In this document: positions 1-64,000 of the stretch, in pieces
How the letters are laid out: each line of letters begins with the position of its first letter
How positions within the stretch are numbered: the first letter of the stretch is position 1
DNA from: Terriglobia bacterium
GTDB taxonomy: Bacteria > Acidobacteriota > Terriglobia > 20CM-2-55-15
Assembly (NCBI GenBank): GCA_965247425.1
Contig: OZ252023.1
Location: 1,242,917-1,306,916 of the forward strand
Reading direction: 5' to 3'
DNA length: 64,000 nucleotides
Notes under the pieces: model-generated
The model's database searches: none
What the model was told of the DNA's origin: nothing
Seen by the model: the letters and a program-made list of their open reading frames with translations, nothing else
Translations under genes and position numbers: made by a program

Positions 1-1
1 G

Positions 2-1294
2 CAGCGGCACACCAGTCACCGGATCTACGAACGGATCCGGATGGAATTTCCGAAACATCCGATTGGGGAATCGACGGTTCGCCGGTATGTCGGGCGGCGG
101 AAGCGGGAGATGGGTTTCATCCGACAGGAGACGTTCGTGCCGCAAAGCTACGCCTGGGGTCAGGAAGCACAGATCGACTGGTACGAAGCCGTCGCGGAGT
201 TGGATGGCGAACGGCAGAAGCTCCAGGTTTTCTGTATGCGGAGCATGGGCAGTGGTGGCGCATTCCATCGAGCTTATCCTCGGGCGACAAAACAGGCATT
301 CCTGGAGGCTCATGAGTTGGGTTTCCGCTATTTTGCGGGGGTCTTCGGGGTGCTGCGTTATGACAACCTGACCAGCGCGGTGAAGAAGATTCTGCGGGGA
401 TACCGGCGTGTAGAGACCGAACGGTTCATCGCGTTTCGGTCGCATTGGAAGTTTCAAGCCGAGTTCTGCACACCCGGCGAGGGCCACGAGAAAGGCGGTG
501 TGGAAGGCGAAGCCGGATACTTCCGGCGCAATCACCTGGTACCGGTGCCGAAGGCGAAGGACCTGGCGGATCTGAATGCGCAGCTGCTGGCCGGTTGCCG
601 TGCCGATGAACGGCGCAAGATCGGCGATCGGGTCCAGACGGTGGGTGAAGGGATGCAGATCGAACAGCCCCATCTGCTCGCGTTATCGACCGAAGGGTTC
701 CCTCTGGCCGAGGACAGCTTTCCACGAGTCGATGGTAAGGGATGTGTACGGGTGCGTAACAACTTCTACTCCGCCCCCGTCAAGACCGGGACTGTGGTGC
801 GGGCGAGCGTTTTTCCGGCCTACGTGGAGGTCTGGCACGATGGCGGATGCGTGGCGCGGCATGAGCGAGGATATGGAAACGGCCAGCACTTCTTCAATCT
901 GGAACATTATCTGGAGGTGTTGGAGCGGAAGCCGGGCGCGCTGGCCGGGAGCAAGCCTCTGGAGCAATGGCGGCAACAGGGCCGATGGCCGAAAAGCTAT
1001 GACGAGTTCTGGCAGACGTTGATCGATCGCAACGGAAAACAGAATGGGACCCGCGCAATGGTGGAGTTGCTCCTACTGGGCCGGGAACATGGCTATAGCG
1101 AGCTGGATTCCGCATTCCAACAAGCCCTGCGCCTGGGATGCTCCGATGCCGCCGCGGCGCGCTACCTGATGACCGAGGCCCGATTCGACCGGCCGGCGGC
1201 GCCGCGACTGGAAGTGGCCGCACTACGCGCTTATGAGCGGCCCCTGCCGGAGGTGAATACTTACGATGCACTGCTCACTGCGGAGGTGGTCTAG
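2..1294 (+). CDS. istA: IS21-family transposase IstA, 5'-truncated by the window edge
   Basis: The reading frame is open from nt 2 with no upstream stop. The translation shows a DDE transposase core typical of IstA (QIDWYEA..., [11 protein letters not shown]). Its stop overlaps the start of the downstream istB, as in IS21. Confidence 0.85.
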
Positions 1295-2106
1295 TGTCCG
1301 CCACAGCCGGCGGGGTCGAACAGGCGGCGATTCAGCAGTACTGTAAAGCTCTCCGGACGCCCACGATCGGAACGCAGTTTGCGGCCATGGCCGAGCAGGC
1401 CCAGCGGGAAGAGCACACCTACACACGGTATCTGGAAGCCTTGCTGGCGATGGAAGTTGAAGAACGCGAACGGAACACCGTGGCCCGGCGGATTCAAGCC
1501 GCACGTTTCCCTCGAATGAAGACACTCGAGGACTTTGACTTCTCGCGGTCGAAGGTTCCAGCCAACCGGATCCGTGGACTCGCAGACGGTGGCTATTTAG
1601 AACACGCCGAACCTGTCGTCCTGATCGGGGAGTGTGGAACGGGCAAGACGCACCTGGCCACAGGACTGTGCGTGGCCGCTTGTCGGCAGAAGAAGCGGGT
1701 TCGCTTTACGACGGCCGCCGGCTTGATCAACGAGTTGGTCGAGGCCCAACACAACGACCAGTTCCGCCGGGTTCTGGCCCGATGGTTCCGATACGAGTTG
1801 ATTGCCATCGACGAAGTCGGCTATGTCCCGATGGCAGACCTCGGCGCCGAACTCCTCTTTCAAGTCATCTCGGATCGAGCCGAGCGGGCGACGGTGATCT
1901 TGACAACGAATCTGCCGTTCTCGGAATGGACCCAGGTGTTTCCCAATGTTCGGCTGTGCAAGGCGTTGCTGGACCGGATAACCGATCGCGCTCACATCAT
2001 CGAGACCGGAACCGAATCCTTCCGGTTTCGGCGCACGTTGGAGAAACGACAGAAACCACGGCATCCGCCTGGAAAGGAGAAACCCGCGAAACAAACCACG
2101 TCCTGA
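1294..2106 (+). CDS. istB: IS21-family helper ATPase IstB
   Basis: GTG start overlapping the istA stop. Walker [12 protein letters not shown] and Walker B IAIDEVGY are present, and the protein matches the IstB/DnaC-like ATP-binding family throughout. Confidence 0.9.
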
Positions 2107-2629
2107 GGGTCGGATCGCCGCGCGGTCGTCGATCCTGGGCGATCCTGGAAACGGAGTTTTTTCCCGAAAGAAAGAAAAAGAACCAAAAAGAAAGAAACGG
2201 AGGCCTGTGGAAGATGACGCGCTGTGGAAATCCTAAAAACCAGGATTCCCACAGCGCTTGGAAAAGCCTCGCCAAGGGCGCTCGGCTTTCCCACATCTAC
2301 AACACAGGCCCGACGGTAATTATCACTACTCGGAATTATTAACAGGAGGGGGTGGGCCAAATCAGACGATCAAAAGTGGGCCAGACCGGGTGGACAAACC
2401 CAGCATACCTCCATCGAGCTTCTTCGTTTGCTTCGCCTCGCTCTGTCTGCCCCAACCCCAGCCGACTCCAGCTGAACTGACTCGTTTCCCTGGTCTCCAC
2501 GCGCCTGCCTGACCCCAATCACCGGGCTGGACCCGCTACGGATACCTGTCTCTCGAAAATACCCCTCACTTCAAATTCCTCTCCCTCCTCGACCTTTTCC
2601 CTTCCAGAGCCCCTTCCAGACACTCCGTC

Positions 2630-2675
2630 CTCCCTGACTTCCGAAATGGCTGCTCCCTGACTTCCGAAATGGCTG
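2630..2675. repeat. Perfect 23-bp tandem direct repeat, two copies (ctccctgacttccgaaatggctg), upstream of the TonB-dependent receptor gene
   Basis: Two identical adjacent 23-mers seen directly, followed by AGTATACT-type palindromes at nt 2690-2730. This could be an operator or regulatory region. Confidence 0.5.
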
Positions 2676-2855
2676 TGCGGCGGCCCCTGTGCTAGTATAT
2701 GCTGCTCGAGTAGTATACTCTGGCCGAGCGAGAAGGTAGTACTCCGGCCGAGACGTTGACAGTCCAACCAGTAAATAAACTGGGTTCACTGTGAGATGTG
2801 GGACACATATTGTGTGAGTTCCGTTTTGGTGAATTCCACATATAGAGGGGGCATC

Positions 2856-5800
2856 ATGGAGAGGTTAAAACTGCAGTTCGTCCGGGAATCGCTTTGGGCG
2901 ATGTCTCTGGTGATCTGCATCAGCATTATGTCGTTTGGCCAGGTGTCCGGAACGATATCCGGCACCGTCGCGGACGTGACCGGAGCCGTTCTGCCGGGAG
3001 TCGAAGTCACCGCCACCAATGCTGGCACGGGTCTCGCCCGTACGGTAATCACGAACGAGAATGGTGTCTATGTCATCCCGGTGTTGCCCGTCGGCGGATA
3101 CCGGGTAGCGGCGGGCCTGCCGGGGTTCCAAACCGGAGTCCGGGAAGGTCTCGAGCTGAACACGGACGATCGCATCGTGGTGAATTTCGCGCTCGAGGTC
3201 GGCTCGATAACTACGGAGATCCTCGTGACCGAAGCAGCGCCGCTGATCCAGTCGGAGACTTCCGAGATCGGCGCCGTCATCGAAAACCAGCGGATCATAG
3301 AGCTACCGTTGAACGGCCGTGAGTTCCAGCAACTGGCGCTGCTGGTACCGGGCACCTTCACGCCGCCCGCAGGGTCCTCGAACGGCTTCCGCGGAGGGAT
3401 CTCGATTGCCGGTTCGCGGGAGAGGGACACGGGTTACTTCATCGACGGAATCAACATGGTGGATACGATCACCAGCTCGGTGATCTTCAGGCCGTCCGTC
3501 GACATGATCCAGGAATTCAAGGTCCACACGAGCCGGTATTCGGCCGAGGTCGGGCGCAACGCGGGTGGGCACATCACCGTGACGACGAAGTCCGGAACCA
3601 ACCAGGTTCATGGCGCTATTTTCGAGTTCGTCCGCAATGACATGTTCGACGCCAAGAACTTCTTCGATCCGCACGATGAGCCGATTCCCCCATTCACGCG
3701 GAACCAGTTTGGCGGGACGGTCGGTGGGCCCCTCATACAGGACAAGACATTCTTCCTCTTCAACGTCGAGGTGCTCCGCCTGAACCAGGCGATCACGAGG
3801 ACCGCAAGGGTACCGACTGTGGCCCTGAAGCGAGGAGATTTCTCCGGGCTGAGTAAACCGGTAATCGACCCGTTCACCGGTCAGCAGTTTCCGGGCAACA
3901 TCATCCCTGCAGATCGGATTTCCGCGATCGGTCAGAAAGCCGTCAACTGGTATCAGGACCCGAATCTCTCCGGCGCGCGGAACTTCGTGTCGACGCCGAG
4001 CGACACAAGGGATATCGATCAGTACACGATCCGAATCGATCATCGCTTCTCCGACAGCAACAACTTCTTCGGCCGGTTCTCCCGGAACGTCGACCTGGAA
4101 CTGGATCCGTTCGATCAATACAGCGGCATCACGAACTTGCCGCAGTTCGGGCGGTTGGACGATCAAACCGCCATCAGTATTTCACTGGTGGACAACCATG
4201 TATTCAATCCGAACCTGGTTGGGGAATTCCGCCTCGGTTACAACCGTTTCCACCAGTTCCGGTCGGTATACCCGGAGGAACAGCGAAACCAGACGTTGGA
4301 GCTCGGCATCACCGGAACGACCACGAACCCGGTCAATTTCGGTTTCCCGACCTTCAGCGTGAATGGGTTCGATACTCTCGGCAAGAACGGCAATCCGAGC
4401 GATCGGGATGACAATCACTACCAGGCGGTCGGCAACCTGACGTGGACGCGGGGCAACCACACCTTCAAGTTCGGCACCGATATATCCTGGCAGCTGAGCG
4501 ACCGGATCAACAACAGCAACAGCCGCGGCGTCTTTAGGTTTGACGGGCGATACACCGGGCACCCGCTGGCGGACCTGCTGATGGGATTCCCCCGCCAGAC
4601 CTCGAGAAGACTCGGGGAAAGCAAGGCGTATCCGTCCACCTGGGTCTTCGGCCACTTTCTGCAGGATGACTGGAAAATCACGCCCAATCTCACCCTGAAT
4701 CTCGGCGTCCGCTACGATTGGCAGACGAACCTCGTCAGCGAAAACAACCGGTTTAGCCGTTTCAATGTGGCAACCGGCAACATCGAGATCGTCGGGAAAG
4801 CGACCGATCTCCGGGATATTTCGCGGCCCGATAACCCCCTTTCCACTAACTTCAGCCCGGCAATACAGGCTCTGGCCGGGACCGTGACCTTTGCCGATCT
4901 CGGAAGGCGGCACATGACCACGCACGACCGCAACGACATCGCGCCTCGGATCGGTCTGGCCTACAGCATGTTCAATGATCGTGTGGTGCTCCGTACCGGA
5001 TACGGTGTCTATTTCAACGAGTACGAGCTGGGCGCCTGGAGCCGGATCGGCAACGACACGTATCCTTTCAAGGTCGACCAGTCCTTCAATGGCCACGCGA
5101 CAGTTCCGAATATCACGCTCGACGATGCCTTCCCGGACTCCATATCCAGGGCCACGATCTCCCCGAAGAGCATCCAGGACGCTCTTCCGACGATGTATGT
5201 CCAGCAGTACAACTTCGGATTGCAGATCCAGGCCATGTCGGACCTCATGATCGATGTCGGCTACGTCGGGAGCAAGACCACCAATTTGCCGGAAACGCGA
5301 AATCTGAACCAGGCGCGTCCGTGCGACCCCGCGGATTCGAACTGCGGTTCCGTCGCTTCGAGACGCCCCTTCCTGGGCTTTGGCAACATCAATCATTACG
5401 AAGGCACCGGCCTTGCGAATTTCAATTCGCTCCAGATGCGAGTCGAGAAACGCTACGTCGAGGGCCTGACATTGATGGGTGCCTACACCTGGTCCAAGTC
5501 CATCGACCTCAGCTCGGCCGGCGCTTCCGGAGGTCGGATCAGCATACAGGACCATTACAACATCCGGGAGGGTATGCGCGGCCCGTCGGGCTTTGATGCG
5601 CGTCAACGCCTCGTCATTAGCTACGTCTGGCATTTACCGTTCGGGTCGGGTGAACGCTTCCTGGGGAACGTCAATGGAGCTGCCAAATACGTCGTGAGCG
5701 GCTGGGAGATCTCCGGCATCCAGACATTCCAGAGCGGCCGCCCCTTCACCGTCCGGATACCCGGCGACAACAGCTATACCGGCGCCCGAAGGACGGATCG

Positions 5801-6140
5801 CCCCAATCAGATCAGCGATGCGCATCTGCCGAAAAGTCAGCAGACGATCGATCGATGGTTCGACACAGACGCCTACACCCTTCCGCCGCGCGGGACTTTC
5901 GGGAACGCCGGCCGGAACAACATCGAGGGACCCGGTCTGAACAACCTCGATTTCTCGATCATCAAGAACAACCGGTTTGGCGAATCGTACAACGTCCAGT
6001 TCCGTACGGAGTTCTTCAACACGTTCAACCACCCGAACTTCGATTTTCCGAATCGTGACTTCGGCACCAGCAACTTCGGTAAGATCTTTACGGCTCAGTT
6101 CTCGAGGCAGATTCAATTCGGGTTGAAGTTTATCTTTTAG
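2856..6140 (+). CDS. TonB-dependent receptor / outer-membrane protein with an N-terminal carboxypeptidase-regulatory-like domain (Acidobacteria type)
   Basis: ATG at 2856 with SD agaggggg. Signal peptide MSFGQVSG followed by GTISGTVADVTGAVLPGVEVTA. Beta-barrel-like Y/F-rich repeats and a C-terminus ending QFGLKFIF with terminal Phe. 1095 aa. Confidence 0.8.
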   Translation: MERLKLQFVRESLWAMSLVICISIMSFGQVSGTISGTVADVTGAVLPGVEVTATNAGTGLARTVITNENGVYVIPVLPVGGYRVAAGLPGFQTGVREGLELNTDDRIVVNFALEVGSITTEILVTEAAPLIQSETSEIGAVIENQRIIELPLNGREFQQLALLVPGTFTPPAGSSNGFRGGISIAGSRERDTGYFIDGINMVDTITSSVIFRPSVDMIQEFKVHTSRYSAEVGRNAGGHITVTTKSGTNQVHGAIFEFVRNDMFDAKNFFDPHDEPIPPFTRNQFGGTVGGPLIQDKTFFLFNVEVLRLNQAITRTARVPTVALKRGDFSGLSKPVIDPFTGQQFPGNIIPADRISAIGQKAVNWYQDPNLSGARNFVSTPSDTRDIDQYTIRIDHRFSDSNNFFGRFSRNVDLELDPFDQYSGITNLPQFGRLDDQTAISISLVDNHVFNPNLVGEFRLGYNRFHQFRSVYPEEQRNQTLELGITGTTTNPVNFGFPTFSVNGFDTLGKNGNPSDRDDNHYQAVGNLTWTRGNHTFKFGTDISWQLSDRINNSNSRGVFRFDGRYTGHPLADLLMGFPRQTSRRLGESKAYPSTWVFGHFLQDDWKITPNLTLNLGVRYDWQTNLVSENNRFSRFNVATGNIEIVGKATDLRDISRPDNPLSTNFSPAIQALAGTVTFADLGRRHMTTHDRNDIAPRIGLAYSMFNDRVVLRTGYGVYFNEYELGAWSRIGNDTYPFKVDQSFNGHATVPNITLDDAFPDSISRATISPKSIQDALPTMYVQQYNFGLQIQAMSDLMIDVGYVGSKTTNLPETRNLNQARPCDPADSNCGSVASRRPFLGFGNINHYEGTGLANFNSLQMRVEKRYVEGLTLMGAYTWSKSIDLSSAGASGGRISIQDHYNIREGMRGPSGFDARQRLVISYVWHLPFGSGERFLGNVNGAAKYVVSGWEISGIQTFQSGRPFTVRIPGDNSYTGARRTDRPNQISDAHLPKSQQTIDRWFDTDAYTLPPRGTFGNAGRNNIEGPGLNNLDFSIIKNNRFGESYNVQFRTEFFNTFNHPNFDFPNRDFGTSNFGKIFTAQFSRQIQFGLKFIF

Positions 6141-6149
6141 CTCGACGGG

Positions 6150-6185
6150 CCATCGGACGACGGGCGCCAGCCCGTCGTCCGATGG
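6150..6185 (+). terminator. Perfect 16-bp stem / 4-nt loop hairpin immediately after the TonB-dependent receptor stop
   Basis: ccatcggacgacgggc gcca gcccgtcgtccgatgg. There is no strong U-tract (ttgcagaaactctttt follows). Confidence 0.55.
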
Positions 6186-6289
6186 TTGCAGAAACTCTTT
6201 TGTAGGTCATTCCCATCCCTGCACTGCGGACCCCTCGTGTTTTACCGATCGGCCCGAGTCATGGCCGCCATGGAAGCAGCGGACTCCGA

Positions 6290-6690
6290 GGGCTGCGAAA
6301 CCGAACCACTCCAGAACGCCGCCTGCGACGGCAAGACTCTGCGACGAAGTATTTCGGAGGGCACAGCGACGTAGCCGGCGGTTGCCTGGTCTTTGCCAGA
6401 CGGGATGCGCTATTCGCACGTACCGAACGAGCGCGGCACATCCTTGGAGCGTCGCTTGCCCCCTTCAACTCGCGGCTGATCCCTCGTGGCCTTCGTACGC
6501 TTGCCTGCCGGATCGAGGCTCAGAGCGCCAACGCGCTCGCCGTGGCTCGAATGTTGGAAGGGCATCCGAACGTCCCTGCGGTCCACTAGCCGGGTCTCGA
6601 ATCCCATCCCGGTCACGAGATCGCGAAGGATCAAATGTCGTCGTTTGGCGCCATGCTGTCGTTCCGGGTCCGGGAGGGAAGGGAAGCGGC
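6290..6690 (+). pseudogene. Diverged 3' fragment (about 85-87% nt identity) of the PLP trans-sulfuration gene that is intact at 10059-11183
   Basis: Direct nucleotide alignment of nt 6300-6690 with nt 10620-10990. An internal stop is present (cactagccgg here versus cactatccgg in the intact gene). The fragment ends ...MSSFGAMLSFRVREGREAAL. Confidence 0.8.
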
Positions 6691-7110
6691 GCTGGGTTGG
6701 AGTTCAGGAACGGCCAGGATAGAGGCGGTTCTTCCCAGGAAGAATGCGTTTTCCAGGCAGGCGGCCGGAGGACGGGCCGACGAACAAGTTCTGGCGGCGA
6801 ACCTCGACATCGTCTTTCTGGTGACCTGTCTCGATGGTGATTACAACCCCCGGCGGATCGAACGATACGTCAACCTTGAATGGGAGAGTGGAGCGACACC
6901 GGTTCTGATCTTGAACAAAGCCGACCTGTCGGTCGACGTGGAGGCCGTCGTCCGTGAAGTGGAGCAGGTGACGTCTGGAGCCGCGATCCATGCCCTCAGC
7001 GCGAAAGAAGAGATCGGTCTCGACGTTTTCGAGGCCTACCTGACCCGGGGTCGCACGGCCGCTCTGCTGGGTTCATCGGGCGTGGGAAAGTCGACCATTG
7101 TCAATATTCT
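6690..7110 (+). pseudogene. Diverged internal fragment of rsgA (intact copy at 11444-12520), fused in-frame to the preceding PLP-gene fragment
   Basis: nt 6700-7110 align with nt 11690-12100 (IEAVLPRK...LLGSSGVGKSTIVN). The junction lies at a ctggg microhomology. Confidence 0.8.
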
Positions 7111-7334
7111 ACCTGTGGAACAACACGCCCGACGGGAGTGGTCGCGGAGCTGCAAGGGACACCGTCAGCCGGAATATCGGCTGGCAGGCGCGATTCCGCT
7201 GGATCCTGAAACCCGGGAACGACATCTTTGTGGTGCTGAATCAGAATTGGGTCGACAACCCTCTGCTGCCCGACAGAATCCAGGCACTGAACCGTCAGCT
7301 TTCGAGCAAGCTGGTGTTCACACGTCGGTTCTAG
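7098..7334 (+). pseudogene. C-terminal fragment of the DUF5916-like gene (intact copy at 7548-9773), internally deleted
   Basis: FYLWNNTPDGSGRGAAR joins directly to DTVSRNIGWQARFRWILKPGNDIF...KLVFTRRF. These match aa around nt 8910 and the last 60 aa of the intact gene. Confidence 0.75.
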
Positions 7335-7547
7335 TCGCGATTTGAAACGCTGTTGCCAAAAGCGTACAGTGGGTCGCGTGGCCGTGACGTCGTCGTAAGT
7401 TGCCAGATGCCTGGCCATTCAGGGGATTCCCTCTGATCAGCGGCTCGAGATCGTGCGGTTGTTCGGATGGGTCAGCGAACCGAGGAGTTTGGTTTCCCGT
7501 TGTCTTACCAGAGAATCACTTCCCAACGAAGCGGTGTTCCTTTGTGC

Positions 7548-9773
7548 GGCATGGTGGAGAGCTTCGGCCACACCGGCGTGTCGGCTGCCATCGTGCTTCT
7601 TTGTTCCTTCGCCTTGTCCGGGAATGGGGGCGCCCAGGCCCACCTGCCCCCCGAATACGAAGATCGCCGAATCGTTGAAGCGATCCTGCTGGGTGAGAAT
7701 GAATCCATCGACCTGGACGGTTTGCTGGACGAGGCCGTGTGGGATCGGGCAATTCCTGCTGTCGGTTTCATGCAGCAGGATCCCGACAACGGCAGCCCGG
7801 CCACGGAACCGACCGAGGTGCGCGTCGTGTATGGCGGAACGAGCTTGTATCTGGGGATCCTCTGTCTAGACTCGGATCCGGCGGCGCTGCTGGGCAACCA
7901 GATGCAACGGGACCAGCCGTTGGAGGCCGACGATCGCTTTATGTGGGCGATGGATCCGTTCCTCGACGAACGAAGTGGATATTTCTTCGAGATCAATCCG
8001 TCGGGGGCGATGGGAGACGGTTTGATCAATGTGTCCCCCGGGGGCGGCTTCCGAGCCAACAAAGCTTGGGACGGGATCTGGACCGCCAGGGTCCGACGGA
8101 CGGACATCGGGTGGCAGGCCGAGATCGAGATTCCGTTCGCTACGCTGAATTTCGATCCGAACGTCTCAGCCTGGGGCGTGAACTTCCAACGGACCGTCCG
8201 ACGGAAGAACGAAGAAAGCCGCTGGAACGGGTACTCGCGGAACCAGGGATTGATGCAGATGAGCGCAGCGGGTCTCGTGGTCGGACTCGAGGAACTCGAC
8301 CAAGGCCTGGGTCTCGAGCTGAAGCCCTACCTGACGGGCAGCATCACCGACGGGCCGGTCTCGGGCGCCGCCCCGGTTTACCGGGGTGACGCGGGTTTCG
8401 ATCTCTCTTACAGCGTGACGCCTGAACTTCGAGCCAAGTTCACGTTGAACACGGATTTCGCCGAAATCGAAGTTGACGATCGCCGGATCAACCTCACGCG
8501 TTTCCCGCTCCGGTTCCCCGAGAAACGTGATTTTTTCCTGGATGGGTCCAACTTTTTCGATCTTTCGACGGCTGGCGTTACGCCGTTCTTCAGCCGCCGA
8601 ATCGGTCTCGACGCGGACGGTAACCCGCAACGAATTGTGTATGGAGTGAAGCTCACGGGCAAGGTCGGCGCCCAGGACATCGGTGTGTTGCAAGTACGAA
8701 CGGCCGATTCCGGCAACAATTCGGGAGAAGACTTTTCAATCGTTCGCCTGAAACGCCCCTTCTGGGCAGAGTCTCATGTCGCGATGATCTATACGCGACG
8801 ATCTCGGCTGGTGACGGGCGCGGCTGTTCTCCAGACGGCGGGTGCGGAAATTCAACTCTCGACCAGCCGCTTCGCTGGGGACCGCAACCTGTCTCTTACC
8901 GGATTCTACTTCTGGAACACCACGCCCGAGGGAGGCGGCAACGGAGCTGCCCGCGGCTTCCGCCTCCACTACCCGAACGACACCTGGCAGCTGAACCTCT
9001 CAGTCCGCGAGCTGCAAGACAATTTCGATCCTGCAGTGGGATTCACGCCGCGTCGCGGTTTCCGGCGTGCGAACCCGGAGGCGTTCTTCGCGCCTCGGCC
9101 GTCCGACCATCCCTGGATCCGACGATTCAGGTTTGGATCCGACGCACAGTTTTTGATGGACACCAAAAACCGTCTGGTTACACGCATCTTTGACGTGACG
9201 GTATTCGAGATGGAGTTGCATTCACAAGACACTTTTCTCTTCAAGGCTGTCCCCAGCTTTGAACGGCTTGAAAGGGATTTCGAAATCAGCCCGGGTGTGG
9301 TTTTGTTTGAAGGCGCCCAGTACAACTTCACCAGATACAGCGTGGAGATCGACAGCGCCGATCGTCGAAAAGTGGCAGCCTCCGCCGTACTGGAATGGGG
9401 CAACTTCTTCTCCGGAACGCGCCGTGAGTTTTCTCTGGACCTCAGGATCCGACCCCGTCCCGGCCTCTTTGCCAGCGTCGGCGGGGAATTCAATCGGGTA
9501 GAACTGCCCGAAGGAAATTTCTCGACAAGCCTTGTTCGATCCGAGCTCAACACGCAGTTCGGACCGTGGGTCTCGCTTGCTAACCGATTGCAGTACGACA
9601 CGGTCAGCCGGAACATCGGCTGGCAGGCTCGATTCCGGTGGATTCTGAAACCCGGGAACGACATCTTTCTCGTCCTGAATCAGAATTGGGTCGACAATCC
9701 TCTCCTGCCGGACAGAATCCAGACCTTGAACCGTCAGCTTTCCAGCAAGCTGGTGTTCACACGTCGGTTCTAG
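7548..9773 (+). CDS. Secreted DUF5916 / CBM9-like-domain protein (predicted outer-membrane or hydrolase-associated family)
   Basis: Signal peptide MVESFGHTGVSAAIVLLCSFALSG. CBM9-like N-terminal block (DGLLDEAVWDRAIPAVGFMQQDPDNGSP...). Beta-rich C-terminal region. The longer ORF from nt 7467 is an alternative start. Confidence 0.5.
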   Translation, partial: GMVESFGHTGVSAAIVLLCSFALSGNGGAQAHLPPEYEDRRIVEAILLGENESIDLDGLLDEAVWDRAIPAVGFMQQDPDNGSPATEPTEVRVVYGGTSLYLGILCLDSDPAALLGNQMQRDQPLEADDRFMWAMDPFLDERSGYFFEINPSGAMGDGLINVSPGGGFRANKAWDGIWTARVRRTDIGWQAEIEIPFATLNFDPNVSAWGVNFQRTVRRKNEESRWNGYSRNQGLMQMSAAGLVVGLEELDQGLGLELKPYLTGSITDGPVSGAAPVYRGDAGFDLSYSVTPELRAKFTLNTDFAEIEVDDRRINLTRFPLRFPEKRDFFLDGSNFFDLSTAGVTPFFSRRIGLDADGNPQRIVYGVKLTGKVGAQDIGVLQVRTADSGNNSGEDFSIVRLKRPFWAESHVAMIYTRRSRLVTGAAVLQTAGAEIQLSTSRFAGDRNLSLTGFYFWNTTPEGGGNGAARGFRLHYPNDTWQLNLSVRELQDNFDPAVGFTPRRGFRRANPEAFFAPRPSDHPWIRRFRFGSDAQFLMDTKNRLVTRIFDVTVFEMELHSQDTFLFKAVPSFERLERDFEISPGVVLFEGAQYNFTRYSVEIDSADRRKVAASAVLEWGNFFSGTRREFSLDLRIRPRPGLFASVGGEFNRVELPEGNFSTSLVRSELNTQFGPWVSLANRLQYDTVSRNIGWQARFRWILKPGNDIFLVLNQNWVDNPLLPDRIQTLNRQLSSKLVFTRRF

Positions 9774-10042
9774 TGGTCCGCGCCAGATATAGCGGTACTA
9801 GATTTCGGAGTGCAACGGTACCGGATTTGGGGGAGCGACGATGAGCCAATGCTTCGACATTGTGAGGAGGAGCGACGCCAAAGACGGTGCCGTTCCGCCC
9901 GAACCCGTAGGGCCGATGGAGGTTGCCATTCACGAACGCTAAACCGTCGAAAGCTCACACTCACCACACGATGGATCTCACGCATCGGTCCGCTCGCAAC
10001 CTCCTTCGGAGATAGTATCGCTATATCTGGCGCGGACCACTA
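9772..10042. repeat. 271-bp element bounded by perfect 24-bp terminal inverted repeats (tagtggtccgcgccagatatagcg / cgctatatctggcgcggaccacta); MITE-like
   Basis: Inverted repeats at 9772-9795 and 10019-10042 seen directly. The element fills the intergenic gap between the DUF5916 gene stop and the PLP gene. Confidence 0.7.
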
Positions 10043-10058
10043 GAGTAAGCTAGCCGAG

Positions 10059-11183
10059 ATGAAATTCGAGACACGCGCCGTGCACACGGGTCTGACCGTC
10101 GATGAAACCACCGGCGCCATCGCACCCCCGATTCATCTGTCAACGACATTTGGCCGTGATGAGGCGAGTCAGCCGATCGGAGGCCATACCTATATTCGGG
10201 AGTCCAACCCGAATCAGTCACGTCTCGAGCAGACGGTCGCCGATCTGGAGGGCGGGGAGGCCGGTCTTGCCTTCGCGTCCGGAATGGCCGCGGGTGCGGC
10301 GGTCTTCCAAGCGATGGAGCCGGGAACACATATGGTGATGCCCGACGATGTGTACTACGGTTTCGGCATCGCCGCTCGGGAGTTCTGCTCGAAATGGGGG
10401 ATCGCCTCCGACGCCGTACCGATGGACGATCTCGATCGGCTCGCCGCCGCGATTCGTCCCGAGACCGGTTTGATCTGGATCGAGACGCCATCGAATCCAC
10501 TCATGAAGATCGTCGACATCCGCAAGATCGTCGCGCTGGCCCGCAAGGCGGACGCGGTCGCTATTGTCGACAACACCTTTGCCACACCTGCCCTTCAGCG
10601 TCCAATCGAGTGTGGCGCGGACATTGTCCTTCATTCGGCGACCAAGTACTTCGGCGGCCATAGCGATGTGGCCGGCGGTTGCCTGGTGTTCGCCCGCCGG
10701 AGTCCATTGTTCGAGGCGACCGAGCGGGCGCAACACATCCTCGGAGCGTCGCTGTCTCCGTTCAACTCGTGGCTGATCCTTCGCGGCCTGCGGACTCTTG
10801 CATGCCGAATGCGGTCTCAGAGCGCCAATGCGCTCGCGGTGGCCCGCATGCTGGAAGGGCATCCGAATGTCCGTACGGTCCACTATCCGGGCCTCGGATC
10901 CCATCCGGGCCACGAGATCGCGAAGAATCAAATGTCTTCCTTCGGCGCCATGCTGTCGTTCCGGGTCCGGGAGGGAAGGGAAGCCGCCCTGGCTATTGTG
11001 GGGCGTTCGTCTCTTTTTGTTCGCGCGACCTCGCTCGGTGGCGTGGAAAGCCTGATCGAACATCGGGCAACGAGTGAAGGAGCGGATGCGATCAGTCCGG
11101 AGGATCTCATCCGCTTGTCGATCGGACTCGAACACCCCGACGACCTCATTGAAGATCTCGGTCGCGCGTTGTGTCCGGTGTGA
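10059..11183 (+). CDS. PLP-dependent trans-sulfuration enzyme (cystathionine gamma-synthase / beta-lyase / methionine gamma-lyase family)
   Basis: The PLP-lysine motif SATKYFGGHSDV is present, and the sequence matches the Cys/Met-metabolism PLP family throughout. 374 aa. Confidence 0.85.
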   Translation: MKFETRAVHTGLTVDETTGAIAPPIHLSTTFGRDEASQPIGGHTYIRESNPNQSRLEQTVADLEGGEAGLAFASGMAAGAAVFQAMEPGTHMVMPDDVYYGFGIAAREFCSKWGIASDAVPMDDLDRLAAAIRPETGLIWIETPSNPLMKIVDIRKIVALARKADAVAIVDNTFATPALQRPIECGADIVLHSATKYFGGHSDVAGGCLVFARRSPLFEATERAQHILGASLSPFNSWLILRGLRTLACRMRSQSANALAVARMLEGHPNVRTVHYPGLGSHPGHEIAKNQMSSFGAMLSFRVREGREAALAIVGRSSLFVRATSLGGVESLIEHRATSEGADAISPEDLIRLSIGLEHPDDLIEDLGRALCPV

Positions 11184-11455
11184 ATACCCGACTCCCCCTT
11201 CCGGGGTGTTTTCGTGTTACCGTTGCTTAGGGGACAACGACACTTCGTTCCGTTCCCACCACTTTATGACTTCAGCCATTGCCCTCTAAGAAGGAAACAG
11301 TCTCCAGGACGGTCCGGTCTTGCCGGACCCGTGTGTGTGGAGAGTCGTTTCCTTCCCCACTTCTTCTTTCCTGAGCCCGTGTTTGTTGCGCGACGTCAGC
11401 CGCGGACTCACGCGGTCTTACCGAATTCCTTACTTCTGATCGTTTGGTGGGAGAG

Positions 11456-12520
11456 ATGCGGGTGAACCTCGAAGACATAGGCTGGAATTCAGTCTTTAAA
11501 TCTCATTTTGAAAAATTGGAGCGGGCGGAACTCACGCCGGCTCGCGTGGTCCGTCAGGACCGGCATCGCTACCTGATGTTTTCCGAGGCCGGAGAAGTGA
11601 TGGCGGAGGTGTCGGGCCGGATGCGACATGACATCCAGAGAACAACGGAGTTTCCGGTCGTCGGAGACTGGGTGGTGCTTGAATGGACCCCCGAGTGGGT
11701 CCGGATCGAGGCGGTGCTGCCCAGGAAGAGCGCGATCTCCAGGCAGATGGCCGCGGGAGGAGGCAGAGAACAGATTCTGGCGGCGAACCTGGACACGGTA
11801 TTCCTGGTCTCCGGACTCGATGGTGACTACAACCCTCGCCGGATCGAACGATTCGTAAATCTTGGATGGGAGAGTGGAGCGACTCCGGTTCTGATCCTGA
11901 ACAAAGCTGACTTGTCGGTCGATGTCGATGCCGTGGTCCGTCGAGTGGAGGAATTGGCGCCTGGAGTCGCCGTTCATACCCTCAGCGCGAAAGAGCGGAT
12001 CGGTCTCGACGCCTTGGAGACGTACTTGACGCGGGGCCGCACGGCCGCCCTGCTCGGATCATCGGGCGTCGGAAAGTCGACCATCGTCAATTGTCTTCTC
12101 GGAACCGACCGACAGGAGGTGTTTGAGGTTCGCGAAGACGATTCCCGCGGTCGCCACACAACGGTGCGACGGGAATTGTTCGTGCTTCCCTCGGGCGGGG
12201 CGATCATCGACACACCCGGCCTGCGTGAGGTCCGTCTGTGGGGGGAGGAAGAAACTCTCGCGACGACTTTCGCCGACATCGAAAAATTGGGTATCGACTG
12301 CCGGTTCGGGGACTGCCGTCACGACGCGGAACCCGGATGCGGGGTCCTGGCCGCGCTCAAGCGGGGAGACCTGGAGCCCGGCCGGTACGAAAGTTACCGG
12401 AAGATGCAGAAGGAACTGGAGCATGTCGCAAGTCTCGAGGTCCCACACGAAGTCCGTGATCGAGACCGGCGCTTCTCTAAGATGGTGCGGAACGTCATCC
12501 GTGAGAAGAAGAAGGATTAA
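11456..12520 (+). CDS. rsgA: Ribosome small-subunit-dependent GTPase A (RsgA/YjeQ)
   Basis: LILNKADL, GSSGVGKSTIVN, DTPGLREV and a C-terminal zinc finger (CRFGDCRHDAEPGC). The start is uncertain: TTG 11444, ATG 11456 or GTG 11462. Confidence 0.85.
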   Translation: MRVNLEDIGWNSVFKSHFEKLERAELTPARVVRQDRHRYLMFSEAGEVMAEVSGRMRHDIQRTTEFPVVGDWVVLEWTPEWVRIEAVLPRKSAISRQMAAGGGREQILAANLDTVFLVSGLDGDYNPRRIERFVNLGWESGATPVLILNKADLSVDVDAVVRRVEELAPGVAVHTLSAKERIGLDALETYLTRGRTAALLGSSGVGKSTIVNCLLGTDRQEVFEVREDDSRGRHTTVRRELFVLPSGGAIIDTPGLREVRLWGEEETLATTFADIEKLGIDCRFGDCRHDAEPGCGVLAALKRGDLEPGRYESYRKMQKELEHVASLEVPHEVRDRDRRFSKMVRNVIREKKKD

Positions 12521-12526
12521 ATCCCT

Positions 12527-12634
12527 CAACGCAAAGGCGCGAAATCGCAAAGAACGCAAAGTTGTTTATATGGGATCCCGGAGTCCCGAAAAACGAAATG
12601 TGCGACATTTGCGTCTTTGCGTTTTTGCGTTGAA
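12527..12634. repeat. REP/MITE-like palindromic element, family 3, copy 1 (arms caacgcaaaggcgcgaaatcgcaaagaacgcaaag / tttgcgtctttgcgtttttgcgttgaa)
   Basis: Imperfect inverted arms flanking about 45 bp. The element begins 7 nt after the rsgA stop. Related copies lie at 24469, 57547 and 32740. Confidence 0.6.
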
Positions 12635-12653
12635 CTCCCCCGTCGGGGTACGA

Positions 12654-13352
12654 CTAGCTGGTCTCGGCGGCTGGAAGGCTCAGGCGGCGTATGACGACGA
12701 TAGCCACGATGATGGAGATGACGACTCCCGCAACCAGGGGCCAGACCAGCCATGGGAAAGCCACGAAGAGTTCCACCGAGATGTACGACTGGACATAGGC
12801 TATCGGGGCCATCCCAAGCGCCGTGCCCAGCATCACCGCGGACACGGGAATTGTCGTGATGCCGGCGGCGTATGAAACGATGTCGGACGAAGTGAGAGGA
12901 TTGACCCGCAGGAGAGCGATCATGATGAAACCGCGTCGGCGCAGCAGGTCTTCGTACCTGGCCAGGCTTTCGGGGCTGAAAAAATCCCGGGTCCAGTTCC
13001 GGCCGACGAAGGTTCGCATCAGCAGGCAGGCGATGCCGGCGCCGAGCGTGTTTCCCAGTAGCGTCAACGTCCCGCCCCAGAAGCCGCCGAACAGGACGCC
13101 CCCGGGCAGATAGAAGATCGTTCCCGGGATTGGAGCCACGACCACCTCGACAATGACGACCACGAGGTACAAGAGCGGACCCACTGGCCCCCAGCTTCTG
13201 AAGAAGGTCTGAAGCGCCGCCAGCTTGGATTCGGCCTCCATGTCGAAGTCCAGCATCAAGCTGACGATACCGCCGTTCCAGTACGACCAGGCCAACACCG
13301 CAGCGACGAGCGCGAGGCCCGCAACACCTAAAAGTCCAACCTTTCGCTGCAT
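12654..13352 (-). CDS. DedA / TVP38-TMEM64 family membrane protein
   Basis: Multi-transmembrane protein with a glycine-rich re-entrant motif (GTIFYLPGGVLFGGFWG) typical of the DedA/SNARE-associated family. Confidence 0.6.
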   Translation of the reverse strand: MQRKVGLLGVAGLALVAAVLAWSYWNGGIVSLMLDFDMEAESKLAALQTFFRSWGPVGPLLYLVVVIVEVVVAPIPGTIFYLPGGVLFGGFWGGTLTLLGNTLGAGIACLLMRTFVGRNWTRDFFSPESLARYEDLLRRRGFIMIALLRVNPLTSSDIVSYAAGITTIPVSAVMLGTALGMAPIAYVQSYISVELFVAFPWLVWPLVAGVVISIIVAIVVIRRLSLPAAETS

Positions 13353-13429
13353 GGCCCTCCTTCGAAGCTGATCAGGAACGATCTCAGAAAATCACACTGC
13401 GATCTTCCGAGCAAAGCTTTTGAGTCCGA

Positions 13430-14170
13430 TTACGAATAAACGCGTTGTAAACGTCGGCTCGTGTGATCGACGACGACAACTATCGCAAAGATGGCCAGAA
13501 TCAACGTCGCTACACGCTGGTACTGAAACAGGTTGGTCGTCGTGTAGATCATCTGCCCAAGGCCACCCGCTCCGACAACGCCCACGATCGTCGCGCTTCG
13601 TATGTTGGTCTCCCAACGGTACAGCGCAAACGAAATGCATTGGGCCCACGCCTGGGGAACCACCGCGTAGAGCGAGACGGCACTCGGGGATCCGCCCGCC
13701 GATGCGACCGACTCGACAATCCGGGCATCGACGTTTTCGAACGTGTCGCCGAACAGTTTCCCAAGTACACCGGAGGTATGAAATGCGAGGGCAAGAGCCC
13801 CGGCGGCCGGGCCCAATCCGGCCACGAAAACGAAGATCAGGGCCCAGAGCAGATCCGGGACAGCCCGTAGCAGGACAAACAGGCCGCGTGAGAACCAGCC
13901 GAGGCCCCGACGTGCCGTTGACAGCCAGGCGATCGAGAACGAGAACAGAAAGGCGAGTGCCGTGCCCGCGATCGATATCGCCAGGGTCTGCAGGGCGGCC
14001 ACTCCGGTTTGTCTGAGAAATTCCGGATCGACGGCAGGCGGAACGAACTCACCGAGTAGAGCGAGGATGCTGGATCGAGTCCAGCCGGCATCGGGCCAGG
14101 TCAGCCAGAACGATGCGAGGACACCGGCGCCACCGAGCGCGATCAGAGCCGTCCGTTTCGCCAAGTTCAC
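13430..14170 (-). CDS. phnE: Phosphonate ABC transporter permease PhnE
   Basis: PhnE-type conserved region (...SVASAGGSP...LYAVVPQAWAQCISFALYRWETNIRSATIVGVVGAGGLGQ). Confidence 0.8.
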   Translation of the reverse strand: MNLAKRTALIALGGAGVLASFWLTWPDAGWTRSSILALLGEFVPPAVDPEFLRQTGVAALQTLAISIAGTALAFLFSFSIAWLSTARRGLGWFSRGLFVLLRAVPDLLWALIFVFVAGLGPAAGALALAFHTSGVLGKLFGDTFENVDARIVESVASAGGSPSAVSLYAVVPQAWAQCISFALYRWETNIRSATIVGVVGAGGLGQMIYTTTNLFQYQRVATLILAIFAIVVVVDHTSRRLQRVYS

Positions 14171-14973
14171 GAAACCCTCCGAACCAGGGCGCTGATACGA
14201 TCGATTCCGATGACGATCAGAATCAGGGCAAGGATGATCGTGCTGACTTCCGAGTACTCGAACATCCGCATGGAGATGTCAATCTCCTGACCCAGTCCGC
14301 CGGCGCCCACGATGCCGAGCAGTGCCGCCGAACGGACGGCGCATTCCCACCTGTACATGGAATAACCGACCAGGTCGTGCCAGGCCTGGGGCAGGATCGC
14401 GTACACGAACTGTCCGGTCCGGCCCGCACCCACTCCGGCAATGGCCTCGATGGGTGCCCGAGGCGCCGCGTCGAGGAGTTCCCCGTACATCTTGCCCAGG
14501 ATGCCGCCGTAGCTGACACCGATAGCCAGGACTCCGGCGAAAGGGCCAAGCCCGACGATCCGGACGAAAAAGACCGCCCAGACCAGATCGGGAACGCTGC
14601 GGACAAAGGAGAGGAGAAAGCGGGTGGGCGTCGTCACCGTCCGGGTTCCCATCACGCTCGATGCACCGAATGGCCCCAGCAACGTACCGAAAGTGATCGC
14701 CAGAGTTGTTCCCGCAATTCCGATTGCAATCGTCTCTAATGTTGCCCGCGCCACCAGGCGGAGGAAATCCGGAGAAGTGTTGGGCGGGAACAGGCCGCCG
14801 AGAAACTCGGCGGCGGCCGCGATTCCGGCCATCGAGAAGATGACGGAGGGTCGGAGTTCGGAAAGGTACAAAGATGCGGCGATCATAACTGCAAGGACCA
14901 TGGACGTCCGTAACCCGGACGGTTGTTCCCGGGACGAATCGACTTCCAGGTGTAGTTGTTCGTATGTCCGCAT
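14167..14973 (-). CDS. phnE: Phosphonate ABC transporter permease PhnE (second copy)
   Basis: Paralogous PhnE-type sequence (ILPQAWHDLVGYSMYRWECAVRSAALLGIVGAGGLGQ). Its end overlaps the start of the downstream phnE by 4 nt. Confidence 0.8.
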   Translation of the reverse strand: MRTYEQLHLEVDSSREQPSGLRTSMVLAVMIAASLYLSELRPSVIFSMAGIAAAAEFLGGLFPPNTSPDFLRLVARATLETIAIGIAGTTLAITFGTLLGPFGASSVMGTRTVTTPTRFLLSFVRSVPDLVWAVFFVRIVGLGPFAGVLAIGVSYGGILGKMYGELLDAAPRAPIEAIAGVGAGRTGQFVYAILPQAWHDLVGYSMYRWECAVRSAALLGIVGAGGLGQEIDISMRMFEYSEVSTIILALILIVIGIDRISALVRRVS

Positions 14974-15006
14974 GTTCCCTTGTTGCTTTTCACCGGGTGA
15001 AACGAA

Positions 15007-15817
15007 TCAACCCGTTTGATGCGCCGATCTTTCCTTCGCGTACAAGTCGTCGAGCATGGCGTTGGTAACCCGTGATGGCGCGGTGTCGAAGAGTATCTGT
15101 CCATCCCGGAGGCCGATGAGGCGTCCGAAGTTGTGTCGGGCGAACTCGACCTGGTGGAGGTTTACGATCAGCGTCGCTCCTTTTCTCTCGGCCCAGGCGT
15201 TCAACGTGTCGATGGTCATTTGGGACAGGCCCGGATCTAACGACGCGATGGGTTCGTCCGCCAGCATGATCTCCGGGTCCTGGAACATCGCACGGGCGAT
15301 CGCAACCCTTTGCTGCTCCCCGCCGCTGACTTGTTCGGTCCGTTCGTTGAGCTTTTCCTCGATGCGGAACTTCCGGAGGATCATGGAGATCTCGTTTGTG
15401 TCGGGCACCACGAACTTCAAGACGGACCATAGGGGCGAGAGCTGCCCGAGCCTTCCTGCCTGGACGTTTCGGGCGATGCTCAGGCTGGGGACCAGATTGA
15501 AATGCTGGTACACGATCCCGATTCGGGCACGCATCTGTCTGTCTCGCCGGCGGCTGTTCCCCCAGCGGTGTCCATCGATTTCGACCCGGCCGGAATCCGG
15601 ATCGAGGGTTCCGTTGATGAGCCGCAGCAGGGTTGTCTTGCCCGCGCCGCTTGGACCGATCAGGGCGACACGTTCGCCGGTGCGGACCTCCAGGGTCAGG
15701 TCGCGGATAGGAACGAGGGCGCCGAAAGAGCGCGTGACGGTCTGGAGTCGGATATTGATGGGACCTGCCTTTGGACCGAAACCCGTGTTCTTGTAAGCCG
15801 GCTGCTCTGGCTGGCAT
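15007..15817 (-). CDS. phnC: Phosphonate ABC transporter ATP-binding protein PhnC; the N-terminus lacks a canonical in-frame start (probable 1-nt indel)
   Basis: Walker A (VALIGPSGAGKTTLL, nt 15630-15675) and the signature and Walker B motifs (VSGGEQQRVAIARAM, ILADEP) are in one frame back to a stop at 15864, with no ATG, GTG or TTG in that frame upstream of Walker A. An ATG at 15817 lies in the adjacent frame. Confidence 0.65.
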
Positions 15818-16163
15818 CGAACGACCGATCTGACCGGTGGTAGCGAAAATCTCGGAGATGGCTAACGTTTGGGAAACCAGGAACGTCTACCTGACATTAC
15901 GGGCGGGCTCAGGTGAAGCCGGCCGCGGTAGAGGCCCCGTCCTCGGGGTCGATGCTCGAACGCATTGGGCGACTATAGCAAAGGCCTCTGGAAAGACAAG
16001 ACACAATTGCCGGGGGGGCCCTTCCGGCCCTCGAAGGCCGGGGCGGGCGGTCCCGGCCGGTTGTCCCACCGAATGAACGGTTTGGAGCAGCGGAACGGCA
16101 TACAACTTTTTACAACATGCCCGGGAGATACTCGGGATCGGTGAGAGGTATATTCTGAAAACC

Positions 16164-17780
16164 ATGTCGTCGAGAACCAAGTTGATCGCGCTAGCCGTTG
16201 TCGCCGTCATGTTGCCGACAATGATTCTCTCGGTGATTCAGTATCGCTCGTTGCTCCAGCTTCAGAGCACGACGAAGCTGGCGGCTCAGGAGAGTCTGAG
16301 ACAAGTGTTGTACGGCCTGTCGGGCCGGGCCGAAGAAGAGTTGACCTGGATCGCCGAGCAAGCCCTCGGAACCCTCGACACCGAGTCTCTGTCCAGGGAA
16401 AACATTCTGGAACTCGAGAGGCACTTCGAGGCGGTTCGGACGGCGAATCCGGCAATCGACAGGCTCTTCCTTTCCTTCGTGTGTGGCTGCGAGAGTTTCG
16501 GTGTGGTCACCTCCGCGAACGGAAGCCGAAGGTTCGAGAACGAGAGAGCGGCCAGGAGGCTCGAAGTGGTCCAGGTTCAGGACCTGTTCGAAAGTGCCCG
16601 CACGGACGCCTATCCGGACGGACGGGTGGGCAGAGACTTTCTGTTCGCACACCTGTCCGATTGCAGAGGGCCATCCTGCCGTCAGGGCGACGATTTTGAA
16701 ACATATGTGTTCTACCCTTTGATCAATCAGGGTGGGGAAGAACTGGGCTTCGCGGCCATGTCGCTGAAAACGAAATACATCACCGATGAGCTGTTCGCCC
16801 GCGTTCTACCGGCAAAGCTTGATCGCGACCTGGCCATCGGGATCTTCGATGAGAACCATTCCGAACTCTATGCCACCCAGAAGGCACGTCAGACGTGGGA
16901 AGTCACCGTGCCCCTGGCACCCGTGTTTCCCCGGTGGAGCCTGGGAGCAGGCTTCAGGAACACGACGATCGAGGGCGCGGCGCAGCAGCAGTTCCAGGAG
17001 AGCCTGGCCCTGTCCTTGTTCGTTCTGTCATTGCTGGTTCTGGGCATTATCCTGACGCTCCGTGCGACAGCTCGAGAGATCCGGCTTGCCGAAGCCAAGT
17101 CCACTTTTGTGTCGAATGTCTCCCACGAACTGAAAACTCCCCTGGCCCTGATCCGGCTGTTTGCAGAGACGCTTGAACTGGGGCGCGTGCGGTCGTCGGA
17201 CAAGGCGCATGAATACTATCGAATCATCAGCAACGAAAGCAGACGACTGACGCAGTTGATCAACAATATCCTGGACTTTTCACGAATCGAAGCCGGTCGC
17301 AAAGAGTATCAGTTTGAAACGACCGATGTCGCCCAGGTCGTGCGGGAAGTCGTCGAGACGTATCAGTATCCCCTTGAAAACGCCGGTTTCAAAATAGTCA
17401 CCGTAATTGAATCCGACCTCCCGCCCGTCAAGATCGACCGGGATGCGATGTCGCAAGCCGTCCTCAACCTGGTGAACAATGCCGTCAAGTACTCCGCTGA
17501 GATCAAACGGATCGACATCCGCGTACGTTCAGCCGAGGGCCACATCGCCGTTGAGGTGGCCGACCAGGGCATCGGCATTCAAACCTCCGAACAGGAGAAG
17601 ATTTTCGAAAAATTTTACCGGATCAGTACCGGTCTGGTGCATGACCGGAAGGGGAGCGGTCTGGGCCTGGCCCTGGTCGACCATATCGTCAAGGCCCATC
17701 GTGGCGAGATTGTCGTAGAGAGCAAGCTGGGCAAGGGGAGCCGTTTTACCGTCCTGATTCCGCTGGCCGCTGACGGCTAA
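16164..17780 (+). CDS. Sensor histidine kinase (two transmembrane helices, a periplasmic sensor domain, HisKA and HATPase_c)
   Basis: H-box SNVSHELKTPLA. N, G1 and G2 boxes (NAVKYS, DQGIGI, GSGLGLALV). Confidence 0.85.
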   Translation: MSSRTKLIALAVVAVMLPTMILSVIQYRSLLQLQSTTKLAAQESLRQVLYGLSGRAEEELTWIAEQALGTLDTESLSRENILELERHFEAVRTANPAIDRLFLSFVCGCESFGVVTSANGSRRFENERAARRLEVVQVQDLFESARTDAYPDGRVGRDFLFAHLSDCRGPSCRQGDDFETYVFYPLINQGGEELGFAAMSLKTKYITDELFARVLPAKLDRDLAIGIFDENHSELYATQKARQTWEVTVPLAPVFPRWSLGAGFRNTTIEGAAQQQFQESLALSLFVLSLLVLGIILTLRATAREIRLAEAKSTFVSNVSHELKTPLALIRLFAETLELGRVRSSDKAHEYYRIISNESRRLTQLINNILDFSRIEAGRKEYQFETTDVAQVVREVVETYQYPLENAGFKIVTVIESDLPPVKIDRDAMSQAVLNLVNNAVKYSAEIKRIDIRVRSAEGHIAVEVADQGIGIQTSEQEKIFEKFYRISTGLVHDRKGSGLGLALVDHIVKAHRGEIVVESKLGKGSRFTVLIPLAADG

Positions 17781-18051
17781 GCAGCCTGTGGCGGGACTCT
17801 TGAGGGTCGCGCGCAGGGGGATTCGGGTTTCAGGCGCGAAGAGAGGAGCGGAGCGATGCTTTGTCATCGTGACCGACGAACGACAAAGCCTGAGACCCGA
17901 AGACCCCTGCGCCCGACGGGTTACGACGGCATCGGGTCATCTGCGGCGTTGCCACTCATCATCGATGGGTAGCATCGACGTCGTCGTGGCGCCGGATATC
18001 TGGCCCGATGACGCTCGTAACGCGACCCTCGAGAGTTCCGCCACAGGCTGC
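17781..18051. repeat. MITE-like element family 1, copy A (271 bp, roughly 31-bp terminal inverted repeats gcagcc(t/c)gtgg...gggtcgcg)
   Basis: Starts immediately after the histidine-kinase stop codon and ends 25 nt before the response-regulator start. About 85% identical to the copies at 49206-49520 and 51740-52011. Confidence 0.8.
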
Positions 18052-18075
18052 TAATAAATGGAGGAAGAGAAGCCA

Positions 18076-18756
18076 ATGCAGAAAGTTCTTGTTGTCGAAG
18101 ACGAGCCCGACATGATCCTGGGATTGAAGGACAACCTGGAGTACGAGGGATACGACGTGGACATTGCGAGCGACGGAGAGGCAGGTATCGAGCGGGCGAG
18201 TTCGGGCCGGCCGGACCTGATTCTGCTCGACGTGATGCTTCCCAAAATGAGTGGGCTGGATGTGTGCCGGAGCCTTCGAACCCAGGGTGCGGACATGCCG
18301 ATCATCATGTTGACCGCTCGCAGCCAGGAGGTGGATACCGTCGTGGGTCTGGAAGTGGGTGCGGACGACTATGTCACGAAGCCATTCAGTATCAAGGAAT
18401 TGCTGGCGCGCGTTCGAGCTCATTTGCGCCGTCGGTCGAATCAGGTGATCGAGGTCGACAACTACTCGTTCGGCGACGTCCGGCTGTTCTTCAAGAAGCA
18501 TCAAGCGTCGAAAGCGGGCGTGCCGATCGATCTGTCTCCACGCGAATTCGACATGATGAAGTACTTCATCCAGCGCAAGGGAGAAGCCATCACCCGTGAT
18601 GAGCTGTTGAACGACGTCTGGGGCTACACAAATTTTCCGCTGACACGTACCGTGGACAATCATGTTGCGAAGCTGCGCCAGAAGATCGAAGACGTTCCAT
18701 CGGAGCCGAAGCATGTGATCACCGTCCATCGGGTGGGTTACAAGTTCGTCGAATAA
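18076..18756 (+). CDS. OmpR/PhoB-family winged-helix response regulator
   Basis: Receiver domain (VLVVEDEPD...LILLDVMLP...) and a C-terminal trans_reg_C domain (VDNHVAKLRQKIE...ITVHRVGYKF). ATG 18076 is preceded by a ggagg SD. Confidence 0.85.
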   Translation: MQKVLVVEDEPDMILGLKDNLEYEGYDVDIASDGEAGIERASSGRPDLILLDVMLPKMSGLDVCRSLRTQGADMPIIMLTARSQEVDTVVGLEVGADDYVTKPFSIKELLARVRAHLRRRSNQVIEVDNYSFGDVRLFFKKHQASKAGVPIDLSPREFDMMKYFIQRKGEAITRDELLNDVWGYTNFPLTRTVDNHVAKLRQKIEDVPSEPKHVITVHRVGYKFVE

Positions 18757-18771
18757 ACCGAGGTGAACACC

Positions 18772-19410
18772 ATGTCCAACTTGAACCGCACCCTTGTTGC
18801 GACGATGTTGCTGGTCGGTCTATCACTTGTTGTCATCGGGCAGAGTGCGAGAGATCGGAACCGCGACCGCTGGCAGCGTCCTGACGAGGTCATGGACGAG
18901 TTGGGTCTCGAATCGGGCAGTGCTGTTGCCGACATCGGTGCCGGTCGCGGCTATTTTACTTACAAGTTTGCGGAGCGGGTCGGCCCGGCGGGCCGGGTGT
19001 ACGCCGTCGACATTCAGCAGGAACGGCTCGATCAGATCCGTCGTGGGTTGTCCCAACGGGGTTTTCGGAACGTGGAACTGATTCACGGCGAGCCGGACGA
19101 CCCCGGTCTGGCTCCAGACTCCGTGGAAGCCATTTTGATCGTCAACGCTTATCACGAGATGCGCGATTTTGATGAGATGCTGCAGGCGATGCACCAGGCC
19201 CTGAAACCCGGAGGCGTGCTCGGGATCATTGACGCGGAGGCGACCGAAGGACGACAACGCAGCCGATATCAGCGCGATCACGAGATTCCCGAATCACTCA
19301 TCAAGGAAGATGCCGCACGGAACGGCTTCGACTTTCTACGGAAAGGTAAAGGCTTCGTTTCAAGCGGTGACGACTGGTATTTTCTGATCTTCGAGGCACT
19401 CTCCCCTTGA
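18772..19410 (+). CDS. Class I SAM-dependent methyltransferase with an N-terminal signal or anchor sequence
   Basis: Motif I VADIGAGRGYFT. ATG 18772 with SD aggtg. Hydrophobic N-terminus LVATMLLVGLSLVVIG. Confidence 0.7.
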   Translation: MSNLNRTLVATMLLVGLSLVVIGQSARDRNRDRWQRPDEVMDELGLESGSAVADIGAGRGYFTYKFAERVGPAGRVYAVDIQQERLDQIRRGLSQRGFRNVELIHGEPDDPGLAPDSVEAILIVNAYHEMRDFDEMLQAMHQALKPGGVLGIIDAEATEGRQRSRYQRDHEIPESLIKEDAARNGFDFLRKGKGFVSSGDDWYFLIFEALSP

Positions 19411-19602
19411 CCGGTTTCGCTCCGCCAATCCCACAAATGAACACGAGCATCCGCTCGCTGGTCGCCCCCTGAACTCATAAGGCCCAACACAGCAATAATT
19501 TACGTCCTGTTGGGAATTGGTCCGAGACTTGCGCCTCTAAGCTAGGAGTCAGCGCTGCAGACAAGTATGACTTCCTGGCCATCCAAAAGGGGACTGAAGA
19601 AC

Positions 19603-22020
19603 ATGATCGATTTGCTCCAGGACATCCGATACAGCCTTCGCGTACTCGCCGCCAGGCCCGGTTTCACCCTGGTCGCGGTCCTGACTCTCGCACTGGGAAT
19701 AGGCGCGAACACTGCGATTTTCAGCGTGATCAACACGGTCCTGCTTCAACCGTTGCCCTTCTCCGAGCCCGACCGCTTGACCCTCATGTGGACCATGACC
19801 GAGGAAGATCCGGAGTCGGCGGTATCCTGGCTGGACTTCGTTGATTGGAAAGATCAGAGCGAGGCGTACGAGGCCATGGCGGTGTACCGCCGCGAGAATC
19901 CACCCTGACAGGTGTCGGAGTCGCCGAAAGGCTGCTCGGAGCCAAGGTGTCGGCTGGCTTCTTCGGGCTCCTTGGCCAGTCGATCGAGCTCGGGCGACCC
20001 TTCACGGCCGGAGAAGACGAGGATGGTGCCGAGAGGGTCACGGTGATCAGCCACAGTGTCTGGCAGACCCGTTTCGGCGGAGCCGCCGACGTCATTGGCC
20101 GTTCGATCGGGCTGAACGGGGAGCCGACTACAGTGGTGGGCGTCTTGCCGGTGGGCTTTCGTTTCCCCGCGGACCTGGGTGACACGGAGATCTGGACGAC
20201 AATGGCCGGGGATTCGTTCAAAACGGAACGTGGAACCCGGACCCTCCGAGCCGTGGGCCGATTGAAGGCCGACGTCTCGATCGAACAGGCTCAGGCCGAG
20301 ATGGATGAGATTGCGGGGCGACTGGAGGAGGTTTACGAAGGAAAGGTCGGACGGGGCATTTATGTTGTGGGTTTGCATGACCAGTTGGTGAGCGACTCCC
20401 GGCCCGCGTTGTTGATCCTGTTTGCGGCCGTGGGAGCCGTCCTTCTGATCGCATGCGCCAACCTGGCCAACTTGCTTCTGGCGAGAGGCGCGGACCGGCA
20501 ACGCGAATTCTCGGTTCGGGCGGCACTTGGCGCGGGTCGCTGGAGAATTGCCCGCCAGTTGCTCACCGAGAGTACGGCGATCGGCCTGATGGGAGGAGGG
20601 TTGGCTCTCCTGTTCGCACTCTGGGGCCTGGACGGGCTACAGGCCATGATTCCCGAGGAACTCGTCGCGGTTGGGAACCTCCAACTCGATCGAACCGTCC
20701 TGGGTTTCGCTCTTGGCCTGTCCCTGGCGACGGGACTGATCTTTGGTTTGTTGCCTGCGCTGGCCGCTGCGAATCCCGATCTGATTCAAGGACTGAAGGA
20801 AGGAATTCGCGGGACGGATGGACGCTCCCGTACTCGTTTGCGCAGTGTCCTGGTGGTTGCCGAAGTCAGCATGGCGGCTGTCCTTCTGGTCGGCGCGGGC
20901 TTGCTCCTGCGTAGCTTCTGGGTTCTGACATCGGTGGAACCCGGCTTTGATCCGAACAATGCGCTGACCTTCCAGATGTCCATGCCCTTTGCCCTCGACA
21001 CCATCAATGACGAGCGAGCGGGCTTTTACGACGAGGTTTTGGCCACCATCGGGGAGATTTCAGGCGTGGAGTCGGCCGCGGCCATCACGATCCTTCCAAT
21101 GGAAGGCGGCGAAATCGGCGCCGGTCTGGAAATCGTCGGCCGGCCGGTTCCGGCCGGTGATCGTCCATCGGTCCGATACAATTCGGTCACACCCGGCTAC
21201 TTCGGAACGATGCGAATACCTCTGGTACGGGTACGTGACTTCGAAGGGAGCGACTCCCGCGGCCGACCCGGTGTCGCGGTGATCAACCGTGCCCTGGCCG
21301 ATCGATTCTGGCCCGACGGGGATCCGATTGGTGAGACTCTGGATCCGGCGATTTCCTTCGACCTCGAGGGCGAACCGGAAGTATTCGAAGTGGTGGGCAT
21401 CGTCGAGAACGTCCACGAAAGGGACCTGGCTTCGGAAGCTCGGCCGCAGATGTATTTTTCATACCGGCAGCACACCTTCCCGTTCATGAGCTTTGTCGTT
21501 CGGACCCAGACGGACGCGGCGTCGTTGATCGGTCCAATCCGGGACGCCGTGGGAACGGTGGACATGGACCAACCGATTTTCGACATCCGGACGATGGACG
21601 AATACCTGGCCCGGACGATGACTTCGCGCCGCTATCCGATGATCCTGCTTGGCATGTTCGCAGGCCTCGCGCTGCTGCTGGCGCTGGTCGGTATTTACGG
21701 GGTGATCTCTTACTCGGTCGGGCAGAAGACGCATGAGATCGGGATTCGCATGGCGTTGGGTGCGGCCCGGCGCGACATCCTGACGCTGGTTCTCGCCGAA
21801 GGCCTGCGCCTGGCGCTTGCAGGAGTCGGCATCGGCGTCGTTTTGGCGCTGGGACTCACCCGGTTCCTGTCCAGCCTGCTGTTTGGCGTCGGCGCAACGG
21901 ATCCGGTGGCGTTCACCGGCGTGCCGGTCATCCTGGCGGTCGTGGCTCTGATCGCGTGTCTGGTCCCGGCGATTCGGGCCGTTGGCGTCGAGCCGATGGT
22001 TTCTCTCAGAAACGAAATAG
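19603..22020 (+). CDS. ADOP-family (acidobacterial duplicated orphan permease, MacB/FtsX-like) permease, unit A; frameshifted near the 5' end
   Basis: N-terminal [41 protein letters not shown]. Frame shifts at about nt 19890 (..YRRENPP* then ..[12 protein letters not shown]); restoring one C in a cc run gives ENPTLTG. The C-terminus ...PMVSLRNE is typical; an extra A at about 22019 removes the natural TAG. Confidence 0.75.
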
Positions 22021-22041
22021 GGATCAATCAAGGAGCAGCCG

Positions 22042-24443
22042 GTGGGTTTCATACAGGACATCGATACGGTCTCCGCGTTCTGGCTGCCCGTCAGGCTTTT
22101 ACGCTGGTGGTGGCGCTGACGCTCGGTCTTGGCATCGGGGCCAACACCGCGATCTTCAGTCTGGTCAATGGGCTCTGGCTGCAACCGCTCGAGTATGAAG
22201 ATCCGGACGAATTGGTTCACCTGTGGAAGATTCGCACCGAAGGCGGCCTGGAAAGTACGACTCGATTTTCCGAGCGTGACTTCTATGAATGGCGTAGCCG
22301 GAACCAGTCGTTCGAAGACCTCGGCGTCTACGATTTCACGAGCGTGAACCTGACCGGCCTGGACGAACCCGAGAGGATCCGGGCCGCGCGGGTCTCAGTC
22401 GGTTTCCTTCGCGCACTGGGCGTCAGGCCGGCCATCGGCCGGCTGTTTCTTCAGGAAGAGGAAATGCCCACCTCAAATCGAGTCGTGATCTTGTCTGACG
22501 CGTTCTGGCAGAGTCGATTCGGATCGGACGAGAGCGTTCTAGGCCAGGAAATTACTTTAAGTCAAGCCCCTCACACCGTAATCGGTGTTCTATCGGCCAA
22601 TTTCGACTTCGCCGGTCAGGATGTGGGCCTCTGGCTTCCGATCCTGATGGATCCAGCAGCCCTCGGAGTCGGCCAGCGTTTGCGTGCCGTTGGACGGCTC
22701 AAGGACGGCGTGTCGATCCAGGAGGCCGAGGCCGACATGCAAACGCTCGCCGGCCCTATTGCGGAGCTGTTCCCTGAGACGAATACCGACTGGACCATCA
22801 TGCTCGTGCCGCTCTACGACGAGATCGTGCGCGAGGCTCGGGCCCCGTCGTTGATGCTGCTCGGGGCTGTCGGTTTCGTCTTGTTGATCGCCTGCGTGAA
22901 CGTCGCCAACCTGATGCTGGCGCGGGGGGCGACCCGGCGGCAGGAGATCGCGGTCCGTGCCGCTCTGGGCGCAGGACGTGGACGGCTGATCCGACAGGTG
23001 TTGACCGAGAGCAGCCTGATCGGCCTGCTCGGTGGCGCCGTGGGTTTCATCTGGGCCTTGTGGGCCGTCGACTTCATGGTCGCCGCTCTCCCGGCCGGGA
23101 CACCGAGACTCGACGAAGTCCGAATTGATTTCACGGTCTTCATGTTCACTCTTGGACTGTCTCTGGCGACGAGCCTCTTCTTTGGCATGGTACCGGCGCT
23201 GCAGTCTTCGCGAACAGGGCTGACTGATTCTCTCAAGAACGGGCAGTCGCGGATGGTGAGCCCGGACAAGCATCGCTTCCTGCGCGTTCTGATCGTGGCC
23301 GAGGTTGCCCTGGCCCTGGTCCTGCTCGTCGGCGCCGGCTTGATGACTCGCAGCCTGATTACCCTACTCCGGGTCGATCCCGGATTCGACGTCGAGAATA
23401 CGATGGCCATGGAGATCTCCCTGCCGCAAGCCTCCTATCCCGATGGGGCGTCCTGGAGACAGTTCTTTGGGCAATTGCAGGAACGAGTCGAGAATATTGC
23501 GGGGGTGTCATCGGCAGGCCTGGTCCAGTTTATTCCCCTTGGGTCGAGCTGGAGCACTGCGTCCTTTGTCATCGAAGGACGTCCCGCGCCTGTAATGAAC
23601 GACAGGCCTTCGGCGATCATCAACAGAGTCAGCTCTGGATACTTCGACACGTTGCAGGTCCCGCTTCTTCGCGGCCGACTCTTCGACGCGCGCGACAACG
23701 AGGACGCCGAGGCCGTGATGATCATCAGCAACAACCTCGCCCAGCGTTTCTGGCCTGATCAGGACCCCATCGGAGAAAGGATCGAATTTGGGGGCACGGG
23801 AATGCCGATGACGGTGATTGGCGTTGTGGGCGACGTGCATGCCCGGGGAATCGACAGAGATTCGCCGATGGTCACTTATGATCATTTGCGTCAGTTGCCT
23901 TTTCCCAGGATTGTTCTTACCGCTCGCTCGAACATGGACTCTGCCGGGCTGGCTTCGGTCATGCGTCGCGAAGTCCTGGCACTCGATCCGGATCAATCTG
24001 TCTTCAACGTTCGGACGATGGGAGACCTGCGCGAGCAAGACTTGATGGGCGCGCGACTGATCGTCAACCTGGTTGCGGGCTTTGCCGTGCTGGCGCTGGT
24101 TCTGGCCGTGGTCGGCTTCTATGGCGTCCTGTCTTATATCAACGCCCAACGTTTCCGCGAAGTCGGTGTCCGCGTGGCCCTTGGAGCGCACCGTCGCGAC
24201 ATACTCCGGTTGCTGATCGGCGAGGGACTGCGGTTGACGTCGATCGGCGTCGGTATCGGGTTGGTCGGTGCTTTCGGCCTCGGCCGACTTCTGGTCAGCC
24301 TGCTGTTTGGAGTCAGTCCGACCGACCTGGTCACCTTCATTGGCCTTCCGATTCTGATGATCACCGTCGCATTCCTGGCCAGCTACCTCGCGGCCCGCCG
24401 AGCCACACGATTGGACCCCATGGTCGTCCTCCGAGCCGACTGA
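22042..24443 (+). CDS. ADOP-family permease, unit B (tandem paralog); apparent in-frame fusion to unit A is probably an artefact
   Basis: SD AAGGAG then GTG 22042 reads VGFIQDI(R)YGLRVLAARQAFTLVVALTL only if one C is restored in atc(c)gatac at about 22068. As given, the frame continues from unit A, giving the 1532-aa ORF in the track. C-terminus ...DPMVVLRAD*. Confidence 0.7.
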
Positions 24444-24468
24444 TTGGCGATTCCAGGTAGGGAGTCGT

Positions 24469-24638
24469 CAACGCAAGGACGCAAAGAACGCGAAGTGTGA
24501 TTCTCCTACCTTGCTACGTGGCCTGCGTTTTCGCCGCATTGAAACGACAACCTGCGCATGGCAGGAAGGCACAGGCCAATCGGACATCTCCAAAGACAAA
24601 AGACTCTGGCCCTCTGCGTCTTTGCGCCTTTGCGTTGA
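24469..24638. repeat. REP/MITE-like palindromic element, family 3, copy 2
   Basis: Arms caacgcaaggacgcaaagaacgcgaag ... ctctgcgtctttgcgcctttgcgttgaa flank about 115 bp. The element begins 26 nt after the unit-B stop. Confidence 0.6.
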
Positions 24639-24654
24639 AAAAAATGTGTCAGTT

Positions 24655-25722
24655 TCTCTGTCCTTCACCTTCAGGGCGTCCCTATCCGGTGACCGGAAAC
24701 GCTACCTGGAACCCAGCGGTTATTCGCCCGAGCAGGGCCGTGGGTTCTATCGAAGGTTGCTCGATCAGGTGCGAGCACTTCCCGGAGTCGTCTCGGCAAC
24801 CTACTCCCGGCGGCCCCCACTGTCTATGAGAGGCGGCAGCATCCTCGGCATCAGCGAGATCGAGGGCTACCGGTTCGGACCGGACGAGCGAATGGTGTCC
24901 CTGTATGACGCGGTCGGTCCGGCATACTTCGAAACAATGGAGATCCCGTTACTTTACGGGCGCGACTTCCATACCGGAGATCGAGACGGCAACAGCGAGA
25001 TCGTCATAGTCAATCAGATGTTCGCCGAGCGTTTCTGGCCGGGGGAGAATCCGGTGGGCAGACGGATTGTGGCCAACGGAGCGCCGCTCGATATCGTCGG
25101 CGTCGCCGGGAACGTCAAGCATCGAACGATCGGTGAGGACAGCGCCTTCTTTCTTTACGGAACGCTGCAGCAGGTGTACCGGCCCGACACGACGCTGATC
25201 GTACGGACGACAGGCGATCCGACCCTGCTGACGGCCGCGTCGCGAGCCGAGATCCGGAACCTGGACGCGAACCTCCCGGTGTTCGGAATCGTCACGATGG
25301 AGGAGCACGTCGGCCTGTCGATGCTGCCTCAGCGCATGGCTGCAGCGGGGGCGGGTGTGTTCGGCCTGCTGGCGCTTGGACTGGCCGCTCTGGGCGTCTA
25401 TGGTGTCGTCTCGTACGCGGTCGGTCTCCGCATGCGGGAGATCGGGTTGCGAGTGGCTCTCGGAGCAAAGAATGCCGATGTCTTCAGCCTGATTCTCAGG
25501 ATGGGGCTGATACCGACGATGATTGGAACGCTCCTTGGTGGGATCGCCGCCTTTGGAGTCACGCGGTTTATGGAAGGCCTGCTCTTCGGCGTATCCCCCA
25601 CGGACCCGGTGACGTTCGTCGTCATCGGCACGCTCCTGCCGGTGGTGGCAGCGGCGGCGTCGTTCGTTCCCGCGCTGCGGGCGATGAGGGTGGACCCTCA
25701 AATCACGCTACGGCACGAATGA
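24655..25722 (+). pseudogene. 5'-truncated ADOP permease (C-terminal half only: second periplasmic domain plus FtsX transmembrane bundle)
   Basis: Homology to ADOP starts right after the family-3 repeat (...GFYRRLLDQVRALPGV...). The N-terminal transmembrane helix and first half are missing. C-terminus ...DPQITLRHE* is canonical. Confidence 0.65.
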
Positions 25723-25844
25723 AACAACTCCTGGCGAACCATGGAGCGTGTCTCTTCCTCACGGATTGACCGACAAAGGGGATTCGGACTACCATCCGCT
25801 TTCCGATATTCCCCGGAGTTGGACTTCCGAAAGGGACACGCGTC

Positions 25845-26255
25845 ATGTTTGAAACCAGAATACAGACCTATTGGGCGGATTCCGATGCCGCTGGCATCGC
25901 TTACTTCTCACATTTTTTTCGATTCGTAGAGTCTGCTGAAGAAGATCTCTTCCGCGCGGCCGGCTCGGACCGGCAACTCGTTCTGGATGAGCAACAGGTT
26001 TGGTTGCCGCGAGTGGAGTCGTTTGCGAAGTTCCGGAAACCGATCAAGGTCGGTAGCGCGATTCTTGTGCGCCTCCACGCGGAGTTCCAAGGCTCGAAGA
26101 CCGTCAAGTGCCGTTTCGAGATCTTCGAAGCGGAACAGCGCGAACTACTGGCGGAAGGATACGTCACCGTCGTCTGTGTCAGTCGCAGTGGGTTCAAGGG
26201 CATCCCGATGCCTCGGCCGATCCGGCGGGTATTCGAGACGGCCAACCTTTCCTGA
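25845..26255 (+). CDS. Acyl-CoA thioesterase, hotdog fold (YbgC / 4HBT family)
   Basis: 136 aa with a 4HBT-like pattern (YWADSDAAGIAYFSHFFRFVESAEEDLFRAAG). Confidence 0.7.
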   Translation: MFETRIQTYWADSDAAGIAYFSHFFRFVESAEEDLFRAAGSDRQLVLDEQQVWLPRVESFAKFRKPIKVGSAILVRLHAEFQGSKTVKCRFEIFEAEQRELLAEGYVTVVCVSRSGFKGIPMPRPIRRVFETANLS

Positions 26256-26361
26256 TGCCGAGCAGGCTCCTAGCCCGAAGTTCCGGAACGCCAGGGACGT
26301 AAGTATCCGCAGCGATTTGGGTTTCGCGGAATCAGAGTGTGCGGGACTGGGAACAGCCCGA

Positions 26362-26703
26362 TCAAAGAGCCAGCTTAACGCCCAGTAGGTCCAGGGCCCG
26401 CTGCTGTAGGGATGTAGGTCGGGTGGTCTTCTGGAACGAGGGCGCGTCGATCGTTGTGTGAGTGCAGGTGTTGCGAACGATCGATCCGAGGTCGGCGAGT
26501 AGTGTTCGGAAGCTGTGAACGGGCTGGCCGTCGTGGGTCCGCTTGGCGCGGCTTTGGCGCGGGCCATGGAGGCGACTGCGGCTGATTTCGAAGGCGTCTC
26601 CCGGGTTGGTGCCCGCGGGAGCGCCCTGGAGCACGGCCCGGAGCGCATCGATCTTTCCCTGAGGCCAATCACTCAGATTAGCGAGCGTCCGTTTGCGACA
26701 CAC
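26362..26703 (-). CDS. Hypothetical protein (113 aa), possibly a mobile-element remnant
   Basis: ORF in a lower-GC patch next to the TA pair. No family was recognised. Confidence 0.25.
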   Translation of the reverse strand: MCRKRTLANLSDWPQGKIDALRAVLQGAPAGTNPGDAFEISRSRLHGPRQSRAKRTHDGQPVHSFRTLLADLGSIVRNTCTHTTIDAPSFQKTTRPTSLQQRALDLLGVKLAL

Positions 26704-27112
26704 GCTGCCGGATGCTCGCTCGTTTTTGATGGATAGGGAGACGTTGGGCGCTTACAGCTTACTCTGGGGCCAGGAACCTCAGGAAAAGCGGTATACCGGC
26801 GAGCCCTCCCGGCTTAGTCCGGATGAATATGCTCTCTTCGACGACCTGCGCCATAACCGGATTGGCGAGCGGGTACGCCTAGAGCAGGAACGGATAAGCT
26901 ATGGCTATCTCGAACGAGTATTGCGGAACATCTTTCGTCAGACAGGATCCACATGACCCACCTCATCGACGACACCAACGTATGGCTTGTTCGGATGCAA
27001 AGTCCCGACGGTAGGGTCCACGCTTTTTCGGCATCTGCCATATAATGGATTGGTGCTGGCTCCGCTTGACGGGCGCTGCACCGATGCTAACCTAAGTCCA
27101 AGGAGGTGCTCC

Positions 27113-27355
27113 TTGAAAAACTACGCTTTTAATGTCGTCGTGGAGGATGACGAGTACGAGGATGGGCGCCCCGCGTTTCGGGCGTACTGTCCCGCGCTTG
27201 AATCCATCGGGGCTTCAACGTCGGGTGACACTCGCGAAGAAGCAGTGAAGAACATCCAAGAAGTTCTCCGGATGATCGTGGACGAACTCGCCGAAGAAGG
27301 GAAAGAGATCCCGCCAGACGCCCTCTCATCTGATGCCGTAGTGGTGAGCGTTTGA
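27113..27355 (+). CDS. hicB: HicB-family antitoxin (type II toxin-antitoxin)
   Basis: SD aaggagg then TTG 27113. 80 aa with a UPF0150/HicB-like sequence (NYAFNVVVEDDEYEDGRPAFRAYCPAL...EEAVKNIQEVL). Confidence 0.65.
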   Translation: MKNYAFNVVVEDDEYEDGRPAFRAYCPALESIGASTSGDTREEAVKNIQEVLRMIVDELAEEGKEIPPDALSSDAVVVSV

Positions 27356-27582
27356 AACGGGGCATTACCGCCCGCCTCCTTATCAAAGCTCTCAAGAAAG
27401 ACGGATTCACTCACGTCCGAACGGACGGGAGCCACCGCAGGTTCCGACATTCAGACGGCCGGAGAGTAACCGTTTCCTACCACAAAGTATCCTCTACTTT
27501 CACGATCAAGACGCTACGCAGTATTGTCTTCAAGCAAGTCCGATGGAACGATGACGACTTACGACGACACAATTTCTTGTGA
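27352..27582 (+). CDS. hicA: HicA-family mRNA interferase toxin
   Basis: TTG start overlapping the hicB stop (TTGA). LIKALKKDGFTHVRTDGSHRRFRHSDGRRVTV matches the HicA/YcfA signature. Confidence 0.7.
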   Translation: MKRGITARLLIKALKKDGFTHVRTDGSHRRFRHSDGRRVTVSYHKVSSTFTIKTLRSIVFKQVRWNDDDLRRHNFL

Positions 27583-27627
27583 CCGGCTGTCAGGCGTTTC
27601 TGCTCTACGGCAATCATGACGCGAAAG

Positions 27628-28377
27628 TCAGATCACACGTCGTCTGAGCCTTCCGACTAGCCCTAGAATGACCTCCAGCGTTTCGATGGTTGGCAGGAAC
27701 GACCGTAACTCGGAGACTGCGTTTCCGACGGGCGCTTCTCTGCCGTTTGGGTTGTACCAGACGGGACGGATGCCCGCACCCATCGCGCCCACGACGTCGA
27801 CCTCCCAGGAATCCCCGACCATCACTGCCTGTTCCGGTGAAGCACCCGCCATTCGAAGGGCCTGGTCGAACATCTCCGGTGCCGGTTTCGGGTGTTCGGT
27901 TTCCTCGGACGTCACCATGAAGTCGATCAACGGGTCGAGTTTGCAGTGGGCGAGTTTGGAGCGCTGCTCGATGACGAAATTGTTCGTCACGATGCCTATG
28001 GGGACCCGGGTCCCCAGACATTCGAGAAGTTCGATAGACCCGGCCATGGCGCGCCTTGAGGCGCGATAGACCTCGCGGTACCGTCCGGCCGCAGCCTCCA
28101 CCTCACCTGGAGCGAGTGACGCCCCACACCATTCGGCCAACAGGCGGAATCGTTCAATGCGACCCTCAGCCTGGGTCAAGAGGCCGGCCAGCACCTTCCG
28201 GTGAGTGCGGTTCAAGATTTCAAAAGCCGCACTTTCAAGTTCGTCGACTCCCCGCGCCCGGAAGGCGTGGTATTCGTTCCGGAGAGTGACGAGTCCGCAA
28301 CGACTGGCATGCCGGTGGTCGAAGAGCGTGTCATCCAGATCGAAGAGCACCAGGCGCGTTTCATTCATTCCCTGCAT
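27628..28377 (-). CDS. HAD-superfamily hydrolase (subfamily IA)
   Basis: Motif I LVLFDLDDTLFDH, motif III GIVTNN, motif IV MVGDSWEVDVVGAMGAG. The start was chosen at an internal Met at nt 28377; the track ORF extends to 28458. Confidence 0.75.
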   Translation of the reverse strand: MQGMNETRLVLFDLDDTLFDHRHASRCGLVTLRNEYHAFRARGVDELESAAFEILNRTHRKVLAGLLTQAEGRIERFRLLAEWCGASLAPGEVEAAAGRYREVYRASRRAMAGSIELLECLGTRVPIGIVTNNFVIEQRSKLAHCKLDPLIDFMVTSEETEHPKPAPEMFDQALRMAGASPEQAVMVGDSWEVDVVGAMGAGIRPVWYNPNGREAPVGNAVSELRSFLPTIETLEVILGLVGRLRRRVI

Positions 28378-28488
28378 TATATGGGAGCCGTCCGAACGGC
28401 TGCGATGTCTCACCCGCGGAAGACGGCGACAACCTCGTTGCATGCGGACGGCGAACATGCGATTCTAACGACCCCGTAAGGGTGAATC

Positions 28489-29739
28489 ATGCCGCGCAAG
28501 AACTCCATCGAAAGCATTCGCGAGACACTGGATCTGGCGAGCCAGGAACTGAAGATCCTTCAGCAGATCAGCCACTCGATCAGTTGCAGCCTGGATCTGA
28601 ACAAGGTGTTGAAGGAAATCGTCGACCTCGTTGTGGAGGTCACCCGGTGTGATTCGTGCTTGCTCTATCTGTTGGATGAGGCGGAACCTTACCTGTTTCT
28701 TCGGGCGTCGAAGAATCCGCATCCCCGGCTGATCGGGCGAATCACGGTGAAGGTGGGGGAGGGCATCACGGGATGGGTGGCCGAGAACGCGGAACCAGTT
28801 GCCATTTCACGCAATGCCGGCAAGGATCCGCGTTTCAAGGTGTTCAACAACCTTCCCGAAGATCGGTATGAATCATTCCTGTCGGTACCGATCGTTGTCC
28901 CCCCAGACAACGTCATCGGCGTGATCAACGTGCAGCATCGAAAATCCCATCGGCACGGCGACAGGGAACAGACCTTGATCTCCATCATCGGACATCAGGT
29001 CGGCGTCGCGATCGAGAACGCGCGGTTCTATGAGGAGACCAAGCGGCGCGCCCAGCAGCTGGCCACCCTTTCACAGGTAAGTCAGATTGCGGCGTCAGGC
29101 CGATATCTGGATGAGATGCTGCAACTGATCGTCAACATGATCGCCGAGAGCATGCAGGCGCGCCTCTGCTCGATCATGCTCGTGGACAAGAAGAAGAACG
29201 AGCTGGTTCTGAAGGCAGCCAAATGCTCGAGCGAGGAATACTGGCAACGGCCGAATCTGAAGATCGGTAAGAGTCTTGTAAGCCGGGTCGTTAAACAGGG
29301 GAAACCCCTGATGGTCAAGGACGTGATCCGGGAGGCGGGCTACAGGTACACGGAACTGGCAAAGAAGGAAGGAGTCCGCTCGCTCCTGTCGGTACCGATG
29401 ATCGTCAAGGACCGCGTGATCGGCGTCGTCAACGTCTATTCGGATGAAGAAAAAGTGTTCTCCAAGGATGATCTGGGGGTGTTGTCCACTGTCTGCGATC
29501 AGGCCGCCCTCGCCATCGAGAACACGAACCTGGCTGTCGCCGTTCAGGAACGCGAGGAAGCGCTCGAATCGAGGAAAAAGGTAGAACGCGCAAAAAGCAT
29601 CCTCCAGGAGCAGTCCGGGATTTCCGAGGTTGAGGCCTATCGGCGGTTGCGTCAGCAGAGCATGAAAACGCGCCGGACGATGCGGGAGATCGCCGAGGCC
29701 GTGATCTTGTCGAGTGAAATGCAGTCCGGGTCAGTCTAG
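28489..29739 (+). CDS. GAF-GAF-ANTAR regulatory protein (RNA-binding antitermination output domain)
   Basis: Two GAF-like domains. C-terminal ANTAR domain (VERAKSILQEQSGISEVEAYRRLRQQSMKTRRTMREIAEAVI). Confidence 0.75.
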   Translation: MPRKNSIESIRETLDLASQELKILQQISHSISCSLDLNKVLKEIVDLVVEVTRCDSCLLYLLDEAEPYLFLRASKNPHPRLIGRITVKVGEGITGWVAENAEPVAISRNAGKDPRFKVFNNLPEDRYESFLSVPIVVPPDNVIGVINVQHRKSHRHGDREQTLISIIGHQVGVAIENARFYEETKRRAQQLATLSQVSQIAASGRYLDEMLQLIVNMIAESMQARLCSIMLVDKKKNELVLKAAKCSSEEYWQRPNLKIGKSLVSRVVKQGKPLMVKDVIREAGYRYTELAKKEGVRSLLSVPMIVKDRVIGVVNVYSDEEKVFSKDDLGVLSTVCDQAALAIENTNLAVAVQEREEALESRKKVERAKSILQEQSGISEVEAYRRLRQQSMKTRRTMREIAEAVILSSEMQSGSV

Positions 29740-30024
29740 TGCAGATTGACCGCCTGAGAGGATCTGGAGCTCTTCTTCGTAGTACTTACGGTACAGAATG
29801 TCCCATTCTTCGCCGCCTTCCGGAATCTGACGGACCTGAGACTCGATCTTATGCCGGGCCGCCTGATCGATTTCCTCTTCCTTCCGCAGCCACTTTGTGA
29901 GAATTTCCAGGGCCGCAAGCCGGACCGTATTGCGGTCTTCCTTGAAGACCACCTCGTCGATGTCAGCGACGGCGTCCGCGACCCGGTGCGACAGAAGGTT
30001 GATCTTGTCTCGTGACAAACGCAT
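29731..30024 (-). CDS. DUF507-family small protein
   Basis: 97 aa, MRLSRDKINLLSHRVADAVAD.... The name is from memory of DUF507 family members. Confidence 0.4.
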   Translation of the reverse strand: MRLSRDKINLLSHRVADAVADIDEVVFKEDRNTVRLAALEILTKWLRKEEEIDQAARHKIESQVRQIPEGGEEWDILYRKYYEEELQILSGGQSALD

Positions 30025-30303
30025 CTACAGCACCAGCTTCCGTTCTCGAGCGAGCTTCTTCTTGATCAGCTTGAACATTTCCTGATACGAAGCGCCGCTT
30101 TCGCGCATCTGGTTGGAATACTCGTTGAGCATCGTGCGTACTTCATCGTTCAAGCGGTCCTCGACGGTGACCTCTTCCTGAATGGCCTCGTACACCTCCT
30201 CGGTGATTGAGAAATCACTAGGGAGTTCGATCAGCTCGCGGTCGACGAGTTCTTCGGAGACTTTGTCTGCCAGGATTGCTACGAATTCTTTGCGAAGTGC
30301 CAT
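30025..30303 (-). CDS. DUF507-family small protein (tandem paralog)
   Basis: 92 aa, adjacent to and co-oriented with the previous gene. Acidic, helical. Confidence 0.4.
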   Translation of the reverse strand: MALRKEFVAILADKVSEELVDRELIELPSDFSITEEVYEAIQEEVTVEDRLNDEVRTMLNEYSNQMRESGASYQEMFKLIKKKLARERKLVL

Positions 30304-30509
30304 AAGTCAATGAGTACTCTTCGAGCCTCGATCGAACCATCTAATATCCCACAACTCGATTGGTTTTTCAACAGCGCCTCTACCAGAACCGGCCTCAATA
30401 CACCGCGAATCCCACTATTTACGGGCCTTTCGGCACTTCTGGCGTCGGAGTGAGGTTTTTCCTTCGGACAGCCGAGCCTTGAACCGCACCGCGTAGGACC
30501 CTGTTGAAT

Positions 30510-31799
30510 CTATGCCTCGGCGCTCTCGGCTGCGTCCACGAGTATCTCGTTTTCACCTTCGCTGGTTCCGATGATCACTGCCCCGCAGGAGTCGCTGAAT
30601 ACGTTGATGGATGTGCGAACCATATCGAGTAAACGATCCGTTACCAGGATCAACCCGATGGCCTCTACAGGGAGGCCGATCGAGGTCAGAATGATCGTGA
30701 TCGCGACGAGGCTGGCCGCGGGAATGCCCGCGACACCGATCGACGTGACCAGGGCAACGAATACAACGGTGAACTGAGTCACGAAGCCGAGTTCGAGCCC
30801 ATAGGCCTGGGCGATGAACATCGCCGCGACACACTCATACAGAGCTGTCCCGTCCATGTTGACCGTCGCACCGAGGGGCAATACGAAGCTCGTAATCCGG
30901 TTCGAGACACCCGCCTTCTTCTCGACGCACTCCATTGTCAATGGAAGCGTAGCCGATGAGGATGCCGTCGAGAAGGCGGTCAGCATCGCCGAGGACATAG
31001 CTCGATAGTGGCGCCACGGATTGACTCCACCAATGAAATAAAGCAGGAGCGGAAGCGTGATCAACGTGTGCCCGAGCAGGCTGAACAGAGCCGTGAAGAA
31101 GAACGTCAACAAGGGTCTGAAAGCCTCGAAACCGGTTTGCGTGACCTCTTCGGCAACCAGGCCGAACACACCGAGCGGCGTGAACATCATGACCCAGAGG
31201 GTGATACGCATCATCGTTTCGAACACACCGTTTGCGAAACGTTGCATCGTTTTGGATAAATCCGTCTGAATCTGATTCAGGAAGTAACCAAAAAGGATGC
31301 TGAAGAAGATCAGGCCCAACATCTGGCCCTCGGCCGCGGCCGAGACGATGTTTGTCGGTACCATTCGCAGGAACAGGCCCGCCAGATCACCCGCGCCGCG
31401 GCCTTCGAACCGCGCCGCCAGGTCTCCGGACTCGTCGACGAGGCCGAGTCGCTGACCAACGGGTTCTCCGTCGATGATGCCTGGTTGCACGATGTTGACG
31501 ACTGCCAGGCCCAGAAAGATCGCCAGGAGGCTCGTTGCCACATAGTAGGCGGCCGTCTTCAGGCCCAGGCGGCCGAGGTCACTCCCGGAGCCGAGGCCGG
31601 CAACCCCGCTGATAATCGAGGACATGATCAGGGGAACGATCAGCATTCTGAGAGCGTTCAGAAACATGGTCCCCATGAAATCGTAAACGCTGAGGACAGG
31701 CAGTCCCAGGAGGCTCGTCTCCGGGGTGGTCCAGATGCCGGCCAGAGCGGCGAGTCCTATGGCGATCAGGATTTGCCAGTGCAGCTTCAGTTTTCCCAT
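30510..31799 (-). CDS. Dicarboxylate/amino acid:cation symporter (DAACS / GltP family)
   Basis: 429 aa with 8-10 transmembrane segments. Family-typical motif ...VNMDGTALYECVAAMFIAQAYG... Confidence 0.85.
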   Translation of the reverse strand: MGKLKLHWQILIAIGLAALAGIWTTPETSLLGLPVLSVYDFMGTMFLNALRMLIVPLIMSSIISGVAGLGSGSDLGRLGLKTAAYYVATSLLAIFLGLAVVNIVQPGIIDGEPVGQRLGLVDESGDLAARFEGRGAGDLAGLFLRMVPTNIVSAAAEGQMLGLIFFSILFGYFLNQIQTDLSKTMQRFANGVFETMMRITLWVMMFTPLGVFGLVAEEVTQTGFEAFRPLLTFFFTALFSLLGHTLITLPLLLYFIGGVNPWRHYRAMSSAMLTAFSTASSSATLPLTMECVEKKAGVSNRITSFVLPLGATVNMDGTALYECVAAMFIAQAYGLELGFVTQFTVVFVALVTSIGVAGIPAASLVAITIILTSIGLPVEAIGLILVTDRLLDMVRTSINVFSDSCGAVIIGTSEGENEILVDAAESAEA

Positions 31800-32196
31800 G
31801 GTCTTGTCCCTGCTCCTGTGGGTGTGGTCTGTAGAATGGAAACGGTCGAATAGTATAGGAGAACCGAAGGAGGGTCAATCCGCAGCGGAAGGATCAAATA
31901 AAAGGGAAGGGGGATGGCCGTCTATGAGTTCCCGGCGATCGGAGGCTTCGTCGGAGAATTTCGTTCCGAATGCTTCCCTTCGAGTTCGGACACCGATAGC
32001 CCTCCCGCTGAACAGCACCCCGCCGAATGATCGTAATAGTCCGTCAGGAAGACGTTGATTCTTTCGATAATCCGGCGCAGCCTGGCCAACATGCTCGAAG
32101 TGTATCACAGCGCCCTGCGCGCGGCCCCAGACGCTACGGGTCCCGGTGTGCGAGGGGCCGTTCCGAGCCCCCCGCGGTTCACAGATCTACGTGACC

Positions 32197-32391
32197 CTAT
32201 TTGATCTTGTGGTGACCGCCGTGGCCACCGCCGCCATGGCCGCCGCCGTTGCCACCGCCGCCGTTGCCGCCGCCACCATCAGGGTCCCATCTCATGAACG
32301 GGAACACCGTATCGCTGGGTGCGATCTTCTGTTCAAGCTCTTCAATTGTGGTTTCGAGTTGGAGTTCGAGTCCTTCGATCTTCGGATCCAT
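32197..32391 (-). CDS. Small Gly/His-rich peptide, paralog 1 (64 aa) with a conserved leader-like N-terminus
   Basis: SD GGAGGA then ATG. MDPKIEGLELQLETTIEELEQKIAPSDTVFPFMRWDPDGGGGNGGGGNGGGHGGGGHGGHHKIK. Shares the N-terminal 40 aa pattern with the ORF at 33674-33907. Confidence 0.6.
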   Translation of the reverse strand: MDPKIEGLELQLETTIEELEQKIAPSDTVFPFMRWDPDGGGGNGGGGNGGGHGGGGHGGHHKIK

Positions 32392-32426
32392 CCTGTTGTC
32401 CTCCATGACAAGTGAGAATTCCTCAG

Positions 32427-32459
32427 TGCTTATCCTACGGGGACACCCGAAATGTAAAG
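32427..32459 (-). promoter_or_regulatory. Conserved 34-nt upstream motif (copy 1), coding-strand CTTTACAnnnnGGRTGTCCCCGTAGGATAARCAC, about 30 nt upstream of the small-peptide start
   Basis: 28 of 34 nt are identical to the motif at 34111-34144. It contains a TTTACA (-35-like) and a GGATAA segment, so it could be a promoter or a 5'-UTR element. Confidence 0.5.
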
Positions 32460-32739
32460 GGATTTTCTGATAAACATACGGATTGTATACAAATAGGAGC
32501 GAGCGGTAACGACTTGGAAAACCGGCGGATTAAATGGGAAAGGGCCAACTTCTCGCTGCATTCACTTAGCCATGGCTTCCATGAATGCGCCAAGTTGGTT
32601 ATCGGCCAAACCCTCGATCGTTAGGTTCTTTTTCAATGTCTGGCCAGACTGCGGGTTGCCCCACATTCCGCCCGGACATCGTGCCGTTAATCGACTTGGT
32701 TGCGGTCAATCGACCCCTTCCACGAAAGAGATAATGCGC

Positions 32740-32815
32740 CTTTGATTTGCGTCTGTCAACGCGAAAGATTTGCAGGATCTGGGCGCGAAATCTGCGTCTT
32801 TTCTTGCCTCGAAAA
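32740..32815. repeat. Degenerate copy of the family-3 palindromic repeat, in a lower-GC intergenic region
   Basis: tttgcgtctgtcaacgcgaaag...gcgcgaaatctgcgtcttttc resembles the arms of the family-3 copies. Confidence 0.4.
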
Positions 32816-32957
32816 CCGGGGTCTTTTGCCTCTAATATTTACCCTCTCGAGGTGTCTGTCGAAGATGACATTTGATGTCATACCGCTAACCAAAGCCTTC
32901 TGGTAATGTCCAAGTTTTAGAGAGCGATCCGCGCTCATTCACCATTGGAGGTCCCTT

Positions 32958-33587
32958 ATGCGACATGCTCTGATCGGTCTGGCAATGACGACGATCTGTG
33001 GTCCCTTCCTGTCGTCCGCGATGGCACAGGAGGAGACCTCAAACCCAGAGTACGAATACCGCGTCCTGGCGACAAATAAGACCTCGACGATGCAGAGGGA
33101 ATTGAATCAGGCGGCAAGATTCGGATTTCGCCTGGAGTCGGTCATGGGCGGTCAAACTTCCTTCGGAGGAGACGAGACCGTCGTAGTGATGTCCAGACCG
33201 CAGCAGATGTCGGCCGATGCGCGTTACGATTACCGGCTGCTGGCCACGTCCAAGACTTCGACGATGCAGAAAGAGCTACAGGAAGCAGGTGACGAAGGCT
33301 TTGAATACGTTGGGCAGACGGTTTTTAAAACAGCTTTTGGCGGTAAGGAGGTCGTCGTGATCCTGGAGCGGGACCCCGAGGCCGCCTCGGTGCGATATGA
33401 GTACAAGCTCCTGGCCACATCCAGAACGTCGACGATGGAAAAGGAACTGTCCGATCCCAGACTGAATGGATTTGCTCTGGTCGGTTTGACCGTTGCCAAG
33501 ACGAAATTTGGCCTTGGAAAATCGGAACTGGTGACGATACTTCGCCGGCCGGTACCGGAGGCGAAGTCCCTCGCGAACAATCATTAA
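32958..33587 (+). CDS. Secreted protein with three tandem repeats of about 55 aa ([18 protein letters not shown]...GF...G...FGG.E.VV...R)
   Basis: Signal peptide [23 protein letters not shown]. The three repeats are seen directly in the translation. Confidence 0.6.
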
Positions 33588-33673
33588 CCGGCGGGGACCC
33601 GGGAGGACAGGTTAACGTGAAAAAGCCCGGGGATTAACCCGGGCTTTTCGCATTTCGAGATGGCAATTAGGGA

Positions 33674-33907
33674 CTACTTCCGGCCGCCCCGACCGCCACC
33701 ACCACCGTCGCCTTTGCCGCCCTTGCCGCCTCTTGTGGTGTCCGTATCGTCTGTGGAGTCCGTACTATCGTCCGGCGTCGTGGTGGTTCGGCCTCCGTAC
33801 GGATCGTAGATTGCCGGGAGCACTGCATCGATCTTACCCGGTGCGATCTTTGGTTCTAATTCTTCGATTTCAAGTTCAAGCTCAAACGTTAGAGTTTTCG
33901 GATCCAT
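33674..33907 (-). CDS. Small Gly-rich peptide, paralog 2 (77 aa), same leader-like N-terminus
   Basis: SD AGGAGGA then ATG. MDPKTLTFELELEIEELEPKIAPGKIDAVLPAIYDPYGGRTTTTPDDSTDSTDDTDTTRGGKGGKGDGGGGGRGGRK. Confidence 0.6.
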   Translation of the reverse strand: MDPKTLTFELELEIEELEPKIAPGKIDAVLPAIYDPYGGRTTTTPDDSTDSTDDTDTTRGGKGGKGDGGGGGRGGRK

Positions 33908-33908
33908 C

Positions 33909-34073
33909 CTATCTGTCCTCCTGACAGAGCTGCCTGTGGATGTTTGCCGCTGTTACCTTCTTGGTACCGGCCGTCCGGAGCAATGCCGCCTGAAAACCGA
34001 CGACCTGTCGCAAAGTGCAAGGTCTGATTTTCCGCGGTGATTCAGTCTCAAGTCCTTTGAAAATCGGCTCCAT
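33909..34073 (-). pseudogene. Degenerate third copy of the leader-like 5' region (MEPIFKGLETESPRKI...), immediately upstream of paralog 2
   Basis: The first 35 nt align with the start of paralogs 1 and 2 (atggakccga...aaggact.ga.ct), then diverge with no Gly-rich tail. The stop lies 1 nt before the paralog-2 ATG. Confidence 0.45.
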
Positions 34074-34110
34074 CCGAGTGTCATCCTTGACAAGTAGCTT
34101 CCGTGTCTCG

Positions 34111-34144
34111 GTGTTTATCCTACGGGGACATCCTATCTGTAAAG
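34111..34144 (-). promoter_or_regulatory. Conserved 34-nt upstream motif (copy 2), upstream of the degenerate leader copy and paralog 2
   Basis: gtgtttatcctacggggacatcctatctgtaaag versus gtgcttatcctacggggacacccgaaatgtaaag at 32427. Confidence 0.5.
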
Positions 34145-34274
34145 TCATTTCTGTCGATCGCCAGCCAGGTGTGCGATCATGGTGTTCTTTCCGAACTCAA
34201 ATCGCCAATCCCAAGCCCCGGTCTGGCCCGGAGGCCGGCCAGTGCATTCGAACATCTATCAGTGGAGAGCCTCA

Positions 34275-37200
34275 ATGAACTTCCGTCACAGATACTCCAT
34301 CGTCTTTCCGGCCTTGCTCGGCCTGGTATTTCTCGTCGCTGGTCTCAGCGCGGACCCGGTGGTCCCGACACGGCAATCCGTCGCCGAGGAGATGGAGGAC
34401 GACAAGGACGAGGATGAGGTTCCTCTCCCGATCGAAGACGCCCGCCGGCTTACCTACACCGCGGATGAAGTGTCCTGGATGTCGGTGGACGTCAGCCCGG
34501 ACGGGGAAACAGTCGTTTTCGACCTGCTCGGCGACCTCTACACGATGCCGATGTCCGGTGGCGCGGCAACGCGACTGACCGACGGCATGGCCTTTGACGG
34601 CCAGCCTCGCTTCAGCCCGGACGGAAGCGAGGTGGTCTTTACGTCGGACGGCAACGGCGGTGAGAACCTCTGGATCATCAATCTCGAGAGCAATGAAAGC
34701 CGCGCTGTGACCGAGGCGAAGAGCCACCGGTACCAGTCCCCGGAGTGGACGCCCGATGGCGACTACATCGTGGTGTCGCGGGCCGGCGTGCGTACGGGCA
34801 ACCATAAGCTTTGGATGTTTCACAAGGACGGGGGCTCGGGCGTCCAACTGGTCAAAGAACCGGACAATTTGAAGACGATCGGGCCGGCGTTCGGTTCCGA
34901 TTCCCGCTACATCTGGTATTCCCAGCGCACCGGGGACTGGCAGTACAACGCAATATTTCCGCAGTACCAGTTGGCGGTTTATGACCGCGACTCCGGGAAA
35001 AGACTGACGAAATCTTCCCGATTCGGTTCCGCGTTCCGGCCGACGCTTTCCTCCGATGGGCGATGGCTTGTTTACGGAACCAGGCACGATGCGCAAACCG
35101 GGTTGCGCCTGCGCGACCTGGAAACAGGTGAAGAACGATGGCTGGCCTACCCCGTCCAGCGCGACGACCAGGAGTCCCGGGCGACGCGGGATGTCCTTCC
35201 GGGCATGTCTTTCACTCCCGATTCCACGGAACTGGTGGTTTCCTACGGTGGAAAGCTATGGGCGCTTCCCGTCAACGGCACAGCGGCACGCGCGATTCAG
35301 TTCACCGCCGACGTCGACATCGGGATCGGTCCAGAACTGGACTTCGATTATCCGGTCGACAGCGCTCCGACGTTTGTGACTCGGCAGATTCGTGATGCCG
35401 TCCCGTCACCGGACGGCGAGCAACTGGCCTTCGTCTCGATGGATCGGTTGTATGTGATGGAGTATCCGAACGGAACTCCGCGCCGCTTGACCGACATGGA
35501 CGTTGTCGAAGCGCAGCCCGCCTGGTCTCCCGACGGTGGTGCCCTGGTCTATTCCATCTGGTCGACCGATGGCGGGCATCTGTATCGGGTCGCGGTGAAC
35601 CCACCCGCCGCCCCAGAGCGCCTGACCGGGATCGCGGGACTCTATAGACAGCCCGCCTGGTCGTCCAACGGCGACAGGATAGCCTTCATCCAGGACACTT
35701 CACAGGCCTTCCGGGACAACACGGGATCCAGAATTTCCGGGGCCACCGCGGAGCTGGCCTGGATCCCCGCAGGCGGTGGAGAAGCGACCCTCATCGGTCC
35801 GGCTGAGGGAAGAAGCGCACCCCACTTTACGAGCGACGCGGATCGGATCCACCTCTACAGTTCCAGCAAGGGTCTGATTTCAATCCGATGGGACGGAACC
35901 GACGAACGCGAGCACATCAAGGTGACCGGCGTGAAGCCGCCGGACGCAGAGGATGCCCCCGCGGCTTCGCTCACCTTGATGAGTCCGGACGGCAAACAGG
36001 CCCTTGCCGAGGTGAACAACGAGCTCTACGTGGTGACCGTGCCATACGTCGGAGGGGACACGCCCACCGTTTCGGTTTCCGACCCGGAGAAGGCTGCTTT
36101 TCCGGCGACGAAGCTGACCCAGATTGGAGGACAGTTCCCGGTCTGGAGCCCGGACGGTACCCGGGTGCAGTGGTCGATCGGAAATGCGCATGTCGTTTAC
36201 GATCTGGGCGATGCGAAGGAGTTTGAAGTCCAGCAGGCTGCCGATCAGGAAGCCGAAGAGGAAGGGGACGCCGCCGCAGATGGAGACGAGGAGGAGGCCA
36301 GGTACGAACCAGAGGAAACACGCATCCTGATCGAGACCCGGCGGGACATTCCCGAGGGTGTCGCCGTTCTTCGTGGAGCGCGTGTGATCACCATGCGCGA
36401 TGACGAAGTCATCGAAAACGCGGATGTGGTGGTTCGCAACAATCGAATCGAAGCGGTCGGAGTCCAGGGGAGTCTTGACGTGCCTGATGGAGCCCGAATC
36501 ATCGATGTCGACGGCAAGACGATCATGCCCGGCCTGGTCGACACCCATGCCCACATGTGGCCCAACTGGGAGATCCACAAGTCCCAGGCCTGGATGTATG
36601 CCGCGAACCTGGCCTACGGCGTGACGACGACTCGAGATCCTCAGACTGCGACAACGGACGTTCTGAGTTACGGCGACCACGTCGAAGCCGGCAACATGCT
36701 GGGCCCCCGGATCTATTCAACGGGCCCGGGCGTGTTCTGGAACGACCAGGTCCAGGATCTGGATCACGCCCGGCGAATCATGCAGCGCTACAGCAAGTAC
36801 TACGACACGAAGACGATCAAGATGTACGTGGCGGGGAACCGGCAGCAACGCCAATGGATTCTGATGGCGGCCCGCGAGCAGGAACTGATGCCGACAACCG
36901 AGGGCTCGTTGAACCTGAAGCTGAACATGACCGAGTTCATCGACGGCTACCCCGGTCAGGAACATTCCTTGCCGATTTTCCCGCTCTACAGCGATCTCGC
37001 AAAGCTGGTCGCCGCCTCACGGACGGTTTACACCCCGACACTCCTGGTCGCGTATGGCGGCCCCTGGGCCGAGAACTACTTCTACACCCGGGAGCAGCCA
37101 CACAACGATCCCAAGCTCGCTCATTTTACGCCTCACGAGGAACTGGACCGCAGGACCCGGCGCCGAGGCCAGGGAGCCGGCCCGGGCCCGGGTGGCTGGT

Positions 37201-37643
37201 TTATGGACGAGGAGCATGTTTTTAGTGGGTTGGCGGCATTTGTCCGAGATCTCGTGGCCGAAGGGGGCCGCGCGGGTATCGGCAGCCACGGCCAACTTCA
37301 GGGTCTGGGTTATCACTGGGAACTGTGGGCGATGCAATCGGGTGGACTGTCCAACCACGCCGCGCTGCATCTGGCTACGGACGTGGGCGCCGACGCTATC
37401 GGCCTGGACAACGACCTGGGCTCGATCCAGGCCGGCATGCTGGCGGACCTGGTCGTGCTGGACGCCAATCCCCTCGACGATATCCGGAACAGCAACACCG
37501 TTCGATACGTGATGAAGAACGGTCGGCTGTACGAAGGCGACACGCTCGATGAGATCTATCCCCGGAATCGGTCGGCAGCGCCATTCTGGTGGCAGATGGA
37601 GAAGTCTCCCGACGGCGTGCCCGGGTTGGGGTCGGACCGCTAG
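34275..37643 (+). CDS. Secreted TolB-like beta-propeller (PD40 repeats) fused to an amidohydrolase-family domain
   Basis: Signal peptide MNFRHRYSIVFPALLGLVFLVAGLSA. PD40-type repeats (RFSPDGSEVVFTSD...). C-terminal metal-dependent hydrolase motifs (MPGLVDTHAHMW..., GSHGQ). Confidence 0.75.
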   Translation: MNFRHRYSIVFPALLGLVFLVAGLSADPVVPTRQSVAEEMEDDKDEDEVPLPIEDARRLTYTADEVSWMSVDVSPDGETVVFDLLGDLYTMPMSGGAATRLTDGMAFDGQPRFSPDGSEVVFTSDGNGGENLWIINLESNESRAVTEAKSHRYQSPEWTPDGDYIVVSRAGVRTGNHKLWMFHKDGGSGVQLVKEPDNLKTIGPAFGSDSRYIWYSQRTGDWQYNAIFPQYQLAVYDRDSGKRLTKSSRFGSAFRPTLSSDGRWLVYGTRHDAQTGLRLRDLETGEERWLAYPVQRDDQESRATRDVLPGMSFTPDSTELVVSYGGKLWALPVNGTAARAIQFTADVDIGIGPELDFDYPVDSAPTFVTRQIRDAVPSPDGEQLAFVSMDRLYVMEYPNGTPRRLTDMDVVEAQPAWSPDGGALVYSIWSTDGGHLYRVAVNPPAAPERLTGIAGLYRQPAWSSNGDRIAFIQDTSQAFRDNTGSRISGATAELAWIPAGGGEATLIGPAEGRSAPHFTSDADRIHLYSSSKGLISIRWDGTDEREHIKVTGVKPPDAEDAPAASLTLMSPDGKQALAEVNNELYVVTVPYVGGDTPTVSVSDPEKAAFPATKLTQIGGQFPVWSPDGTRVQWSIGNAHVVYDLGDAKEFEVQQAADQEAEEEGDAAADGDEEEARYEPEETRILIETRRDIPEGVAVLRGARVITMRDDEVIENADVVVRNNRIEAVGVQGSLDVPDGARIIDVDGKTIMPGLVDTHAHMWPNWEIHKSQAWMYAANLAYGVTTTRDPQTATTDVLSYGDHVEAGNMLGPRIYSTGPGVFWNDQVQDLDHARRIMQRYSKYYDTKTIKMYVAGNRQQRQWILMAAREQELMPTTEGSLNLKLNMTEFIDGYPGQEHSLPIFPLYSDLAKLVAASRTVYTPTLLVAYGGPWAENYFYTREQPHNDPKLAHFTPHEELDRRTRRRGQGAGPGPGGWFMDEEHVFSGLAAFVRDLVAEGGRAGIGSHGQLQGLGYHWELWAMQSGGLSNHAALHLATDVGADAIGLDNDLGSIQAGMLADLVVLDANPLDDIRNSNTVRYVMKNGRLYEGDTLDEIYPRNRSAAPFWWQMEKSPDGVPGLGSDR

Positions 37644-37672
37644 GACGATCCGGCCAATGGTAAAGTGGAACC

Positions 37673-38116
37673 ATGAATTCGGTCGTCTGTCGAATTTGTG
37701 GGAACCACATCAGCCCGCGGGCCCGAGCGTGCCCACACTGCGGATCCGTGGTAGGTTCGGGATCGGTTCCGGGTCGGCGCGAGAAATATCGCACAGTCAA
37801 TCTGAAGGCCGATTTGCCCACGGTTGACGAATGCTGCCGTAAGCTGCGGCTGGAACTTCATCAGGCTCGGGCAGACGGTCTGAAGGCCGTGAAGTTCATT
37901 CACGGGTACGGTTCGAGTGGTGTCGGTGGCAAGCTCCGCCACGCGGTACGTGAATCACTAGATGGACTTTCCAGACAGGGACAGCTGGGCCTGGTTGTAT
38001 ACGGCGAAGACCTTCGGGAACAGAAATCCACGCTGATCAAACGGCTCCCCCTGCTCAAGCAGGACCTCGATCTCAAACACATGAACAAGGGCGTGACGCT
38101 GGTGATCCTGAAATGA
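37673..38116 (+). CDS. Smr-domain protein with an N-terminal zinc ribbon
   Basis: CxxC...CxxC at the N-terminus. Smr-like core ([13 protein letters not shown]...[24 protein letters not shown]). Confidence 0.6.
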
Positions 38117-39144
38117 CGGGAAGTGGCGAGGTCAGCCGACAAAGCCACTTTGCCGTCTGGGAGCGGCGCACGCGTCTCTGGGCTGTCGTCTTCGCGGTGT
38201 TGACCCTTGCGGTGTCCTCGCTGGTGGTCTTCCTGCTCGTCGGCTTCGGCGGTCCGGCAGGGATCGTTCTTGTTTTAGCGCTAACGTTTGGAATGTATGC
38301 CTGGGGGACCGGAAGGATTCGCCGCCGTCACGCGGTCCTTCGTGAACCTTTTCCGCCGGAATGGGAAGCGATTCTCCAGCAGGACGTCCTTTTCTTCCGA
38401 GTCCTCGATCCGGCAGGTCAGCAGCTCTTCCGTCGTCAACTGCAGGTTTTTCTGGGAGAGAAACGTATTGTCGGCATCCGGGTGGAAATCGACGCCACGA
38501 CTCGAGTTCTGGCGGCAGCAAGCGCCATTATCCCGATCTTCGGATTTCCTGACTGGGAGTGGGATGAGATCAACGAAGTGCTGGTCTACCCGACGCGGTT
38601 CGACGGCGACTTCCAGTTCGGCGACTCGGCCGGTCAGAACATCCTCGGGATGGTTGGGACCGGGAGTATGAACGGGCTGATGATCCTGTCGAAGCCGGAT
38701 CTGATCAGGGGATTCCGAAATGCGACAGACAAACGGAACGTGGGCGTCCATGAGTTCGCGCACCTGGTCGACAAGTCCGATGGGGTGATCGACGGCGTGC
38801 CCGGCGTGGGCCTCGACCGGCAGGCGATAGGCCCCTGGATTGAACTGGTGCGCCGCAAGATGGCTGAAATTGAGGCGGGGACGTCCGACATCAACCGCTA
38901 CGCGCTGACGAACGAGGCGGAGTTCTTCGCCGTGATGTCGGAATACTTCTTCGAGCGCCCGGGTGTGTTGGAACGCAAGCACCCCGAGCTCTACGCGGCG
39001 CTTGAGGGTGTTTTCAACCAGGATCTCGGCTCGCGCGCGGTGCGATGGCGGCGGGAGTTGAAGCGCGGTCGCCCGAAGTTCGGTCGGAATTCGCCGTGCC
39101 CGTGCGGTAGCGGGTTCAAGTTCAAGAAGTGTTGTCTTCAGTGA
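38113..39144 (+). CDS. Zinc-dependent peptidase of the MtfA/M90-like family with two N-terminal transmembrane helices and a C-terminal SEC-C metal-binding motif
   Basis: The ATGA start overlaps the Smr gene stop. HExxH-type motif [13 protein letters not shown]-terminal [15 protein letters not shown]. Confidence 0.6.
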
Positions 39145-39185
39145 TCTTCAGGGAATCCGGAGATTCCCGCACACAGGAGGAAGTG

Positions 39186-40361
39186 ATGGGACCGTCCGTC
39201 TCACGTCTCTCAGATAACATCGCCTTTCTGCTCCTGATCGCGTCACTTTTCGCGGCGCCGGCCTTAGCACAGGAAAAGCCCAGGGACCGAGACCTCGGTG
39301 TTCCATTCGACGGGGAGCCTGGACCGCTTAATGCAATCACGGATGTCGCCGGCGTGCGGGTGGGCCATACGACCTTGATTCGCGGTGAGGGCGTTCTGCG
39401 AGTGGGCGAAGGACCGGTTCGCACCGGAGTGACCGTCATCCTGCCACGCGGAGACGATCCGGGAGATCCCGTCTTCGCGGGTTGGTTCGCTCTGAACGGG
39501 AACGGGGAAATGACCGGAACGACCTGGGTGGAAGAGTCGGGCTTTCTGGAAGGGCCTGTTGCCATCACCAACACGCACAGCGTGGGTACGGTTCGCGACG
39601 CGATCATCGGGTGGCAGGTCGGCAACGGTACGGCATTCCAGAACTTTTCGCTTCCTGTTGTCGGAGAGACTTACGACGGCGCCCTGAACGACATCAACGG
39701 CTTTCACGTCAAGGCCGAGCACGTCGTCTCCGCTCTGGACACCGCTTCATCCGGACCGGTGCCCGAAGGCAACGTGGGTGGCGGAACAGCGATGCGCTGT
39801 CTGGGATTCAAGTGCGGCATCGGAACGTCCTCGCGGGCCCGATTGGGGGCCGACAACTACACGGTGGGCGTTCTGGTACAGGCGAACTTCGGCGCCGGGG
39901 TCGCGACGATCGCCGGAGTTCCTGTCGGACGGGTGCTTCGCGAGGAGGGCAATGCCCCACCGCAGGAGATGGAAGAGGGTGGACGAGGCTCGATCATCAT
40001 CGTCGTCGCTACCGATGCACCGCTGCTCCCCCACCAGCTCAAGAGCGTTGCCCGTCGCGCATCTCTGGGCGTCGCTCGGACCGGTGGGATATCATCGAAC
40101 GGATCGGGCGACATCTTCATTGCTTTCTCGACCGCTAATCCCGGTGCGGCAAGCGCGCGTCCGAGGGCGGACGTCAGTTTCGTGAGCAACTTCGAAATCA
40201 GCCGTCTCTTTGTGGCCACGGTTGAAGCCACCGAGGAGGCGATCGTCAACGCTCTGGTCGCCGCGGAAACGATGGTCGGAAGAGATGGAAACCAGTCCGA
40301 GGCGTTGCCGCACGACCGGCTTCGGGAGATACTGAGGCGATACAACAGATTGGTTAATTGA
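39186..40361 (+). CDS. P1/S58-family peptidase (DmpA / L-aminopeptidase-like), secreted
   Basis: SD aggagg then ATG 39186. Signal peptide. S58-like blocks (GVRVGHTTL, AITNTHSVG, GIGTSSRA, TVGVLVQANFG, IIIVVATDAPL). Confidence 0.7.
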   Translation: MGPSVSRLSDNIAFLLLIASLFAAPALAQEKPRDRDLGVPFDGEPGPLNAITDVAGVRVGHTTLIRGEGVLRVGEGPVRTGVTVILPRGDDPGDPVFAGWFALNGNGEMTGTTWVEESGFLEGPVAITNTHSVGTVRDAIIGWQVGNGTAFQNFSLPVVGETYDGALNDINGFHVKAEHVVSALDTASSGPVPEGNVGGGTAMRCLGFKCGIGTSSRARLGADNYTVGVLVQANFGAGVATIAGVPVGRVLREEGNAPPQEMEEGGRGSIIIVVATDAPLLPHQLKSVARRASLGVARTGGISSNGSGDIFIAFSTANPGAASARPRADVSFVSNFEISRLFVATVEATEEAIVNALVAAETMVGRDGNQSEALPHDRLREILRRYNRLVN

Positions 40362-40365
40362 GGAG

Positions 40366-40866
40366 GTGTGCGGCGTAGGAAATGGAAATGGTGACAGTGA
40401 TTTGAAGAGACGCCTGCGTCTTTTCGAGAAGAAGTCCAGCCCGCCGCCAGAACTAGATAAATCGACATCTTTCATGGTGTTTGGGAAGGCGATTCAGGCA
40501 GGCGACCTGGCAACGGCCGGCCGGCACCTGGGCACGCTGATGGATCTTTCCGAGAAAGATGGTCTGGCCGCGGCAAAATTCTTTCAGGAACGAACTCAGA
40601 AGGATCCTGAGACAACCCCGAAGACGATGCAACTACGAGGAGCGATTGCCGAAGGGAAGACGAACGAGGCGATGGCGAGGCTGATCGAGTGTTTTGGCCT
40701 GGATGGCCTGCGTGCGGTCACGGCGGTAGAAGCAATGCGGCGGATGTTGGTAGGCGGGCCGCACTTGAGGAATCACTTGAAGGCAGCGGTGGCGATCCGG
40801 CATGAATCTCAGGCCCCTTTCTTCGTGTTCTGTTCTCTCATCCAGATAGTTGCGCGAACGGCCTGA
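40366..40866 (+). CDS. Hypothetical protein
   Basis: ORF only; no recognisable motif. The start is uncertain, with an internal Met at about nt 40474. Confidence 0.3.
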   Translation: MCGVGNGNGDSDLKRRLRLFEKKSSPPPELDKSTSFMVFGKAIQAGDLATAGRHLGTLMDLSEKDGLAAAKFFQERTQKDPETTPKTMQLRGAIAEGKTNEAMARLIECFGLDGLRAVTAVEAMRRMLVGGPHLRNHLKAAVAIRHESQAPFFVFCSLIQIVARTA

Positions 40867-40876
40867 ACGTGCGGGG

Positions 40877-40882
40877 GTATAA
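40877..40882 (+). promoter_or_regulatory. Candidate -10 box (TATAAT) upstream of rpsA
   Basis: Perfect TATAAT 31 nt upstream of the SD (AGGTG) and TTG start of rpsA. A -35 element was not identified. Confidence 0.35.
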
Positions 40883-40913
40883 TCACTACCATCACATTAT
40901 CGAGGTGTATGCA

Positions 40914-42347
40914 TTGAGCCAACCAGAAGAAGATTTTGCTGCGATGTTCGAGGCGTCGGTCGGGGCCAAGAGGTTCGACCGGGGTCAGACCGTCGAGGGC
41001 ACGATCGTGGCCATCGGCGACGAGGTGGCCCTGGTCAGCGTCGGCGGCAAGAGCGAGGCCCAGATCGACGTCGCGGAACTCAAAGACGCCGACGGCAGTC
41101 TGGAAGTCTCCGTTGGCGATGACATTCAGGCCATAGTCGTCTCCACGACCAGAGGCCTCATGCTGTCGCGCAGGGGCGTGCGCAACGCCGCCACTCAGCG
41201 CGAGATTGAAGACGCATTCCAGGACGGCATCGCCATAGAAGGTAAGGTCGAGAATGCGATAAAGGGAGGCTATGAGGTGCGCATTTCCCGGGAGCGCGCG
41301 TTCTGCCCTCTGTCGCAAATCGACATCGTCCGCACCACCGATCCGGCCGTCCACGAGGGGCAGGTCTACAGCTTCCGAGTCATCGAGTACAAAGAAGGCG
41401 GCAGGAACATCGTGGTCTCGAGGCGCAAACTGCTCGAAGAGGAGCAACGCGCTGTGGCCGCCGAGGTCCGCAAGTCCATCGTGCCCGGCGCCGTGCTCGC
41501 CGGAAGGGTCGTCTCGGTGCCCGAGTTCGGCGCTTTCGTGGATTTGGGTGGCGGCATCCAGGGTCTGCTGCATGTGTCCCAGATGAGCTGGTCGCGCGTG
41601 ACCAGTCCCAGCGCCGTCGTGGCGGTCGGCGACCAGATCACCGTACAGGTGCTGCGCGTGGACGCGGATGCCGACAGAATTTCGCTCGGACTGAAACAGC
41701 TCCAGGATGATCCGTGGGCGGGTGTGGCGACCCGATACGAGGTGGGTCAGGTGCACACGGGCCGCGTCACCCGCTTGATGGAGTTCGGTGCCTTCGTGGA
41801 ACTGGAACCGGGCATCGAGGCGCTGGCGCACAGCTCGACATTCGCCCCGACGGGGCGCGCCGGCGGGTGGGCCGAGGCCGTCGCTGTGGGCGCCACCGCT
41901 CGGTTCGAGGTTTTGCGCATCGACCCCGAGCAGAAGCGGATGGGTATCGCAATGATAGAGGAAGGTTCCACCCGCGACTCGGGCGTCCGCGCACCGCAGG
42001 GTGGCATCGTCCCGGGTTCGATCCTGACCGGCAAAGTGGAGCGGCATGAGAAGTTCGGTGTCTTCGTGTTTCTGGCGCCCGGCAAGACCGGCCTCGTTCC
42101 GTTTGCGGAAACAGGCGTGTACCGCGACCAGGACATGCTGAAGGCGTTTCCCCTTGGAAGCGAGGTTGAGGTGATGGTCCTCGATGTTGATCCGGACGGC
42201 CGCCGGATTCGTCTCAGCAAGAAGGCGGTAGCGGATCAGCGGGAGCAAGCGGAACTCCGCGAGTACTCGGACCGACAGGACGCCGACACGCCGGCATCGT
42301 TTGGATCACTAGCCGACAAATTGCGAGGGGCGCTCGACGATCCTTGA
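40914..42347 (+). CDS. rpsA: 30S ribosomal protein S1
   Basis: Multiple S1 domains (GQTVEGTIVAIGDEVALVSVGGKSEAQI..., GAVLAGRVVSVPEFGAFVDLGGGIQGLLHVSQMS...). A TTG start after the SD is likely; the track ORF begins at GTG 40869. Confidence 0.85.
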   Translation: MSQPEEDFAAMFEASVGAKRFDRGQTVEGTIVAIGDEVALVSVGGKSEAQIDVAELKDADGSLEVSVGDDIQAIVVSTTRGLMLSRRGVRNAATQREIEDAFQDGIAIEGKVENAIKGGYEVRISRERAFCPLSQIDIVRTTDPAVHEGQVYSFRVIEYKEGGRNIVVSRRKLLEEEQRAVAAEVRKSIVPGAVLAGRVVSVPEFGAFVDLGGGIQGLLHVSQMSWSRVTSPSAVVAVGDQITVQVLRVDADADRISLGLKQLQDDPWAGVATRYEVGQVHTGRVTRLMEFGAFVELEPGIEALAHSSTFAPTGRAGGWAEAVAVGATARFEVLRIDPEQKRMGIAMIEEGSTRDSGVRAPQGGIVPGSILTGKVERHEKFGVFVFLAPGKTGLVPFAETGVYRDQDMLKAFPLGSEVEVMVLDVDPDGRRIRLSKKAVADQREQAELREYSDRQDADTPASFGSLADKLRGALDDP

Positions 42348-42435
42348 GCCCAACCACGGAATTCGAAATTGTTCCTTACCGGATTCAAGGACTCGAGCCG
42401 GAGATGTGGAGGTCGACCCGGCCGAACAACCTCGA

Positions 42436-42535
42436 AATCCGCACCCTGTCCGAACCCAAACAGCAAAGCCCGGGATCGCTCCTTTCTGCTTCTAAACGGG
42501 GCTGACGAGATTCGAACTCGCGACCTCCGGCCTGA
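42436..42535 (-). repeat. tRNA 3'-end-like repeat, copy 1 (T-arm GCGAG-TTCGAAT-CTCGT plus acceptor strand CAGCCCC-G on the minus strand); no 5' half found
   Basis: Minus-strand gcgagttcgaatctcgtcagccccg at + coordinates 42497-42521. The roughly 100-bp block is repeated at 59614-59705. No complementary acceptor strand (cagcccc on +) was found within 400 nt, so this is not a complete tRNA or tmRNA. Confidence 0.55.
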
Positions 42536-42825
42536 CCGTTCCCGGTCAATCCCGCGTTTTCAATAGTTTCATGGATTGGAGTGGCCATCTGCCACTCATA
42601 CGCAAAGTAAGTCTTTTATCAAGCCATTGACTGCGAAAAGCCTAGCCTAGGATTCGTGCAGTTGCATCTTCACCCGGACCGATCGAACAGTAGGTGACAC
42701 TCGGGGTATCGAGGTCTCTGCTCCCTAATTCATAATTCAAGCTTGATGGAACAATTCCTGACGCGATCTCGTTGCTTTGGAGTCGGTCGGAGGAAGCGGA
42801 TGCTATCGCCAGGAGGAATCGTGAC

Positions 42826-45248
42826 ATGAGCTTGGGTCAAGACGTCCGGTACGGCTTACGAATGCTGGCTCGAAAACCGGGTTTCACGGCAGTTGCTGTG
42901 ATCACTCTGGCGTTGGGCATCGGGGCCAACACGGCCACGTTCAGTGTCGCGAACACCTTGTTGCTGGGCACCTCGCGGCAGGTCGAAGATCCGGCGGAGC
43001 TCACCCGCATGCATATCACATGGGCGAGCGGGCTCGAGTTCGGTTCGTTTTCCCACCCGGATTTCATCGACCTCCAGGAAAGGAACGACGTCCTGACCGG
43101 CTTGATAGCGTCGTCTATCCGGCCCTTCCATCTCTCGGATGGCAATAGCAATGATCGGATTACTGGATCGATCGTTTCCGGCAACTACTTCGACGTGCTC
43201 GGCGTCGCGCCCGCTCCAGGTCGGGGGTTCCTGCCAGAGGAGTACGAGACCGCGGGAACTCACCCGGTAGCCGTCCTTAGCCATGGTCTCTGGCAACGAC
43301 GTTTCGGGGCAGACCCCGGCGTCATCGGTGGCACCGTGTCCTTGAACAACTACTCATTCACCGTCATCGGCGTTGCCCCGCGCGGTTTCGCAGGCGTGAA
43401 CGCCGGGATCGCCACGGACCTATGGGTGACGCTGAAGATGCAGGACATCCTGTTGCCCGGCCCTTCGCTGATGGAAGCACGCGGGAGTCACTGGCTGAAT
43501 TTTGTGATCGGCCGGTTGAAACCGGGAGTCACCCGAGCCCAGGCCGAAGGCTCTCTGAACGGCATCATGGCGCGGTTGATCGAAGAGTATCCGAACACCA
43601 ACGAAGGCAAGAGTGTCACGCTCTACCCCGAGAGTGGCCTGCCTCCTTTCATTCGTCCGGCGTTTGTCGGTTTCATGGGTCTGATGTTCGCGGTGGTCGG
43701 ATTCGTTCTCCTGCTGGCCTGCGCCAACGTGGCCGGCCTGATGCTGGCACGGCTGTCCGCCAGGCGGAAGGAAATCGGCGTCAGACTGTCGTTGGGGGCA
43801 AGCCGGGCTCGACTGATCCATCAGTTGCTCGCCGAGACTATTCCCCTGTGCCTCCTGGCCGGCGGTGCCGGATTAGCCGTCGCCCTGGGATTGCTCCGGG
43901 CGATCCGCACTATGGTTCCATCAGCGAGCTTTCCGATCGACACGAACATCTCGCTGGACTGGTCGGTGCTGGTCTTTACTCTCTCCGCATCCATACTGAC
44001 GGGTCTGCTGTTCGGACTGATGCCGGCCCTTCAGGCGACCCGCCGCGACCTGGTGTCTTCGCTGAAGGATTCCGGGGCGTCGTTGGAAGGGAAGAGATCA
44101 CGAACTCGGCAAGTCCTGGTTGTCGGCCAGGTCGCAATATCGGTCGTCCTGCTGGTTCTGGCAGGCCTCTCTGTAGGCAGCCTGAGCAATGCCCGAAACC
44201 TCGATCCCGGCTTTGCTCCGGACAACATGCTGACGGCATCGATCGAGCTGGGCCTTCAGGGCTACGACGAAACGGGAGGAAGGGCGTTTCGCCAGTCCCT
44301 GATCGAACGGGTCGAACGTGTCCCGGGAGTAGCTGCGGTGGGACTCACCAACACGATTCCGCTGACTTTCTCGACCTCGGATCGTGGTGTCATCCCGGAA
44401 GGCTTCGAGGTCGCCGAAGGGTCCGACAGCCCCAACGTTCTCGAGGCATTCGTCGATAAGGGTTACTTCGATGCGATGGGCATCACGATGCTGGCGGGCC
44501 GAGCCTTCGACCGAAGGGACAACAAGAATGGTCCTGCAACGTTGATCATCAACGAAGCGTTTGCCGAGCGATTCTGGCCGGGCGAAGACCCGATCGGAAA
44601 GTACGTGGAGACCTTGCGCGACAATCATGTCGTCGTCGGCATGGTCCGCACAGGAAAATACCGGACCCTGGGCGAAGCCCCCGAACCCTACATGTATTTC
44701 TCTGCGTACCAGCAATACAGAACTAATACGGTTCTGATGGTCCGAACGGCATCGGATCCGTCATCTCTTGCCGGGTCATTGCGTGAAGAGATTCGGGTAC
44801 TGGATCGCACGTTGCCGGTTTCCGGCCTCACGACGATGCACGAAGCGATGGGCTTCGCCCTGTTCCCTGCCCAGATGGCGGCAAGGGCGGTTTCAGGATT
44901 CGCTCTCCTGGCACTCATCCTCGCCGCGGTCGGTCTGTACGGACTGATTTCTTACTCGGTCAATCAGGGGATGCGCGACATCGCGATCCGTATGGCCATC
45001 GGGGCCCGTCCCCGGGATGTCCTCGGGCGGGTGTTGCGGGGCGGCATGACGTTGACTCTGGCAGGACTTGGTGTCGGATTGGCCGGGGGAGCAGCCCTGG
45101 CCATGGTTGCCGGCACCCTGATGTACGGCGTGGGTGCGACCCAGATCGGCCCATACCTGGCAGCGGTCGCATCGCTGTCGTGGCCACCTACGTTCCAGCC
45201 CGCCGGGCCTCGCGGATCGATCCTATGGCAATCCTAAGAGGCGAATAG
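42826..45248 (+). CDS. ADOP-family (MacB/FtsX-like) permease; 1-nt frameshift near the 3' end
   Basis: SD AGGAGG then ATG 42826. [40 protein letters not shown]. The as-given ORF ends at 45237 with the atypical ...SLSWPPTFQPAGPRGSILWQS. Shifting frame at about nt 45170 (ca versus caa) restores the canonical ...IAVVATYVPARRASRIDPMAILRGE* ending at 45248. Confidence 0.75.
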
Positions 45249-45610
45249 GCGGAGCAGCTTTCCGCGACGAAGCGGGAAGCAGCATGAATGAGATCAGGAG
45301 GGATCTCAAGATCCTTTCGTTTGACTCTTCTTTGGCTGATCAGCTGCCGCGGCTCGCTCCCTCATTGCTTTCCGAAGTTCGCGGATATGTTCTCTCATCC
45401 GAAACTTTGCCTTTCGCAGACGGTTATGACGCGACTTATCACCATTTCTTTGGGACATTGTTACCTCACAAGACAAAATAGGGTCGGGGCCACATTTCTA
45501 CTAACTGATCATAATACACGACTTGACCGAAATGTGCGCCCGTCCCTGTTTTCTGGCGTGGTGATCCGGGGAATACAAGACCGCATGGCTCGGGCTTCCG
45601 AGACCCCCTA

Positions 45611-45772
45611 GGAGCCTGCGCGGCAGAAGGGATCGTAGCGAGAAAGTGGAGAATCGAGGCCAGATTTTCTCGATTTTGAGGCGAATAGTGGTTCTATGTA
45701 ACGAAAAATCGGGGAAATATGGACCGATTATGCCGCTTTCGCAGTAGATCTCTTCTGCCGCGCAGGCTCCTA
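45611..45772. repeat. MITE-like element family 2 (perfect 24-26-bp terminal inverted repeats (ta)GGAGCCTGCGCGGCAGAAGGGATC / GATCTCTTCTGCCGCGCAGGCTCC(ta))
   Basis: Inverted repeats at 45611-45634 and 45747-45770 seen directly. The right end abuts the glgC stop codon. Confidence 0.7.
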
Positions 45773-47002
45773 ATCCAGGACGGTTCCCTTGGCGATCACG
45801 ACGATGCCGTCGTCGGAAATGGTGAAACCGCGCTCGAGGTCTTCCTTGTAGTCGATGCCAATCTCGTAGCTTTCCGGGATGCGGACGTTCTTGTCGATCA
45901 CGGCGCGGTGCACTACTGCGTGGCGGCCGACCTCGACATTGTCGAACAGCACGCAGTCCTCGACCTCGGAGAAGGAGTTGAGCCGCACCCGCGGTCCCAG
46001 GATCGACCGCCGCGCCGTGCCACCGGAGACGACCACGCCTCCCGCCACTAGCGACGCCAGGGCCCGGCCGCGGCGTTCCCCTTCCTCGTGGACGAACTTG
46101 GCCGGCGGATGGGGGTACTGCCAGGTGAGGATCGGCCACTCGTAGTTGTAAAGGTCGAAGACCGGCTGGGCAGCCACCAGGTCCATCGACGCTTGAAAGT
46201 AAGCGTCGATCGTCCCGACATCGCGCCAGTAGTCGCGTTCGCGTTCGACCTGACCCGGCACCTCGTTCTTCCCTAAGTCGTAGACCCAGGCGTCGCCCGA
46301 GTCGACGAGAGTCGGGATGATGTTCGCGCCCATGTCGTGCTTCGTATCCTCGGCGGCGTCCGCGGTCACCACTTCGCGCAGAATGTCGGTGCTGAAGACA
46401 TAGTTGCCCATCGAGGCGAAGGCCCGCGTCGGATCGCCGGGCAACGGCGTCGGCGATTCGGGCTTCTCGACAAAGGAGCGCATGCGCCCGTCCGCGGTGG
46501 CTTCGATGATGCCGAAGGAACTGGCTTCCTCAATCGGTACCGGAATGCCGGCGACTGTGACCCCGGCACCGCTCTCGATGTGCTGGAGGACCATCGGCTC
46601 GACGTCCATGCGGTAGATGTGGTCGGCGCCGAAGACCGCGACGTATTCGGGCTGCTCGTCGTCGATGATGTTGAGGTTCTGGTAGACGGCGTCGGCCGAG
46701 CCGGCAAACCAGTGGCGTCCGGTGCGCATCTGCGCCGGCACCGTGACGACATAGTAGCCGAGCAGTGGCGAGAGCCTCCAGGTCTTCTCCATGTGGAGGT
46801 CGAGGCTGTGGCTCCGATACTGGGTCAAGACTACGATGCGCCGTATGCCCGAGTTGACAAGGTTCGAAAGCGCGAAGTCGACGAGGCGATACAGGCCGCC
46901 AAAAGGCACGGCCGGTTTGGCCCGCTCCTGGGTGAGCGGCAACAGCCGACTGCCCTCACCGCCGGCCAGCACCATGGCGAGAATTTTCTCGCGTAAGGGC
47001 AT
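45770..47002 (-). CDS. glgC: Glucose-1-phosphate adenylyltransferase
   Basis: MPLREKILAMVLAGGEGSRLLPLTQERAKPAVPFGG...; 410 aa. Confidence 0.9.
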   Translation of the reverse strand: MPLREKILAMVLAGGEGSRLLPLTQERAKPAVPFGGLYRLVDFALSNLVNSGIRRIVVLTQYRSHSLDLHMEKTWRLSPLLGYYVVTVPAQMRTGRHWFAGSADAVYQNLNIIDDEQPEYVAVFGADHIYRMDVEPMVLQHIESGAGVTVAGIPVPIEEASSFGIIEATADGRMRSFVEKPESPTPLPGDPTRAFASMGNYVFSTDILREVVTADAAEDTKHDMGANIIPTLVDSGDAWVYDLGKNEVPGQVERERDYWRDVGTIDAYFQASMDLVAAQPVFDLYNYEWPILTWQYPHPPAKFVHEEGERRGRALASLVAGGVVVSGGTARRSILGPRVRLNSFSEVEDCVLFDNVEVGRHAVVHRAVIDKNVRIPESYEIGIDYKEDLERGFTISDDGIVVIAKGTVLD

Positions 47003-47130
47003 TCCTCTTCCTCTACGGTTGTCGGTATCCGTCCCGGGGATCCGGTTTCATAACCCCCGGAATGCTATCATACGCCCGTATCCACCGACTGACGAATCCA
47101 TCACCTAGCGAGTTGTGTCGCACTGAGGCA

Positions 47131-49206
47131 ATGAGACCGAAGCCCTTCAAAATCCGGTACGGCGAGCGGTTACCCGCGGGTGCAACAGGCGGCGTGGGCG
47201 GCGTCAATTTCTCCGTCTTCAGCCGGCACGCGAGCGCGATGTCCCTGCTACTGTATTCCGACGACCAGTCTCTCGATCCGATTCAGGTGATCGACCTGGA
47301 CCCTGTCGGAAACCGCACACACTTCTTCTGGCATGTCTTTGTCGAAGGAGCAGGTCCCGGCCTGTACTTTACCTGGCGGGCGGGCGGACCCGGTGACACT
47401 CGAGCGACCGGGTTTCGCTTTGACGCCCGACACGAGCTTCTGGATCCATGGGCCAGGGTCGTGAGCGACGCGCTGTGGAATCGGAGTCGAGCAACAGCCG
47501 GTGGAAGTGGCCGGAATGCCATTCGTGGCAAAGTCGACGACGACGCCTATGACTGGGAGGGGGACCTGACGGTGGACCACCCCGTCGAGGACAGCATAAT
47601 CTACGAAGTGCATGTGGGTGGTTTCACCAGCCATCCATCGGCCCGCGTCCGAAACCCGGGAACCTTCCACGCTCTGATCGACAAAATCCCCTACCTCGAA
47701 CGGTTGGGCATCACCGACGTCGAGTTGATGCCCGTCATGGCTTTCGATCGACAGGATGTGCCACCCGCCGCAGCGGCAAAAGGCCTCTCGAACTTCTGGG
47801 GTTACAGCCCCTACGGATTTTTCGCCCTCCATCCCGCCTACTGTTCCACCGCGGACGGTCGAAAGGAATTCCGCGACATGGTGAAAGCGCTGCACCGCGC
47901 CGGCATCGGTGTGATCCTGGACGTGGTGTTCAACCACACGGCTGAAGGGGGGGAGGATGGTCCCTCCATCCATTTCAAAGGCCTCGCCAACGAAACCTTC
48001 TATCACCTCGATTCCGGTGACCGGAGGAAGTATCGTGATTTCACGGGATGCGGCAACACGGTCAATTGCAATCATCCCGTGGTCACGCATTTTCTGTTGT
48101 CGTGTCTGGAATACTGGGTCCGGGAGATGCACGTGGACGGCTTCCGCTTCGATCTGGCGAGTGTGCTGGGACGGGGTGAGGACGGGGAGCCCATGTACCA
48201 TGCGCCGCTGATCTGGGCGATCGAGTTCTCCGAGGTACTATCCCACACCAAGCTGATCGCCGAGGCTTGGGACGCCGGAGGGCTTTACCAGGTCGGGGAC
48301 TTCCCTGGATTTCGCTTCATGGAATGGAATGGGCAATACCGGGACACTGTGCGGCGTGTCGTGCGTGGCGAGAACGGACTGATGAACGAACTCGCCTCCC
48401 GAGTGAGCGGGAGCAGCGATTACCACAAAGAAAAAGGCAAGCTTCCAACCAACAGCATCAACTATGTGACCTGCCATGATGGATTCACGCTCTACGACCT
48501 GGTCAGCTACGACAGGAAGCACAATCAGAACAACGGGGAAGACAATAGGGACGGACCCGCCGAATCCTTCAGTTGGAATTGTGGGCACGAGGGTCCCACC
48601 GACGATCCGCAAATCGAGTCGCTGCGTGGCCGTCAAGCACGGAACCATATGGCCATACTGCTCTTGAGCCTCGGCTTGCCGATGTTGCTGGCTGGCGATG
48701 AGGTTCTGAGGACCCAGCGTGGCAACAACAACTGTTACTGCCAGGATAACGAGTTGAGCTGGTTCGATTGGACGCCCACCGACAGTAACGCCGGCATGCT
48801 TCGCTTCACCCGGGAAATGATCGCCCTGCGCAAGCGGCACGCGTCTTTGCGACGGAGCCGATTCCTTACCGGTCGGCCGACTGCGGGAAGAGCCGGAATG
48901 CCGGACATCGAATGGCACGGAGCTCGACTCGGCGACCCGGAATGGGACAATCCCGAATCACGGATGCTGGCCTACACACTTGCCGGGATAGAACAGGACG
49001 AACCGGACATTTACGTGATGCTCAATATGTCACCCGAAGGCAGAGAGATGGCAATTCCCGCAGTCCCAGGGCGGAAATGGCATCGGGCCGTGGACACGTC
49101 GCGGATCTCGCCTGAGGACATCGTCGTGCCAGCGGAGCAGACGCCGTTAGGCTCGCATGCCTACTACGTCGCCGGGAGAACGGTCGCGGTCCTCGAATCG
49201 CGCTAG
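47131..49206 (+). CDS. glgX: Glycogen debranching enzyme (isoamylase, GH13)
   Basis: ...GVNFSVFSRHA..., GH13 catalytic blocks (GVILDVVFNHT, GFRFDLASVL, EAWD). ATG 47131 was chosen; the track ORF starts at 47062. Confidence 0.85.
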   Translation: MRPKPFKIRYGERLPAGATGGVGGVNFSVFSRHASAMSLLLYSDDQSLDPIQVIDLDPVGNRTHFFWHVFVEGAGPGLYFTWRAGGPGDTRATGFRFDARHELLDPWARVVSDALWNRSRATAGGSGRNAIRGKVDDDAYDWEGDLTVDHPVEDSIIYEVHVGGFTSHPSARVRNPGTFHALIDKIPYLERLGITDVELMPVMAFDRQDVPPAAAAKGLSNFWGYSPYGFFALHPAYCSTADGRKEFRDMVKALHRAGIGVILDVVFNHTAEGGEDGPSIHFKGLANETFYHLDSGDRRKYRDFTGCGNTVNCNHPVVTHFLLSCLEYWVREMHVDGFRFDLASVLGRGEDGEPMYHAPLIWAIEFSEVLSHTKLIAEAWDAGGLYQVGDFPGFRFMEWNGQYRDTVRRVVRGENGLMNELASRVSGSSDYHKEKGKLPTNSINYVTCHDGFTLYDLVSYDRKHNQNNGEDNRDGPAESFSWNCGHEGPTDDPQIESLRGRQARNHMAILLLSLGLPMLLAGDEVLRTQRGNNNCYCQDNELSWFDWTPTDSNAGMLRFTREMIALRKRHASLRRSRFLTGRPTAGRAGMPDIEWHGARLGDPEWDNPESRMLAYTLAGIEQDEPDIYVMLNMSPEGREMAIPAVPGRKWHRAVDTSRISPEDIVVPAEQTPLGSHAYYVAGRTVAVLESR

Positions 49207-49520
49207 CAGCCCGTGGTGGAAGTCTGTAGGGTCGCGCGCAGGGGTATTCGGGGCTCAGGCGCGAAATGAGGAGCGGAACGATGCATAGTCCTCGTGACCG
49301 ACGAATGACAAAGCCTGTGGCCCAAAGACCCCTGCGCCCTTCGGGTTACGACGGCATGGGGCCAGCTGCGGCGTTGGCACTCCTAGATCGATGGCGAGCA
49401 TCGCCGTCTTCGATGGGAACCATCGCCGTCTTCGATGGGCACATCGACGTCGTCGTGCCGCCTTGCATCTAGCCCCATGGCGCTCGTAACGCGACCCTAC
49501 CGACTTCCACCACGGGCTGC
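49206..49520. repeat. MITE-like element family 1, copy B (315 bp; contains an internal roughly 20-bp tandem duplication)
   Basis: Terminal inverted repeats gcagcccgtggtggaagtctgtagggtcgcg / cgcgaccctaccgacttccaccacgggctgc. It begins at the G of the glgX stop codon and ends 13 nt before the glgB stop. Confidence 0.8.
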
Positions 49521-49532
49521 TTGGAGCCTCGA

Positions 49533-51710
49533 TCATACTTTTTCCAGGATAATGCCGGCCAGGGGAGGTAGCGTCACCACAATCGAGTAGGGCTGATCCA
49601 TCGCGGGTTGGTCTTCCGCGGGCATCTCCGACGGGTTCCCCACGTCTGTCCCTCCGTAGAAACGGGAGTCGGAGTTGAAGATTTCCCGGTAGGCGCCCTT
49701 TTCTGGCACGCCAATCCGGTACCCGTGTCGCGGGATTGGCGTGAAGTTCAGGGCCACGCTCACACGATTCTCGTCCGCGCGGCGCAGGTAAATCAAGACC
49801 GAGTTATCCGCATCTTCCCAGTGTAACCACTGGAAACCCCGGGCGGCAAAATCGTACCGGAAGAGCGCCGGCCGGCTTCGGTATAGACCGTTGAGATCCT
49901 GGACGAGCCTATGAACGCCTCGGTGTGCGGGCACATCCAGCAGATGCCAAGGGGTGGTCTCGGCGCTGTTCCACTCGTCGGGCTGTGCCAACTCCGACCC
50001 CATAAAGAGAAGCTTCTTCCCCGGGTAGGTCCACTGAAAAGTATAGGTCAAGCGCAGGTTGGCGAAACGCTGCCAGTCGTCCCCAGGCATCTTGCCCAGG
50101 AGCGACTGCTTCATGTGCACGACTTCGTCGTGAGACAGCGGGAGCACAAAGTTTTCGCTGAAGGCATACATCGGGCCGAAAGTGATCTGCTGATGATGCT
50201 GCCGGCGATCGATCGGGTCTTTTGACATGTACAACAGCGTGTCGTGCATCCACCCCATGTTCCATTTCATACTGAAGCCGAGCCCGCCGGCGTGGGTCGG
50301 CTTCGTCACCCCCGGCCACGCCGTCGACTCCTCGGCGATGGTGAAGCTGCCGGGGACCTGCCCGTGTGTCACCTCGTTCAGCTGTTTTAAGAAAGCGATC
50401 GCCTCCAGGTTCTCGTTCCCGCCGTGGACATTCGGCATCCACTCGCCTTCCTGGCGGGAGTAATCCAGATACAACATGGCTGAGACGGCGTCCACGCGAA
50501 GCCCGTCGAAGTGAAAGTCCTCGATCCAGTACAAGGCACTGGAGATGAGGAAACTTCTCACTTCGTTCCTGCCGTGGTTGAAGATCAGCGTACCCCATTC
50601 TTTATGCTCGCCCTTCCGTGGATCCGCGTGCTCGAACAGGGCGCTCCCGTCGAAGCGGGCGAGACCGTGCTCGTCGCGCGGAAAGTGTCCCGGGACCCAG
50701 TCGAGGATCACACCGATTCCGTTGCGATGCAGCGCGTCGATGAGATGGCGGAGGTCGTCGGGTTCGCCAAAACGACGCGTGGGTGCGAAGTAACCCGTCG
50801 TCTGGTAACCCCACGATTCGTCAAGAGGATGCTCGGTCACCGGCAGCAACTCGACGTGGGTAAACCCGAGTTCGCGCACATAAGGGACCAGCTGCTCGGC
50901 CATCTCCCGGTAGGTCAGGACTCCTCCAGCCGAAGTTCGTCTCCAGGAACCCAGATGTACTTCATAGATCGACATCGCTCGGTGCATCCAATCCTGCCGC
51001 ACCCGCTCGTCGATCCAGGCCGTGTCGCCCCACGCGTAAGTTGTGCTTCGAGTCGTGACGGATGCCGTTGCCGGCCGATACTCGTGCTTTTGGGCGAACG
51101 GATCGAACTTGATCCGAACCGATCCGGTGGACCGGTTGCGGATCTCGTACTTGTAGAGTTGTTCGGGGGCAAGCCCTGGGATGAACAGTTCCCAGACTCC
51201 CGAGCGGTTCCGAACCCGCATCGGATGACAACGGCCGTCCCAGTTGTTGAAGTCCCCGATGACGCTCACGCGTTCGGATTCAGGCGCCCAGACCGCAAAA
51301 AGGAAGCCGTCCACACCATCGACCGCTTGTCCATGTGCCCCAAGGAACCGATGCGCGCGAAAGTGATCCCCGCGACCGAACGACTCCAGGTCCGCGTCCG
51401 AGAGCTGCGGGCAGAAGGCGTAGGGGTCGAAGCGTTCGATCACCTTTCCGTCGATCCGCCATCGGATACGGTACGGGAGCGGGAGGGATTCTTCCGCGCC
51501 GCGCCACTCGAACAGATCGCCGTTCTCGAGGCGCCGCATCGGCTCGCCCGTTTCAACGATTTCGGCCTCGTGGACTCCGGGGAGGAACGCGCGAACGACG
51601 ACGCCGTCATCTCCCAATGGGTGTCGTCCCAACACCCGGAAAGGATCGTCGAGGCGACCCTCCAGGAGACGCGCTTTGTCGGACGGATCGATTTCGGTAC
51701 CGCTCTTCAT
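49533..51710 (-). CDS. glgB: 1,4-alpha-glucan branching enzyme
   Basis: 725 aa with a GH13_9 pattern ([23 protein letters not shown], ...). Confidence 0.9.
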
Positions 51711-51739
51711 AACCTCAACATGCTATCAAAATAGGCCTA

Positions 51740-52011
51740 GCAGCCCGTGGTGGAAGTCTGTAGGGTCGCGTTATGAGCGCCATGGGGCTAGATGCCAGGC
51801 GCCACGACGAAGTCGATGCTCTTCATCGATCTAGGAGTGGCAACGCCGCAGCTGGCCCCATGCCGTCGTAACCCGTAGGGCGCAGGGGTCTTCGGGCCAC
51901 AGGCTTTGTCATTCGTCGGTCACTATGACAGAGCATCGTTCCGCTCCTCATTTCGCGCCTGAGACCCGAATACCCCTGCGCGCGACCCTACAGACTTCCA
52001 CCACGGGCTGC
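51740..52011. repeat. MITE-like element family 1, copy C (272 bp), in inverted orientation relative to copy B
   Basis: Reverse complement of copy B with a few substitutions. Together with copy B it flanks glgB. Confidence 0.8.
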
Positions 52012-52014
52012 TGG

Positions 52015-52102
52015 GAGTCTGCGCGGCAGAAGGGATCTACTCCAAATTTGCATGTTAGCAGCAACAGCTGCAAATGTTAGATTCAGACCCGCGCAGGCTC
52101 CT
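52015..52102. repeat. Partial or degenerate copy of MITE-like family 2 (left arm gagtctgcgcggcagaagggatc, right arm cccgcgcaggctcct)
   Basis: Directly adjacent to family-1 copy C, giving nested or juxtaposed elements. Confidence 0.5.
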
Positions 52103-52110
52103 GTCAGACT

Positions 52111-53613
52111 GTGGTCGGGAATGGGGGTGAGGGTATCGAACAAGAAAGACATCATGTTCTCGACCGAAGACGGGCCGGCGTCCTGCTCCACCCCACTTCG
52201 CTCCCCGGCCCTTTCGATCATGGCGTACTTGGACCCGACGCGCGCCGATTCATCGACTTTCTCGGTTCAGCTGGATTCACCGTCTGGCAGACGCTGCCGC
52301 TCGGCCCCGTCGACGTTACTCTTTCGCCCTATCGGGTGAAATCCTCCCGTGCCGGGAACCCCCGTTTGATCGCGCTGGATCTGCCCGACGATGCCGCCTG
52401 GCGTCCTTCTGCCGCGGCGTTGGACGGGACAAGGAACTGGGATTCCCGTCGGAAACTGATCCGGCAGTCCTGCGATCAGTTCTGCCGGCTGGCCTCGGAG
52501 GCGGATCGACGGCGCTTCGCATCGTTCATCAGGTCCGAAAGGGCATGGCTGCGACCGTTCGCGCTCTTCGAGGCGCTCCAAGAGCGGTTCGATGGCCGCG
52601 CCTGGTGGGAATGGCCCGAGCGCTTGCGGAACCGTGATACGGAGGCCCTCCGGCGGGTCAGGATCGAGGAGCGTCGAACCATCCGTCACATCGCATTCGA
52701 ACAGTTTGTGTTCGCGAACGAGTGGCAGGCATTGAAGAAGTATGCCAACGACAGGGGCATTTCTCTGTTCGGCGACCTGCCCATCTACATCGACCTGGAC
52801 AGCGTTGACGTCTGGTGGAAGCGTGAGTTGTTCTTCATCGAGGAAAACGGCAGACCGATCCGGGTTGCCGGTGTACCTCCCGATTACTTCAGCGAGGATG
52901 GGCAACTCTGGGGAAACCCGATCTATGACTGGGAACGCATGCAGTCGGACGGGTTTCGCTGGTGGATCGATCGAGTCCGCGCTGAACTCGATCGGTTCGA
53001 TCTGGTTCGAATCGACCATTTCCGTGCGCTGGAAGCCTACTGGGAAATACCGGGAGGGGCGACAACGGCGAAAGACGGCCGGTGGACGGCGGGGCCCGGC
53101 GCCGATCTCCTCGAAGCGCTCAGCAAAGAGGTCGCGATAGACCGTCTTGTCGCGGAAGATCTGGGCACCGTGACACCCGCGGTGTACGCACTACGGGACC
53201 GATTCGGCATCCCCGGTGTGCTGGTGTTGCAGTTCGCGTTCGATGGCTCTCGGGACAATCCATTTCTCCCATCGAACCATTGTGTGCACACCGTCGTCTA
53301 TTCGGGGACTCACGACAATGACACGACTGTAGGTTGGTATGCCTCCCTCGACGAGAGGACTCGGGAGTTTGCGAACCATCAACTGCAGTGTCGGTCCGAA
53401 GAGATTCCGCGTGCCCTGATTCGCGCTGTTCTGGAGTCACCGGCGAAGCTGGCCATCCTGCCAATGCAGGATCTATTGGAAATCGGGTCCCAACACCGCA
53501 TGAATACGCCCGGAACAACCACAGGAAACTGGGCGTGGCGCTTCAGCTGGGAGGCACCGACCTCGTCACACGTCCGTCGGTACCGCGATCTGCTCGAACG
53601 CTTTGGGCGCTAG
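52111..53613 (+). CDS. malQ: 4-alpha-glucanotransferase (amylomaltase, GH77)
   Basis: GVLLHPTSLPG N-terminus and GH77 blocks (IDHFRALEAYWEIPGG). GTG 52111 start is uncertain. Confidence 0.85.
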   Translation: MVGNGGEGIEQERHHVLDRRRAGVLLHPTSLPGPFDHGVLGPDARRFIDFLGSAGFTVWQTLPLGPVDVTLSPYRVKSSRAGNPRLIALDLPDDAAWRPSAAALDGTRNWDSRRKLIRQSCDQFCRLASEADRRRFASFIRSERAWLRPFALFEALQERFDGRAWWEWPERLRNRDTEALRRVRIEERRTIRHIAFEQFVFANEWQALKKYANDRGISLFGDLPIYIDLDSVDVWWKRELFFIEENGRPIRVAGVPPDYFSEDGQLWGNPIYDWERMQSDGFRWWIDRVRAELDRFDLVRIDHFRALEAYWEIPGGATTAKDGRWTAGPGADLLEALSKEVAIDRLVAEDLGTVTPAVYALRDRFGIPGVLVLQFAFDGSRDNPFLPSNHCVHTVVYSGTHDNDTTVGWYASLDERTREFANHQLQCRSEEIPRALIRAVLESPAKLAILPMQDLLEIGSQHRMNTPGTTTGNWAWRFSWEAPTSSHVRRYRDLLERFGR

Positions 53614-53628
53614 TGTCCCCGCCAGAGA

Positions 53629-55188
53629 TTACACGCCCGAACCGTCCCTGCTGGTAATTGCGGTCTCAAATACCTTGAGATAGCGCCGTGCTGAGGCTGC
53701 CCAGCTGAAGTCCTCGTTCATGCCGTTCCTCATGAGCCGCTGCCAATGGGTCTTGTCGCGCCAGAGTGCGATAGCTCGATCGATCGCTGCCCGGAATTCG
53801 TCCGGATCGTAGCGGGTAAACCGGAATCCCGTGCCGGTACCTGCGTCTGGATCGAAATCCTCAACGGTGTCGGCCAATCCTCCTGTAGCACGCACAACTG
53901 GCGCTGTCCCATAACGGAGAGCATACATCTGGCTAAGTCCACACGGTTCGTAACGTGACGGCATCAGGAAGATGTCGGCGCCAGCGACGATCCGATGGGC
54001 GAGGTCGTCGTCAAACGTGAACCTGACGGCGGCTTTGTCGGGATGACCCCGGACGATGCTCTCGATGGACTGCTCGGTTGCGTGGTCTCCGGTCCCGAGC
54101 AGGAGGAAATAGAGCGGTTCGGCCAGCAGTTTGTCCAGAATCGGGAGGAGAAGGTCGAATCCCTTCTGGTAGTCAATGCGCGAGATCATCGCCAGTACGG
54201 GATTCTCATCACGACTGTCACCAAATCCAAATTCACGGAGCAGGCTTCTGCGGTCGTTCTGTTTGCCGGAAAGGTCGTGGGCACTGTATCTCGAAGCAAT
54301 CCGAGGGTCGGTCCCGGGGTTCCAGACACGATCATCGATGCCATTGACGATGCCGAATAGGTCCCCGCGCCGAGCGGTGATGATCGAATCGAGACCACAG
54401 CCGTACTCTTCGGTCTGGATCTCTTCGGCGTACGTGGGGCTGACCACCGTGAGTGCGTCGGCGGCAAGGATTCCGGTCTTCATCAAGTTGATCTGCCCGA
54501 AATGTTCGAGCCGGCCGCCGGGCTGGACTTCCTGCTGGTCCAATCCAACCGTCGGCCATTGATCTGATGGGAACACTCCCTGATACGCCAGGTTGTGAAG
54601 AGTCAGGACAGTCGCCGCCTTCCGGAGCGAACCCGATGGACGGTACAGGGCGTCCAGGAAAATCGGAACGAGCGCGGTCTGGTGCTCATGACAATGGATG
54701 ATGTCCAGGTCCGGACAGTCGCGGGCCAGAAGCGTCAGCGCGGCGTGCTGGAAGAACACCCACCGGTCGAGTTGATCGTGATAATCCTGCCCTGTCGAAG
54801 GATCGACATAAACGCTTGCCCGGGGAAAATACTCCCCGTCCTCGACGAGAAACACGCGCACACCCGATCCCGGTAGACGGACCGTGTGCACCTGGGCGAC
54901 TCGGGTTCCTTCTCCACAGGGCACTGTCAGGGGAGGGACGGATTCGATAGGGCCAAACCGGTCACGCTCCAGGTTGCCGAAACGGGGAATCACGACCTCA
55001 ACCCGAGCCCCCTGCGCATCGAACTCGAGCGGCAGTGACCCCACGACGTCCGCCAGGCCGCCAACCTTGACGAATGGAAAGCATTCAATTGAGATGAGGG
55101 CGACGTGAAGCGATCTGGTCATGGGTGCTGGCTGTCCATAGTCGACCCCGCTCGAATCCATGGCTGGAGTCGATTTGAAATCGAACAC
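53629..55188 (-). CDS. glgA: Glycogen synthase (ADP-glucose type)
   Basis: KVGGLADVVGSLP motif and a GT5 pattern. 519 aa. Confidence 0.9.
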   Translation of the reverse strand: MFDFKSTPAMDSSGVDYGQPAPMTRSLHVALISIECFPFVKVGGLADVVGSLPLEFDAQGARVEVVIPRFGNLERDRFGPIESVPPLTVPCGEGTRVAQVHTVRLPGSGVRVFLVEDGEYFPRASVYVDPSTGQDYHDQLDRWVFFQHAALTLLARDCPDLDIIHCHEHQTALVPIFLDALYRPSGSLRKAATVLTLHNLAYQGVFPSDQWPTVGLDQQEVQPGGRLEHFGQINLMKTGILAADALTVVSPTYAEEIQTEEYGCGLDSIITARRGDLFGIVNGIDDRVWNPGTDPRIASRYSAHDLSGKQNDRRSLLREFGFGDSRDENPVLAMISRIDYQKGFDLLLPILDKLLAEPLYFLLLGTGDHATEQSIESIVRGHPDKAAVRFTFDDDLAHRIVAGADIFLMPSRYEPCGLSQMYALRYGTAPVVRATGGLADTVEDFDPDAGTGTGFRFTRYDPDEFRAAIDRAIALWRDKTHWQRLMRNGMNEDFSWAASARRYLKVFETAITSRDGSGV

Positions 55189-55309
55189 GTAAAATGGAAC
55201 ACTGACGTTCGACTACCGTCGACTATTGGATCATTTGTGATTCTGTTTTGAAAGTCGAGAAAGGAACTTGGTATAAATTCATGAGTCCGATTCACGTCTG
55301 GATCCATCG

Positions 55310-57487
55310 TTGGAGGACATGGTAGAAACTCGAGCCCAGGAACATCTCATCACGTCCACGGGTCAAAAGCTCTGGTCGTTGGCTCGTAATCTCTGGTGGA
55401 GCTGGGACGACGGTGCGACCAGCCTGTTCCGGGACCTCGATCCAGAACGATGGCGCGAAGTCGGACAGAATCCGATTAAGCTCTTGTCTCGAATCCCCTC
55501 GAGGGGGCTGGAGAGCCGGGCGAGCGAGTTGGTCCTCCACAGCCGGATCAACGACACCTACCGCCGTTTCCAGGAGTATCTCAAAGAGAGGGAGACCTGG
55601 GGGACGACCCACGCCGGTGTGCTGGGGCGCCAGCCTGTGGCCTACTTTGCCTCGGAATTCGGACTTCACGAGTCGATCCCGATCTATTCAGGCGGCTTGG
55701 GTGTTCTGGCCGGAGACCACATCAAGAGCGCGTCGGATCTCGACGTCCCCCTGATCGGGATCGGGCTGTTCTATAGCCATGGATACTTCCGGCAGCGACT
55801 CGACACCTCGGGATTGCAGCAGGAGGAATACATCAGGCTCGAACCATCCCAATTGCCCCTAGAACCCGTCCTGGGCCGGAACCTGGAACGGCTGATCGTC
55901 TCGATCGACACCCGAACCGGCGTCATCCATGCGAAGGTCTGGCGACTCGCGGTCGGCCGTCGCCTTCTCCTGCTCCTGGATTCCGATGTTGAAGGCAACG
56001 CCCCCGAGGACCGGGAGCTGACAGCCCGACTCTACGGTGGCGACCGCCGGGTCCGGATCCGGCAAGAACTCCTGCTTGGCGTCGGCGGGGTTCGGGCATT
56101 GAGTGCGATGGGAATCTCGCCGGGCGCATACCACCTGAACGAAGGTCACAGTGCGTTTGCTGTTTTCGATGCGATTCGTGAACGCATGATCGAGGACGGC
56201 CACGATTTGGCCGGCGCGATACGGCGAGTGAGCCGGACCGTCGTTTTCACCACCCACACGTCGGTACCCGCGGGACATGATCGGTTCAGCCCGGAGCTGG
56301 TGGAGGAACACCTTGGGCCCATGCGCGATGCGCTCGGTCTTTCTCGGAGAGACTTCCTGGCGTTCGGGCGTGTCGATCCGAGTGACGACCATGAGGAATT
56401 CTGTATGACCGTACTCGCCCTGAAGCTGTCCCGCAGGGCCAACGCTGTCTCGTCCCTGCACGGCGAAGTTTCACGAGCGATGTGGACTCCGTTGTGGCCC
56501 GGCCGGTCCGAGGATGAGATACCAATCGGGCATATCACCAACGGCGTTCACGGGCCGTCCTGGTTGGCGCCACAGATGGTCCGGCTTTACGGACGCCACC
56601 TGGACGGGGAACAGAATTGGATGCAGCAGCGTGGCGAAGCGAAAACCTGGAGAAATATCGAGAACATCGACGACGGGGAACTGTGGGAAACGCACCTCGC
56701 TCTGAAGTCCCGGCTTCTCGAGTTCGCCCGCCAGCGCTCGATGCGGCAGGCAGAGCGGAGGGGCGCATCGACCGGGGAATTAGAGCGGCTGTCCCGGGTT
56801 TTGAGCCCGGATGCATTGACGATCGGCTTCGCGCGTCGATTCGCGACGTACAAGAGGGCCGAACTCATTCTGCGCCACATGGATCGGTTCGTCGAACTCG
56901 TGAACGATTCCCGGCGCCCGGTCCAATTCATTTTCGCGGGAAAGGCCCATCCATTGGACGAGCCTGGCAAGAGAGTTCTTCAGCGAATCGCCGAACTGAC
57001 CCGTGATTCCAGACTGGCCGACCGCATCGTCTTCATCGAGGACTACGACATCAACGTCGGGCGGTTCCTGGTTCAGGGAGTCGATGTCTGGCTCAACACA
57101 CCGCGCAGGCCGCTGGAAGCTTCAGGAACGAGCGGTCAGAAAGTAGTCTTGAATGGCGGCCTGAACCTGTCCGTGCTCGATGGCTGGTGGGTGGAAGCCT
57201 ATGACGGTTCCAACGGATTCGCTATCGGGCCCGACCGCGCACACGTCGATCCGGAACTGCACGACAGGCGCGACAGTGAAGACCTGTATCGGGTTTTGAA
57301 CGAGGAAGTGATCCCGTTGTATTACCAGCGCAACGCCGACGGTTTGCCTCTGGGATGGATCCAGCGCATGAAGCGATCGATTCGTACCCTGGGATGGCGC
57401 TTTAACGCCAACCGGATGGTCATGGATTACACGACATACTGTTATGTGCCAGCCGCCGGTGGGAGATCGAGCAACATGTCGCGGTGA
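55310..57487 (+). CDS. glgP: Alpha-glucan (glycogen/maltodextrin) phosphorylase, GT35
   Basis: 725 aa with a GT35 DUF3417-type N-terminus and blocks such as EGHSAFAVFD (all spelled EGHSA here). Confidence 0.85.
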   Translation: MEDMVETRAQEHLITSTGQKLWSLARNLWWSWDDGATSLFRDLDPERWREVGQNPIKLLSRIPSRGLESRASELVLHSRINDTYRRFQEYLKERETWGTTHAGVLGRQPVAYFASEFGLHESIPIYSGGLGVLAGDHIKSASDLDVPLIGIGLFYSHGYFRQRLDTSGLQQEEYIRLEPSQLPLEPVLGRNLERLIVSIDTRTGVIHAKVWRLAVGRRLLLLLDSDVEGNAPEDRELTARLYGGDRRVRIRQELLLGVGGVRALSAMGISPGAYHLNEGHSAFAVFDAIRERMIEDGHDLAGAIRRVSRTVVFTTHTSVPAGHDRFSPELVEEHLGPMRDALGLSRRDFLAFGRVDPSDDHEEFCMTVLALKLSRRANAVSSLHGEVSRAMWTPLWPGRSEDEIPIGHITNGVHGPSWLAPQMVRLYGRHLDGEQNWMQQRGEAKTWRNIENIDDGELWETHLALKSRLLEFARQRSMRQAERRGASTGELERLSRVLSPDALTIGFARRFATYKRAELILRHMDRFVELVNDSRRPVQFIFAGKAHPLDEPGKRVLQRIAELTRDSRLADRIVFIEDYDINVGRFLVQGVDVWLNTPRRPLEASGTSGQKVVLNGGLNLSVLDGWWVEAYDGSNGFAIGPDRAHVDPELHDRRDSEDLYRVLNEEVIPLYYQRNADGLPLGWIQRMKRSIRTLGWRFNANRMVMDYTTYCYVPAAGGRSSNMSR

Positions 57488-57546
57488 CGAGTGACGAAGT
57501 CGACCGAAGGTTAGCGGTGAGTTATTCAGGAGCGGGCCCCAAGAAC

Positions 57547-57641
57547 TCGACGCAGAGACGCAGATCGGAGGGAGATTGTCGGAGACGATTAGCCGGGAAC
57601 AAGAAAATCAGATCTCTGCGTCTCTGCGCCTTTGCGTCGAA
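57547..57641. repeat. REP/MITE-like palindromic element, family 3 variant (arms tcgacgcagagacgcagatc / gatctctgcgtctctgcgcctttgcgtcgaa)
   Basis: Located between the glgP stop and the pckA stop. The right arm is nearly identical to the right arms of copies 1 and 2 of family 3. Confidence 0.55.
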
Positions 57642-57716
57642 AATCCCTCTCTTACAATGCGAAGTTATTCTTGAGCGTCTGGGAATCGGTGTGGGTTCGC
57701 ACCCGATTCTCGTGGT

Positions 57717-59300
57717 TTATATCCTTGGCCCAGCCGACCTTACCGCTTCGCCCACGCCCTGCGCATAGCTGGCAAAGTTGTCTCGGAAAAGAGTAGCGAG
57801 CTTTTTCGCAGTCCTGTCGAAATCGGCGGGATCGGTCCAGGTCTTACGGGGAATCAGGACCTCGTCGGGAACGCCCGGGCAGGCGGTGACAACGGAGTAC
57901 CCGAAAACCGGATCCTCTTCAACCCTCGAGTCGGCTAACGCTCCCGAATGGATGGCATCGATGATCGCCCGGGTGAACGCAAGCTTGATCCGCGATCCGG
58001 TGCCGTAGGCGCCGCCACTCCAGCCCGTGTTGACGAGCCACACGTTGGCCTGATGCGTGCGGAGTTTCTCTGCGAGCAGTTCAGCATATTTCCCTGGATG
58101 CCATACGAGGAAGGGACCCGCAAAGCACGGTGAAAACGTAGCCTGCGGTTCGGTTACCCCCACTTCCGTTCCCGCAACCTTCGCGGTATAGCCGCTGATG
58201 AAGTGGTACATCGCCTGTTCCGGAGTCAGGCGACCGACGGGCGGCAGGACACCGAATGCGTCGCACGTCAGGAAGATGACATCCGAGGGGTGGCCCGCGA
58301 CGCATGGGATCCGGGCATTCTGAATGAACTCGATCGGGTAGGCGCCTCGTGTGTTTTCAGTAATCGAGATGTCGCTGAAATTGACAGCGTGGTCGGTTTC
58401 GTCGTACGTGACGTTCTCCAGCACGGCCCCAAAACGGAGAGCACTGAAGATGTCCGGCTCGAGCTCCGGGGTCAGGTAGATGGCTTTTGCGTAGCAGCCG
58501 CCCTCGATGTTGAAGATGCCGTTGTCGGTCCAGCAGTGCTCGTCGTCGCCAATCAGGTTTCGTTTGGGGTCCGCCGACAGCGTGGTCTTTCCCGTTCCGG
58601 ACAGACCAAACAGCACGGATGAACGTCCGGTCTCTTTGTCCGAGGTTGCAGAACAATGCATCGAAAGCACGCCGCGCTTGGGCATGAAGTAATTCATCAG
58701 GGTCAGGACCCCCTTCTTCATTTCTCCCGCGTACTCGGTGCCGAGGATCACCATCTCGCGGCTTTCGAGATTGACGTCGACGCTGGTTTTAGACGTCATA
58801 CCGGTCGTGTGCCGGTTTGCCGGGAATCGACCGGCGTTGAAGATGACGGCGTCTGGTTCGCCGAAGTCCTGGAGTTCTTCGCGTGTGGGACGAATCAGCA
58901 TCGTGTACATGAACAGTGCGTGATACGGTCGCGTGCATATGATCCGAACTTTCATTCGGTAATCCAGGTCCCACCCGGCAAACGCGTCCACCACGTAGAG
59001 CAGGCTTCGGGTGTTCAGATAGTCGGTGGCCCGTTCCCGATTCACGCCAAATGTAGCTTCCGGTATCTCAATGTTCACGGGTCCCCACCAGACGTCGTCC
59101 TCGGAGTCCGGATGTCGGACGACATGTTTGTCCCTGGGCGACCTGCCCGTCTTTACCCCGGAGTAGGCAATCAGTGCACCGGAACTGGCGATCACGGAGT
59201 CCTTTTCCATCCGAAGAGCGTCTTGATAGAGGATCGGCGGCGTCTGATTGCGCCGAACGTCGGTCACGGTGATGCCGTATTGACTCAGATCTAGTGCCAT
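57717..59300 (-). CDS. pckA: Phosphoenolpyruvate carboxykinase (ATP)
   Basis: Kinase-1a FGLSGTGKTTLS and a PEPCK-ATP pattern throughout. SD AGAGGAG then ATG at 59300; the track ORF extends to 59360. Confidence 0.9.
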   Translation of the reverse strand: MALDLSQYGITVTDVRRNQTPPILYQDALRMEKDSVIASSGALIAYSGVKTGRSPRDKHVVRHPDSEDDVWWGPVNIEIPEATFGVNRERATDYLNTRSLLYVVDAFAGWDLDYRMKVRIICTRPYHALFMYTMLIRPTREELQDFGEPDAVIFNAGRFPANRHTTGMTSKTSVDVNLESREMVILGTEYAGEMKKGVLTLMNYFMPKRGVLSMHCSATSDKETGRSSVLFGLSGTGKTTLSADPKRNLIGDDEHCWTDNGIFNIEGGCYAKAIYLTPELEPDIFSALRFGAVLENVTYDETDHAVNFSDISITENTRGAYPIEFIQNARIPCVAGHPSDVIFLTCDAFGVLPPVGRLTPEQAMYHFISGYTAKVAGTEVGVTEPQATFSPCFAGPFLVWHPGKYAELLAEKLRTHQANVWLVNTGWSGGAYGTGSRIKLAFTRAIIDAIHSGALADSRVEEDPVFGYSVVTACPGVPDEVLIPRKTWTDPADFDRTAKKLATLFRDNFASYAQGVGEAVRSAGPRI

Positions 59301-59613
59301 TGTTCTCCTCTTGGTTTCCAACCGCGCGGTTCCGACTGAACCGGCCCCAAACACGGACAACTACAGTCCGGGAAGTCGTGCGCCGCGGACCGGCCGACCG
59401 TGCTTCTCGGTCGCCCTGTTTTGGGGAAAACTGGTCAATTGCTACGGCAGCGAACTAGATACTACGGCAGCAAACGGTTGGGGTCAACGAACTCGCGGTC
59501 GACCGAGAAATGAGGTGTGTCCCGGTTCGCGCCGAAGAGCCAGGCTGTTGATCCTCGAACCAGATCACTGGCGAGCACAAATCCGGTGGACTCAAAGATT
59601 CGATCCCCCACCC

Positions 59614-59705
59614 AATCCGCACCACACAGCAAAGCCCGGAATCGCTCCCGGGCTTTCTTCTAAACGGGGCCGATGAGATTCGAACTCGCGACCCTCCAGT
59701 CCGGC
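59614..59705 (-). repeat. tRNA 3'-end-like repeat, copy 2 (degenerate T-stem), with an adjacent perfect 9-bp-stem hairpin (59631-59656)
   Basis: Minus-strand gcgagttcgaatctcatcggccccg at + coordinates 59665-59689. Direct repeat of copy 1 (about 85% over roughly 90 bp). It lies 210 bp upstream of the tyrosine recombinase. Confidence 0.55.
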
Positions 59706-59915
59706 CCATCGTTTCGAAACACGCAGTCGTCACCGCCTGTGGCGTCATGTCCTGCTGGCGCTACTTGCCATTCCACTTCTCCGAGTAGGCGGTTAGAACG
59801 AAGCGGCCTACGCCTGCGGCTTGGCGCGCGGACGCTTCGCGTGGCTTGACTGCGACGTAAAGCTAAATGAGGTGAGAGAGCAAAAGTAAAATGTGGGTCA
59901 TAAGGAGGCCACCCT

Positions 59916-60798
59916 ATGACCCACTTGAAGCAGCGGATGCTGGAGGAACTCCAGCGCCGCAACTACAGCGAGAGTACCATCCGGGGCTACCTGCGGGTAG
60001 TGGCGGATTTCGCCAAGTATTTCAGCACCTCACCGGACCAACTCGGAGGCGAACACCTCCGGCAATATCACCTGCATCTGATCCAGGAACGGAAACTTTC
60101 CACGGGAACGGTACAGGTCTACATATCGGCGCTACGTTTCTTCTATGTGAAGACGCTGAAGCGTCCGGAACCGGAACTGGACCTGCTGAATCCGAAACGG
60201 GCCAAACGGTTACCGGTCGTGTTGAGTCGGGACGAGGTTGCGTCCTTGATTGGGGCGGCCAGGGATCTGTTCGAACACACGATCTTGTGGCTGTGCTATG
60301 TCACCGCGGTGCGCCGAGGAGAACTCTGTCGGTTGACGGTGGATCATATCGACAGCGCTCGCATGATGATCTTGGTGCGTGTCGGTAAGGGCCGTCGCGA
60401 TCGGAATCTACCGATCGACTCCAGACAGCTTCAACTGCTCCGGGACTATTGGTGTTGGAAGCGACCTCCAAAGTATCTGTTTCCGGGTGGATTCAATCAC
60501 AACCACTTCGATCAGCCCATCCACTCCAAAAACCGTTTGGAGCATCGTGCATTCGGCGGCCGCAGGCGCAGGCATCAAGAAACGCGTTTCACCCCACACG
60601 CTACGACACAGCCGTGCGACTCATGGGCTGGAAGCCGGTGTCGACCTGCCAACCATTCAGCGTCTGCTGGGCCATACCCGACTCGAACACACCATGGTCT
60701 ATCTGCATCTGTCGGACCGACACCTGCGGGCCCGTACCGAACCGCTCGAGGTGATCCCGGACTTTGGATGGCGGAAGCCTTTGAGGCCGAGATCATGA
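59916..60798 (+). CDS. Tyrosine recombinase (phage-integrase family) associated with IS91; 1-nt frameshift in an A5 run
   Basis: N-terminal SAM-like domain ([26 protein letters not shown]...). The catalytic C-terminus ([38 protein letters not shown]) is in the +1 frame from about nt 60529 (ccaaaaacc); removing one A joins the two parts. Confidence 0.75.
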
Positions 60799-61997
60799 GC
60801 CGCCCGAACGTGGAGGTGGCCGACATCTTTCGTGCCGCCGGAAACCACTACCTGGAGAGTTGCCGCCAGTTCACCGACCGCCAACAGCGCAAGGTCATGC
60901 GTGCCATCACCGGTTGCCGCACCGCCGCGCTGGGCGGTCATATCGACGTGTGCACCGGTTGCGGCGAGGAAACGGGGCTATCGTTCAACTCGTGCCGTGA
61001 CCGCCATTGTCCCAAGTGTCAGGCTCAGGCCCGCCAACGATGGTTGGAAGCGCGCCAGAGTGAGTTGCTTCCCATTCCGTATTTCCACGTCGTGTTCACT
61101 CTGCCCCATCAGTTGCATCCGCTGATCCGCCGCAACCAGGCCGCACTCTACACCGTGATGTTTCGCACCGTGGCCGCGACCCTGAAGGAAGTGGCCGCCA
61201 ATCCGAAACGTCTCGGCGCTCAGATTGGCTTCTTCGCTATCCTCCACACCTGGAGTCAGAATCTGTTGTTTCATCCCCATCTCCACTGTGTGGTTCCTGC
61301 CGGCGGTCTCGATGCCGACCACACGCGCTGGGTCCAGGGATCAAAGAAGTTCCTGTTGCCCATTCCCGTACTCCGCGACGTGTTCCGTGGCAAGTTCGTC
61401 GATGCTCTCGAGGCTGCCTTCGACAACAACGAACTCCGCTTTTCCGGATCCATTCAGTTCCTCAAACTCCCGCGCTGCTTTCGCGCCCTGATCCGCAGCA
61501 TCCATACCCACCATTGGGTCGTCTATGTCAAACCTCCCTTCGGTGGGCCCAAACAGGTGCTCCGTTACCTGGGCCGCTACACCCACCGGGTCGCCATCTC
61601 CAATCATCGATTGATTTCCTTTGATGACAACCAGGTCCAGTTTCACTGGAGGGATTACCGCAATGGCAACACGACACGCAAAATGACACTCACTGCCGAA
61701 GAGTTCATCCGGCGTTTCCTCTTGCATGTGTTACCGAAACGCTTCGTCCGCATTCGCTATTTCGGCATCATGGCCAATGCGCACCGCAAGCCCTTGCTCG
61801 CGCTCTGCCGAGAGTTCTTGTCCCCGGTCCAACAACCTTCAGAGAAAGCCATCCCTGAACCATCCACTCTGACAACGAATTCCACTTGGACCTGTCCGAG
61901 TTGTGGTGGGCTCATCCGGATCCTCGAACGACTATCCGCACTCCAAATCGCTTTACGAGAGAGACGATCACTGTGTACCGCTTTCAATACGTCATAG
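60795..61997 (+). CDS. IS91-family transposase (HUH Y2 rolling-circle type, zinc-binding N-terminus)
   Basis: ATG overlapping the integrase stop (ATGA). CxxC...CxxC zinc-binding region ([10 protein letters not shown]...[10 protein letters not shown]). HUH-like motif LHCVVPAGG. Conserved [13 protein letters not shown] and RIRYFG blocks typical of IS91, IS801 and IS1294. Confidence 0.85.
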
Positions 61998-62436
61998 CGC
62001 ACGAAGAACAATCCCAACACACGGGCCTATTCACACAGGCCGACGCACCGGTGCGTTTACAGACAGAAGATGGACCCCCCAACGGATTTTTCGCCCCCCT
62101 ATGTCACTTGAAAGTCTCTTTTTCTCTCCATTGTCGGCACCCAGGCTCGACCCCTCATCCTGCCAGAGCCCCAACTTCAGCTCGATATCGACCCCTCGGA
62201 GCCTACCTTCTCCATAGCCCTACCATGCCTGCCTGATTCCGGCCCCTTCCTTCAAACTTCGTTATCGGAATTGCCCGGTCCGTGGGTTTTCGCCCGATCC
62301 TGCAACCGGGTCGACGCCGGGCAATTCCGATCAACACTAGCGGTTAACCAACCGACTGGTTGTTTGATTGACCCCAACTCCCGCCTTTCGTATCATCTAC
62401 GGAGTTTTTCACGGACCGCCCAAGAGACACTAAACG

Positions 62437-62925
62437 ATGCAACCTGGCACGCAGCTTGGCCACTACGAGATCCAATCCGCCCTCGGCAAGGGTGGGATGG
62501 GCGAAGTGTGGCGTGCGCGGGATCAGAAACTCGGTCGTGAAGTTGCCATCAAGACGCTTCCTGAAGAGTTCGCAAAGGATACTGATCGCCTCTCACGGTT
62601 CGAACGCGAAGTCAAGGCCGTCAGCAGCCTGAACCATCCTCATATCTTCACTTTTCAAGGCGTTTGCGAAGTTCGACCGAGGCTCGCCGCTCTGCAATAT
62701 CGGATGCCTTTTGAGGCTACGGGGAGCATGGCTCAAAAACACCCTGACGAAAAGCATTGTGAGCTCTCTTTCAATGCCTCCCGCTACAGCGGAGTTACGA
62801 CCACGTTTGACGCGCAGACGGGGTTGAAAGCAGAATTTAATCTTTTTGGCTGCGTAAGTACTGAATTTGGAGCCTTCTACAAGAAGTCGCGTGTCCGTCT
62901 CCGTGGGTGTTTCATCGCCTCCTGA
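62437..62925 (+). pseudogene. Ser/Thr protein kinase N-terminal fragment (ATP-binding lobe only)
   Basis: LGHYEIQSALGKGGMGEVWRARDQKLGREVAIKTL...LNHPHI matches kinase subdomains I-IV, then kinase similarity is lost. Confidence 0.55.
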
Positions 62926-63407
62926 CCGTGATTGGTTGGTGGAGGTCCTCGGTCCTGCCGATGCCGCAAAAGCGTGCGGGCTTTCTTGAAGTCAGGCCCG
63001 GAGTCGAGCCAGAACGATTTAAGGATGACAGTTTTGAAAACGCCGCTATAACCGGAATATTGCAAGTAGATTCCGACGCATTTGAAACGCTTCGCAGTCA
63101 GGTGGCTGATGCTTTTAATCACGGCCGGGGGGTGTCAGTAAAGGTTGCACTCATTGGGCAATCATTGCCCGAGAAGGAGGGCCGCTTCTTCTTGGACGAT
63201 ATTGATGTGTCGGTCCGTCGGACCTATGCCGTCAGCCACTTCGAGATCAACACCGGCGGCCCCAATGATTTGCTTCGTGACTTTCTTATAGAGCCTGAGC
63301 AAGATGAGGGAAAAGGCACCAGCATTTCAATCAAACTCCTGAAGGCAGTCCGCCGGTATTCTTCCTTCATCTGTTCGATGCCTCCAAAGCTGCGGATCGC
63401 GGCATGA
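62907..63407 (+). CDS. Hypothetical protein
   Basis: 166-aa ORF overlapping the end of the kinase fragment. No family recognised. Confidence 0.2.
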   Translation: MFHRLLTVIGWWRSSVLPMPQKRAGFLEVRPGVEPERFKDDSFENAAITGILQVDSDAFETLRSQVADAFNHGRGVSVKVALIGQSLPEKEGRFFLDDIDVSVRRTYAVSHFEINTGGPNDLLRDFLIEPEQDEGKGTSISIKLLKAVRRYSSFICSMPPKLRIAA

Positions 63408-63538
63408 CGCGCCTCTTCCGGCGTCATGCCCTTCGAGACGTTCTCTTCCTCCTGCATCTCCAGATGGAAACGCAGTTCATCACTCATCTCCTTTTCGAGG
63501 CCGCGTCTTCGAAAGACACCGAACAGACGCGAGGTCAT
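63224..63538 (-). pseudogene. N-terminal fragment of an ADOP/MacB-like permease (cytoplasmic prefix region only)
   Basis: MTSRLFGVFRRRGLEKEMSDELRFHLEMQEEENVSKGMTPEEARHAAIRSFGGIEQMKEEYR matches the permease-prefix found on many ADOP proteins. No transmembrane region follows. Confidence 0.55.
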
Positions 63539-64000
63539 GATGTGAAGCCATTGTCATCGATTCGAAAGCCCCAGACCCCACACGGTCGGGCGCGCTACGG
63601 GGGCCATTCAGTCAGCCCGAAGTGTGATCATCGGATCGACTTTCATGGCCCTGCGGGTTTGACATAACACCCACACGACGACATTGTCCGAGCGGTCATA
63701 AGCCGCAGACCCTGCTTGAATCGCTTATCCGCGGCAGGCCTCGGTATGGTGTCTGTGGCCACAGAAGCCTTGGTGGACTTTGGCGAGCAGGCGGTCCCGG
63801 TGCTCCTTGAAGTGGTGACTCCGGAAAACCGCCGAGGCAAAGCCACCACCGCGTGATGGCCCTCAGGTTCATCGTCGAGAGAGCCGGGACGAATCCGCTT
63901 TCGGCGGGCACGTTCGAAGAGATCCGGAGCGTAATCGAGCGGCTCCTGACCACAGGGACGGATCGGCTCGGCACAGGCAGGCTGTTGCGGATGGCCTTCG

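Follow-up and report, generated by a model that had tools for sequence, protein, structure and literature searches.

Bacterial genomes commonly undergo spontaneous tandem duplications and deletions mediated by microhomology. Integrating elements can also duplicate a gene end: e14 and phage 21 integrate in the 3' end of E. coli icd, supply a replacement end and leave the displaced 3' end behind. In one-ended transposition of the ISEcp1 or ISCR type, genes adjacent to the element are mobilised. During natural transformation, diverged DNA can integrate when one of its sides pairs with a homologous sequence and the other is joined at a short microhomology, which leaves foreign sequence beside the resident homologue (HFIR; de Vries & Wackernagel 2002, Prudhomme et al. 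2002 and Meier & Wackernagel 2003, summarised in PMC6382021). According to that review, HFIR has been observed in Acinetobacter, S. pneumoniae and P. stutzeri, and the joins use microhomology segments of 3-10 bp. Lastly, for the S. aureus lpl cluster, recombination units are described that run from the 3' end of one tandem paralogue across the spacer into the 5' end of the next (PMC2568036).

We compared these systems with a locus in 64,000 nt of a Terriglobia bacterium (GCA_965247425.1 OZ252023.1:1242917-1306916; this whole stretch is hereafter the window). Its intact downstream part comprises the following features:

7467-9773, plus strand: A, intact DUF5916 gene, itself recombinant
9775-10042, no strand assigned: MITE-like element of 268 bp at the A stop codon, with 28-32-bp terminal inverted repeats and CTAG flanks
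10059-11183, plus strand: B, intact Cys/Met-metabolism PLP enzyme gene (Pfam Cys_Met_Meta_PP, E 1e-122)
11444-12520, plus strand: C, intact rsgA (Pfam RsgA_GTPase, E 4e-46)
13112-13151, plus strand: source of a 40-nt VTT fragment, inside the VTT-domain gene (12654-13352, minus strand); 95% to L001 5174-5213 and L005 5637-5676

Upstream of A lies A2, and the two are tandem DUF5916 paralogues with 81% nucleotide identity. Comparison with syntenic loci, which a sequence-only reading of this DNA had proposed, finds A2-spacer-A-B-C-VTT with no insert in two relatives (L007 and L010) and a mosaic insert in others (L001/L005 and L006); it shows the ancestral order, amidohydrolase-A2-spacer-A-B-C-VTT. 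In the window lineage, the A2 stop codon and the spacer are separated by a 40-nt VTT fragment, an unattributed 340-nt stretch (U1), a relocated TonB-receptor cassette beside an IS repeat, and three gene fragments that we call B', C' and A'. The 40-nt copy of the VTT stretch lies directly 3' of the A2 stop codon in L005, L006 and L024. Positions 6338-7335 are probably non-functional debris, left from an incomplete second copy of the locus from A2 to C. This debris sits between two tandem outer-membrane genes and would have arisen through illegitimate recombination, through deletions and through the arrival of a mobile receptor-gene cassette.

Using BLASTN with window positions 6000-7500 as query and the whole window as subject, we obtained four matches. 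Positions 6338-7335 consist of four collinear pieces that resemble the downstream genes at 79-92% identity (E 1e-5 to 1e-109) and lead into the spacer:

6338-6695, plus strand: B', 3' fragment of a diverged Cys/Met-metabolism PLP enzyme gene, matching B 10635-10992 (82.4%, ungapped, E 1e-101)
6688-7105, plus strand: C', internal fragment of a diverged rsgA GTPase gene, matching C 11674-12091
7106-7157, plus strand: A' piece 1, start of an 872-nt duplicate of the A2 3' end (BLASTN 7106-7153 to 8903-8950, 79%, E 1e-5)
7158-7335, plus strand: A' piece 2, last 178 nt of an A2-type 3' end including the stop codon (BLASTN to 9597-9774, 91.6%, E 4e-69)
7336-7547, plus strand: spacer, a homologue of the DNA between A2 and A in relatives (72.7% to L007 5074-5262, the A2-A interval there)

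The fragments are thus real and diverged, as the sequence-only reading had it. The uniform identity of about 85% that it gave does not hold: B' and C' stand at 82% and the A' pieces at 79% and 92%. Of its span of 6290-7334, the first part (6290-6337) is not part of B' and forms the end of U2, a separate segment that travels with the upstream TonB-receptor gene. The BLASTN match of C' covers 6717-7105 (to 11703-12091, 82.3%, E 9e-109), and its left limit moves to about 6688 in an alignment with the L007 orthologue. B' and C' overlap there at the microhomology GGCGCTGG (6688-6695), which contains ctgg, and they join in frame, as had been claimed. They lie in natural order, with the intervening 710 nt lost in frame at GGCGCTGG; together with a loss of ~645 nt inside A', this bears out the earlier view that joins at short microhomologies and deletions shaped the pieces. 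The C'/A' join, with microhomology of at most 2 nt, shifts the frame as described before (the ORF at 7098-7334 is read in another frame). B' also contains an in-frame TAG (6587-6589) that is common to L005. Self-BLAST of all 64 kb found no further copies of the A, B or C genes. Mismatches between the repeats hit all four bases about equally in either copy, unlike the pattern of a diversity-generating retroelement, in which only template adenines are affected, and no reverse transcriptase was found among the ORFs and Pfam matches of window 2800-13400.

The mosaic junctions and the TAG recur at ~99% identity in L001/L005 (ERZ26694896; a 6.24-Mb chromosome) and in L006 (ERZ25068966; a 1.17-Mb contig from a different sample). 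Because the same junctions and in-frame stop occur in these two further long-read assemblies from other samples, the mosaic is real and not an assembly artefact, and the earlier conclusion that it is no assembly duplicate stands. An assembly chimera or mixing of strains might be suspected from the source of the window, a metagenome-assembled genome, and from the fact that related strains share samples (L010 and L022, for instance, were obtained from the same one). We regard such an origin as extremely unlikely: three assemblies, each from a different sample, have identical junctions, which also occur in two structural versions, their microhomologies of 0-8 nt are far under any assembler overlap, and the flanks are ~99% identical and unbroken across the junctions.

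The origin of A' can be read in the sister genome L005, where the A2 tail is present twice (4766-5636 and 10472-11342) and A' runs uninterrupted (10472-11343) into the normal A2-A spacer. Over 872 nt, this A' is 96% identical to A2 versus 82% to A. In the window, piece 1 is 92.5% identical to L001 A2 (4303-4355) versus 79% to the adjacent A, and piece 2 is 96.0% identical to L005 A2 versus 91.6% to A. A' is evidently the 3' end of the upstream tandem paralogue A2 and no copy of the adjacent A, from which it had been thought to derive. With A' coming from A2 and the normal A2-A spacer following, the order B'-C'-A' ahead of A-B-C, previously presented as a puzzle, is no longer one: the true order is A2 ... 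B'-C', then A2 tail-spacer-A-B-C. Earlier proposals of a paralogous locus or of repeated duplication and deletion were therefore right about a paralogue (A2) and about deletions, but wrong in treating the three pieces as copies of three adjacent genes. The ~645 nt missing between the two A' pieces are present in L005, and the gap is confined to the window, with none in L005 or L006; it is a later deletion, separate from the original event to which it had been assigned. The spacer is 100% identical to that of L005, contains a promoter-like site (7342-7370) and exists as distinct alleles (types I and II). Changes specific to A' fall 9/3/8 on codon positions 1/2/3, and the share on positions 1 and 2 (0.60) is neutral-like when compared with intact A2 orthologues (0.17-0.33). 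All mosaic pieces now evolve neutrally.

B' and C' have a different past. By codon position, B' differs from B at 12/8/43 sites (103 of 119 amino acids identical) and C' from C at 15/7/32 sites (ungapped 321 nt; 82.3% identity). These differences are mainly third-position, as between intact orthologues, so the two pieces would come from a long-functional, diverged B-C copy rather than having drifted in place from B and C, as had been supposed. Changes specific to B' (7/6/28; 0.32) resemble those of intact B orthologues (0.29-0.39), and B' was therefore apparently a working gene for most of its branch. Its profile fits about 8 neutral and about 33 constrained changes, with silencing at about the same time as that of A'. 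Taken together, B'-C' appears to be one piece of a deeply diverged (82%) B-C operon that was functional until recently. Among 5.8 billion proteins we found no intact type-2 B or C, and the source lineage is thus hypothetical; the best protein matches (88% amino-acid identity for B', 83% for C') are no nearer than the adjacent genes.

In trees, B' falls outside the whole group of window and L007 B genes (218 of 300 bootstraps), and C' lies near L007 C and tends to fall inside the orthologues. C' also has the shortest branch among three taxa (17 changes versus 32 and 42). The position of B' would suit an ancient block duplication (A2-B2-C2 followed by A-B-C), the same event as the one behind the A2/A paralogues, of which B' and C' would be in-place relics. 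Similar divergences (A2 versus A 81%, B' versus B 82%, C' versus C 82%) and the location of B' and C' between A2 and A, in the expected order, agree with this. However, the A2 stop-spacer-A arrangement is common to L007 and L010 and stands directly after A' in the window, so B2-C2 would have had to be lost before the lineages split. Neither the constrained branch of B' nor the short, inward-tending branch of C' suits a long-dead outgroup paralogue, and A' is left unexplained. We consider this origin quite improbable.

One product of the joins is an open reading frame:

6635-7345, plus strand: chimeric 236-aa ORF, in which 20 aa from the end of B' precede about 135 aa from C' and a stretch of A' read out of frame

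This ORF, correctly reported before, is publicly annotated as a gene (P0001) and gives a partial RsgA_GTPase match (132/174 profile positions in Pfam). Its counterpart in L005 has 192 aa and a different C-terminus, and of the 7 sites in B'/C' at which the window and L005 differ, 6 fall on first or second codon positions (small numbers), neither of which is the pattern of a functional chimeric gene. It is very unlikely that the fragments have a function, whether A' as a silent donor cassette for DUF5916 gene conversion or the ORF as a truncated RsgA-like protein. An open frame in two genomes and a gene call speak for the ORF, but the recent B'/C' differences are mostly non-synonymous, the RsgA fragment has neither the N-terminal part nor anything beyond the P-loop region, and no promoter-like site precedes the ORF. 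As to A', piece 2 shares just 92.7% identity with the A' of L005 itself, and this points to a conversion tract: a 93% island with A2-like variants within ~99% flanks, as fits conversion among the 3' ends of A2, A' and A. This island is the only hint of silent-cassette conversion. Systems of the pilS/vls/msp2 type are not matched by a single A', without an array, that evolves neutrally and has been shortened by 645 nt in the window, and the parents of B' and C' are cytoplasmic housekeeping genes, unlike surface-protein silent cassettes.

To the left of the mosaic lie the end of an insertion sequence and the receptor cassette:

2406-2675, plus strand: right end of a DDE-type IS, with 92% identity to the corresponding part of the intact L024 IS
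2687-6337, plus strand: relocated TonB-dependent receptor cassette with promoter region, gene (2796-6140), terminator hairpin (6150-6185) and 147-nt tail U2 (6191-6337)

The receptor gene has Pfam domains OMP_b-brl_4 and CarboxypepD_reg. The 23-nt terminal repeat of the IS (CTCCCTGACTTCCGAAATGGCTG) is doubled at about 2630-2675, abutting the cassette, and a solo 14-nt copy (TTCCGAAATGGCTG) occupies the equivalent place in L005 and L022; the window shows only the right end. The native locus of the receptor is Ldh-Mo-oxidoreductase-TBDR (L023, L015 and L019). The right edge of the cassette, which is the left junction of B', is the same in L005, L022 and L024 and 10 nt shorter in a third context (L020/L025), where U2 is joined to an HNH-like ORF. 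L022/L024 differ in their right-hand filling, a DUF433 remnant that meets A2 at -421, and their spacer allele is different too. Given the native locus, the third context and the IS ends alongside, the cassette is evidently mobile. It resembles ISEcp1/ISCR systems in its single cargo gene, an IS repeat at one edge, at least three genomic contexts and near-constant ends, and departs from them in that no target-site duplications were identified around it and the IS is intact only in L024.

These contexts raise the alternative that B'-C' is a captured flank. The cassette would once have sat in another species' B gene (10634/10635), and an ISEcp1- or ISCR-like mobilisation would have overshot its right end and taken 1.46 kb of B-C. 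B' begins exactly at the right edge of U2, which elsewhere adjoins unrelated truncated genes (the DUF433 remnant and HNH-like ORF), and the IS terminal repeat marks the left edge in all variants; such a capture would also account for foreign B'/C' (82%) beside local A' (96%). Nonetheless we judge it unlikely, since no context was found in which U2 is followed by a longer or intact B-C, L005 and L022 have no IS body, and the right edges are 10 nt apart between contexts. Transposition into A2 should also leave a short target duplication, not an 872-nt duplicate and an intact A2. That last feature recalls icd/e14, in that intact A2 and a displaced duplicate 3' end bracket an inserted segment. In contrast to e14, the insert has no integrase or other element genes (the only long gene is the TonB receptor), the duplicate measures 872 nt in L005 and 421 nt in L022/L024 with no fixed att-core length, and A', not the copy inside A2, runs into the native downstream spacer.

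Under our preferred reading, debris of a second, partial copy of the locus, a single illegitimate join would first have linked mid-rsgA (the equivalent of 12091) to A2 position -872. This junction is in direct orientation and accompanies the doubled A2 tail of L005, and we infer that it is the signature of a partial tandem duplication, with a downstream point joined head-to-tail to an upstream one. Later deletions at 3-8-nt microhomologies and neutral decay of the redundant copy are further likenesses. The join would have set a B-C copy between intact A2 and the displaced A2 tail. The copies are not near-identical, as a simple tandem duplication would have them: A' is about 4% from A2 with neutral-like differences, and the redundant B-C is about 18% from the retained copy with differences shaped by selection. 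This unevenness requires foreign DNA or later allele replacement in addition to simple duplication. The B-C copy would accordingly derive from a deeply diverged allele or xenologue (82% nucleotide identity), functional until about the creation of A'. In one route, DNA coming in from a diverged relative would have produced the duplication, pairing by homology at one end and joining illegitimately at the other (HFIR). In a second, an ordinary tandem duplication would have been followed by overwriting of the intact downstream A(3')-B-C through homologous recombination. Both routes fit, and they would look the same here. Finally, the receptor cassette would have taken the place of all sequence from the A2 stop codon to B position 10634.

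Overwriting by homologous recombination is visibly under way in this region. Compared with L005, the window is ~99% identical to about 8950 and then 86-96% over the rest of A, B and C; its A gene is L005-like to about 8945 and L010-like from about 8970, with only 2 differing sites from L010 in the 3' 800 nt. The 268-bp MITE-like element is absent from both. As far as the lpl units are described, the likeness is that A2 and A exchange segments and that A2 tail, spacer and A head form one block with distinct alleles; the difference is that this cluster has also taken in unrelated DNA, with the receptor cassette, pieces of B and C and the DUF433 remnant.

Several observations weigh against the partial-copy debris. 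A single diverged donor would require very uneven divergence along the locus (about 4% versus about 18%), and the search of the protein collection yielded no intact type-2 B or C. A diverged B-C adjoins homologous A2 or A, as HFIR would leave it, but the microhomology at the key C'/A' junction is below the 3-10 bp of HFIR segments. The 40-nt VTT fragment and U1 are left unaccounted for, and the L022/L024 filling needs a second independent event or extra steps. A single replicative template-switching event (MMBIR/FoSTeS-like) that stitched near and distant templates would cover the chain of short direct-orientation segments (40 nt of VTT, 358 nt of B, about 410 nt of C, 872 nt of A2 and the distant 3.6-kb cassette) and joins at 0-8-nt microhomologies. 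All segments should then have started identical to their templates, yet A' differs by about 4% and B'/C' by about 18%, accumulated under selection. Moreover, L022, L024 and the window's own deletion have only some of the junctions, and such partial sets argue that the structure was built stepwise; we think one event very improbable.

The event is of an ordinary kind; what is unusual is how well it is documented, thanks to the five allelic states available for the locus. A more far-reaching reading, which we put forward as speculative and rather unlikely, is that the A2-A interval is a landing pad for an IS-driven TonB-receptor cassette that captures pieces of its previous host gene. If so, B'-C' would be the 'transduced flank' of an unsampled species' B-C operon, the DUF433 remnant would likewise be a captured flank, and the HNH-like stub of L020/L025 would mark a further insertion site. 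A one-ended, flank-capturing transposition system would then be moving an outer-membrane receptor gene between Acidobacteriota genomes.

Aligning positions 6000-7500 against the whole window with BLASTN returned four matches, all collinear and on one strand, to three intact genes downstream, which Pfam assigns as DUF5916 (A), a Cys/Met-metabolism PLP enzyme (B) and RsgA (C). The mosaic of diverged fragments proposed from the sequence alone is thus real, with the four matches at 79-91.6% identity (E 1e-5 to 9e-109).

Diverged fragments at 6338-7335 and their matches in the window (one strand throughout).
6338-6695: B', matching B at 10635-10992; 82.4%, ungapped, E 1e-101
6717-7105: C', matching C (rsgA) at 11703-12091; 82.3%, E 9e-109
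7106-7153: A' piece 1, matching A at 8903-8950; 79%, E 1e-5
7158-7335: A' piece 2, matching A at 9597-9774; 91.6%, E 4e-69

The predicted 236-aa ORF at 6635-7345 is present and, as had been read, B' is joined to C' in frame; the join lies at GGCGCTGG (6688-6695), where comparison with the orthologue in L007, a relative without the insert, places the left end of C'. The C'/A' join shifts the frame, again as proposed, and its microhomology is no longer than 2 nt. An in-frame TAG lies in B' at 6587-6589. Positions 6290-6337, previously counted as part of B', belong to an upstream segment carrying a TonB-dependent receptor (TBDR) gene.

A reference-genome scan with protein A found a 6.24-Mb Terriglobia MAG chromosome (OZ253536.1) that is ~99% identical to window 2659-7158 in locus L001. 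In L005, on the same chromosome, all B'/C' junctions and the TAG are common with the window, with seven differing sites in B'/C', and the L005-type chimeric ORF (P0002, 192 aa) also occurs on L006, a 1.17-Mb contig from a different sample. Over 16 kb, the identity of L005 and L006 is 99.99%, and they differ in two downstream IS copies; two DDE transposase genes lie between C and the following VTT-domain gene (VTT) at L005 16247-19794 and are absent from L006. The shared junctions and the L006 copy bear out the view that the mosaic is not an assembly duplicate and, as microhomologies of 0-8 nt are not lengths on which assemblers join, we regard an assembly artefact as barely conceivable. The chimeric ORF was found in public proteins by homology search; exact-protein look-ups of this ORF and of B returned no match, nor did an exact 25-mer across the B'/C' junction in JGI metagenome contigs.

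In L005, A' runs without interruption (10472-11343), duplicating 872 nt of the 3' end of a DUF5916 gene. It is 96% identical over its full length to A2, an intact tandem DUF5916 paralogue upstream (L005 3408-5636), but only 82% to the adjacent A, which overturns the earlier identification of A' as a copy of A. The intact A2 was read in L005, synteny of the window with L005 being broken at 1-2675. The 212 nt 3' of A' (7336-7547) share 72.7% identity with the homologous spacer between A2 and A in L007. The gene order of L007 is TBDR*-amidohydrolase-A2-A-B-C-VTT, and L010, also without the insert, has the same order, with A and B separated by an IS and a reverse transcriptase. On this comparison the ancestral order is evidently that of these relatives, A2-A-B-C-VTT, so that the window lineage would run: intact A2, a 40-nt fragment of the VTT gene, ~340 nt termed U1, the TBDR segment, B', C', A', spacer and A-B-C-VTT. 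U1 (L005 5677-6016) resembles no sequence retrieved in the analysis. A' is thus the displaced tail of A2, and B'-C' a single segment of a B-C operon whose natural order is kept; with both, the apparent paradox of a B'-C'-A' order ahead of A-B-C is gone. The internal deletion reported for A' does exist as a gap in the window, but it is not original, being a later loss of ~645 nt that has no counterpart in L005 or L006. Within the window A', piece 2 stands out as an island of 93% identity; it carries A2-like variants and is probably a conversion tract. At L022 4343-6572, A2 is full length as DNA, while in L021 and L022 it is called as two ORFs (579 and 143 aa), which suggests either that A2 has become a pseudogene in that lineage or that the long-read assemblies, of low coverage, contain a consensus error.

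Mobile and repeated elements in the window.
41-2106: IS21-type pair, IstA (by its Mu-transposase C-terminal domain) and IstB
2406-2675: right end of a DDE IS, its 23-nt terminus doubled in tandem
2687-6337: TBDR segment, comprising the gene, a terminator hairpin and a 147-nt tail (U2)
9775-10042: 268-bp element with 28-32-bp terminal inverted repeats (TGGTCCGCGCCAGATATAGCG...), CTAG on either side, inserted at the A stop codon
17780-18053, 49205-49524 and 51736-52012: repeat family of 275-320 bp, 81-86% alike, terminal inverted repeats of ~32-35 bp

The TBDR gene, present as a single copy, is a relocated cassette that occurs in three genomic contexts with a near-constant right edge. Its orthologues occupy a quite different native locus, Ldh-Mo-oxidoreductase-TBDR, in L023 (94% nucleotide identity), L015 (86%) and L019 (84%). 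The right edge of the segment is identical in L005, L022 and L024; in the third context (L020/L025) it is 10 nt shorter and adjoins a truncated HNH-like ORF. The left edge adjoins TTCCGAAATGGCTG, the terminal repeat of the DDE IS, in variants of the A2-A locus (not L020/L025); this IS is intact in L024 (7891-9813), and the window, in the stretch where its synteny with L005 breaks, has the right end only. Given these recurrent edges and the IS repeat, B' begins at the boundary of a mobile unit (6337/6338), not at a deletion scar. The shared U2 edge makes it attractive to see B'-C' as a captured flank of the cassette; however, flank capture leaves the intact A2 and its 872-nt duplicate unaccounted for and no supporting context was found, making it an unlikely origin. 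ORFs of L020 had no Pfam match and its flanks no similarity to any sequence retrieved, and U2 had no match in viral contigs. Site-specific integration of the icd/e14 type was rejected: there is no recombinase and the length of the duplicate varies.

Further relatives add other arrangements of the A2-A interval. L024 reads A2, VTT fragment, U1, IS, TBDR with U2, a DUF433 remnant, the last 421 nt of A2, spacer type II and A; L022 and L021 match L024 on the right side and carry 159 other nt on the left. A second A2 breakpoint, at -421, is found in L022 and L024. Five states of the interval are on record (empty, two fillings, plus IS, plus further deletion), so that the junctions can each be placed in time and the fragments' decay dated relative to one another. 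The region is a hotspot of recombination and insertion. That the mosaic arose by template switching in one step is contradicted by these intermediates and by the unequal divergence of the pieces, and is very improbable.

Differences at codon positions 1/2/3 number 12/8/43 for B' versus B, 15/7/32 for C' versus C and 3/0/12 for A' piece 2 versus A. Measured against A2 alleles, A'-specific changes are 9/3/8, or 60% at positions 1 and 2 (17-33% in intact A2 genes), and the change profile of A' looks neutral-like. B'-specific changes, from a three-taxon comparison, are 7/6/28, or 32% at positions 1 and 2 (29-39% in intact orthologues), a profile indistinguishable from theirs. A' has decayed by ~2.3% since its origin, and an equal decay time for B' would predict ~8 neutral and ~33 constrained changes, which fits the data. 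From the constrained profile and this fit, B'-C' would have been working genes, ~15% diverged from the present B-C, until about the time that A' arose. Since the split of window and L005, six of their seven differences in B'/C' have fallen at codon positions 1 or 2, which indicates that B' and C' are probably under no selection now. A function of the region, as a cassette or as a protein, is contradicted by this neutral evolution and by the variable end of the ORF, and has very little probability.

Protein trees place B' outside the whole window and L007 group (218/300 bootstraps) and C' beside the C of L007 (150/300) or beside the window clade (62/300). The similar divergences of 81-82% could suggest an in-place relic of an ancient A2-B2-C2 block, but the A2-spacer-A arrangement is older than the lineage, the B' branch is constrained and the C' branch is short, and we consider such a relic improbable. 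A combined B'+C' protein query of 5.8 billion proteins recovered no intact gene closer than 88% (B') or 83% (C'), and viral contigs held no relatives of C'.

Identity between the window and L005 falls from ~99% to 86-96% at ~8950 and does not recover in B or C. The breakpoint lies in gene A at 8945-8970: on its upstream side, A diverges by ~1% from L005 and by ~9% from L010; on its downstream side, the divergence from L005 is ~5%, against 2 differing sites in 800 nt for L010. The site corresponding to the start of A' is no more than ~50 nt from this breakpoint. Homologous exchange is active at the locus, and the data also establish the junctions with their microhomologies and time order, the neutral decay of the pieces and the mobility of the cassette. 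We propose that a partial duplication joined C (12091) to A2 (-872), which would have placed a B-C copy between A2 and the displaced A2 tail. The 18% divergence may have arisen because the duplication was made with incoming diverged DNA, through one-sided homology and an illegitimate join, the route of homology-facilitated illegitimate recombination (PMC6382021), or because the intact downstream copy was later overwritten by homologous recombination. The receptor cassette would then have replaced the DNA from the A2 stop codon to B 10634, a 710-nt deletion at GGCGCTGG would have fused B' with C', and the ~645-nt loss from A' in the window would have followed.

The 268-bp element at 9775-10042 is absent from L005 and L010 and has an 86% copy at the same place in L024. 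The 275-320-bp repeats look like MITEs, with a 77% copy in a related genome (L003 18980-19253). Between B and C lie 278 nt (11184-11461) with 79% identity to the L007 B-C spacer; L005 and L010 lack this stretch and have B and C overlapping by 4 nt. In the regions L010 5378-8439, L011 103-993 and L012 3711-4875, a reverse transcriptase (RVT_1, 296 aa) is encoded upstream of B, directly preceded in L010 and L012 by a 100-aa ORF; in L010 a DDE transposase separates A from this pair. A diversity-generating retroelement (DGR) was rejected on the mismatch spectrum of the fragments, which is not adenine-specific. Short diverged repeats (70-82%) pair 42439-42525 with 59606-59693, 22855-23010 with 43682-43837 and 32366-32465 with 34048-34150. 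Rfam, searched for structured RNA families, gave no match at E ≤ 1 in 5900-12700.

The locus, a cluster of tandem paralogues, works like ordinary microhomology-mediated duplication and deletion combined with recombination involving diverged DNA; recombination units spanning paralogue tails and spacers are described in PMC2568036. It is outside the dedicated systems (DGRs, silent-cassette arrays and integrase-borne 3'-end duplication), whose defining features were tested and not found. A literature search on DUF5916 found no paper. Our analysis identifies the chimeric 'gene' annotated at 6635-7345 as a pseudogene, not to be counted as a new RsgA-like protein. The locus holds no new kind of biology; its value lies in the corrected annotation and in an unusually complete series of intermediates, five allelic states from long-read metagenome genomes that form a clean natural record of bacterial locus remodelling. 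For soil Terriglobia, it reveals that the alleles of an operon for metabolism and ribosome biogenesis are deeply diverged and actively recombining, and that a TonB-receptor gene moves between loci.

What the first reader, a model, noticed from the sequence alone, without database searches (positions are those of the whole stretch)
12527..57641. Family of short palindromic (REP/MITE-like) elements parked immediately after stop codons
Elements at 12527-12634 (after rsgA), 24469-24638 (after ADOP unit B, immediately followed by a 5'-truncated ADOP gene), 57547-57641 (between glgP and pckA) and a degenerate copy at 32740-32815 share GC-rich arms of the form CAACGCAAAGG.CGCAAAGAACGC.AAG / CT.TGCGTCTTTGCG.CTTTGCGTTGAA. 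Copy 2 sits at the truncation point of the third ADOP gene, suggesting an insertion-associated deletion.
Basis: seen in the sequence. Interest (0 to 1): 0.5.

Follow-up and report, generated by a model that had tools for sequence, protein, structure and literature searches.

The report
Empty copies of a nuclease-gene bracket
The short palindromes after rsgA, the ADOP genes and glgP are real, and they are gene-less copies of an inverted-repeat "bracket" that in many bacterial phyla encloses one small predicted nuclease gene, an apparently selfish element I could not find described in the literature searched.

Summary
Three of the four claimed copies are real: 12526-12633, 24468-24638 and 57547-57640. 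The motif gives 4 hits against 0 in shuffles, and the hairpins are stable. The "degenerate" copy at 32740-32815 is not supported.

Each arm is T-Y-R-A-C-G-C followed by 3-4 tandem 8-mers (A-R-A-G-R-C-G-C). The interiors are unrelated to each other.

The arms are not specific to this genome. An exact 24-nt pattern, expected about 0.5 times by chance, hit at least 116 loci across many phyla. In 65 of 75 unrelated metagenomic loci the same arms flank a roughly 126-aa GxxExxY protein (PF13366). This is a PD-(D/E)XK nuclease with a Cas4/RecB-like fold and an intact D...ExK motif.

The window copies are therefore empty, non-autonomous versions of that cassette. Copy 3 is missing from the orthologous spacer of a 97% relative, yet it recurs at 92% identity at an unrelated site in another relative. 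Copy 1 is old and has decayed in an 88% relative.

The elements are not REPs: they have no GTAG/CGTC tag and no RAYT. They are not classical MITEs either, because they have no target-site duplication. How they spread is inferred, not shown. The junction between copy 2 and the truncated ADOP gene is real and old, but nothing shows that insertion caused the truncation.

The parts
12526..12633 (.). Copy 1. A 108-bp hairpin element between rsgA (stop at 12520) and a convergent VTT/DedA gene (stop at 12654). Left arm 12526-12561, right arm 12606-12633.
   Evidence: 50-nt arms, 70% complementary; + strand -52.5 kcal/mol, z -7.35. Present in the 97% relative L200 at about 6235-6343. Orthologous but decayed in the 88% relative L201.
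24468..24638 (.). Copy 2. A 171-bp element, 24 nt after the stop of ADOP unit B (24443) and directly before a 5'-truncated ADOP gene. Left arm 24468-24495, right arm 24612-24638.
   Evidence: - strand -77.6 kcal/mol, z -4.5. A homologous junction is in L201 at 15186-15330. The whole block 19396-25725 is absent from the 97% relative L200.
57547..57640 (.). Copy 3, hairpin core (94 bp), between convergent glgP (stop 57487) and pckA (stop 57717). Left arm 57547-57566 has one 8-mer fewer; right arm 57614-57640.
   Evidence: z about -3 on both strands.
57532..57677 (.). Copy 3, dispersed unit. This is the stretch shared at 92-93% identity, interior included, with a non-orthologous site in a related genome (L062 749-896). 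It is missing from the orthologous spacer of a 97% relative.
   Evidence: Against L197 the window-specific segment is 57512-57667. The unit shared with L062 is 57532-57668 and 57532-57677. One boundary coincides.
32740..32815 (.). Claimed degenerate copy. Doubtful: it has partial arm-like strings only.
   Evidence: sequence; no fold above shuffles; not found at 3 mismatches or fewer; matches only its orthologue in L200.

Best explanation
The three clear elements are empty, non-autonomous members of a very widespread family of palindromic 'bracket' cassettes.

A bracket is a pair of inverted arms. Each arm starts at its outer end with T-Y-R-A-C-G-C and continues with 3-4 tandem 8-mers (A-R-A-G-R-C-G-C).

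In full-length members, about 440-550 bp long and found in many phyla, the bracket encloses one small gene for a GxxExxY protein (PF13366 / TIGR04256). This is a minimal PD-(D/E)XK nuclease. The inner end of the upstream arm often supplies its ribosome-binding site. In the short members, 60-300 bp, the bracket encloses unrelated filler.

Shown:
- the shared arm motif
- its tight association with GxxExxY genes
- cross-phylum distribution
- preference for spacers at gene 3' ends
- stable hairpin potential
- one presence/absence polymorphism, plus a paralogous copy of the same unit elsewhere
- decay of an old copy
- absence of target-site duplications

Inferred:
- The elements are selfish DNA that persists where insertion does no harm.
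- Because they leave no target duplication, they spread by a recombination- or nuclease-dependent copying route, homing-like and with the GxxExxY nuclease acting in trans on the 8-mer arrays or on an extruded hairpin. They can also hitch-hike on other mobile elements. DDE cut-and-paste looks unlikely.
- When transcribed as part of a host 3' UTR or operon, the arms form a long stem. By analogy with 23S rRNA intervening sequences, that stem could be cut by RNase III or could stabilise the 3' end.
For: Arm motif and chance.

These include Acidobacteriota, Sorangium/Myxococcota, Chlamydiae, Verrucomicrobiota, Planctomycetota, Chloroflexota, Gamma- and Betaproteobacteria and Prevotella.

Arm profile from 204 arms.

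Cargo:
- L037 5733-6266 holds an ORF matching TIGR04256 at E 1e-40.
- 65 of 75 independent metagenomic GxxExxY genes have an arm within 220 nt, and 54 have one on both sides. Background is 13 arms in 90 kb.
- 47 of 61 ORFs bracketed on both sides are GxxExxY. Most of the rest are antisense shadows of those genes.
- An SD-like string precedes 41 of 75 cargo genes.

Nuclease:
- AlphaFold2 model with pLDDT 95.
- Foldseek: Cas4, lambda exonuclease, AdnAB.
- D68 is invariant and E78 and K80 are conserved in at least 90% of sequences.

Multi-copy behaviour: at least 7982 protein clusters, almost all on contigs of 0.5-3 kb.

Location: of 35 short elements, 16 lie between convergent genes, 13 between tandem genes and 6 between divergent genes. 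The median distance to a stop codon is 50 nt.

Dispersal in this lineage: copy 3 is absent from the orthologous glgP/pckA spacer of L197, whose flanks are 95-97% identical. The same unit occurs at 92-93% identity at a non-orthologous site in L062.

No TSD.

Passenger case: the bracket plus GxxExxY sits inside an active IS5-type element seen in nine different contexts.

Architectural analogue: the Coxiella IVS has a 28-bp terminal-repeat stem, an ORF in the loop and is excised by RNase III (PMC4990558).
Against: No GxxExxY gene was found in the 174 kb held from this lineage, so a trans-acting partner in the source genome is unproven.

The three window copies have unrelated interiors. Recent amplification from one master copy would give similar interiors.

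Only 4 of 116 arm-selected loci carry the gene.

Pairing between the two arms of one element is only slightly better than between arms of different elements (17.2 against 15.5 of 24 positions). Mismatches are A/G transitions in both directions (87 against 73). There is no significant sense-strand G.U excess (166 against 142), and the better-folding strand differs between copies 1 and 2. Selection on an RNA stem is therefore not demonstrated.

Copy 1 has been vertically inherited since before the 88% relative split off, so at least some copies are old residents rather than active movers.

No clean empty site was recovered. The L197 spacer holds 91 nt of different sequence where the window has its 156-nt segment.

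No activity of GxxExxY on the arms has ever been tested, to my knowledge.
Confidence: 0.6

Rival explanations
1. Host-serving hairpins. On this view the elements are 3'-end RNA structures (terminators, mRNA stabilisers or RNase III sites) kept by host selection. They are not mobile, and their similarity comes from function.
For: They sit right after stop codons and preferentially between convergent genes. The folds are stable. Copy 1 is conserved in the 97% relative and its site has been occupied since before the 88% relative split off.
Against: No T-tract follows the stem on either strand, and no canonical terminator is called on the arms. A host-function model does not explain a 24-nt motif shared across phyla, nor its linkage to one nuclease gene family. 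Copy 1 decays in L201 at about the rate expected for unconstrained spacer DNA (my estimate). Copy 3 is simply absent in a 97% relative. There is no consistent folding strand and no wobble bias.
Confidence: 0.15
2. Classical MITEs. On this view the elements are deletion derivatives of a DDE-transposase insertion sequence and are moved by that transposase.
For: They have long terminal inverted repeats, are small and have no ORF. In one set the same arms lie inside an active IS5-type element next to its DDE transposase. DUF772-type transposase genes exist in this lineage (L197).
Against: No TSD at any boundary offset in 99 elements. In the IS5-type case the arms lie about 40 nt inside the true IS ends (CTAGCAGCC...), and the window copies have no such ends next to them. 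Interiors are unrelated. The recurrent cargo is a nuclease, not a transposase.
Confidence: 0.1
3. REP/REPIN elements mobilised by a RAYT (IS200/IS605-like Y1 transposase).
For: The elements are extragenic palindromes, lie after genes and are probably in high copy. REP dimers can fold into one large stem-loop (PMC3733652).
Against: Single arms are tandem 8-mers, not palindromes. There is no unpaired GTAG/CGTC tag, and stems exceed 25 bp against 5-13 bp for REPs. No Y1 transposase was found in 174 kb of lineage DNA. The bracket's cargo gene is PD-(D/E)XK.
Confidence: 0.04
4. attC-like recombination sites of integron-type gene cassettes.
For: They are imperfect inverted repeats of 60-170 bp placed after ORFs. 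Many termini read RTTYAAC...GTTRAAY, which fits the attC core consensus RYYYAAC/GTTRRRY as I recall it. Ten of 75 loci show hairpin-gene-hairpin arrays.
Against: In the window the elements follow housekeeping genes at scattered sites, not in an array next to intI/attI. The commonest layout puts the gene inside the hairpin, not before it. attC sites are not built of tandem 8-mers and are not conserved in sequence across phyla (established knowledge).
Confidence: 0.03

Closest known systems
23S rRNA intervening sequences (IVS) carrying a small ORF, e.g. Coxiella burnetii and Leptospira
   Same: A selfish element of about 430-530 nt bounded by terminal inverted repeats that form a stem of about 25-30 bp, with one small ORF in the loop. 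Its distribution is sporadic and consistent with horizontal transfer, followed by vertical retention and decay of the ORF (PMC4990558, compared).
   Different: An IVS sits inside 23S rRNA helices and its ORF is a four-helix-bundle S23p protein. Here the sites are intergenic spacers and operons, the cargo is a PD-(D/E)XK nuclease, and the arms are a conserved 8-mer array. RNase III cleavage is demonstrated for IVS and only inferred here.
MITEs (miniature inverted-repeat transposable elements)
   Same: Small, non-coding, bounded by long inverted repeats, dispersed in intergenic DNA, far outnumbering the gene-bearing relatives, and polymorphic between close relatives.
   Different: No target-site duplication. 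Interiors are not conserved between copies. The gene-bearing relative encodes a nuclease with no known transposase activity. The arms are conserved across phyla rather than being family- or genome-specific.
REP/REPIN-RAYT systems
   Same: Extragenic palindromes at gene 3' ends. The logic of one protein with many non-coding copies is similar.
   Different: No GTAG/CGTC tag, no short self-palindromic unit, no Y1 transposase.
Free-standing homing-endonuclease genes
   Same: A single small nuclease gene acts as the only protein of a selfish unit. It spreads without a target-site duplication, tolerates residence inside operons, and loses the gene by decay.
   Different: No specific target site or intron/intein context was identified. 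The conserved palindromic bracket has no counterpart in known homing endonuclease genes. The activity is untested.

Membership tests
REP / REPIN (RAYT-mobilised) | The unit is a short (20-40 bp) imperfect palindrome with a 5-13 bp stem and a 2-20 nt loop (PMC3733652) | tested here: not met
   Each arm is a run of tandem 8-mers with no self-complementarity. The hairpin needs two arms 40-130 nt apart and has a stem of 25 bp or more.
REP / REPIN (RAYT-mobilised) | An unpaired GTAG or CGTC tetranucleotide tag at one end | tested here: not met
   The outer terminus is T-Y-R-A-C-G-C and is part of the stem. CGTC occurs only inside the repeated units.
REP / REPIN (RAYT-mobilised) | An associated Y1 (IS200/IS605-like) RAYT gene flanked by the repeats | tested here: inconclusive
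   None in 174 kb of the window plus relatives, but that is only about 3% of a genome. Where the bracket holds a gene, it is PF13366.
MITE | Terminal inverted repeats of at least 10-15 bp, size 50-800 bp, no transposase ORF (PMC11602168) | tested here: met
   Arms of 20-36 nt, lengths of 94-171 bp, no ORF.
MITE | Target-site duplication of 2-10 bp | tested here: not met
   No excess of direct repeats at offsets -4 to +8 and k = 2-8 in 99 elements, compared with shuffled pairings. None at the three window copies.
MITE | An autonomous partner with the same ends that encodes a transposase | tested here: inconclusive
   The partner with the same arms encodes a PD-(D/E)XK nuclease. In the one case with a DDE transposase, the arms lie inside the IS ends.
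GxxExxY (PF13366) bracket cassette (family delineated here) | Inverted arms with a TYRACGC terminus plus at least 2-3 in-register ARAGRCGC units | tested here: met
   All three clear window copies. The profile from 204 arms is.
GxxExxY (PF13366) bracket cassette (family delineated here) | A GxxExxY gene between the arms | tested here: not met
   No GxxExxY coding sequence or remnant in the window elements or anywhere in the window. They are therefore filed as empty derivatives, not as full members.
Integron attC site | Core sites R'' RYYYAAC and R' GTTRRRY at the two ends (definition from my own knowledge) | tested here: inconclusive
   Copy 1's right end GTTGAAC fits. The left ends CCTCAAC and CGTCAAC do not start with a purine, and copy 3 has GTCGAAA. 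Many relatives read ATTTAAC...GTTAAAT.
Integron attC site | Location in a cassette array next to intI/attI | tested here: not met
   The copies are isolated, after rsgA, an ADOP gene and glgP.
23S rRNA intervening sequence | Insertion within a 23S rRNA helix and excision by RNase III | tested here: not met
   Rfam finds no rRNA or any other family in the window. The sites are protein-gene spacers. RNase III cleavage cannot be tested here.
Intrinsic terminator | A G+C-rich stem followed directly by a U-tract | tested here: not met
   The right arms are followed by ACTCCC, AAAAAAA and AAAATCC. The reverse strands also lack T-runs. The scan calls no terminator on the arms, but it only covers loops of 3-8 nt.

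The most novel reading that the evidence does not exclude
The TYRACGC-(ARAGRCGC)n bracket together with its GxxExxY nuclease is an undescribed, cross-phylum class of autonomous selfish element: a palindrome-bracketed nuclease cassette, IVS-like in build and homing-like in spread. The nuclease would recognise the 8-mer arrays, or the hairpin or cruciform they form, and drive copying without a target duplication. The window's hairpins would be its miniature, trans-dependent derivatives.
Probability: 0.3. Interest if true: 0.8.

Novelty: new variant of a known kind. Interest (0 to 1): 0.6.

Why it matters
PF13366/GxxExxY is one of the most abundant small bacterial protein families with no known function.

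Showing that its genes almost always sit inside one conserved palindromic bracket gives the family a concrete hypothesis that can be tested: a nuclease that services its own inverted-repeat cassette. The same bracket also occurs empty at gene 3' ends across phyla.

The result also explains a class of long hairpins and assembly breaks seen in Acidobacteriota, the Planctomycetota-Verrucomicrobiota-Chlamydiota group, Myxococcota and others. It warns annotators about spurious ORFs read through the arms (peptides such as TQRRKGAK or LRLCVFAPLR). And it offers a non-rRNA counterpart to the long-puzzling 23S intervening sequences.

For this window alone the practical consequence is modest. The elements mark old and recent rearrangement points, namely the ADOP junction and the glgP/pckA spacer.

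Tried and rejected
- Rfam at gathering thresholds on the whole window gave no family, and there are no tRNAs.
- Literature searches for twelve arm strings returned no paper. 'GxxExxY', PF13366 and TIGR04256 are mentioned only in passing in five papers. One search failed on syntax.
- The sense-strand wobble test for RNA pairing gave 166 against 142, not significant.
- The comparison of own-arm with other-arm identity was significant by permutation but small. It can be explained by lineage-specific 8-mer preferences, so I do not use it as evidence for pairing selection.
- The TSD search was negative.
- The search for GxxExxY coding remnants inside 79 short elements gave none. The single hit was a mis-paired gene-bearing locus.
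- PDB search by sequence for GxxExxY gave only one chance hit.
- The P0343 look-up returned the same genomic context in all samples, so it says nothing about mobility.
- Long-contig GxxExxY loci (L226-L229) had no extra short elements nearby.
- I first took L062 for the orthologue of copy 3. tblastx showed that its flanking genes are unrelated.
- Viral contigs gave only 23 hits, so phages are not an obvious main vector.
- I could not test whether the four-helix-bundle IVS protein family uses the same arms. I had no seed sequence, and none appeared among the bracketed ORFs.

Full report
OBSERVATION

Each has an outer terminus TCAACGC or TCGACGC. This is followed by tandem 8-mers of the form RCGCARAG on the left, and by their complement on the right. 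The interiors are 50, 116 and 47 nt long and are unrelated to each other.

The arm pattern with up to 3 mismatches occurs 4 times in the window and never in 100 dinucleotide shuffles. An unbiased inverted-repeat search recovers copies 1 and 2.

Pfam confirms the gene context:
- rsgA at 11444-12520, with a convergent VTT/DedA gene
- two ADOP-type MacB_PCD/FtsX units read as one 1532-aa ORF at 19845-24443
- a half-length ADOP ORF after copy 2
- glgP and pckA, convergent

The left ends lie 5, 24 and 59 nt after stop codons.

As RNA, copy 1 folds at -52.5 kcal/mol (z -7.4) on the + strand but only z -2.1 on the - strand. Copy 2 shows the opposite (z -1.9 on +, -4.5 on -). Copy 3 is about -3 on both strands.

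The 'degenerate copy' at 32740-32815 folds no better than shuffles. It matches nothing except its own orthologue. I do not count it.

THE ARMS ARE NOT GENOME-SPECIFIC

I scanned one genome for each of 185,579 species with TCRACGCARRRRCGCARAGRCGCA. My estimate of the chance expectation is about 0.5 hits.

The loci come from Acidobacteriota, Sorangium and Minicystis, Chlamydiae, Verrucomicrobiota, Planctomycetota, Chloroflexota, Thioalkalivibrio, Thiohalobacter, Chitinilyticum, Trichlorobacter, Prevotella and others.

In these loci the arms pair up as + then - at distances of 59-641 bp. The distribution has two modes, about 60-130 bp and about 440-550 bp.

A profile of 204 arms gives T-Y-R-A-C-G-C followed by A-R-A-G-R-C-G-C repeated three or four times, with a T favoured just outside.

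No paper in the searchable library contains any of twelve arm strings. Rfam has no matching family.

WHAT THE LONG VERSIONS CARRY

L037 5733-6266 is a 534-bp bracket around an intact 126-aa ORF. That ORF matches TIGR04256, 'GxxExxY protein', at E 1e-40. L014, L042 and L058 carry the same family.

I then turned the question round and fetched GxxExxY genes from metagenomes: 555 of 600 candidates were confirmed and 80 were kept.
- Reading the flanks shows the same arms around almost all of them, most often with the terminus TTAACGC.
- A fuzzy three-unit detector finds an arm within 220 nt of 65 of 75 genes, and on both sides of 54. Background is 13 arms in 90 kb of more distant DNA, and shuffled windows give 0.
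- Most of the ten 'negatives' carry variant 8-mers such as ACAAAG, ACACAGAG or CACAGATC.
- The commonest layout is arm(+)-gene-arm(-), in 25 loci. Next is hairpin-gene-hairpin, in 10.
- Of 61 ORFs bracketed on both sides, 47 are GxxExxY, and most of the rest are their antisense shadows.
- An SD-like string lies 4-20 nt before 41 of 75 cargo genes, often made by the last arm unit, GCAAGGAG.

Cassettes sit inside operons. One site between pgk and tpiA is occupied in six loci. Others lie between arginase genes (L226) or among type I R-M genes.

THE CARGO PROTEIN

The family search returned at least 7982 clusters, all PF13366, almost all on contigs of 0.5-3 kb. Multi-copy repeats that break assemblies would look like this, although the collection's median contig is also short.

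The AlphaFold2 model is confident (pLDDT 95).
- Foldseek agrees, with Cas4, lambda exonuclease and AdnAB.
- D68 is invariant, and E78 and K80 are conserved in at least 90% of sequences. Together they form the canonical D...ExK motif.
- Sequence search finds no solved structure.
- The literature gives the function as unknown, with multiple transfers (PMC3424549).

BEHAVIOUR IN THIS LINEAGE

L062 comes from the Terriglobia MAG OZ253536.1. It matches window 57532-57677 at 92%, interior included, but its flanking genes are unrelated. It is therefore a paralogous copy of the same unit.

L197 has a PckA 97% identical and flanks 95-97% identical, and it keeps the pckA/glgP arrangement. It lacks the element: window 57512-57667 is replaced by 91 nt of unrelated sequence. 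One boundary of this indel coincides with the end of the unit shared with L062.

Copy 1 is present in the 97% relative L200. In the 88% relative L201 it is orthologous but decayed to about 60-65% identity, and the arms are no longer detectable. It is an old resident.

Copy 2 gives three results:
- In L200 the whole segment 19396-25725 (ADOP A and B, copy 2 and the truncated ADOP) is replaced by one copy of an unrelated 165-bp MITE.
- In L201 the first ADOP gene is followed by an internally deleted ADOP remnant. Then comes a 99-bp element, TTCAACGCGGAGACGCGGAG...CTCCGCGTTGAAAAAG. After it comes the same GTGACCGGAAACGC.ACC block that follows copy 2 in the window.
- The element/fragment junction therefore predates the split of these lineages. 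The truncation itself is real, because homology begins at about nt 24712, about residue 430 of a unit. Nothing shows that insertion caused it.

FAMILY-WIDE PROPERTIES RELEVANT TO MECHANISM

Short elements in the arm-selected loci lie between convergent genes 16 times, tandem genes 13 times and divergent genes 6 times. The median distance to a stop codon is 50 nt. 'Parked after stop codons' is therefore a family trait.

No target-site duplication exists at any plausible boundary.

The two arms of one element match each other only slightly better than arms of different elements (17.2 against 15.5 of 24; 0 of 2000 permutations reach the observed value). Mismatches are A/G transitions in both directions (87 against 73). 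The sense strand of gene-bearing cassettes shows no significant G.U excess (166 against 142). What is conserved is therefore chiefly a sequence motif in inverted orientation, not a covarying helix.

Short interiors hold no remnant of the gene.

In one set (L240-L248) the bracket encloses both a DDE transposase and GxxExxY. It lies about 40 nt inside the inverted repeats (CTAGCAGCC...) of an IS5-type element found in nine different contexts. The bracket can therefore travel as a passenger.

INTERPRETATION

The best-supported reading is that the window's elements are empty, non-autonomous members of the GxxExxY bracket-cassette family. This is selfish DNA that persists in harmless 3' spacers.

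The association, the distribution, the polymorphism, the decay and the lack of a TSD are shown.

How the element spreads is inferred: a nuclease- or recombination-dependent, homing-like route, or hitch-hiking. Any RNA-level role of the stem, such as an RNase III site or 3' stabiliser by analogy with the Coxiella IVS (PMC4990558), is also inferred.

Points against this reading:
- no GxxExxY gene in the 174 kb sampled from this lineage
- unrelated interiors among the three copies
- weak evidence for pairing selection
- no clean empty site

COMPARISON WITH KNOWN FAMILIES

REP/RAYT is rejected on three defining features.

Classical MITE status fails on the TSD and on the transposase partner.

attC and intrinsic-terminator readings fail on context and on the U-tract.

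The closest analogue in build is the ORF-bearing 23S rRNA intervening sequence. The closest in logic is a free-standing homing-endonuclease gene with miniature derivatives.

VERDICT

As features of this window, the elements are a modest finding. The link they reveal is the interesting part: a conserved cross-phylum bracket tied to a very abundant nuclease family of unknown function, which I could not find in the searchable literature.

Interest is 0.6. Novelty: a new variant of a known kind.

Noticed in passing
window 17780-18052, 49205-49521, 51736-52015: A second, much cleaner MITE family of about 270-316 bp, with 32-35-nt inverted repeats that are 94-97% complementary and an inner 25-30-nt inverted repeat. 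Its terminal repeat, CTAGCAGCCCGTGG..., resembles the ends of the IS5-type (DUF772/DDE_Tnp_1) element seen in L240-L248. A DUF772 gene lies in relative L197 at 7620-9065, and another copy of the MITE is in L200 at 3755-4026.
   Followed up: partly
window 45608-45772: A third MITE-like element, 165 bp with 26-nt inverted repeats that are 96% complementary. It is highly polymorphic. Extra copies sit at four sites in the 97% relative L200 where the window has none (L200 6364-6477, 12945-13110, 13650-13816, 20295-20477). There is one more in L197 (9601-9764) and two in L062.
   Followed up: partly
window 9769-10044: Another inverted-repeat element with 32-nt arms, 97% complementary and 212 nt apart. 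Its arms (TCTAGTGGTCCGCGCCAGATATAGCGGTACTA) differ from the other families. At this position the 97% relative L200 instead carries about 1.9 kb that includes a reverse-transcriptase (RVT_1) gene and a copy of the 270-bp MITE.
   Followed up: no
window 19396-25725 and 26274-27661: Both segments are absent from the 97% relative L200. The first holds the whole ADOP block and the second is 1.4 kb. In each case a single copy of the 165-bp MITE stands in their place. This suggests MITE-associated deletion or replacement between very close relatives.
   Followed up: partly
window 19845-24443: Two complete ADOP units (four MacB_PCD and four FtsX domains) are read as one uninterrupted 1532-aa ORF. In the 88% relative L201 the ADOP genes are separate (805-822 aa each). 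This is either a real fusion or the loss of a stop codon.
   Followed up: no
window 57717-59360 (pckA): The closest named homologues of PckA (73-80% identity) are Planctomycetota (Pirellulales). Those of the histidine kinase at 16164-17780 are Acidobacteriota (Blastocatellia). This may reflect transfer of pckA or simply uneven naming of database entries.
   Followed up: no
L113 2378-2694: A bracket element whose interior holds a nested second hairpin, CACCGCAAAGGCGCAGAGG...CTCTGCGTCTCTGCGCCTCTGCGG. That inner hairpin is flanked by arms of a variant type built from ACACGAAG 8-mers (TTCAACACGAAGACACGAAG). Nested insertions and sister arm types therefore exist.
   Followed up: no
L123 665-1464, L125 342-1143, L136 718-1926; L148, L155, L158, L160, L164, L171: Bracket arms also flank half-size hsdS-like genes in type I restriction-modification operons that carry GxxExxY cassettes. 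Separately, one pgk|tpiA intergenic site is occupied by a GxxExxY cassette in six different metagenomic lineages.
   Followed up: partly
L156 1650-2246: A 198-aa ORF with arms on both sides looks by eye like a Uma2/DUF820-type PD-(D/E)XK protein. It may be a second kind of cargo. I did not check it against a family library.
   Followed up: no
L201 14983-15185: An internally deleted ADOP pseudogene. About 26 N-terminal codons (MQDLRYGFRVLAARP...) are joined to the last roughly 15 codons (...RVDPVVVLRVD*). It lies directly upstream of the element that corresponds to window copy 2.
   Followed up: no

Follow-up and report, generated by a model that had tools for sequence, protein, structure and literature searches.

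The stretch of DNA analysed here (the window, 64 kb) contains three copies, A, B and C, of a short repeat that we call family 1; all three were verified. They lie between a histidine kinase gene and a regulator gene and on both sides of glgB, as follows (genes assigned by Pfam).

16164-17780: histidine kinase gene, upstream of copy A
17780-18052, plus strand: copy A, 273 nt, of a divergent TIR subfamily (AGCAGCCTGTGGCGG...)
17780-17811, plus strand: left TIR of copy A, about 5 positions unlike the arms of B and C and mirrored in the right arm
18021-18052, plus strand: right TIR of copy A, its last 10 nt being ACAGGCTGCT
18058-18756: ORF of an OmpR-type regulator, downstream of copy A; likely start at 18076, as in the 226-aa homologue P0001
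47062-49206: isoamylase/GlgX gene (glgX), left of copy B
49205-49521, plus strand: copy B, 317 nt
49388-49455, plus strand: expanded apex of hairpin 2 of copy B, a 22-nt unit (mini-hairpin CGATG-N5-CATCG) present 3.1 times
49533-51710, minus strand: glgB, between copies B and C
51739-52012, minus strand: copy C, 274 nt (the commonest size class), in the orientation opposite to A and B
51739-51770, plus strand: TIR of copy C on the glgB side, a perfect 32-nt arm
51981-52012, plus strand: TIR of copy C on the malQ side, a perfect 32-nt arm abutting an 88-bp F2-type repeat
52111-53613: malQ, beyond copy C

The inverted ends of the three copies are 32 nt long (AGCAGCC...GGCTGCT). The sequence-only reading of this DNA had reported three TIR-bounded repeats; all are present, with arms one base longer on each side. 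At up to three mismatches the TIR 31-mer has four matches in the window, against 0.00 expected from shuffles; the arms of copy A differ from it at more than three positions. Copies A and C are 85.8% identical over 274 nt. The identity of B and C is 81% overall and 93% without the 43-nt insertion of B, which consists of the repeated 22-nt unit.

Copy A is placed between the kinase stop and the ribosome-binding site of the regulator, and the stop codon TA|A straddles its boundary, the first base of the element completing TAA. Copy B separates the convergent stops of glgX and glgB; the glgX stop codon T|AG is likewise completed by the first two bases of the element (AG). Copy C is located in the divergent spacer between glgB and malQ, 28 nt upstream of the glgB start codon, and faces malQ. 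The Pfam gene context bears out the earlier description of the copies as lying at gene ends, with A in the kinase-regulator gap. It is also correct that B and C flank glgB in inverted orientation; the inversion that they might mediate is observed in none of 13 related loci, none of which has both copies. Effects on the neighbouring genes are possible, namely read-through from the kinase to the regulator and a long structured 5' leader for glgB.

Family 1 matches at least 65 stretches in the genome scan, with at least about 58 in one 6.24-Mb chromosome (OZ253536.1) of a closely related Terriglobia genome; among the matches listed, the remaining copies belong to three further Terriglobia/Solibacteraceae MAGs. 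The metagenome scan found the family in 45 contigs, many of the matches being at contig ends, and it was not found in the phage, plasmid and viral collections; as far as searched, it is confined to uncultured Terriglobia. The copies are 245-317 nt long with size classes of 266, 274, 283 and 288 nt, which differ by non-multiples of 3, and a search for a conserved ORF in them gave none. The high copy number in the related genome, the non-coding sequence and the bounding TIRs agree with the initial view of a mobile MITE-like repeat.

Each copy has a Y-shaped fold of very high stability (-164 to -184 kcal/mol, z -11 to -15), with a conserved three-way interior and an apex that is modular and variable in length. 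In the terminal helix 98.6% of cells are paired across 46 copies, and at 9 of 31 pairs both arms have changed in concert, in part by double changes that occur in one copy only. The arm of the main subfamily contains GTAG, replaced elsewhere by TGAG, CGAG or GCAG. The density of singletons is 0.37 per paired and 0.43 per unpaired column, and this equality indicates neutral decay of resident copies. Other ISs interrupt 16 of about 62 copies at internal CTAGs. A strain with flanks 0.6-1.5% divergent from those of the window has a copy C that is 8.1% divergent; the changes are concentrated in the apex of hairpin 2 and convert the copy to the 274-nt class, which shows patchy exchange among copies.

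All three sites differ in occupancy among related genomes. A 98.8%-identical strain (L081) likewise carries copy A, which is missing in nine related contigs, where it was secondarily deleted; 10 nt of it (ACAGGCTGCT) remain there as the 3' end of the kinase gene, and the kinase C-terminus changes from ...AADG* to ...ATGC* by recruiting this remnant. On comparison of these loci the occupied state is the older one and the short kinase-regulator spacer of the relatives is a secondary deletion; this bears on the earlier suggestion that copy A possibly splits an operon. Copy B is found only in the window and is absent at all 13 related glg loci. The site of copy C is occupied in nine related loci by a 282/283-nt variant and empty in one lineage (L090-L092), where the CTAG is intact (...GGCTC CTAG GCC...). 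The unoccupied B site reads CGCG TTAG ATTTCG in L090 and contains CTAG in closer relatives. We looked for a loss of target bases at the unoccupied B and C sites and found none, the single CTAG or TTAG being intact. The same insertion sites are used repeatedly.

The tetranucleotide CTAG is about six-fold depleted in the window (observed/expected 0.17), and many of its sites overlap a stop codon. For 12 of the 46 copies, an ORF of 250 codons or more terminates right at the boundary, with T|AG (or T|AA) as its stop. We explain the gene-end positions of the copies by the target CTAG being rare and often forming a stop codon. Identical 4-mers are found on both sides of 13 of the 46 copies (CTAG, once TTAG), and the outer two bases differ elsewhere: they are conserved at only 65-83% in each copy of the duplication, whereas the same bases are perfect beside the autonomous IS copies. 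A tally by hand of flanks with CT only, AG only, both and neither gave 12/11/12/11, as independence predicts. A test of flank complementarity revealed nothing beyond chance.

No transposase with matching TIRs lies in the window, as had been stated, and a search of these 64 kb for a copy of the IS described below found none. This autonomous element, which we call ISX, is a 1484-bp IS in a related genome (L031:2861-4344). Its ends are AGCAGCCCGTGGCAGAAGT and AGCAGCCCGTGGTGCAAGTC, compared to AGCAGCCCGTGGTGGAAGTC in the MITE, and the outer 19-22 nt of the MITE match the ends of ISX or of its 84%-identical variant. The similarity is limited to the outer ~20 nt; the interiors are unrelated, so the MITE is not a simple deletion derivative of ISX. 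ISX encodes a 471-aa protein with DUF772 and DDE_Tnp_1, both Pfam domains being above cut-offs. In NCBIfam the protein scores 148.6 bits with IS1182 (cut-off 270) and 88 bits with IS5_4 (cut-off 140), hence our assignment to an IS5/IS1182 type is approximate; its nearest annotated relative is labelled 'IS5 family'. The 84%-identical IS, which comes from other metagenomes, has the ends AGCAGCCCGTGGTGAAAGTCTG, with 22 nt the same as in a MITE variant, and its flanks are CT on the left in 6 of 6 distinct cases and AG on the right in 5 of 5. An IS of sphingomonad plasmids, whose transposase is 50% identical to that of ISX, has ends CAGGCCGTTGACGAAGTC and 4-bp duplications CTAA/CTAA, TTAA/TTAA and TTAG/TTAG, plus one CTAA/CTAG.

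We believe that family 1 is a non-autonomous MITE of soil Acidobacteria (Terriglobia) whose ends are served by an IS5/IS1182-type transposase with the target CTAG, and estimate the probability of this reading at about 0.8. What counts against it is that ISX is absent from the window and that few MITE copies have identical 4-mers on both sides, with divergent outer bases. The family is new, its kind ordinary and well known. From the identity of the ends, the ISX transposase presumably moves the MITE in trans: the outer ~20 nt would be the recognition ends of this DDE transposase, encoded by a 1.48-kb IS elsewhere in the genome. By analogy with the homologous IS, insertion would duplicate a 4-bp YTAR target. 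Integration would take place at a YTAR tetranucleotide that is CTAG in nearly all cases here and becomes duplicated; the mobile core would then be CAGCC...GGCTG and the flanking CTAGs the target duplication. As the surviving CTAG sites often consist of C and a TAG stop, insertions would accumulate exactly at gene ends, and they would be nearly harmless since insertion regenerates the stop codon. Resident copies would undergo neutral decay, trade patches of sequence with one another, become landing pads for other CTAG-seeking ISs and sometimes be lost via microhomology deletion.

The sequence-only reading suggested instead a MITE mobilised by an IS630/Tc1-mariner transposase with duplication of TA. 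Left junctions do often read TA|GCAGCC, the target CTAG includes TA, and the same lineage has an IS630-like IS (1153 bp, TA duplication at CTAG) as well as IS630-type MITEs. However, only 19 of the 46 copies have TA on either side; the suggestion stands as to TA being part of the target, but a TA duplication is not supported. The ends of the IS630-like IS, GTGGTCCCCGTCAAACAG / GTGTAGTCCGTCACAG (GTGGTCCCCGTCA...), are unrelated to those of the MITE, which match the IS5/IS1182-type IS over 19-22 nt, and the homologous IS makes 4-bp rather than 2-bp duplications; we give this mobilisation hardly any credence. The gene-end positions and the repeated use of the same sites could also be produced by a 'stem-loop replacing' insertion of the IS1272/IS1182 style, in which a target hairpin (terminator) is partly deleted and nothing is duplicated. 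Among NCBIfam families the partner transposase is most similar to IS1182, and IS1272 targets hairpins downstream of genes and makes no duplications (PMC5678879, PMC4923244). Yet the unoccupied sites are plain CTAG or TTAG that lost no bases upon insertion, the flanks are complementary only at chance level, and the closest characterised homologue makes 4-bp duplications, which leaves such an insertion scarcely credible.

Two further readings start from the fold. A Y1 transposase (RAYT/TIRYT) could move a REP/REPIN-like palindrome in the form of folded single-stranded DNA, without target duplication. The extreme fold, the joint changes of the arms and the lack of a direct repeat of any length consistent across copies would suit it, and Acidobacteria encode TIR-associated Y1 transposases (PMC3733652). 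We find it very improbable, considering that a DDE-type IS has the same ends as the MITE, that the GTAG of the arm is replaced outside the main subfamily and that the element exceeds a REP about 10-fold in length. Strand-specific insertion would moreover leave one-sided flanks, which the 12/11/12/11 tally does not fit, and no Y1 gene was noticed next to any copy, including the interrupted or extended ones within the roughly 0.5 Mb of the related genome that the analysis covered. Alternatively, the sequence could be kept as a functional structured RNA (a regulator, processing site or stabiliser) rather than as a selfish element: the Y fold has invariant stems and variable loops, and copies A and C would be co-transcribed with their neighbours. 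Against this, the window has no Rfam match at the gathering threshold, and around copy C a relaxed cut-off (E up to 10) yielded only two chance-level ones. One-sided changes produce G.U and A.C equally (19 and 19), so neither strand is favoured; private mutations are equal in stems and loops, and the internal helices are essentially free of covariation (1 of 34 pairs). Insertions of 1-2-kb ISs that split copies are tolerated, and occupancy varies among near-identical strains. A search of the elements for promoter-like or terminator-like motifs, for which the sequence-only reading had proposed a test, found none. An RNA role is quite improbable.

Apart from the mode of transposition, the MITE could be maintained and mutated via a folded (cruciform or single-stranded) form of its DNA, which we consider rather unlikely. 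Such a form fits the arms changing together, in part by double changes confined to individual young copies, and the invariant three-way interior with its modular apex. It also fits the hypervariability of the outer duplication bases beside the hairpin-forming MITEs and not beside the autonomous IS, and the evolution of orthologous copies about 8 times faster than their flanks. It would involve templated correction from arm to arm and a junction-specific mutagenic step, at insertion or at the cruciform base. To our knowledge, a step of this kind is undescribed for IS5-type elements.

Returning to the MITE served by an IS5/IS1182-type transposase, its closest bacterial counterparts are Correia/NEMIS (Neisseria), ERIC/YPAL (Yersinia), RUP (Streptococcus pneumoniae) and Nezha (cyanobacteria). 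Like these, family 1 is small, non-coding, of high copy number and intergenic, often beside coding sequences, and shares with them TIRs of 20-30 nt, robust hairpins and a transposase acting in trans (in part after the overview in PMC3733652). It differs in its IS5/IS1182-type partner (theirs are IS630/IS30-like), in the target CTAG with an inferred 4-bp duplication, in a three-way (Y) interior instead of a simple hairpin and in its confinement, as far as searched, to uncultured Terriglobia. The IS5 group (4-bp YTAR duplication) is exemplified by an unnamed IS on plasmid pLB1 (AB244976), annotated 'IS5 family transposase'. This IS and ISX both have DUF772 and DDE_Tnp_1, transposases 50% identical and YTAR 4-mer flanks, and its ends resemble those of ISX and the MITE (CAG[G/C]CCGT.G..GAAGTC). 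Unlike the IS5 group, family 1 lacks a transposase gene and its copies rarely keep a perfect duplication; compared to the classical IS5 InsH, the ISX transposase is longer (465-471 aa) and is below the NCBIfam cut-offs for both IS5 and IS1182. IS1272/TnSha1 of the IS1182 family has a distantly related transposase and inserts downstream of genes, at the same sites and in both orientations; family 1, in contrast, has the short target CTAG, nothing is deleted at the examined unoccupied sites, and an IS homologous to its partner generates duplications. The REP/REPIN-RAYT and TIR-TIRYT repeats (Di Nocera et al. 2013, PMC3733652) are, like family 1, palindromic, abundant, extragenic and reported from Acidobacteria; family 1 is ten-fold longer, has ends of a DDE-type IS and does not conserve the GTAG tag.

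Family 1 is worth masking in the annotation of acidobacterial MAGs, as it creates spurious ORFs and changes gene ends; it also breaks short-read assemblies, judging by the many metagenome matches at contig ends. Current concepts of transposition are unchanged, unless the hypervariability of the flanks proves mechanistic. For the biology of these bacteria, the choice of the target CTAG, which is scarce in the genome and in most cases a stop codon, lets the element spread while regenerating stops. The family also shows that MITEs become nests for further ISs, and that what is left of them can come to serve as the final codons of a host gene, as at the C-terminus of the kinase.

The repeats form a real MITE family (family 1) that targets CTAG; the kind is known, the family had not been described before. 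The observation made in the sequence-only reading stands overall: the three TIR-bounded repeat copies are real and lie, within one base, where it placed them.

17780-18052, forward strand: copy A
49205-49521, forward strand: copy B
51739-52012, reverse strand: copy C

The neighbours are confirmed by Pfam: a histidine kinase and an OmpR-type regulator flank copy A, and a GlgX-type isoamylase, GlgB and MalQ are found next to copies B and C, with GlgC further left. (The exact-protein look-up returned no record for the window GlgB and none for protein P0121.) The inverted ends, AGCAGCC...GGCTGCT, are 32 nt long; the pairing is perfect in copy C, a single mismatch occurs in copy B, and copy A has two G.T pairs. 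The 31-mer terminus occurs 4 times in the window at no more than 3 mismatches, against 0 expected. Copies A and C are 86% identical (repeat search and three-way alignment); B and C are 93% identical excluding a 43-nt insertion in B, a 22-nt unit repeated 3.1 times. The element boundary cuts across the stop codons of the kinase (TA-A, copy A) and of glgX (T-AG, copy B), and the glgB start codon is 28 nt beyond the end of copy C.

Each copy folds as a Y on either strand, a 32-bp terminal stem closing two long hairpins, with energies from -164 to -184 kcal/mol and z-scores from -11 to -15. The framework is almost invariant in the alignment of 46 full copies, and the four main size classes (266, 274, 283 and 288 nt) differ solely at the tip of hairpin 2: this apex carries one to three mini-hairpins CGATG-N5-CATCG with freely variable loops.

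Copy number, which the sequence-only reading had left to a wider search, is high in a related genome. A scan with a 23-nt internal family-1 pattern gave at least 65 matching stretches in the genome collection, at least about 58 of them within a single 6.24-Mb chromosome, OZ253536.1, labelled "MAG: Terriglobia bacterium", which shares 94.6-97.1% identity with the window across the glg region. The remaining listed matches belong to two other Terriglobia MAGs and one Solibacteraceae MAG. In metagenomes 45 contigs match the pattern, many at contig ends; the same pattern gave no match in viral contigs, and a similarity search of phage and plasmid records with copy C as the query revealed no copies.

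The autonomous element sought by the sequence-only reading was found in the related genome by scanning for unpaired family-1 termini. This is ISX (L031:2861-4344 of OZ253536.1), a 1484-bp IS adjoining a family-1 copy, whose ends AGCAGCCCGTGGCAGAAGT and AGCAGCCCGTGGTGCAAGTC match the family-1 terminus AGCAGCCCGTGGTGGAAGTC; a second, partial ISX copy likewise adjoins a family-1 copy (L003). Its product, a 471-aa protein with the domains DUF772 and DDE_Tnp_1, is nearest in NCBIfam to IS1182 (148.6 bits) and then to IS5 (88 bits), both under the cut-offs. An ISX relative with 84% nucleotide identity (transposase P0243) is present in several metagenomes; its ends are AGCAGCCCGTGGTGAAAGTCTG, with 22 nt identical to a MITE variant, and it is bordered by CT in 6 of 6 distinct left flanks and by AG in 5 of 5 distinct right ones. 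The family-1 interior is unrelated to ISX. Family 1 is most probably mobilised by a transposase of the IS5/IS1182 type; our literature search found nothing specific on an IS5- or IS1182-derived CTAG MITE.

The long versions of family 1 (1.4-2.4 kb) were considered as autonomous copies and ruled out: all are copies split by unrelated ISs, which carry their own ends and their own duplications. About a quarter of the family-1 copies are split in this way (in OZ253536.1: L004, L011, L014, L015, L017, L020, L024, L030, L039-L041, L043, L049, L056, L060 and L064; also L084), at one of the two CTAGs inside the element. The inserted IS is either a 1153-bp IS630-like IS (TA duplication, both orientations, ends GTGGTCCCCGTCA...) or one of the 1.73-kb IS1380-like elements, which duplicate CTAG or TTAG. 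In a genome poor in CTAG, the MITE offers other ISs a landing pad.

The target is clarified by the closest annotated relatives of the ISX transposase, about 50% identical, on sphingomonad plasmids, one being annotated "IS5 family transposase". The plasmid IS has four copies with ends CAGGCCGTTGACGAAGTC and flanking 4-mers CTAA/CTAA, TTAA/TTAA, TTAG/TTAG and CTAA/CTAG, which is the classical IS5-type 4-bp duplication at a YTAR target. By homology, the core of family 1 would be CAGCC...GGCTG and the bordering CTAGs the duplication. The unoccupied sites agree with this reading: GGCTC-CTAG-GCC at site C (L090-L092), and at site B CGCG-TTAG-ATTTCG in L090 and CTAG in closer relatives. These true unoccupied sites come from a more distant lineage. 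The "empty" sites A and B of OZ253536.1 were rejected as pre-insertion states, since 10 nt of the element persist at A and an F2-like piece of 38 nt at B.

The IS630/Tc1 interpretation with a TA duplication, proposed initially, fails, as TA is present on both sides in just 19 of 46 copies. The "stem-loop replacing" insertion of the IS1272 type (PMC5678879, PMC4923244) also fails: the unoccupied sites display no base loss, and the flanks, examined for the residual stem that hairpin targeting would leave, are complementary at chance level. A strand-specific Y1 model (CT in the left flank or else AG in the right) was rejected because the four flank classes number 12/12/11/11 (hand tally), as independence predicts. 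Direct-repeat duplications of lengths 1-8 under five boundary definitions gave none that was consistent.

The insertion at gene ends pointed out in the sequence-only reading holds: in 12 of the 46 copies the boundary T-AG (or T-AA) serves as the stop for an ORF 250 codons or longer, and further copies are within 30 nt of a gene end. The explanation is that the CTAG target is often a stop codon; insertion into C-TAG would regenerate it, at a small cost to the host. Base composition predicts 232 CTAG sites in the window, where 39 occur (O/E 0.17); on this measure no palindromic tetranucleotide is more depleted, TTAA (0.21) coming next, while GATC and TCGA are about 2.5-fold enriched. Many of the CTAG sites in the window consist of a C and the TAG stop codon after it. 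Several unrelated IS and MITE families of this lineage share CTAG as the target.

Two further kinds of MITE are found in the window.

45611-45770: F2-type MITE (second family), 160 bp, ends AGGAGCCTGCGCGGCAGAAGGGATC, flanking 4-mers CTAG/CTAA
52013-52100: F2-type variant, 88 bp, different interior, internal palindrome TTTGCATGTTAGCAGCAACAGCTGCAAATG
9770-10042: third-family MITE, about 270 bp, 26-nt TIR GTGGTCCGCGCCAGATATAGCGGTAC, TA/TA inside CTAG/CTAG

The terminal G of the 160-bp element completes the glgC stop codon TAG. The 88-bp variant abuts copy C directly and is kept in all relatives, even those without copy C. Since the terminal AGGAGCC and GGCAGAAG resemble the left end of ISX, the F2-type probably shares its transposase. 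The third-family MITE has ends resembling the 1153-bp IS630-like IS of the related genome; it also shares the TAG stop codon with ORF 7467-9773. Apart from these, a 44-nt direct repeat (82% identical; 32422-32465 and 34107-34150) upstream of ORFs 32958-33587 and 34179-37643 is possibly a regulatory or leader motif common to the two, and three pairs of 178-300-nt direct repeats (D1-D3, 80-92% identity) at 6338-12000 indicate duplicated gene segments.

Comparison of strains for presence or absence reveals variable occupancy: copy A is deleted in nine relatives, B is found in the window only (absent from 13 of 13 related glg loci), and copy C is present in nine relatives, its site being empty in three. 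The proposal that copy A split an operon has to be reversed in direction. The kinase-regulator gap is just 21 nt in nine related contigs, where the kinase ends ...GCC-ACAGGCTGCTAA, ACAGGCTGCT being the last 10 nt of the element, and the gene end in the window, GCCGCTGACGGCTAA, agrees with the outgroup GCCGCTAACGGCTAG. Copy A is therefore older, and the short spacer reflects a secondary 271-bp deletion between GCC repeats, which gave the kinase a new C-terminus (...ATGC-stop in place of ...AADG-stop). In the related loci L066-L074 (about 2460-2500, equivalent to window 17770-18060) the final three kinase codons and the stop are ACA GGC TGC TAA; this end was built from the 10 nt left over from the deleted MITE together with its flank, so that the remnant of a mobile element now serves as a gene end. 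Copy A is still present in a 98.8%-identical strain. In the outgroup L079:1199-1250 (regulator 89% identical), the 49 nt from the kinase stop (CTAG) to the regulator RBS begin with TGGTCCGTGGCGAAGGTC, which is loosely similar to a family-1 arm and is possibly an older remnant at site A.

At site B, the 98.8%-identical strain has, at the exact CTAG (the glgX stop codon) used by copy B, a MITE of IS630 origin about 200 bp long (L153:2790-2990 and L154:4060-4260, corresponding to window 49205). One CTAG has been used independently by different elements. Copy B, missing from the related loci, is therefore a recent insertion, specific to its lineage, at a hot site. Copy C differs from that of the same strain by 8.1%, against 0.6-1.5% in the flanks; the changes cluster in the apex, where the 283-nt class is converted to the 274-nt class, which points to patchy exchange with other copies. 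The orientation of glgB, for which an inversion was suggested, is identical in every relative, and none of these relatives carries both B and C, so the inversion idea finds no support among them.

A functional RNA was considered as well. Taken as a whole, covariation is significant: double changes occur at 10 pairs, a value reached by 0 of 500 shuffles. Nine of these 10 pairs belong to the terminal stem, however; for the two internal helices the figure is 1 of 34. Rfam gave no match at the gathering threshold or at relaxed E-values, nor did the tRNA/tmRNA scan. One-sided changes are equally G.U (19) and A.C (19), private mutations per column are similar in stems (0.37) and loops (0.43), about a quarter of the copies are split by ISs, and promoter and terminator scans found no such motif inside the elements; individual copies therefore look neutral, with no sign of selection on an RNA. 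The two arms change in concert, in some cases with double changes that only one copy has (L033, L065). Correction of one arm by the other within a hairpin would fit this, as would selection on the lineages that propagate.

The outer two bases of either duplication copy are unusually variable: conservation of the left 4-mer is C 78%, T 72%, A 98%, G 93%, and of the right one C 96%, T 98%, A 65%, G 83%. Imperfect flanks occur even in some copies without private mutations; copy age and flank decay correlate weakly (rho -0.30, p 0.046), young copy B is flanked by CAAG/CTAG, and orthologous copy C has three flank states in three lineages. F2-type MITEs follow the same pattern (18 of the 36 ends among the loci examined are perfect); by contrast, every distinct half-site found beside autonomous IS copies is perfect. 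The outer half of the 4-nt gap may be filled in with errors, the base of a cruciform may be mutagenic, or CTAG may be selected against. We believe that the phenomenon is of modest interest, and that only the hypervariable flanks and the co-evolution of the arms could open something new.

Follow-up and report, generated by a model that had tools for sequence, protein, structure and literature searches.

An apparent 1532-residue fused ADOP permease reflects gene decay or local assembly error rather than a new protein

Main Finding

Positions 19603–24443 (forward strand) of the window, the whole 64-kb stretch of DNA analysed here, hold two tandem ADOP (TIGR03434) permease genes, which are read as a 1532-aa ORF and a 101-aa N-terminal stub. 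Gene decay or a local assembly error accounts for the fused permease, which is not a new protein. Comparison with related assemblies shows an ancestral state of two genes, three indels private to the window, and a surrounding array that is both variable and decaying. The explanation favoured on these comparisons, to which we give a probability of about 0.6, is that the indels are genuine recent mutations and that the pair has been pseudogenised within a decaying accessory array, in which case the fused ORF would be a by-product and not a functional fusion. We infer that the indels are present in the DNA of the organism, and not merely in its consensus sequence, and that the product would not function, its TM1 signal-anchor being lost with the N-terminal truncation.

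Two ADOP Genes in One Reading Frame

The apparent fused ORF (19845–24443, forward strand) encodes 1532 aa from a TTG at 19845. In the public record it is called from the GTG at 19947, giving a 1498-aa protein (P0182) identical to the translation of 19947–24443. The TIGR03434 profile, which has 803 positions and a curated cutoff of 622.3 bits, matches the fused ORF as given with 1725 bits in two stretches; the second unit covers positions 6–803 of 803 in the profile search, and a domain search finds four MacB_PCD and four FtsX stretches. The N-terminal stub of unit A (19603–19908, forward strand) matches TIGR03434 positions 1–97 and comprises the cytoplasmic N-terminus, TM1 and the beginning of the periplasmic domain, before ending past the frameshift at a TGA (19906–19908). 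The switch of frame from the stub to the fused ORF is visible in the translation and in the codon-usage profile.

Unit A (19603–22019, forward strand) is an ADOP duplicated permease, ancestrally of 805 codons, that has here undergone a 1-nt deletion and lost its TAG stop. Unit B (22042–24443, forward strand), a second ADOP duplicated permease of ancestrally 800 codons, extends from a GTG (22042–22044) to a TGA (24441–24443), with its own frame broken at codon 7/8. After repair, units A and B reach 952.7 and 924.9 bits on TIGR03434, each over positions 1–803 of 803; judged by these profile scores, the end-to-end match of both units exceeds chance. Independent calls, P0179 and P0180, give the same N-terminus for unit B, MGFIQDIRYGL. 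Neither unit contains nonsense mutations or larger lesions.

Between the two bodies, three-frame translation and alignment to the relatives L013 and L019 define a linker of 15 out-of-frame codons (22017–22061, forward strand). It takes in the old stop, the spacer, the Shine–Dalgarno site and six or seven codons from the start of unit B, replacing part of the conserved QDIRY motif. The Shine–Dalgarno site of unit B, AAGGAG (22030–22035, forward strand), is read from the sequence 6 nt upstream of the GTG and appears as (A)AGGAG in L013 and L019.

Both repaired units belong to ADOP, the "Acidobacterial duplicated orphan permease" of NCBIfam, and each has the duplicated MacB_PCD and FtsX architecture of that family, the difference being that the two copies are here frameshifted and read as one ORF. 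No ATPase gene adjoins the pair: the nearest one (15007–15801, reverse strand, ABC_tran) is located about 4 kb upstream, beside two BPD_transp_1 permease genes. By sequence, the nearest solved relatives are structures of MacB, a type VII ABC transporter (PDB 5GKO, 5LIL and 5NIK; E 6.5e-18 to 9e-14), which shares the FtsX-type four-helix unit and the periplasmic core domain between TM1 and TM2. By analogy, mechanotransmission in ADOP is presumably like that of MacB. However, the ADOP units have no fused N-terminal ATPase, and their permease is duplicated within one chain, whereas MacB is a homodimer. The MacB model NF007826 is matched at about positions 357–645 of 648 with 84–103 bits against a cutoff of 966, which places the units outside that family.

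Three Private Indels

The comparison set consisted of eight related assemblies (L013–L019 and L026), the close relatives being reached through cluster members of the neighbouring genes. A homology search with the fused protein, in which no match exceeded 51% identity, did not recover the close relatives, and a contig scan with unit B as the query returned only paralogues, at no more than 43% identity. In assembly L013, which is 98.5% identical to the window over 14.5 kb, the two genes are separate and intact (805 and 800 aa), with GAA-TAG, a Shine–Dalgarno site and a GTG start; each orthologue has the order PCD-FtsX-PCD-FtsX. This bears out the proposal of the preliminary description that the 1532-aa ORF represents two tandem ADOP genes joined by compensating indels. 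The intact 805-aa unit A of L013 is also found in L014, L015, L016, L017 and L018.

Three 1-nt indels distinguish the window from all of the relatives compared. The first is the deletion of an A at 19900/19901 (forward strand), where the window reads GAATC-CACCC against GAATCACACCC; the extra A is present in 6/6 relatives, which read GAG AAT CAC ACC CTG (ENHTL). All relatives carry AATCACACC at this site and GAATAG at the unit A stop. A 1-nt frameshift had been expected near 19890, and it does exist, although about 10 bases away. The second is an additional A in the AAA run at 22015–22017 (forward strand), with ACGAAATAGG in the window and ACGAATAGG in 7/7 relatives; GAA TAG thereby becomes GAA ATA G and the unit A stop disappears. 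The third is the deletion of a T or C at 22061/22062 (forward strand), where ACAT-CGATAC in the window corresponds to ACATTCGATAC in L013 (ATT CGA) or to ACATCCGATAC in L019 and L026 (ATC CGA). A fourth private difference, an extra C (CC vs. C) at 19579–19580 (forward strand), is non-coding and lies 24 nt upstream of the unit A ATG; a single C is found in 5/5 relatives compared.

In the window, the letters of the junction are AAA at 22015–22017, AAGGAG at 22030–22035, GTG at 22042–22044 and ACATCGATAC at 22058–22067. The two junction indels fall where they had been predicted, with +1 in the unit A stop codon and −1 in unit B codon 7/8, and the anticipated unit A end (...SLRNE*), Shine–Dalgarno site and start (GTG-GGT-TTC-ATA-CAG-GAC-ATY-CGA-TAC) are exactly those of the relatives. 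The proposed restoration of a C at the third site agrees with L019 and L026, which carry ATCCGATAC; the missing base may also be the T of L013. Given that three private indels against all relatives lie at or near the predicted sites, the earlier reconstruction is right at the protein level. The read-through protein with its N-terminus restored comprises 1613 aa, not the approximately 1630 aa first estimated.

That the two junction indels restore the frame depends entirely on the spacer length of this lineage, which puts the unit A TAG and the unit B GTG in the same frame; in L013 the spacer has a private 2-nt deletion. No second assembly with the alleles of the window was found among the relatives and metagenome contigs searched. 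The metagenome scan for the unit A 3′ end produced a single contig, L026, which is of the L019 type and does not carry these alleles.

Proposed Course of Events

The starting point was two separate, co-oriented ADOP permease genes, with a TAG, a 22-nt spacer containing the Shine–Dalgarno site and a GTG between them. Each gene encoded a MacB-type membrane subunit in which TM1, the periplasmic core domain and the FtsX helices are internally duplicated. In this genome alone, a missing A at 19900/19901 cuts unit A after about 100 codons, so that TM1 is severed from the remainder. The gain of an A in 22015–22017 eliminates the unit A TAG, and the loss of a T or C at 22061/22062 breaks the frame of unit B; in combination with the gain in 22015–22017, it brings the body of unit B into the frame of unit A. 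The outcome is the 101-aa stub plus the 1532-aa ORF with its 15-residue out-of-frame linker, which gene callers record as one protein.

Variability and Decay of the Array

Multi-copy tandem arrays are typical of the ADOP family. Four ADOP genes or remnants are present in the window, and L014, L015 and L018 harbour five to six ADOP genes in tandem. The segment 19396–25725 is wholly absent from three other assemblies (L020, L021 and L022). Unit B has been deleted in L014–L018 and in L019/L026, with two different breakpoint pairs. The downstream array, which in relatives comprises genes of 822, 805, 816 and 806 aa, has been lost from the window except for half a gene: a 5′-truncated ADOP remnant (24704–25722, forward strand) matches only TIGR03434 positions 463–803 and, in alignments with L014, L015 and L018, corresponds to the 3′ half of their 806-aa gene.

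Smaller lesions are also found. In L019, a MEGAHIT short-read contig, unit A is frameshifted by two private 1-nt deletions. A further ADOP gene of the window (ADOP4; 42772–45237, forward strand) shows, in alignments to L023, L024 and L025, a private 13-nt deletion after 45177, between CGCT repeats. Its last roughly 20 codons are frameshifted and its TIGR03434 match ends at position 776 of 803; a consensus error is an unlikely source of this deletion.

Relative to L013, unit B has 13 synonymous and 20 non-synonymous differences, while the control ratios are 16:3, 17:5 and 12:4; by these counts, the constraint on unit B is relaxed. The substitutions of unit A private to the window are 7 synonymous and 3 non-synonymous, which indicates purifying selection until very recently, so the lesions, if real, would all be young. 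The window version of unit A is uniformly L013-like, with no haplotype mosaic, which lends no support to a chimeric strain consensus. As in a recent pseudogene, three private frameshifting indels, known from the consensus sequence, are found against intact orthologues, and the genes are dispensable in relatives.

Distribution of the Private Indels

Between 9892 and 24444, the private indels number four in 1.5 kb of non-coding sequence (one of them a 6-nt deletion) and three in the ADOP pair (4.8 kb), while the other CDS, 8.2 kb in total, have none. If indels were uniformly distributed, the probability of 0/7 in these other CDS would be about 0.003. The remaining CDS of the window, about 43 kb, contain no frameshift and are all full length when compared with Pfam or with relatives; the probability of all three CDS indels falling in the ADOP pair is about 0.001. 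The private-indel density of the non-coding sequence is 2.6 per kb; at this density, a fully neutral pair would have about 12 indels, so the three present are quantitatively unremarkable. As counted here, the private indels follow the pattern expected under selection. The preliminary description had regarded the indels as sequencing "errors", a view left unsupported, though also unrefuted, by the comparisons made.

Candidate frameshifts hidden in overlapping ORF pairs (1294/1632, 6382/6635, 11444/12123, 45501/45770 and 62437/62907) were rejected, since Pfam and the relatives identify them as shadow ORFs or truncated remnants. Similarly, most "frameshifting" BLAST gaps outside the ADOP genes proved to be +1/−1 pairs 2–4 nt apart, that is, alignment artefacts of substitution clusters, or to lie at gene ends.

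Consensus Error, Selected Fusion and Recoding

It is possible, though less likely than pseudogenisation, that the organism has intact, separate units A and B like those of L013, and that the three CDS indels, perhaps together with the extra C at 19579, arose during long-read metagenome assembly or polishing. An accessory, strain-variable segment would be backed by fewer or mixed reads, which would explain why they cluster here. The source is a 6.41-Mb single contig, which implies long-read assembly, a method whose residual errors are typically 1-nt indels, and the names of the relatives are in the metaMDBG style with coverage tags. Such assemblies are described as retaining indel errors, frameshifts being among the error types recognised (PMC13087279). 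Between 19579 and 22062 there are four private 1-nt indels, all inside the accessory segment 19396–25725, in which coverage or consensus quality may be low; three of the four are length changes of short homopolymers. Site 22061/22062 is polymorphic (T/C) among the relatives, and its two alleles are identical after homopolymer compression. The purifying selection on the private branch of unit A, with no other lesions in it, and the lack of a second assembly with these alleles in the searches made also fit an error.

However, the homopolymer runs concerned are just 1–3 nt long, and the 19900 lesion is outside any homopolymer. Units A and B are intact in sister assemblies, even in the 3x contig L013, and unit A of the window has no chimeric haplotype pattern. 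Near-identical sister assemblies of the same naming style are 1–2 indels apart per 17–20 kb, and about 4 indels per 100 kb have been reported for nanoMDBG (PMC13087279); from these rates, the probability of at least three errors in 4.8 kb is about 0.001–0.005, which rejects a uniform error rate but does not argue against a local process. Frameshift-split or fused genes in long-read metagenome assemblies, as measured by IDEEL (PMC13087279), resemble the present case in their single-base indels that change ORF length and in the single-contig genome. Unlike that error class, the indels here are confined to one accessory pair while the other CDS of the window are free of frameshifts, lesions of the same kind affect the same gene in the short-read assembly L019, and another ADOP of the same contig carries the 13-nt deletion described above.

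A selected fusion is improbable. According to this proposal, the junction indels are real, and the knock-out of unit B at codon 7/8 was rescued by the +A in the unit A stop, which was selected because it rescued unit B, yielding a single-chain A–B permease; the lesion at 19900 would then have to be a sequencing error or an inactivation that came afterwards. If true, a tandem of two complete MacB-type pseudo-dimers, with 16 TM helices and both termini cytoplasmic, would have been caught just after its origin. The +1/−1 pair, 46 nt apart, brackets the stop and the start exactly, an arrangement with a chance of about 3% for independent neutral events. In MacB structures both termini of the permease lie on the cytoplasmic side, so by analogy the topology of such a fusion would be permissible. 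Nevertheless, 0/8 relatives have a fused gene: L013 has two genes, and unit A of the other relatives ends at its TAG. Owing to the 19900 frameshift, the fused ORF as sequenced has no unit A TM1. In addition, its linker is an out-of-frame reading of stop, spacer and start that overwrites part of QDIRY, and unit B is dispensable in relatives. Neither mark of a bona fide gene fusion, an architecture conserved in relatives or an in-frame linker, is found here.

Double-length ADOP ORFs do exist in databases (P0001, 1629 aa; P0003, 1763 aa; P0004, 1618 aa; P0013, 1788 aa), and they share with the fused ORF the presence of two units, with up to 100% query coverage. However, all four are singleton clusters, each known from one contig, and they form no conserved fusion family. 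Their junctions are junk, low-complexity out-of-frame sequence leading into ...QDxRY..., suggestive of indel-driven read-through of close tandem genes, as in the window; their identity to the window protein is only 35–42%, and their origin is unrelated.

Programmed recoding, in which the 19900 frameshift and the junction would be bypassed in a regulated manner by ribosomal frameshifting or transcriptional slippage, has a single point in its favour, namely the 1532 codons over which the downstream frames remain open, and is scarcely credible: the relatives show no shift at either site, their versions of these proteins being encoded in one frame, CGC GAG AAT CCA CCC TGA (19891–19908) lacks both an X XXY YYZ slippery heptamer and a homopolymer run, and, as the ADOP frame is −1, shifting by +1 at CCC-TGA would lead into the wrong frame.

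Implications

The main value of these results concerns annotation quality. Since the double-length ADOPs look like indel read-throughs of tandem genes, no new architecture is to be deduced from them, and neither P0182 (1498 aa) nor the other double-length ADOP "proteins" should be taken as a new type of transporter. Comparison with close relatives separates the question of where the indels are from that of whether they are real, the second of which needs reads. For the family, the locus offers a clear small example of an accessory ADOP tandem array being lost piecemeal in a species complex, through a series that extends from absence of the whole array to internal deletions, IS truncation and single-base frameshifts.

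Two tandem ADOP genes read as one

The 1532-aa ORF (19845–24443, + strand, within 19603–24443) comprises two stretches of the acidobacterial duplicated orphan permease (ADOP) family (NCBIfam TIGR03434), the second spanning profile positions 6–803 of 803, and Pfam recognises MacB_PCD and FtsX four times each within it. It is overlapped by an upstream ORF, running from an ATG at 19603 to the TGA at 19906–19908, which covers TIGR03434 positions 1–97 (NCBIfam). Three-frame translation of the pair, unit A (19603–22019) and unit B (22042–24443), revealed two frame switches: unit A, reading ...AMAVYRRE(N), changes frame near 19900, and at the A/B junction ...VSLRNE continues as read-through in the ORF frame, with a stop followed by GSIKEQPVGFIQDI in the +1 frame. 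The codon-usage frame profile again placed a switch at ~19900. In the source's annotation the ORF appears as the 1498-aa protein P0182, which equals the translation of 19947–24443 residue for residue. The translations, the codon-usage profile and the NCBIfam matches confirm the preliminary description in that two tandem ADOP genes have been read as one.

Exact-sequence cluster look-ups found relatives of the window proteins, at least 90% identical, on other large contigs. Contig L013, reached because it carries the response-regulator orthologue from next to the pair, matches window 9892–24444 at 98.5% identity and shares its gene order, but has the ADOP genes as two distinct ones, 805 and 800 aa long. 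Cluster members of these L013-type genes led to contigs L014–L018 (~95.7% identical) and to L019, a MEGAHIT short-read contig; L026, from a JGI metagenome pattern scan, is 99.96% identical to L019.

Pairwise and multiple alignments against these relatives showed that three coding indels occur in the window alone, at sites given on the + strand. The first, at 19900/19901, changes GAATCACACCC to GAATC-CACCC where the relatives encode ENHTL; the second, at 22015–22017, reads ACGAAATAGG versus ACGAATAGG, unit A ending in ...SLRNE-TAG in all relatives; and the third, at 22061/62, reads ACAT-CGATAC versus ACATTCGATAC in L013 or ACATCCGATAC in L019 and L026. Upstream of unit A, the window has one further private 1-nt change, an additional C at 19579/80 (+ strand). 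In short form, the window alleles at the three coding sites are AATC-CACC, GAAATAG and ACAT-CGATAC (k-mers CGAGAATCCACCCTG, AACGAAATAGGGA and GGACATCGATACGG), and their intact counterparts are AATCACACC, GAATAG and ACATYCGATAC. A 2-nt difference at ~22030 is a deletion in L013, the window being unchanged; unit A's TAG and unit B's GTG therefore originally shared a frame in the window lineage, which is why a +1/−1 indel pair restores the frame.

After repair, unit A reaches 952.7 bits and unit B 924.9 bits over the full length of TIGR03434 (cutoff 622.3 bits), and their lengths equal those of the L013 genes, 805 and 800 aa. The independently called N-termini of the public proteins P0179 and P0180 read M/VGFIQDIRYGL. 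The alignments of the relatives and the full-length matches bear out the earlier reconstruction of a stop, a Shine-Dalgarno site, a GTG and MGFIQDIRYGLRVLAAR. The 1-nt frameshift previously noted in unit A is also present in translation, codon-usage profile and alignments, although it lies at 19900/19901 rather than at ~19890.

Origin of the frameshifts

We favour real mutation as the origin of the indels, with a probability of roughly 0.6, a verdict reached by testing the predictions of each model. When the window–L013 indels of 9892–24444 were polarised by outgroups, the private branch held four non-coding indels in 1.5 kb (13350, 16009, 16118, a 6-nt deletion, and 19579), three coding indels in the 4.8 kb of the ADOP pair and none in the 8.2 kb of other coding sequence. 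Under a uniform model, the probability that none of the seven falls in the other coding sequence is 0.003, and, across the whole window, that of all three coding indels lying inside the pair is ~0.001. The remaining window genes are full length against Pfam, and no isolated frameshifting indels were found in them versus relatives covering 12.6–59.5 kb.

Near-identical sister assemblies with metaMDBG-style names are 1–2 indels per 17–20 kb apart, and nanoMDBG gave ~4 indels per 100 kb in a mock community (PMC13087279); at these rates, the probability of at least three indels in 4.8 kb is 0.001–0.005. The non-coding private-indel density (2.6 per kb) predicts ~12 indels in the pair if its neutrality had extended over the entire branch; three therefore require only a recent neutral phase, and the rates are compatible with real decay of the pair. 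Between unit B and L013 there are 13 synonymous and 20 non-synonymous differences, against 16:3, 17:5 and 12:4 in neighbouring genes, counts that show constraint on unit B to be relaxed.

A local consensus error, the attribution made in the preliminary description, is unproven and, on the indel distribution, the less likely of the two, although a real possibility. Because the source forms one contig of 6.4 Mb (6,411,617 bp, NCBI/ENA), it was almost certainly assembled from long reads. Of the four private 1-nt changes in 19579–22062, three alter the length of short homopolymers, and all four fall within an accessory segment that varies among strains and may suffer from poor depth or mixed haplotypes. 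Furthermore, 22061/62 is a T/C polymorphism whose alleles are the same after homopolymer compression. The private substitutions of unit A (seven synonymous, three non-synonymous) imply that it was under selection until very recently, and neither the cluster members nor the metagenome pattern scan yielded an independent assembly carrying the window's alleles.

Decay of the ADOP segment across relatives

Real mutation agrees with the state of the locus elsewhere. Window 22038–23937, in unit B, is absent in L014–L018, and 22073–24042 in L019 and L026. Downstream ADOP genes of 822, 805, 816 and 806 aa have been lost from the window, leaving a 3´ half-gene at 24704–25722. The third ADOP gene of L013 is shortened to 548 aa and adjoins a DDE_3 transposase gene, one ADOP gene apiece is split by a 1-nt indel in L014 and L015, and unit A of L019 is interrupted by two private deletions of 1 nt, 54 nt apart, which correspond to positions 20717 and 20771 of the window. 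A fourth ADOP gene of the window, ADOP4 (42772–45237), has a private 13-nt deletion after 45177, between CGCT direct repeats, which is not a typical consensus error. It shifts the C-terminus ...ARRASRIDPMAILRGE out of frame, affecting the last ~20 codons, so that the TIGR03434 match ends at 776 of 803; the canonical ...ARRASRIDPMAILRGE and its stop are still readable in another frame. The same kinds of lesion thus occur where error is unlikely, in the short-read L019 and in ADOP4, and the ADOP locus is demonstrably decaying.

Segment 19396–25725, an accessory insertion or deletion with genes for a methyltransferase and a 4HBT thioesterase on either side, is missing entirely in contigs L020, L021 and L022, and its gene content differs among L013, L014–L018 (five to six ADOP genes in tandem) and L019. 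The half-gene is a 5´-truncated remnant (profile positions 463–803) preceded by a 260-nt spacer (24444–24703) that contains inverted repeats, imperfect ones, CAACGCAAGGACGCAAAGAACGCGAAG ... CTCTGCGTCTTTGCGCCTTTGCGTTG; L019 and L026 lack 82 nt from the middle of this spacer. In L019 (8734–11149), deletions split unit A into 378 and 382 aa, and an in-frame internal deletion reduces unit B to a 145-aa ORF that retains its start together with the final FtsX helices. The ADOP4 relatives in L023, L024 and L025 have an intact C-terminus and lack 12 codons elsewhere in the gene.

Other features of the window

A window-specific insertion (26258–27661), absent from all relatives, contains a C-terminal fragment of the Wadjet protein JetD (26693–26956; positions 103–178 of 179 matched), a weak HicB-like ORF (26987–27355) and a HicA toxin gene (27352–27582). 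At 6338–7335, partial copies of genes from the vicinity form a mosaic that is missing at the equivalent position in relatives; it joins the 3´ part of a Cys/Met-metabolism gene (~83% identical to relatives), RsgA residues 74–218 (74% identical at the amino-acid level to the intact gene at 11444–12520) and the 3´ end of a DUF5916 gene (~91% identical). The private 1-nt deletion at 13350 changes ...CCATTGCAG... of the relatives to ...CCATGCAG... on the coding strand of a VTT-domain gene, turning its start from TTG to ATG with protein length unaltered.

The ABC ATPase at 15007–15801 (− strand) encodes an entire ABC_tran domain, Walker A included, yet only a 175-aa C-terminal piece is called in the window and every relative. 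Since ATG, GTG and TTG are absent from its first ~90–100 codons, the sequence suggests that its start codon is non-canonical. A ~165-nt segment between ADOP4 and glgC (45608–45772) recurs at unrelated sites in relatives with 87–98% identity, adjoining a transposase in L013 (18168–18351) and lying between the ABC ATPase and a response-regulator remnant in L015 (9070–9234), L016 and L018. This segment may be a small element that is repetitive or mobile. Mobile elements and remnants occupy the window edges (41–2106, 59916–61997 and 62437–62925), including an IS21-like pair (a Mu-transposase-like gene and IstB), a 693-aa ORF with tyrosine-recombinase and IS91/Y2-transposase domains, and a Ser/Thr kinase fragment keeping only the first ~73 kinase-domain positions.

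The fused ORF as a protein

A selected single-chain A–B fusion is topologically conceivable, and a +1/−1 indel pair 46 nt apart is only ~3% likely by chance. However, the fusion is absent in all relatives, and the double-length ADOPs in the databases (P0001, P0003, P0004 and P0013) are singletons with out-of-frame junk junctions. These proteins (1618–1788 aa) read through Arg/Gly/Pro-rich junctions into the ...QDxRY... start of the next gene, and are likely frameshift artefacts or pseudogenes rather than a fusion family. Programmed frameshifting was excluded, as the shift sites are unconserved and a slippery site is absent.

Each ADOP unit is a MacB-type permease, its nearest solved relatives being the MacB structures 5GKO, 5LIL and 5NIK; unlike MacB, it has no fused ATPase, NF007826 being matched over the permease part only. 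The long ORF as sequenced begins after TM1 of unit A. On the established topology of MacB, its first periplasmic domain would thus be left without a signal-anchor, and the product most likely does not function. The fused "1532-aa permease" does not represent a genuine class of protein; the pair consists of ordinary family members with ordinary lesions.
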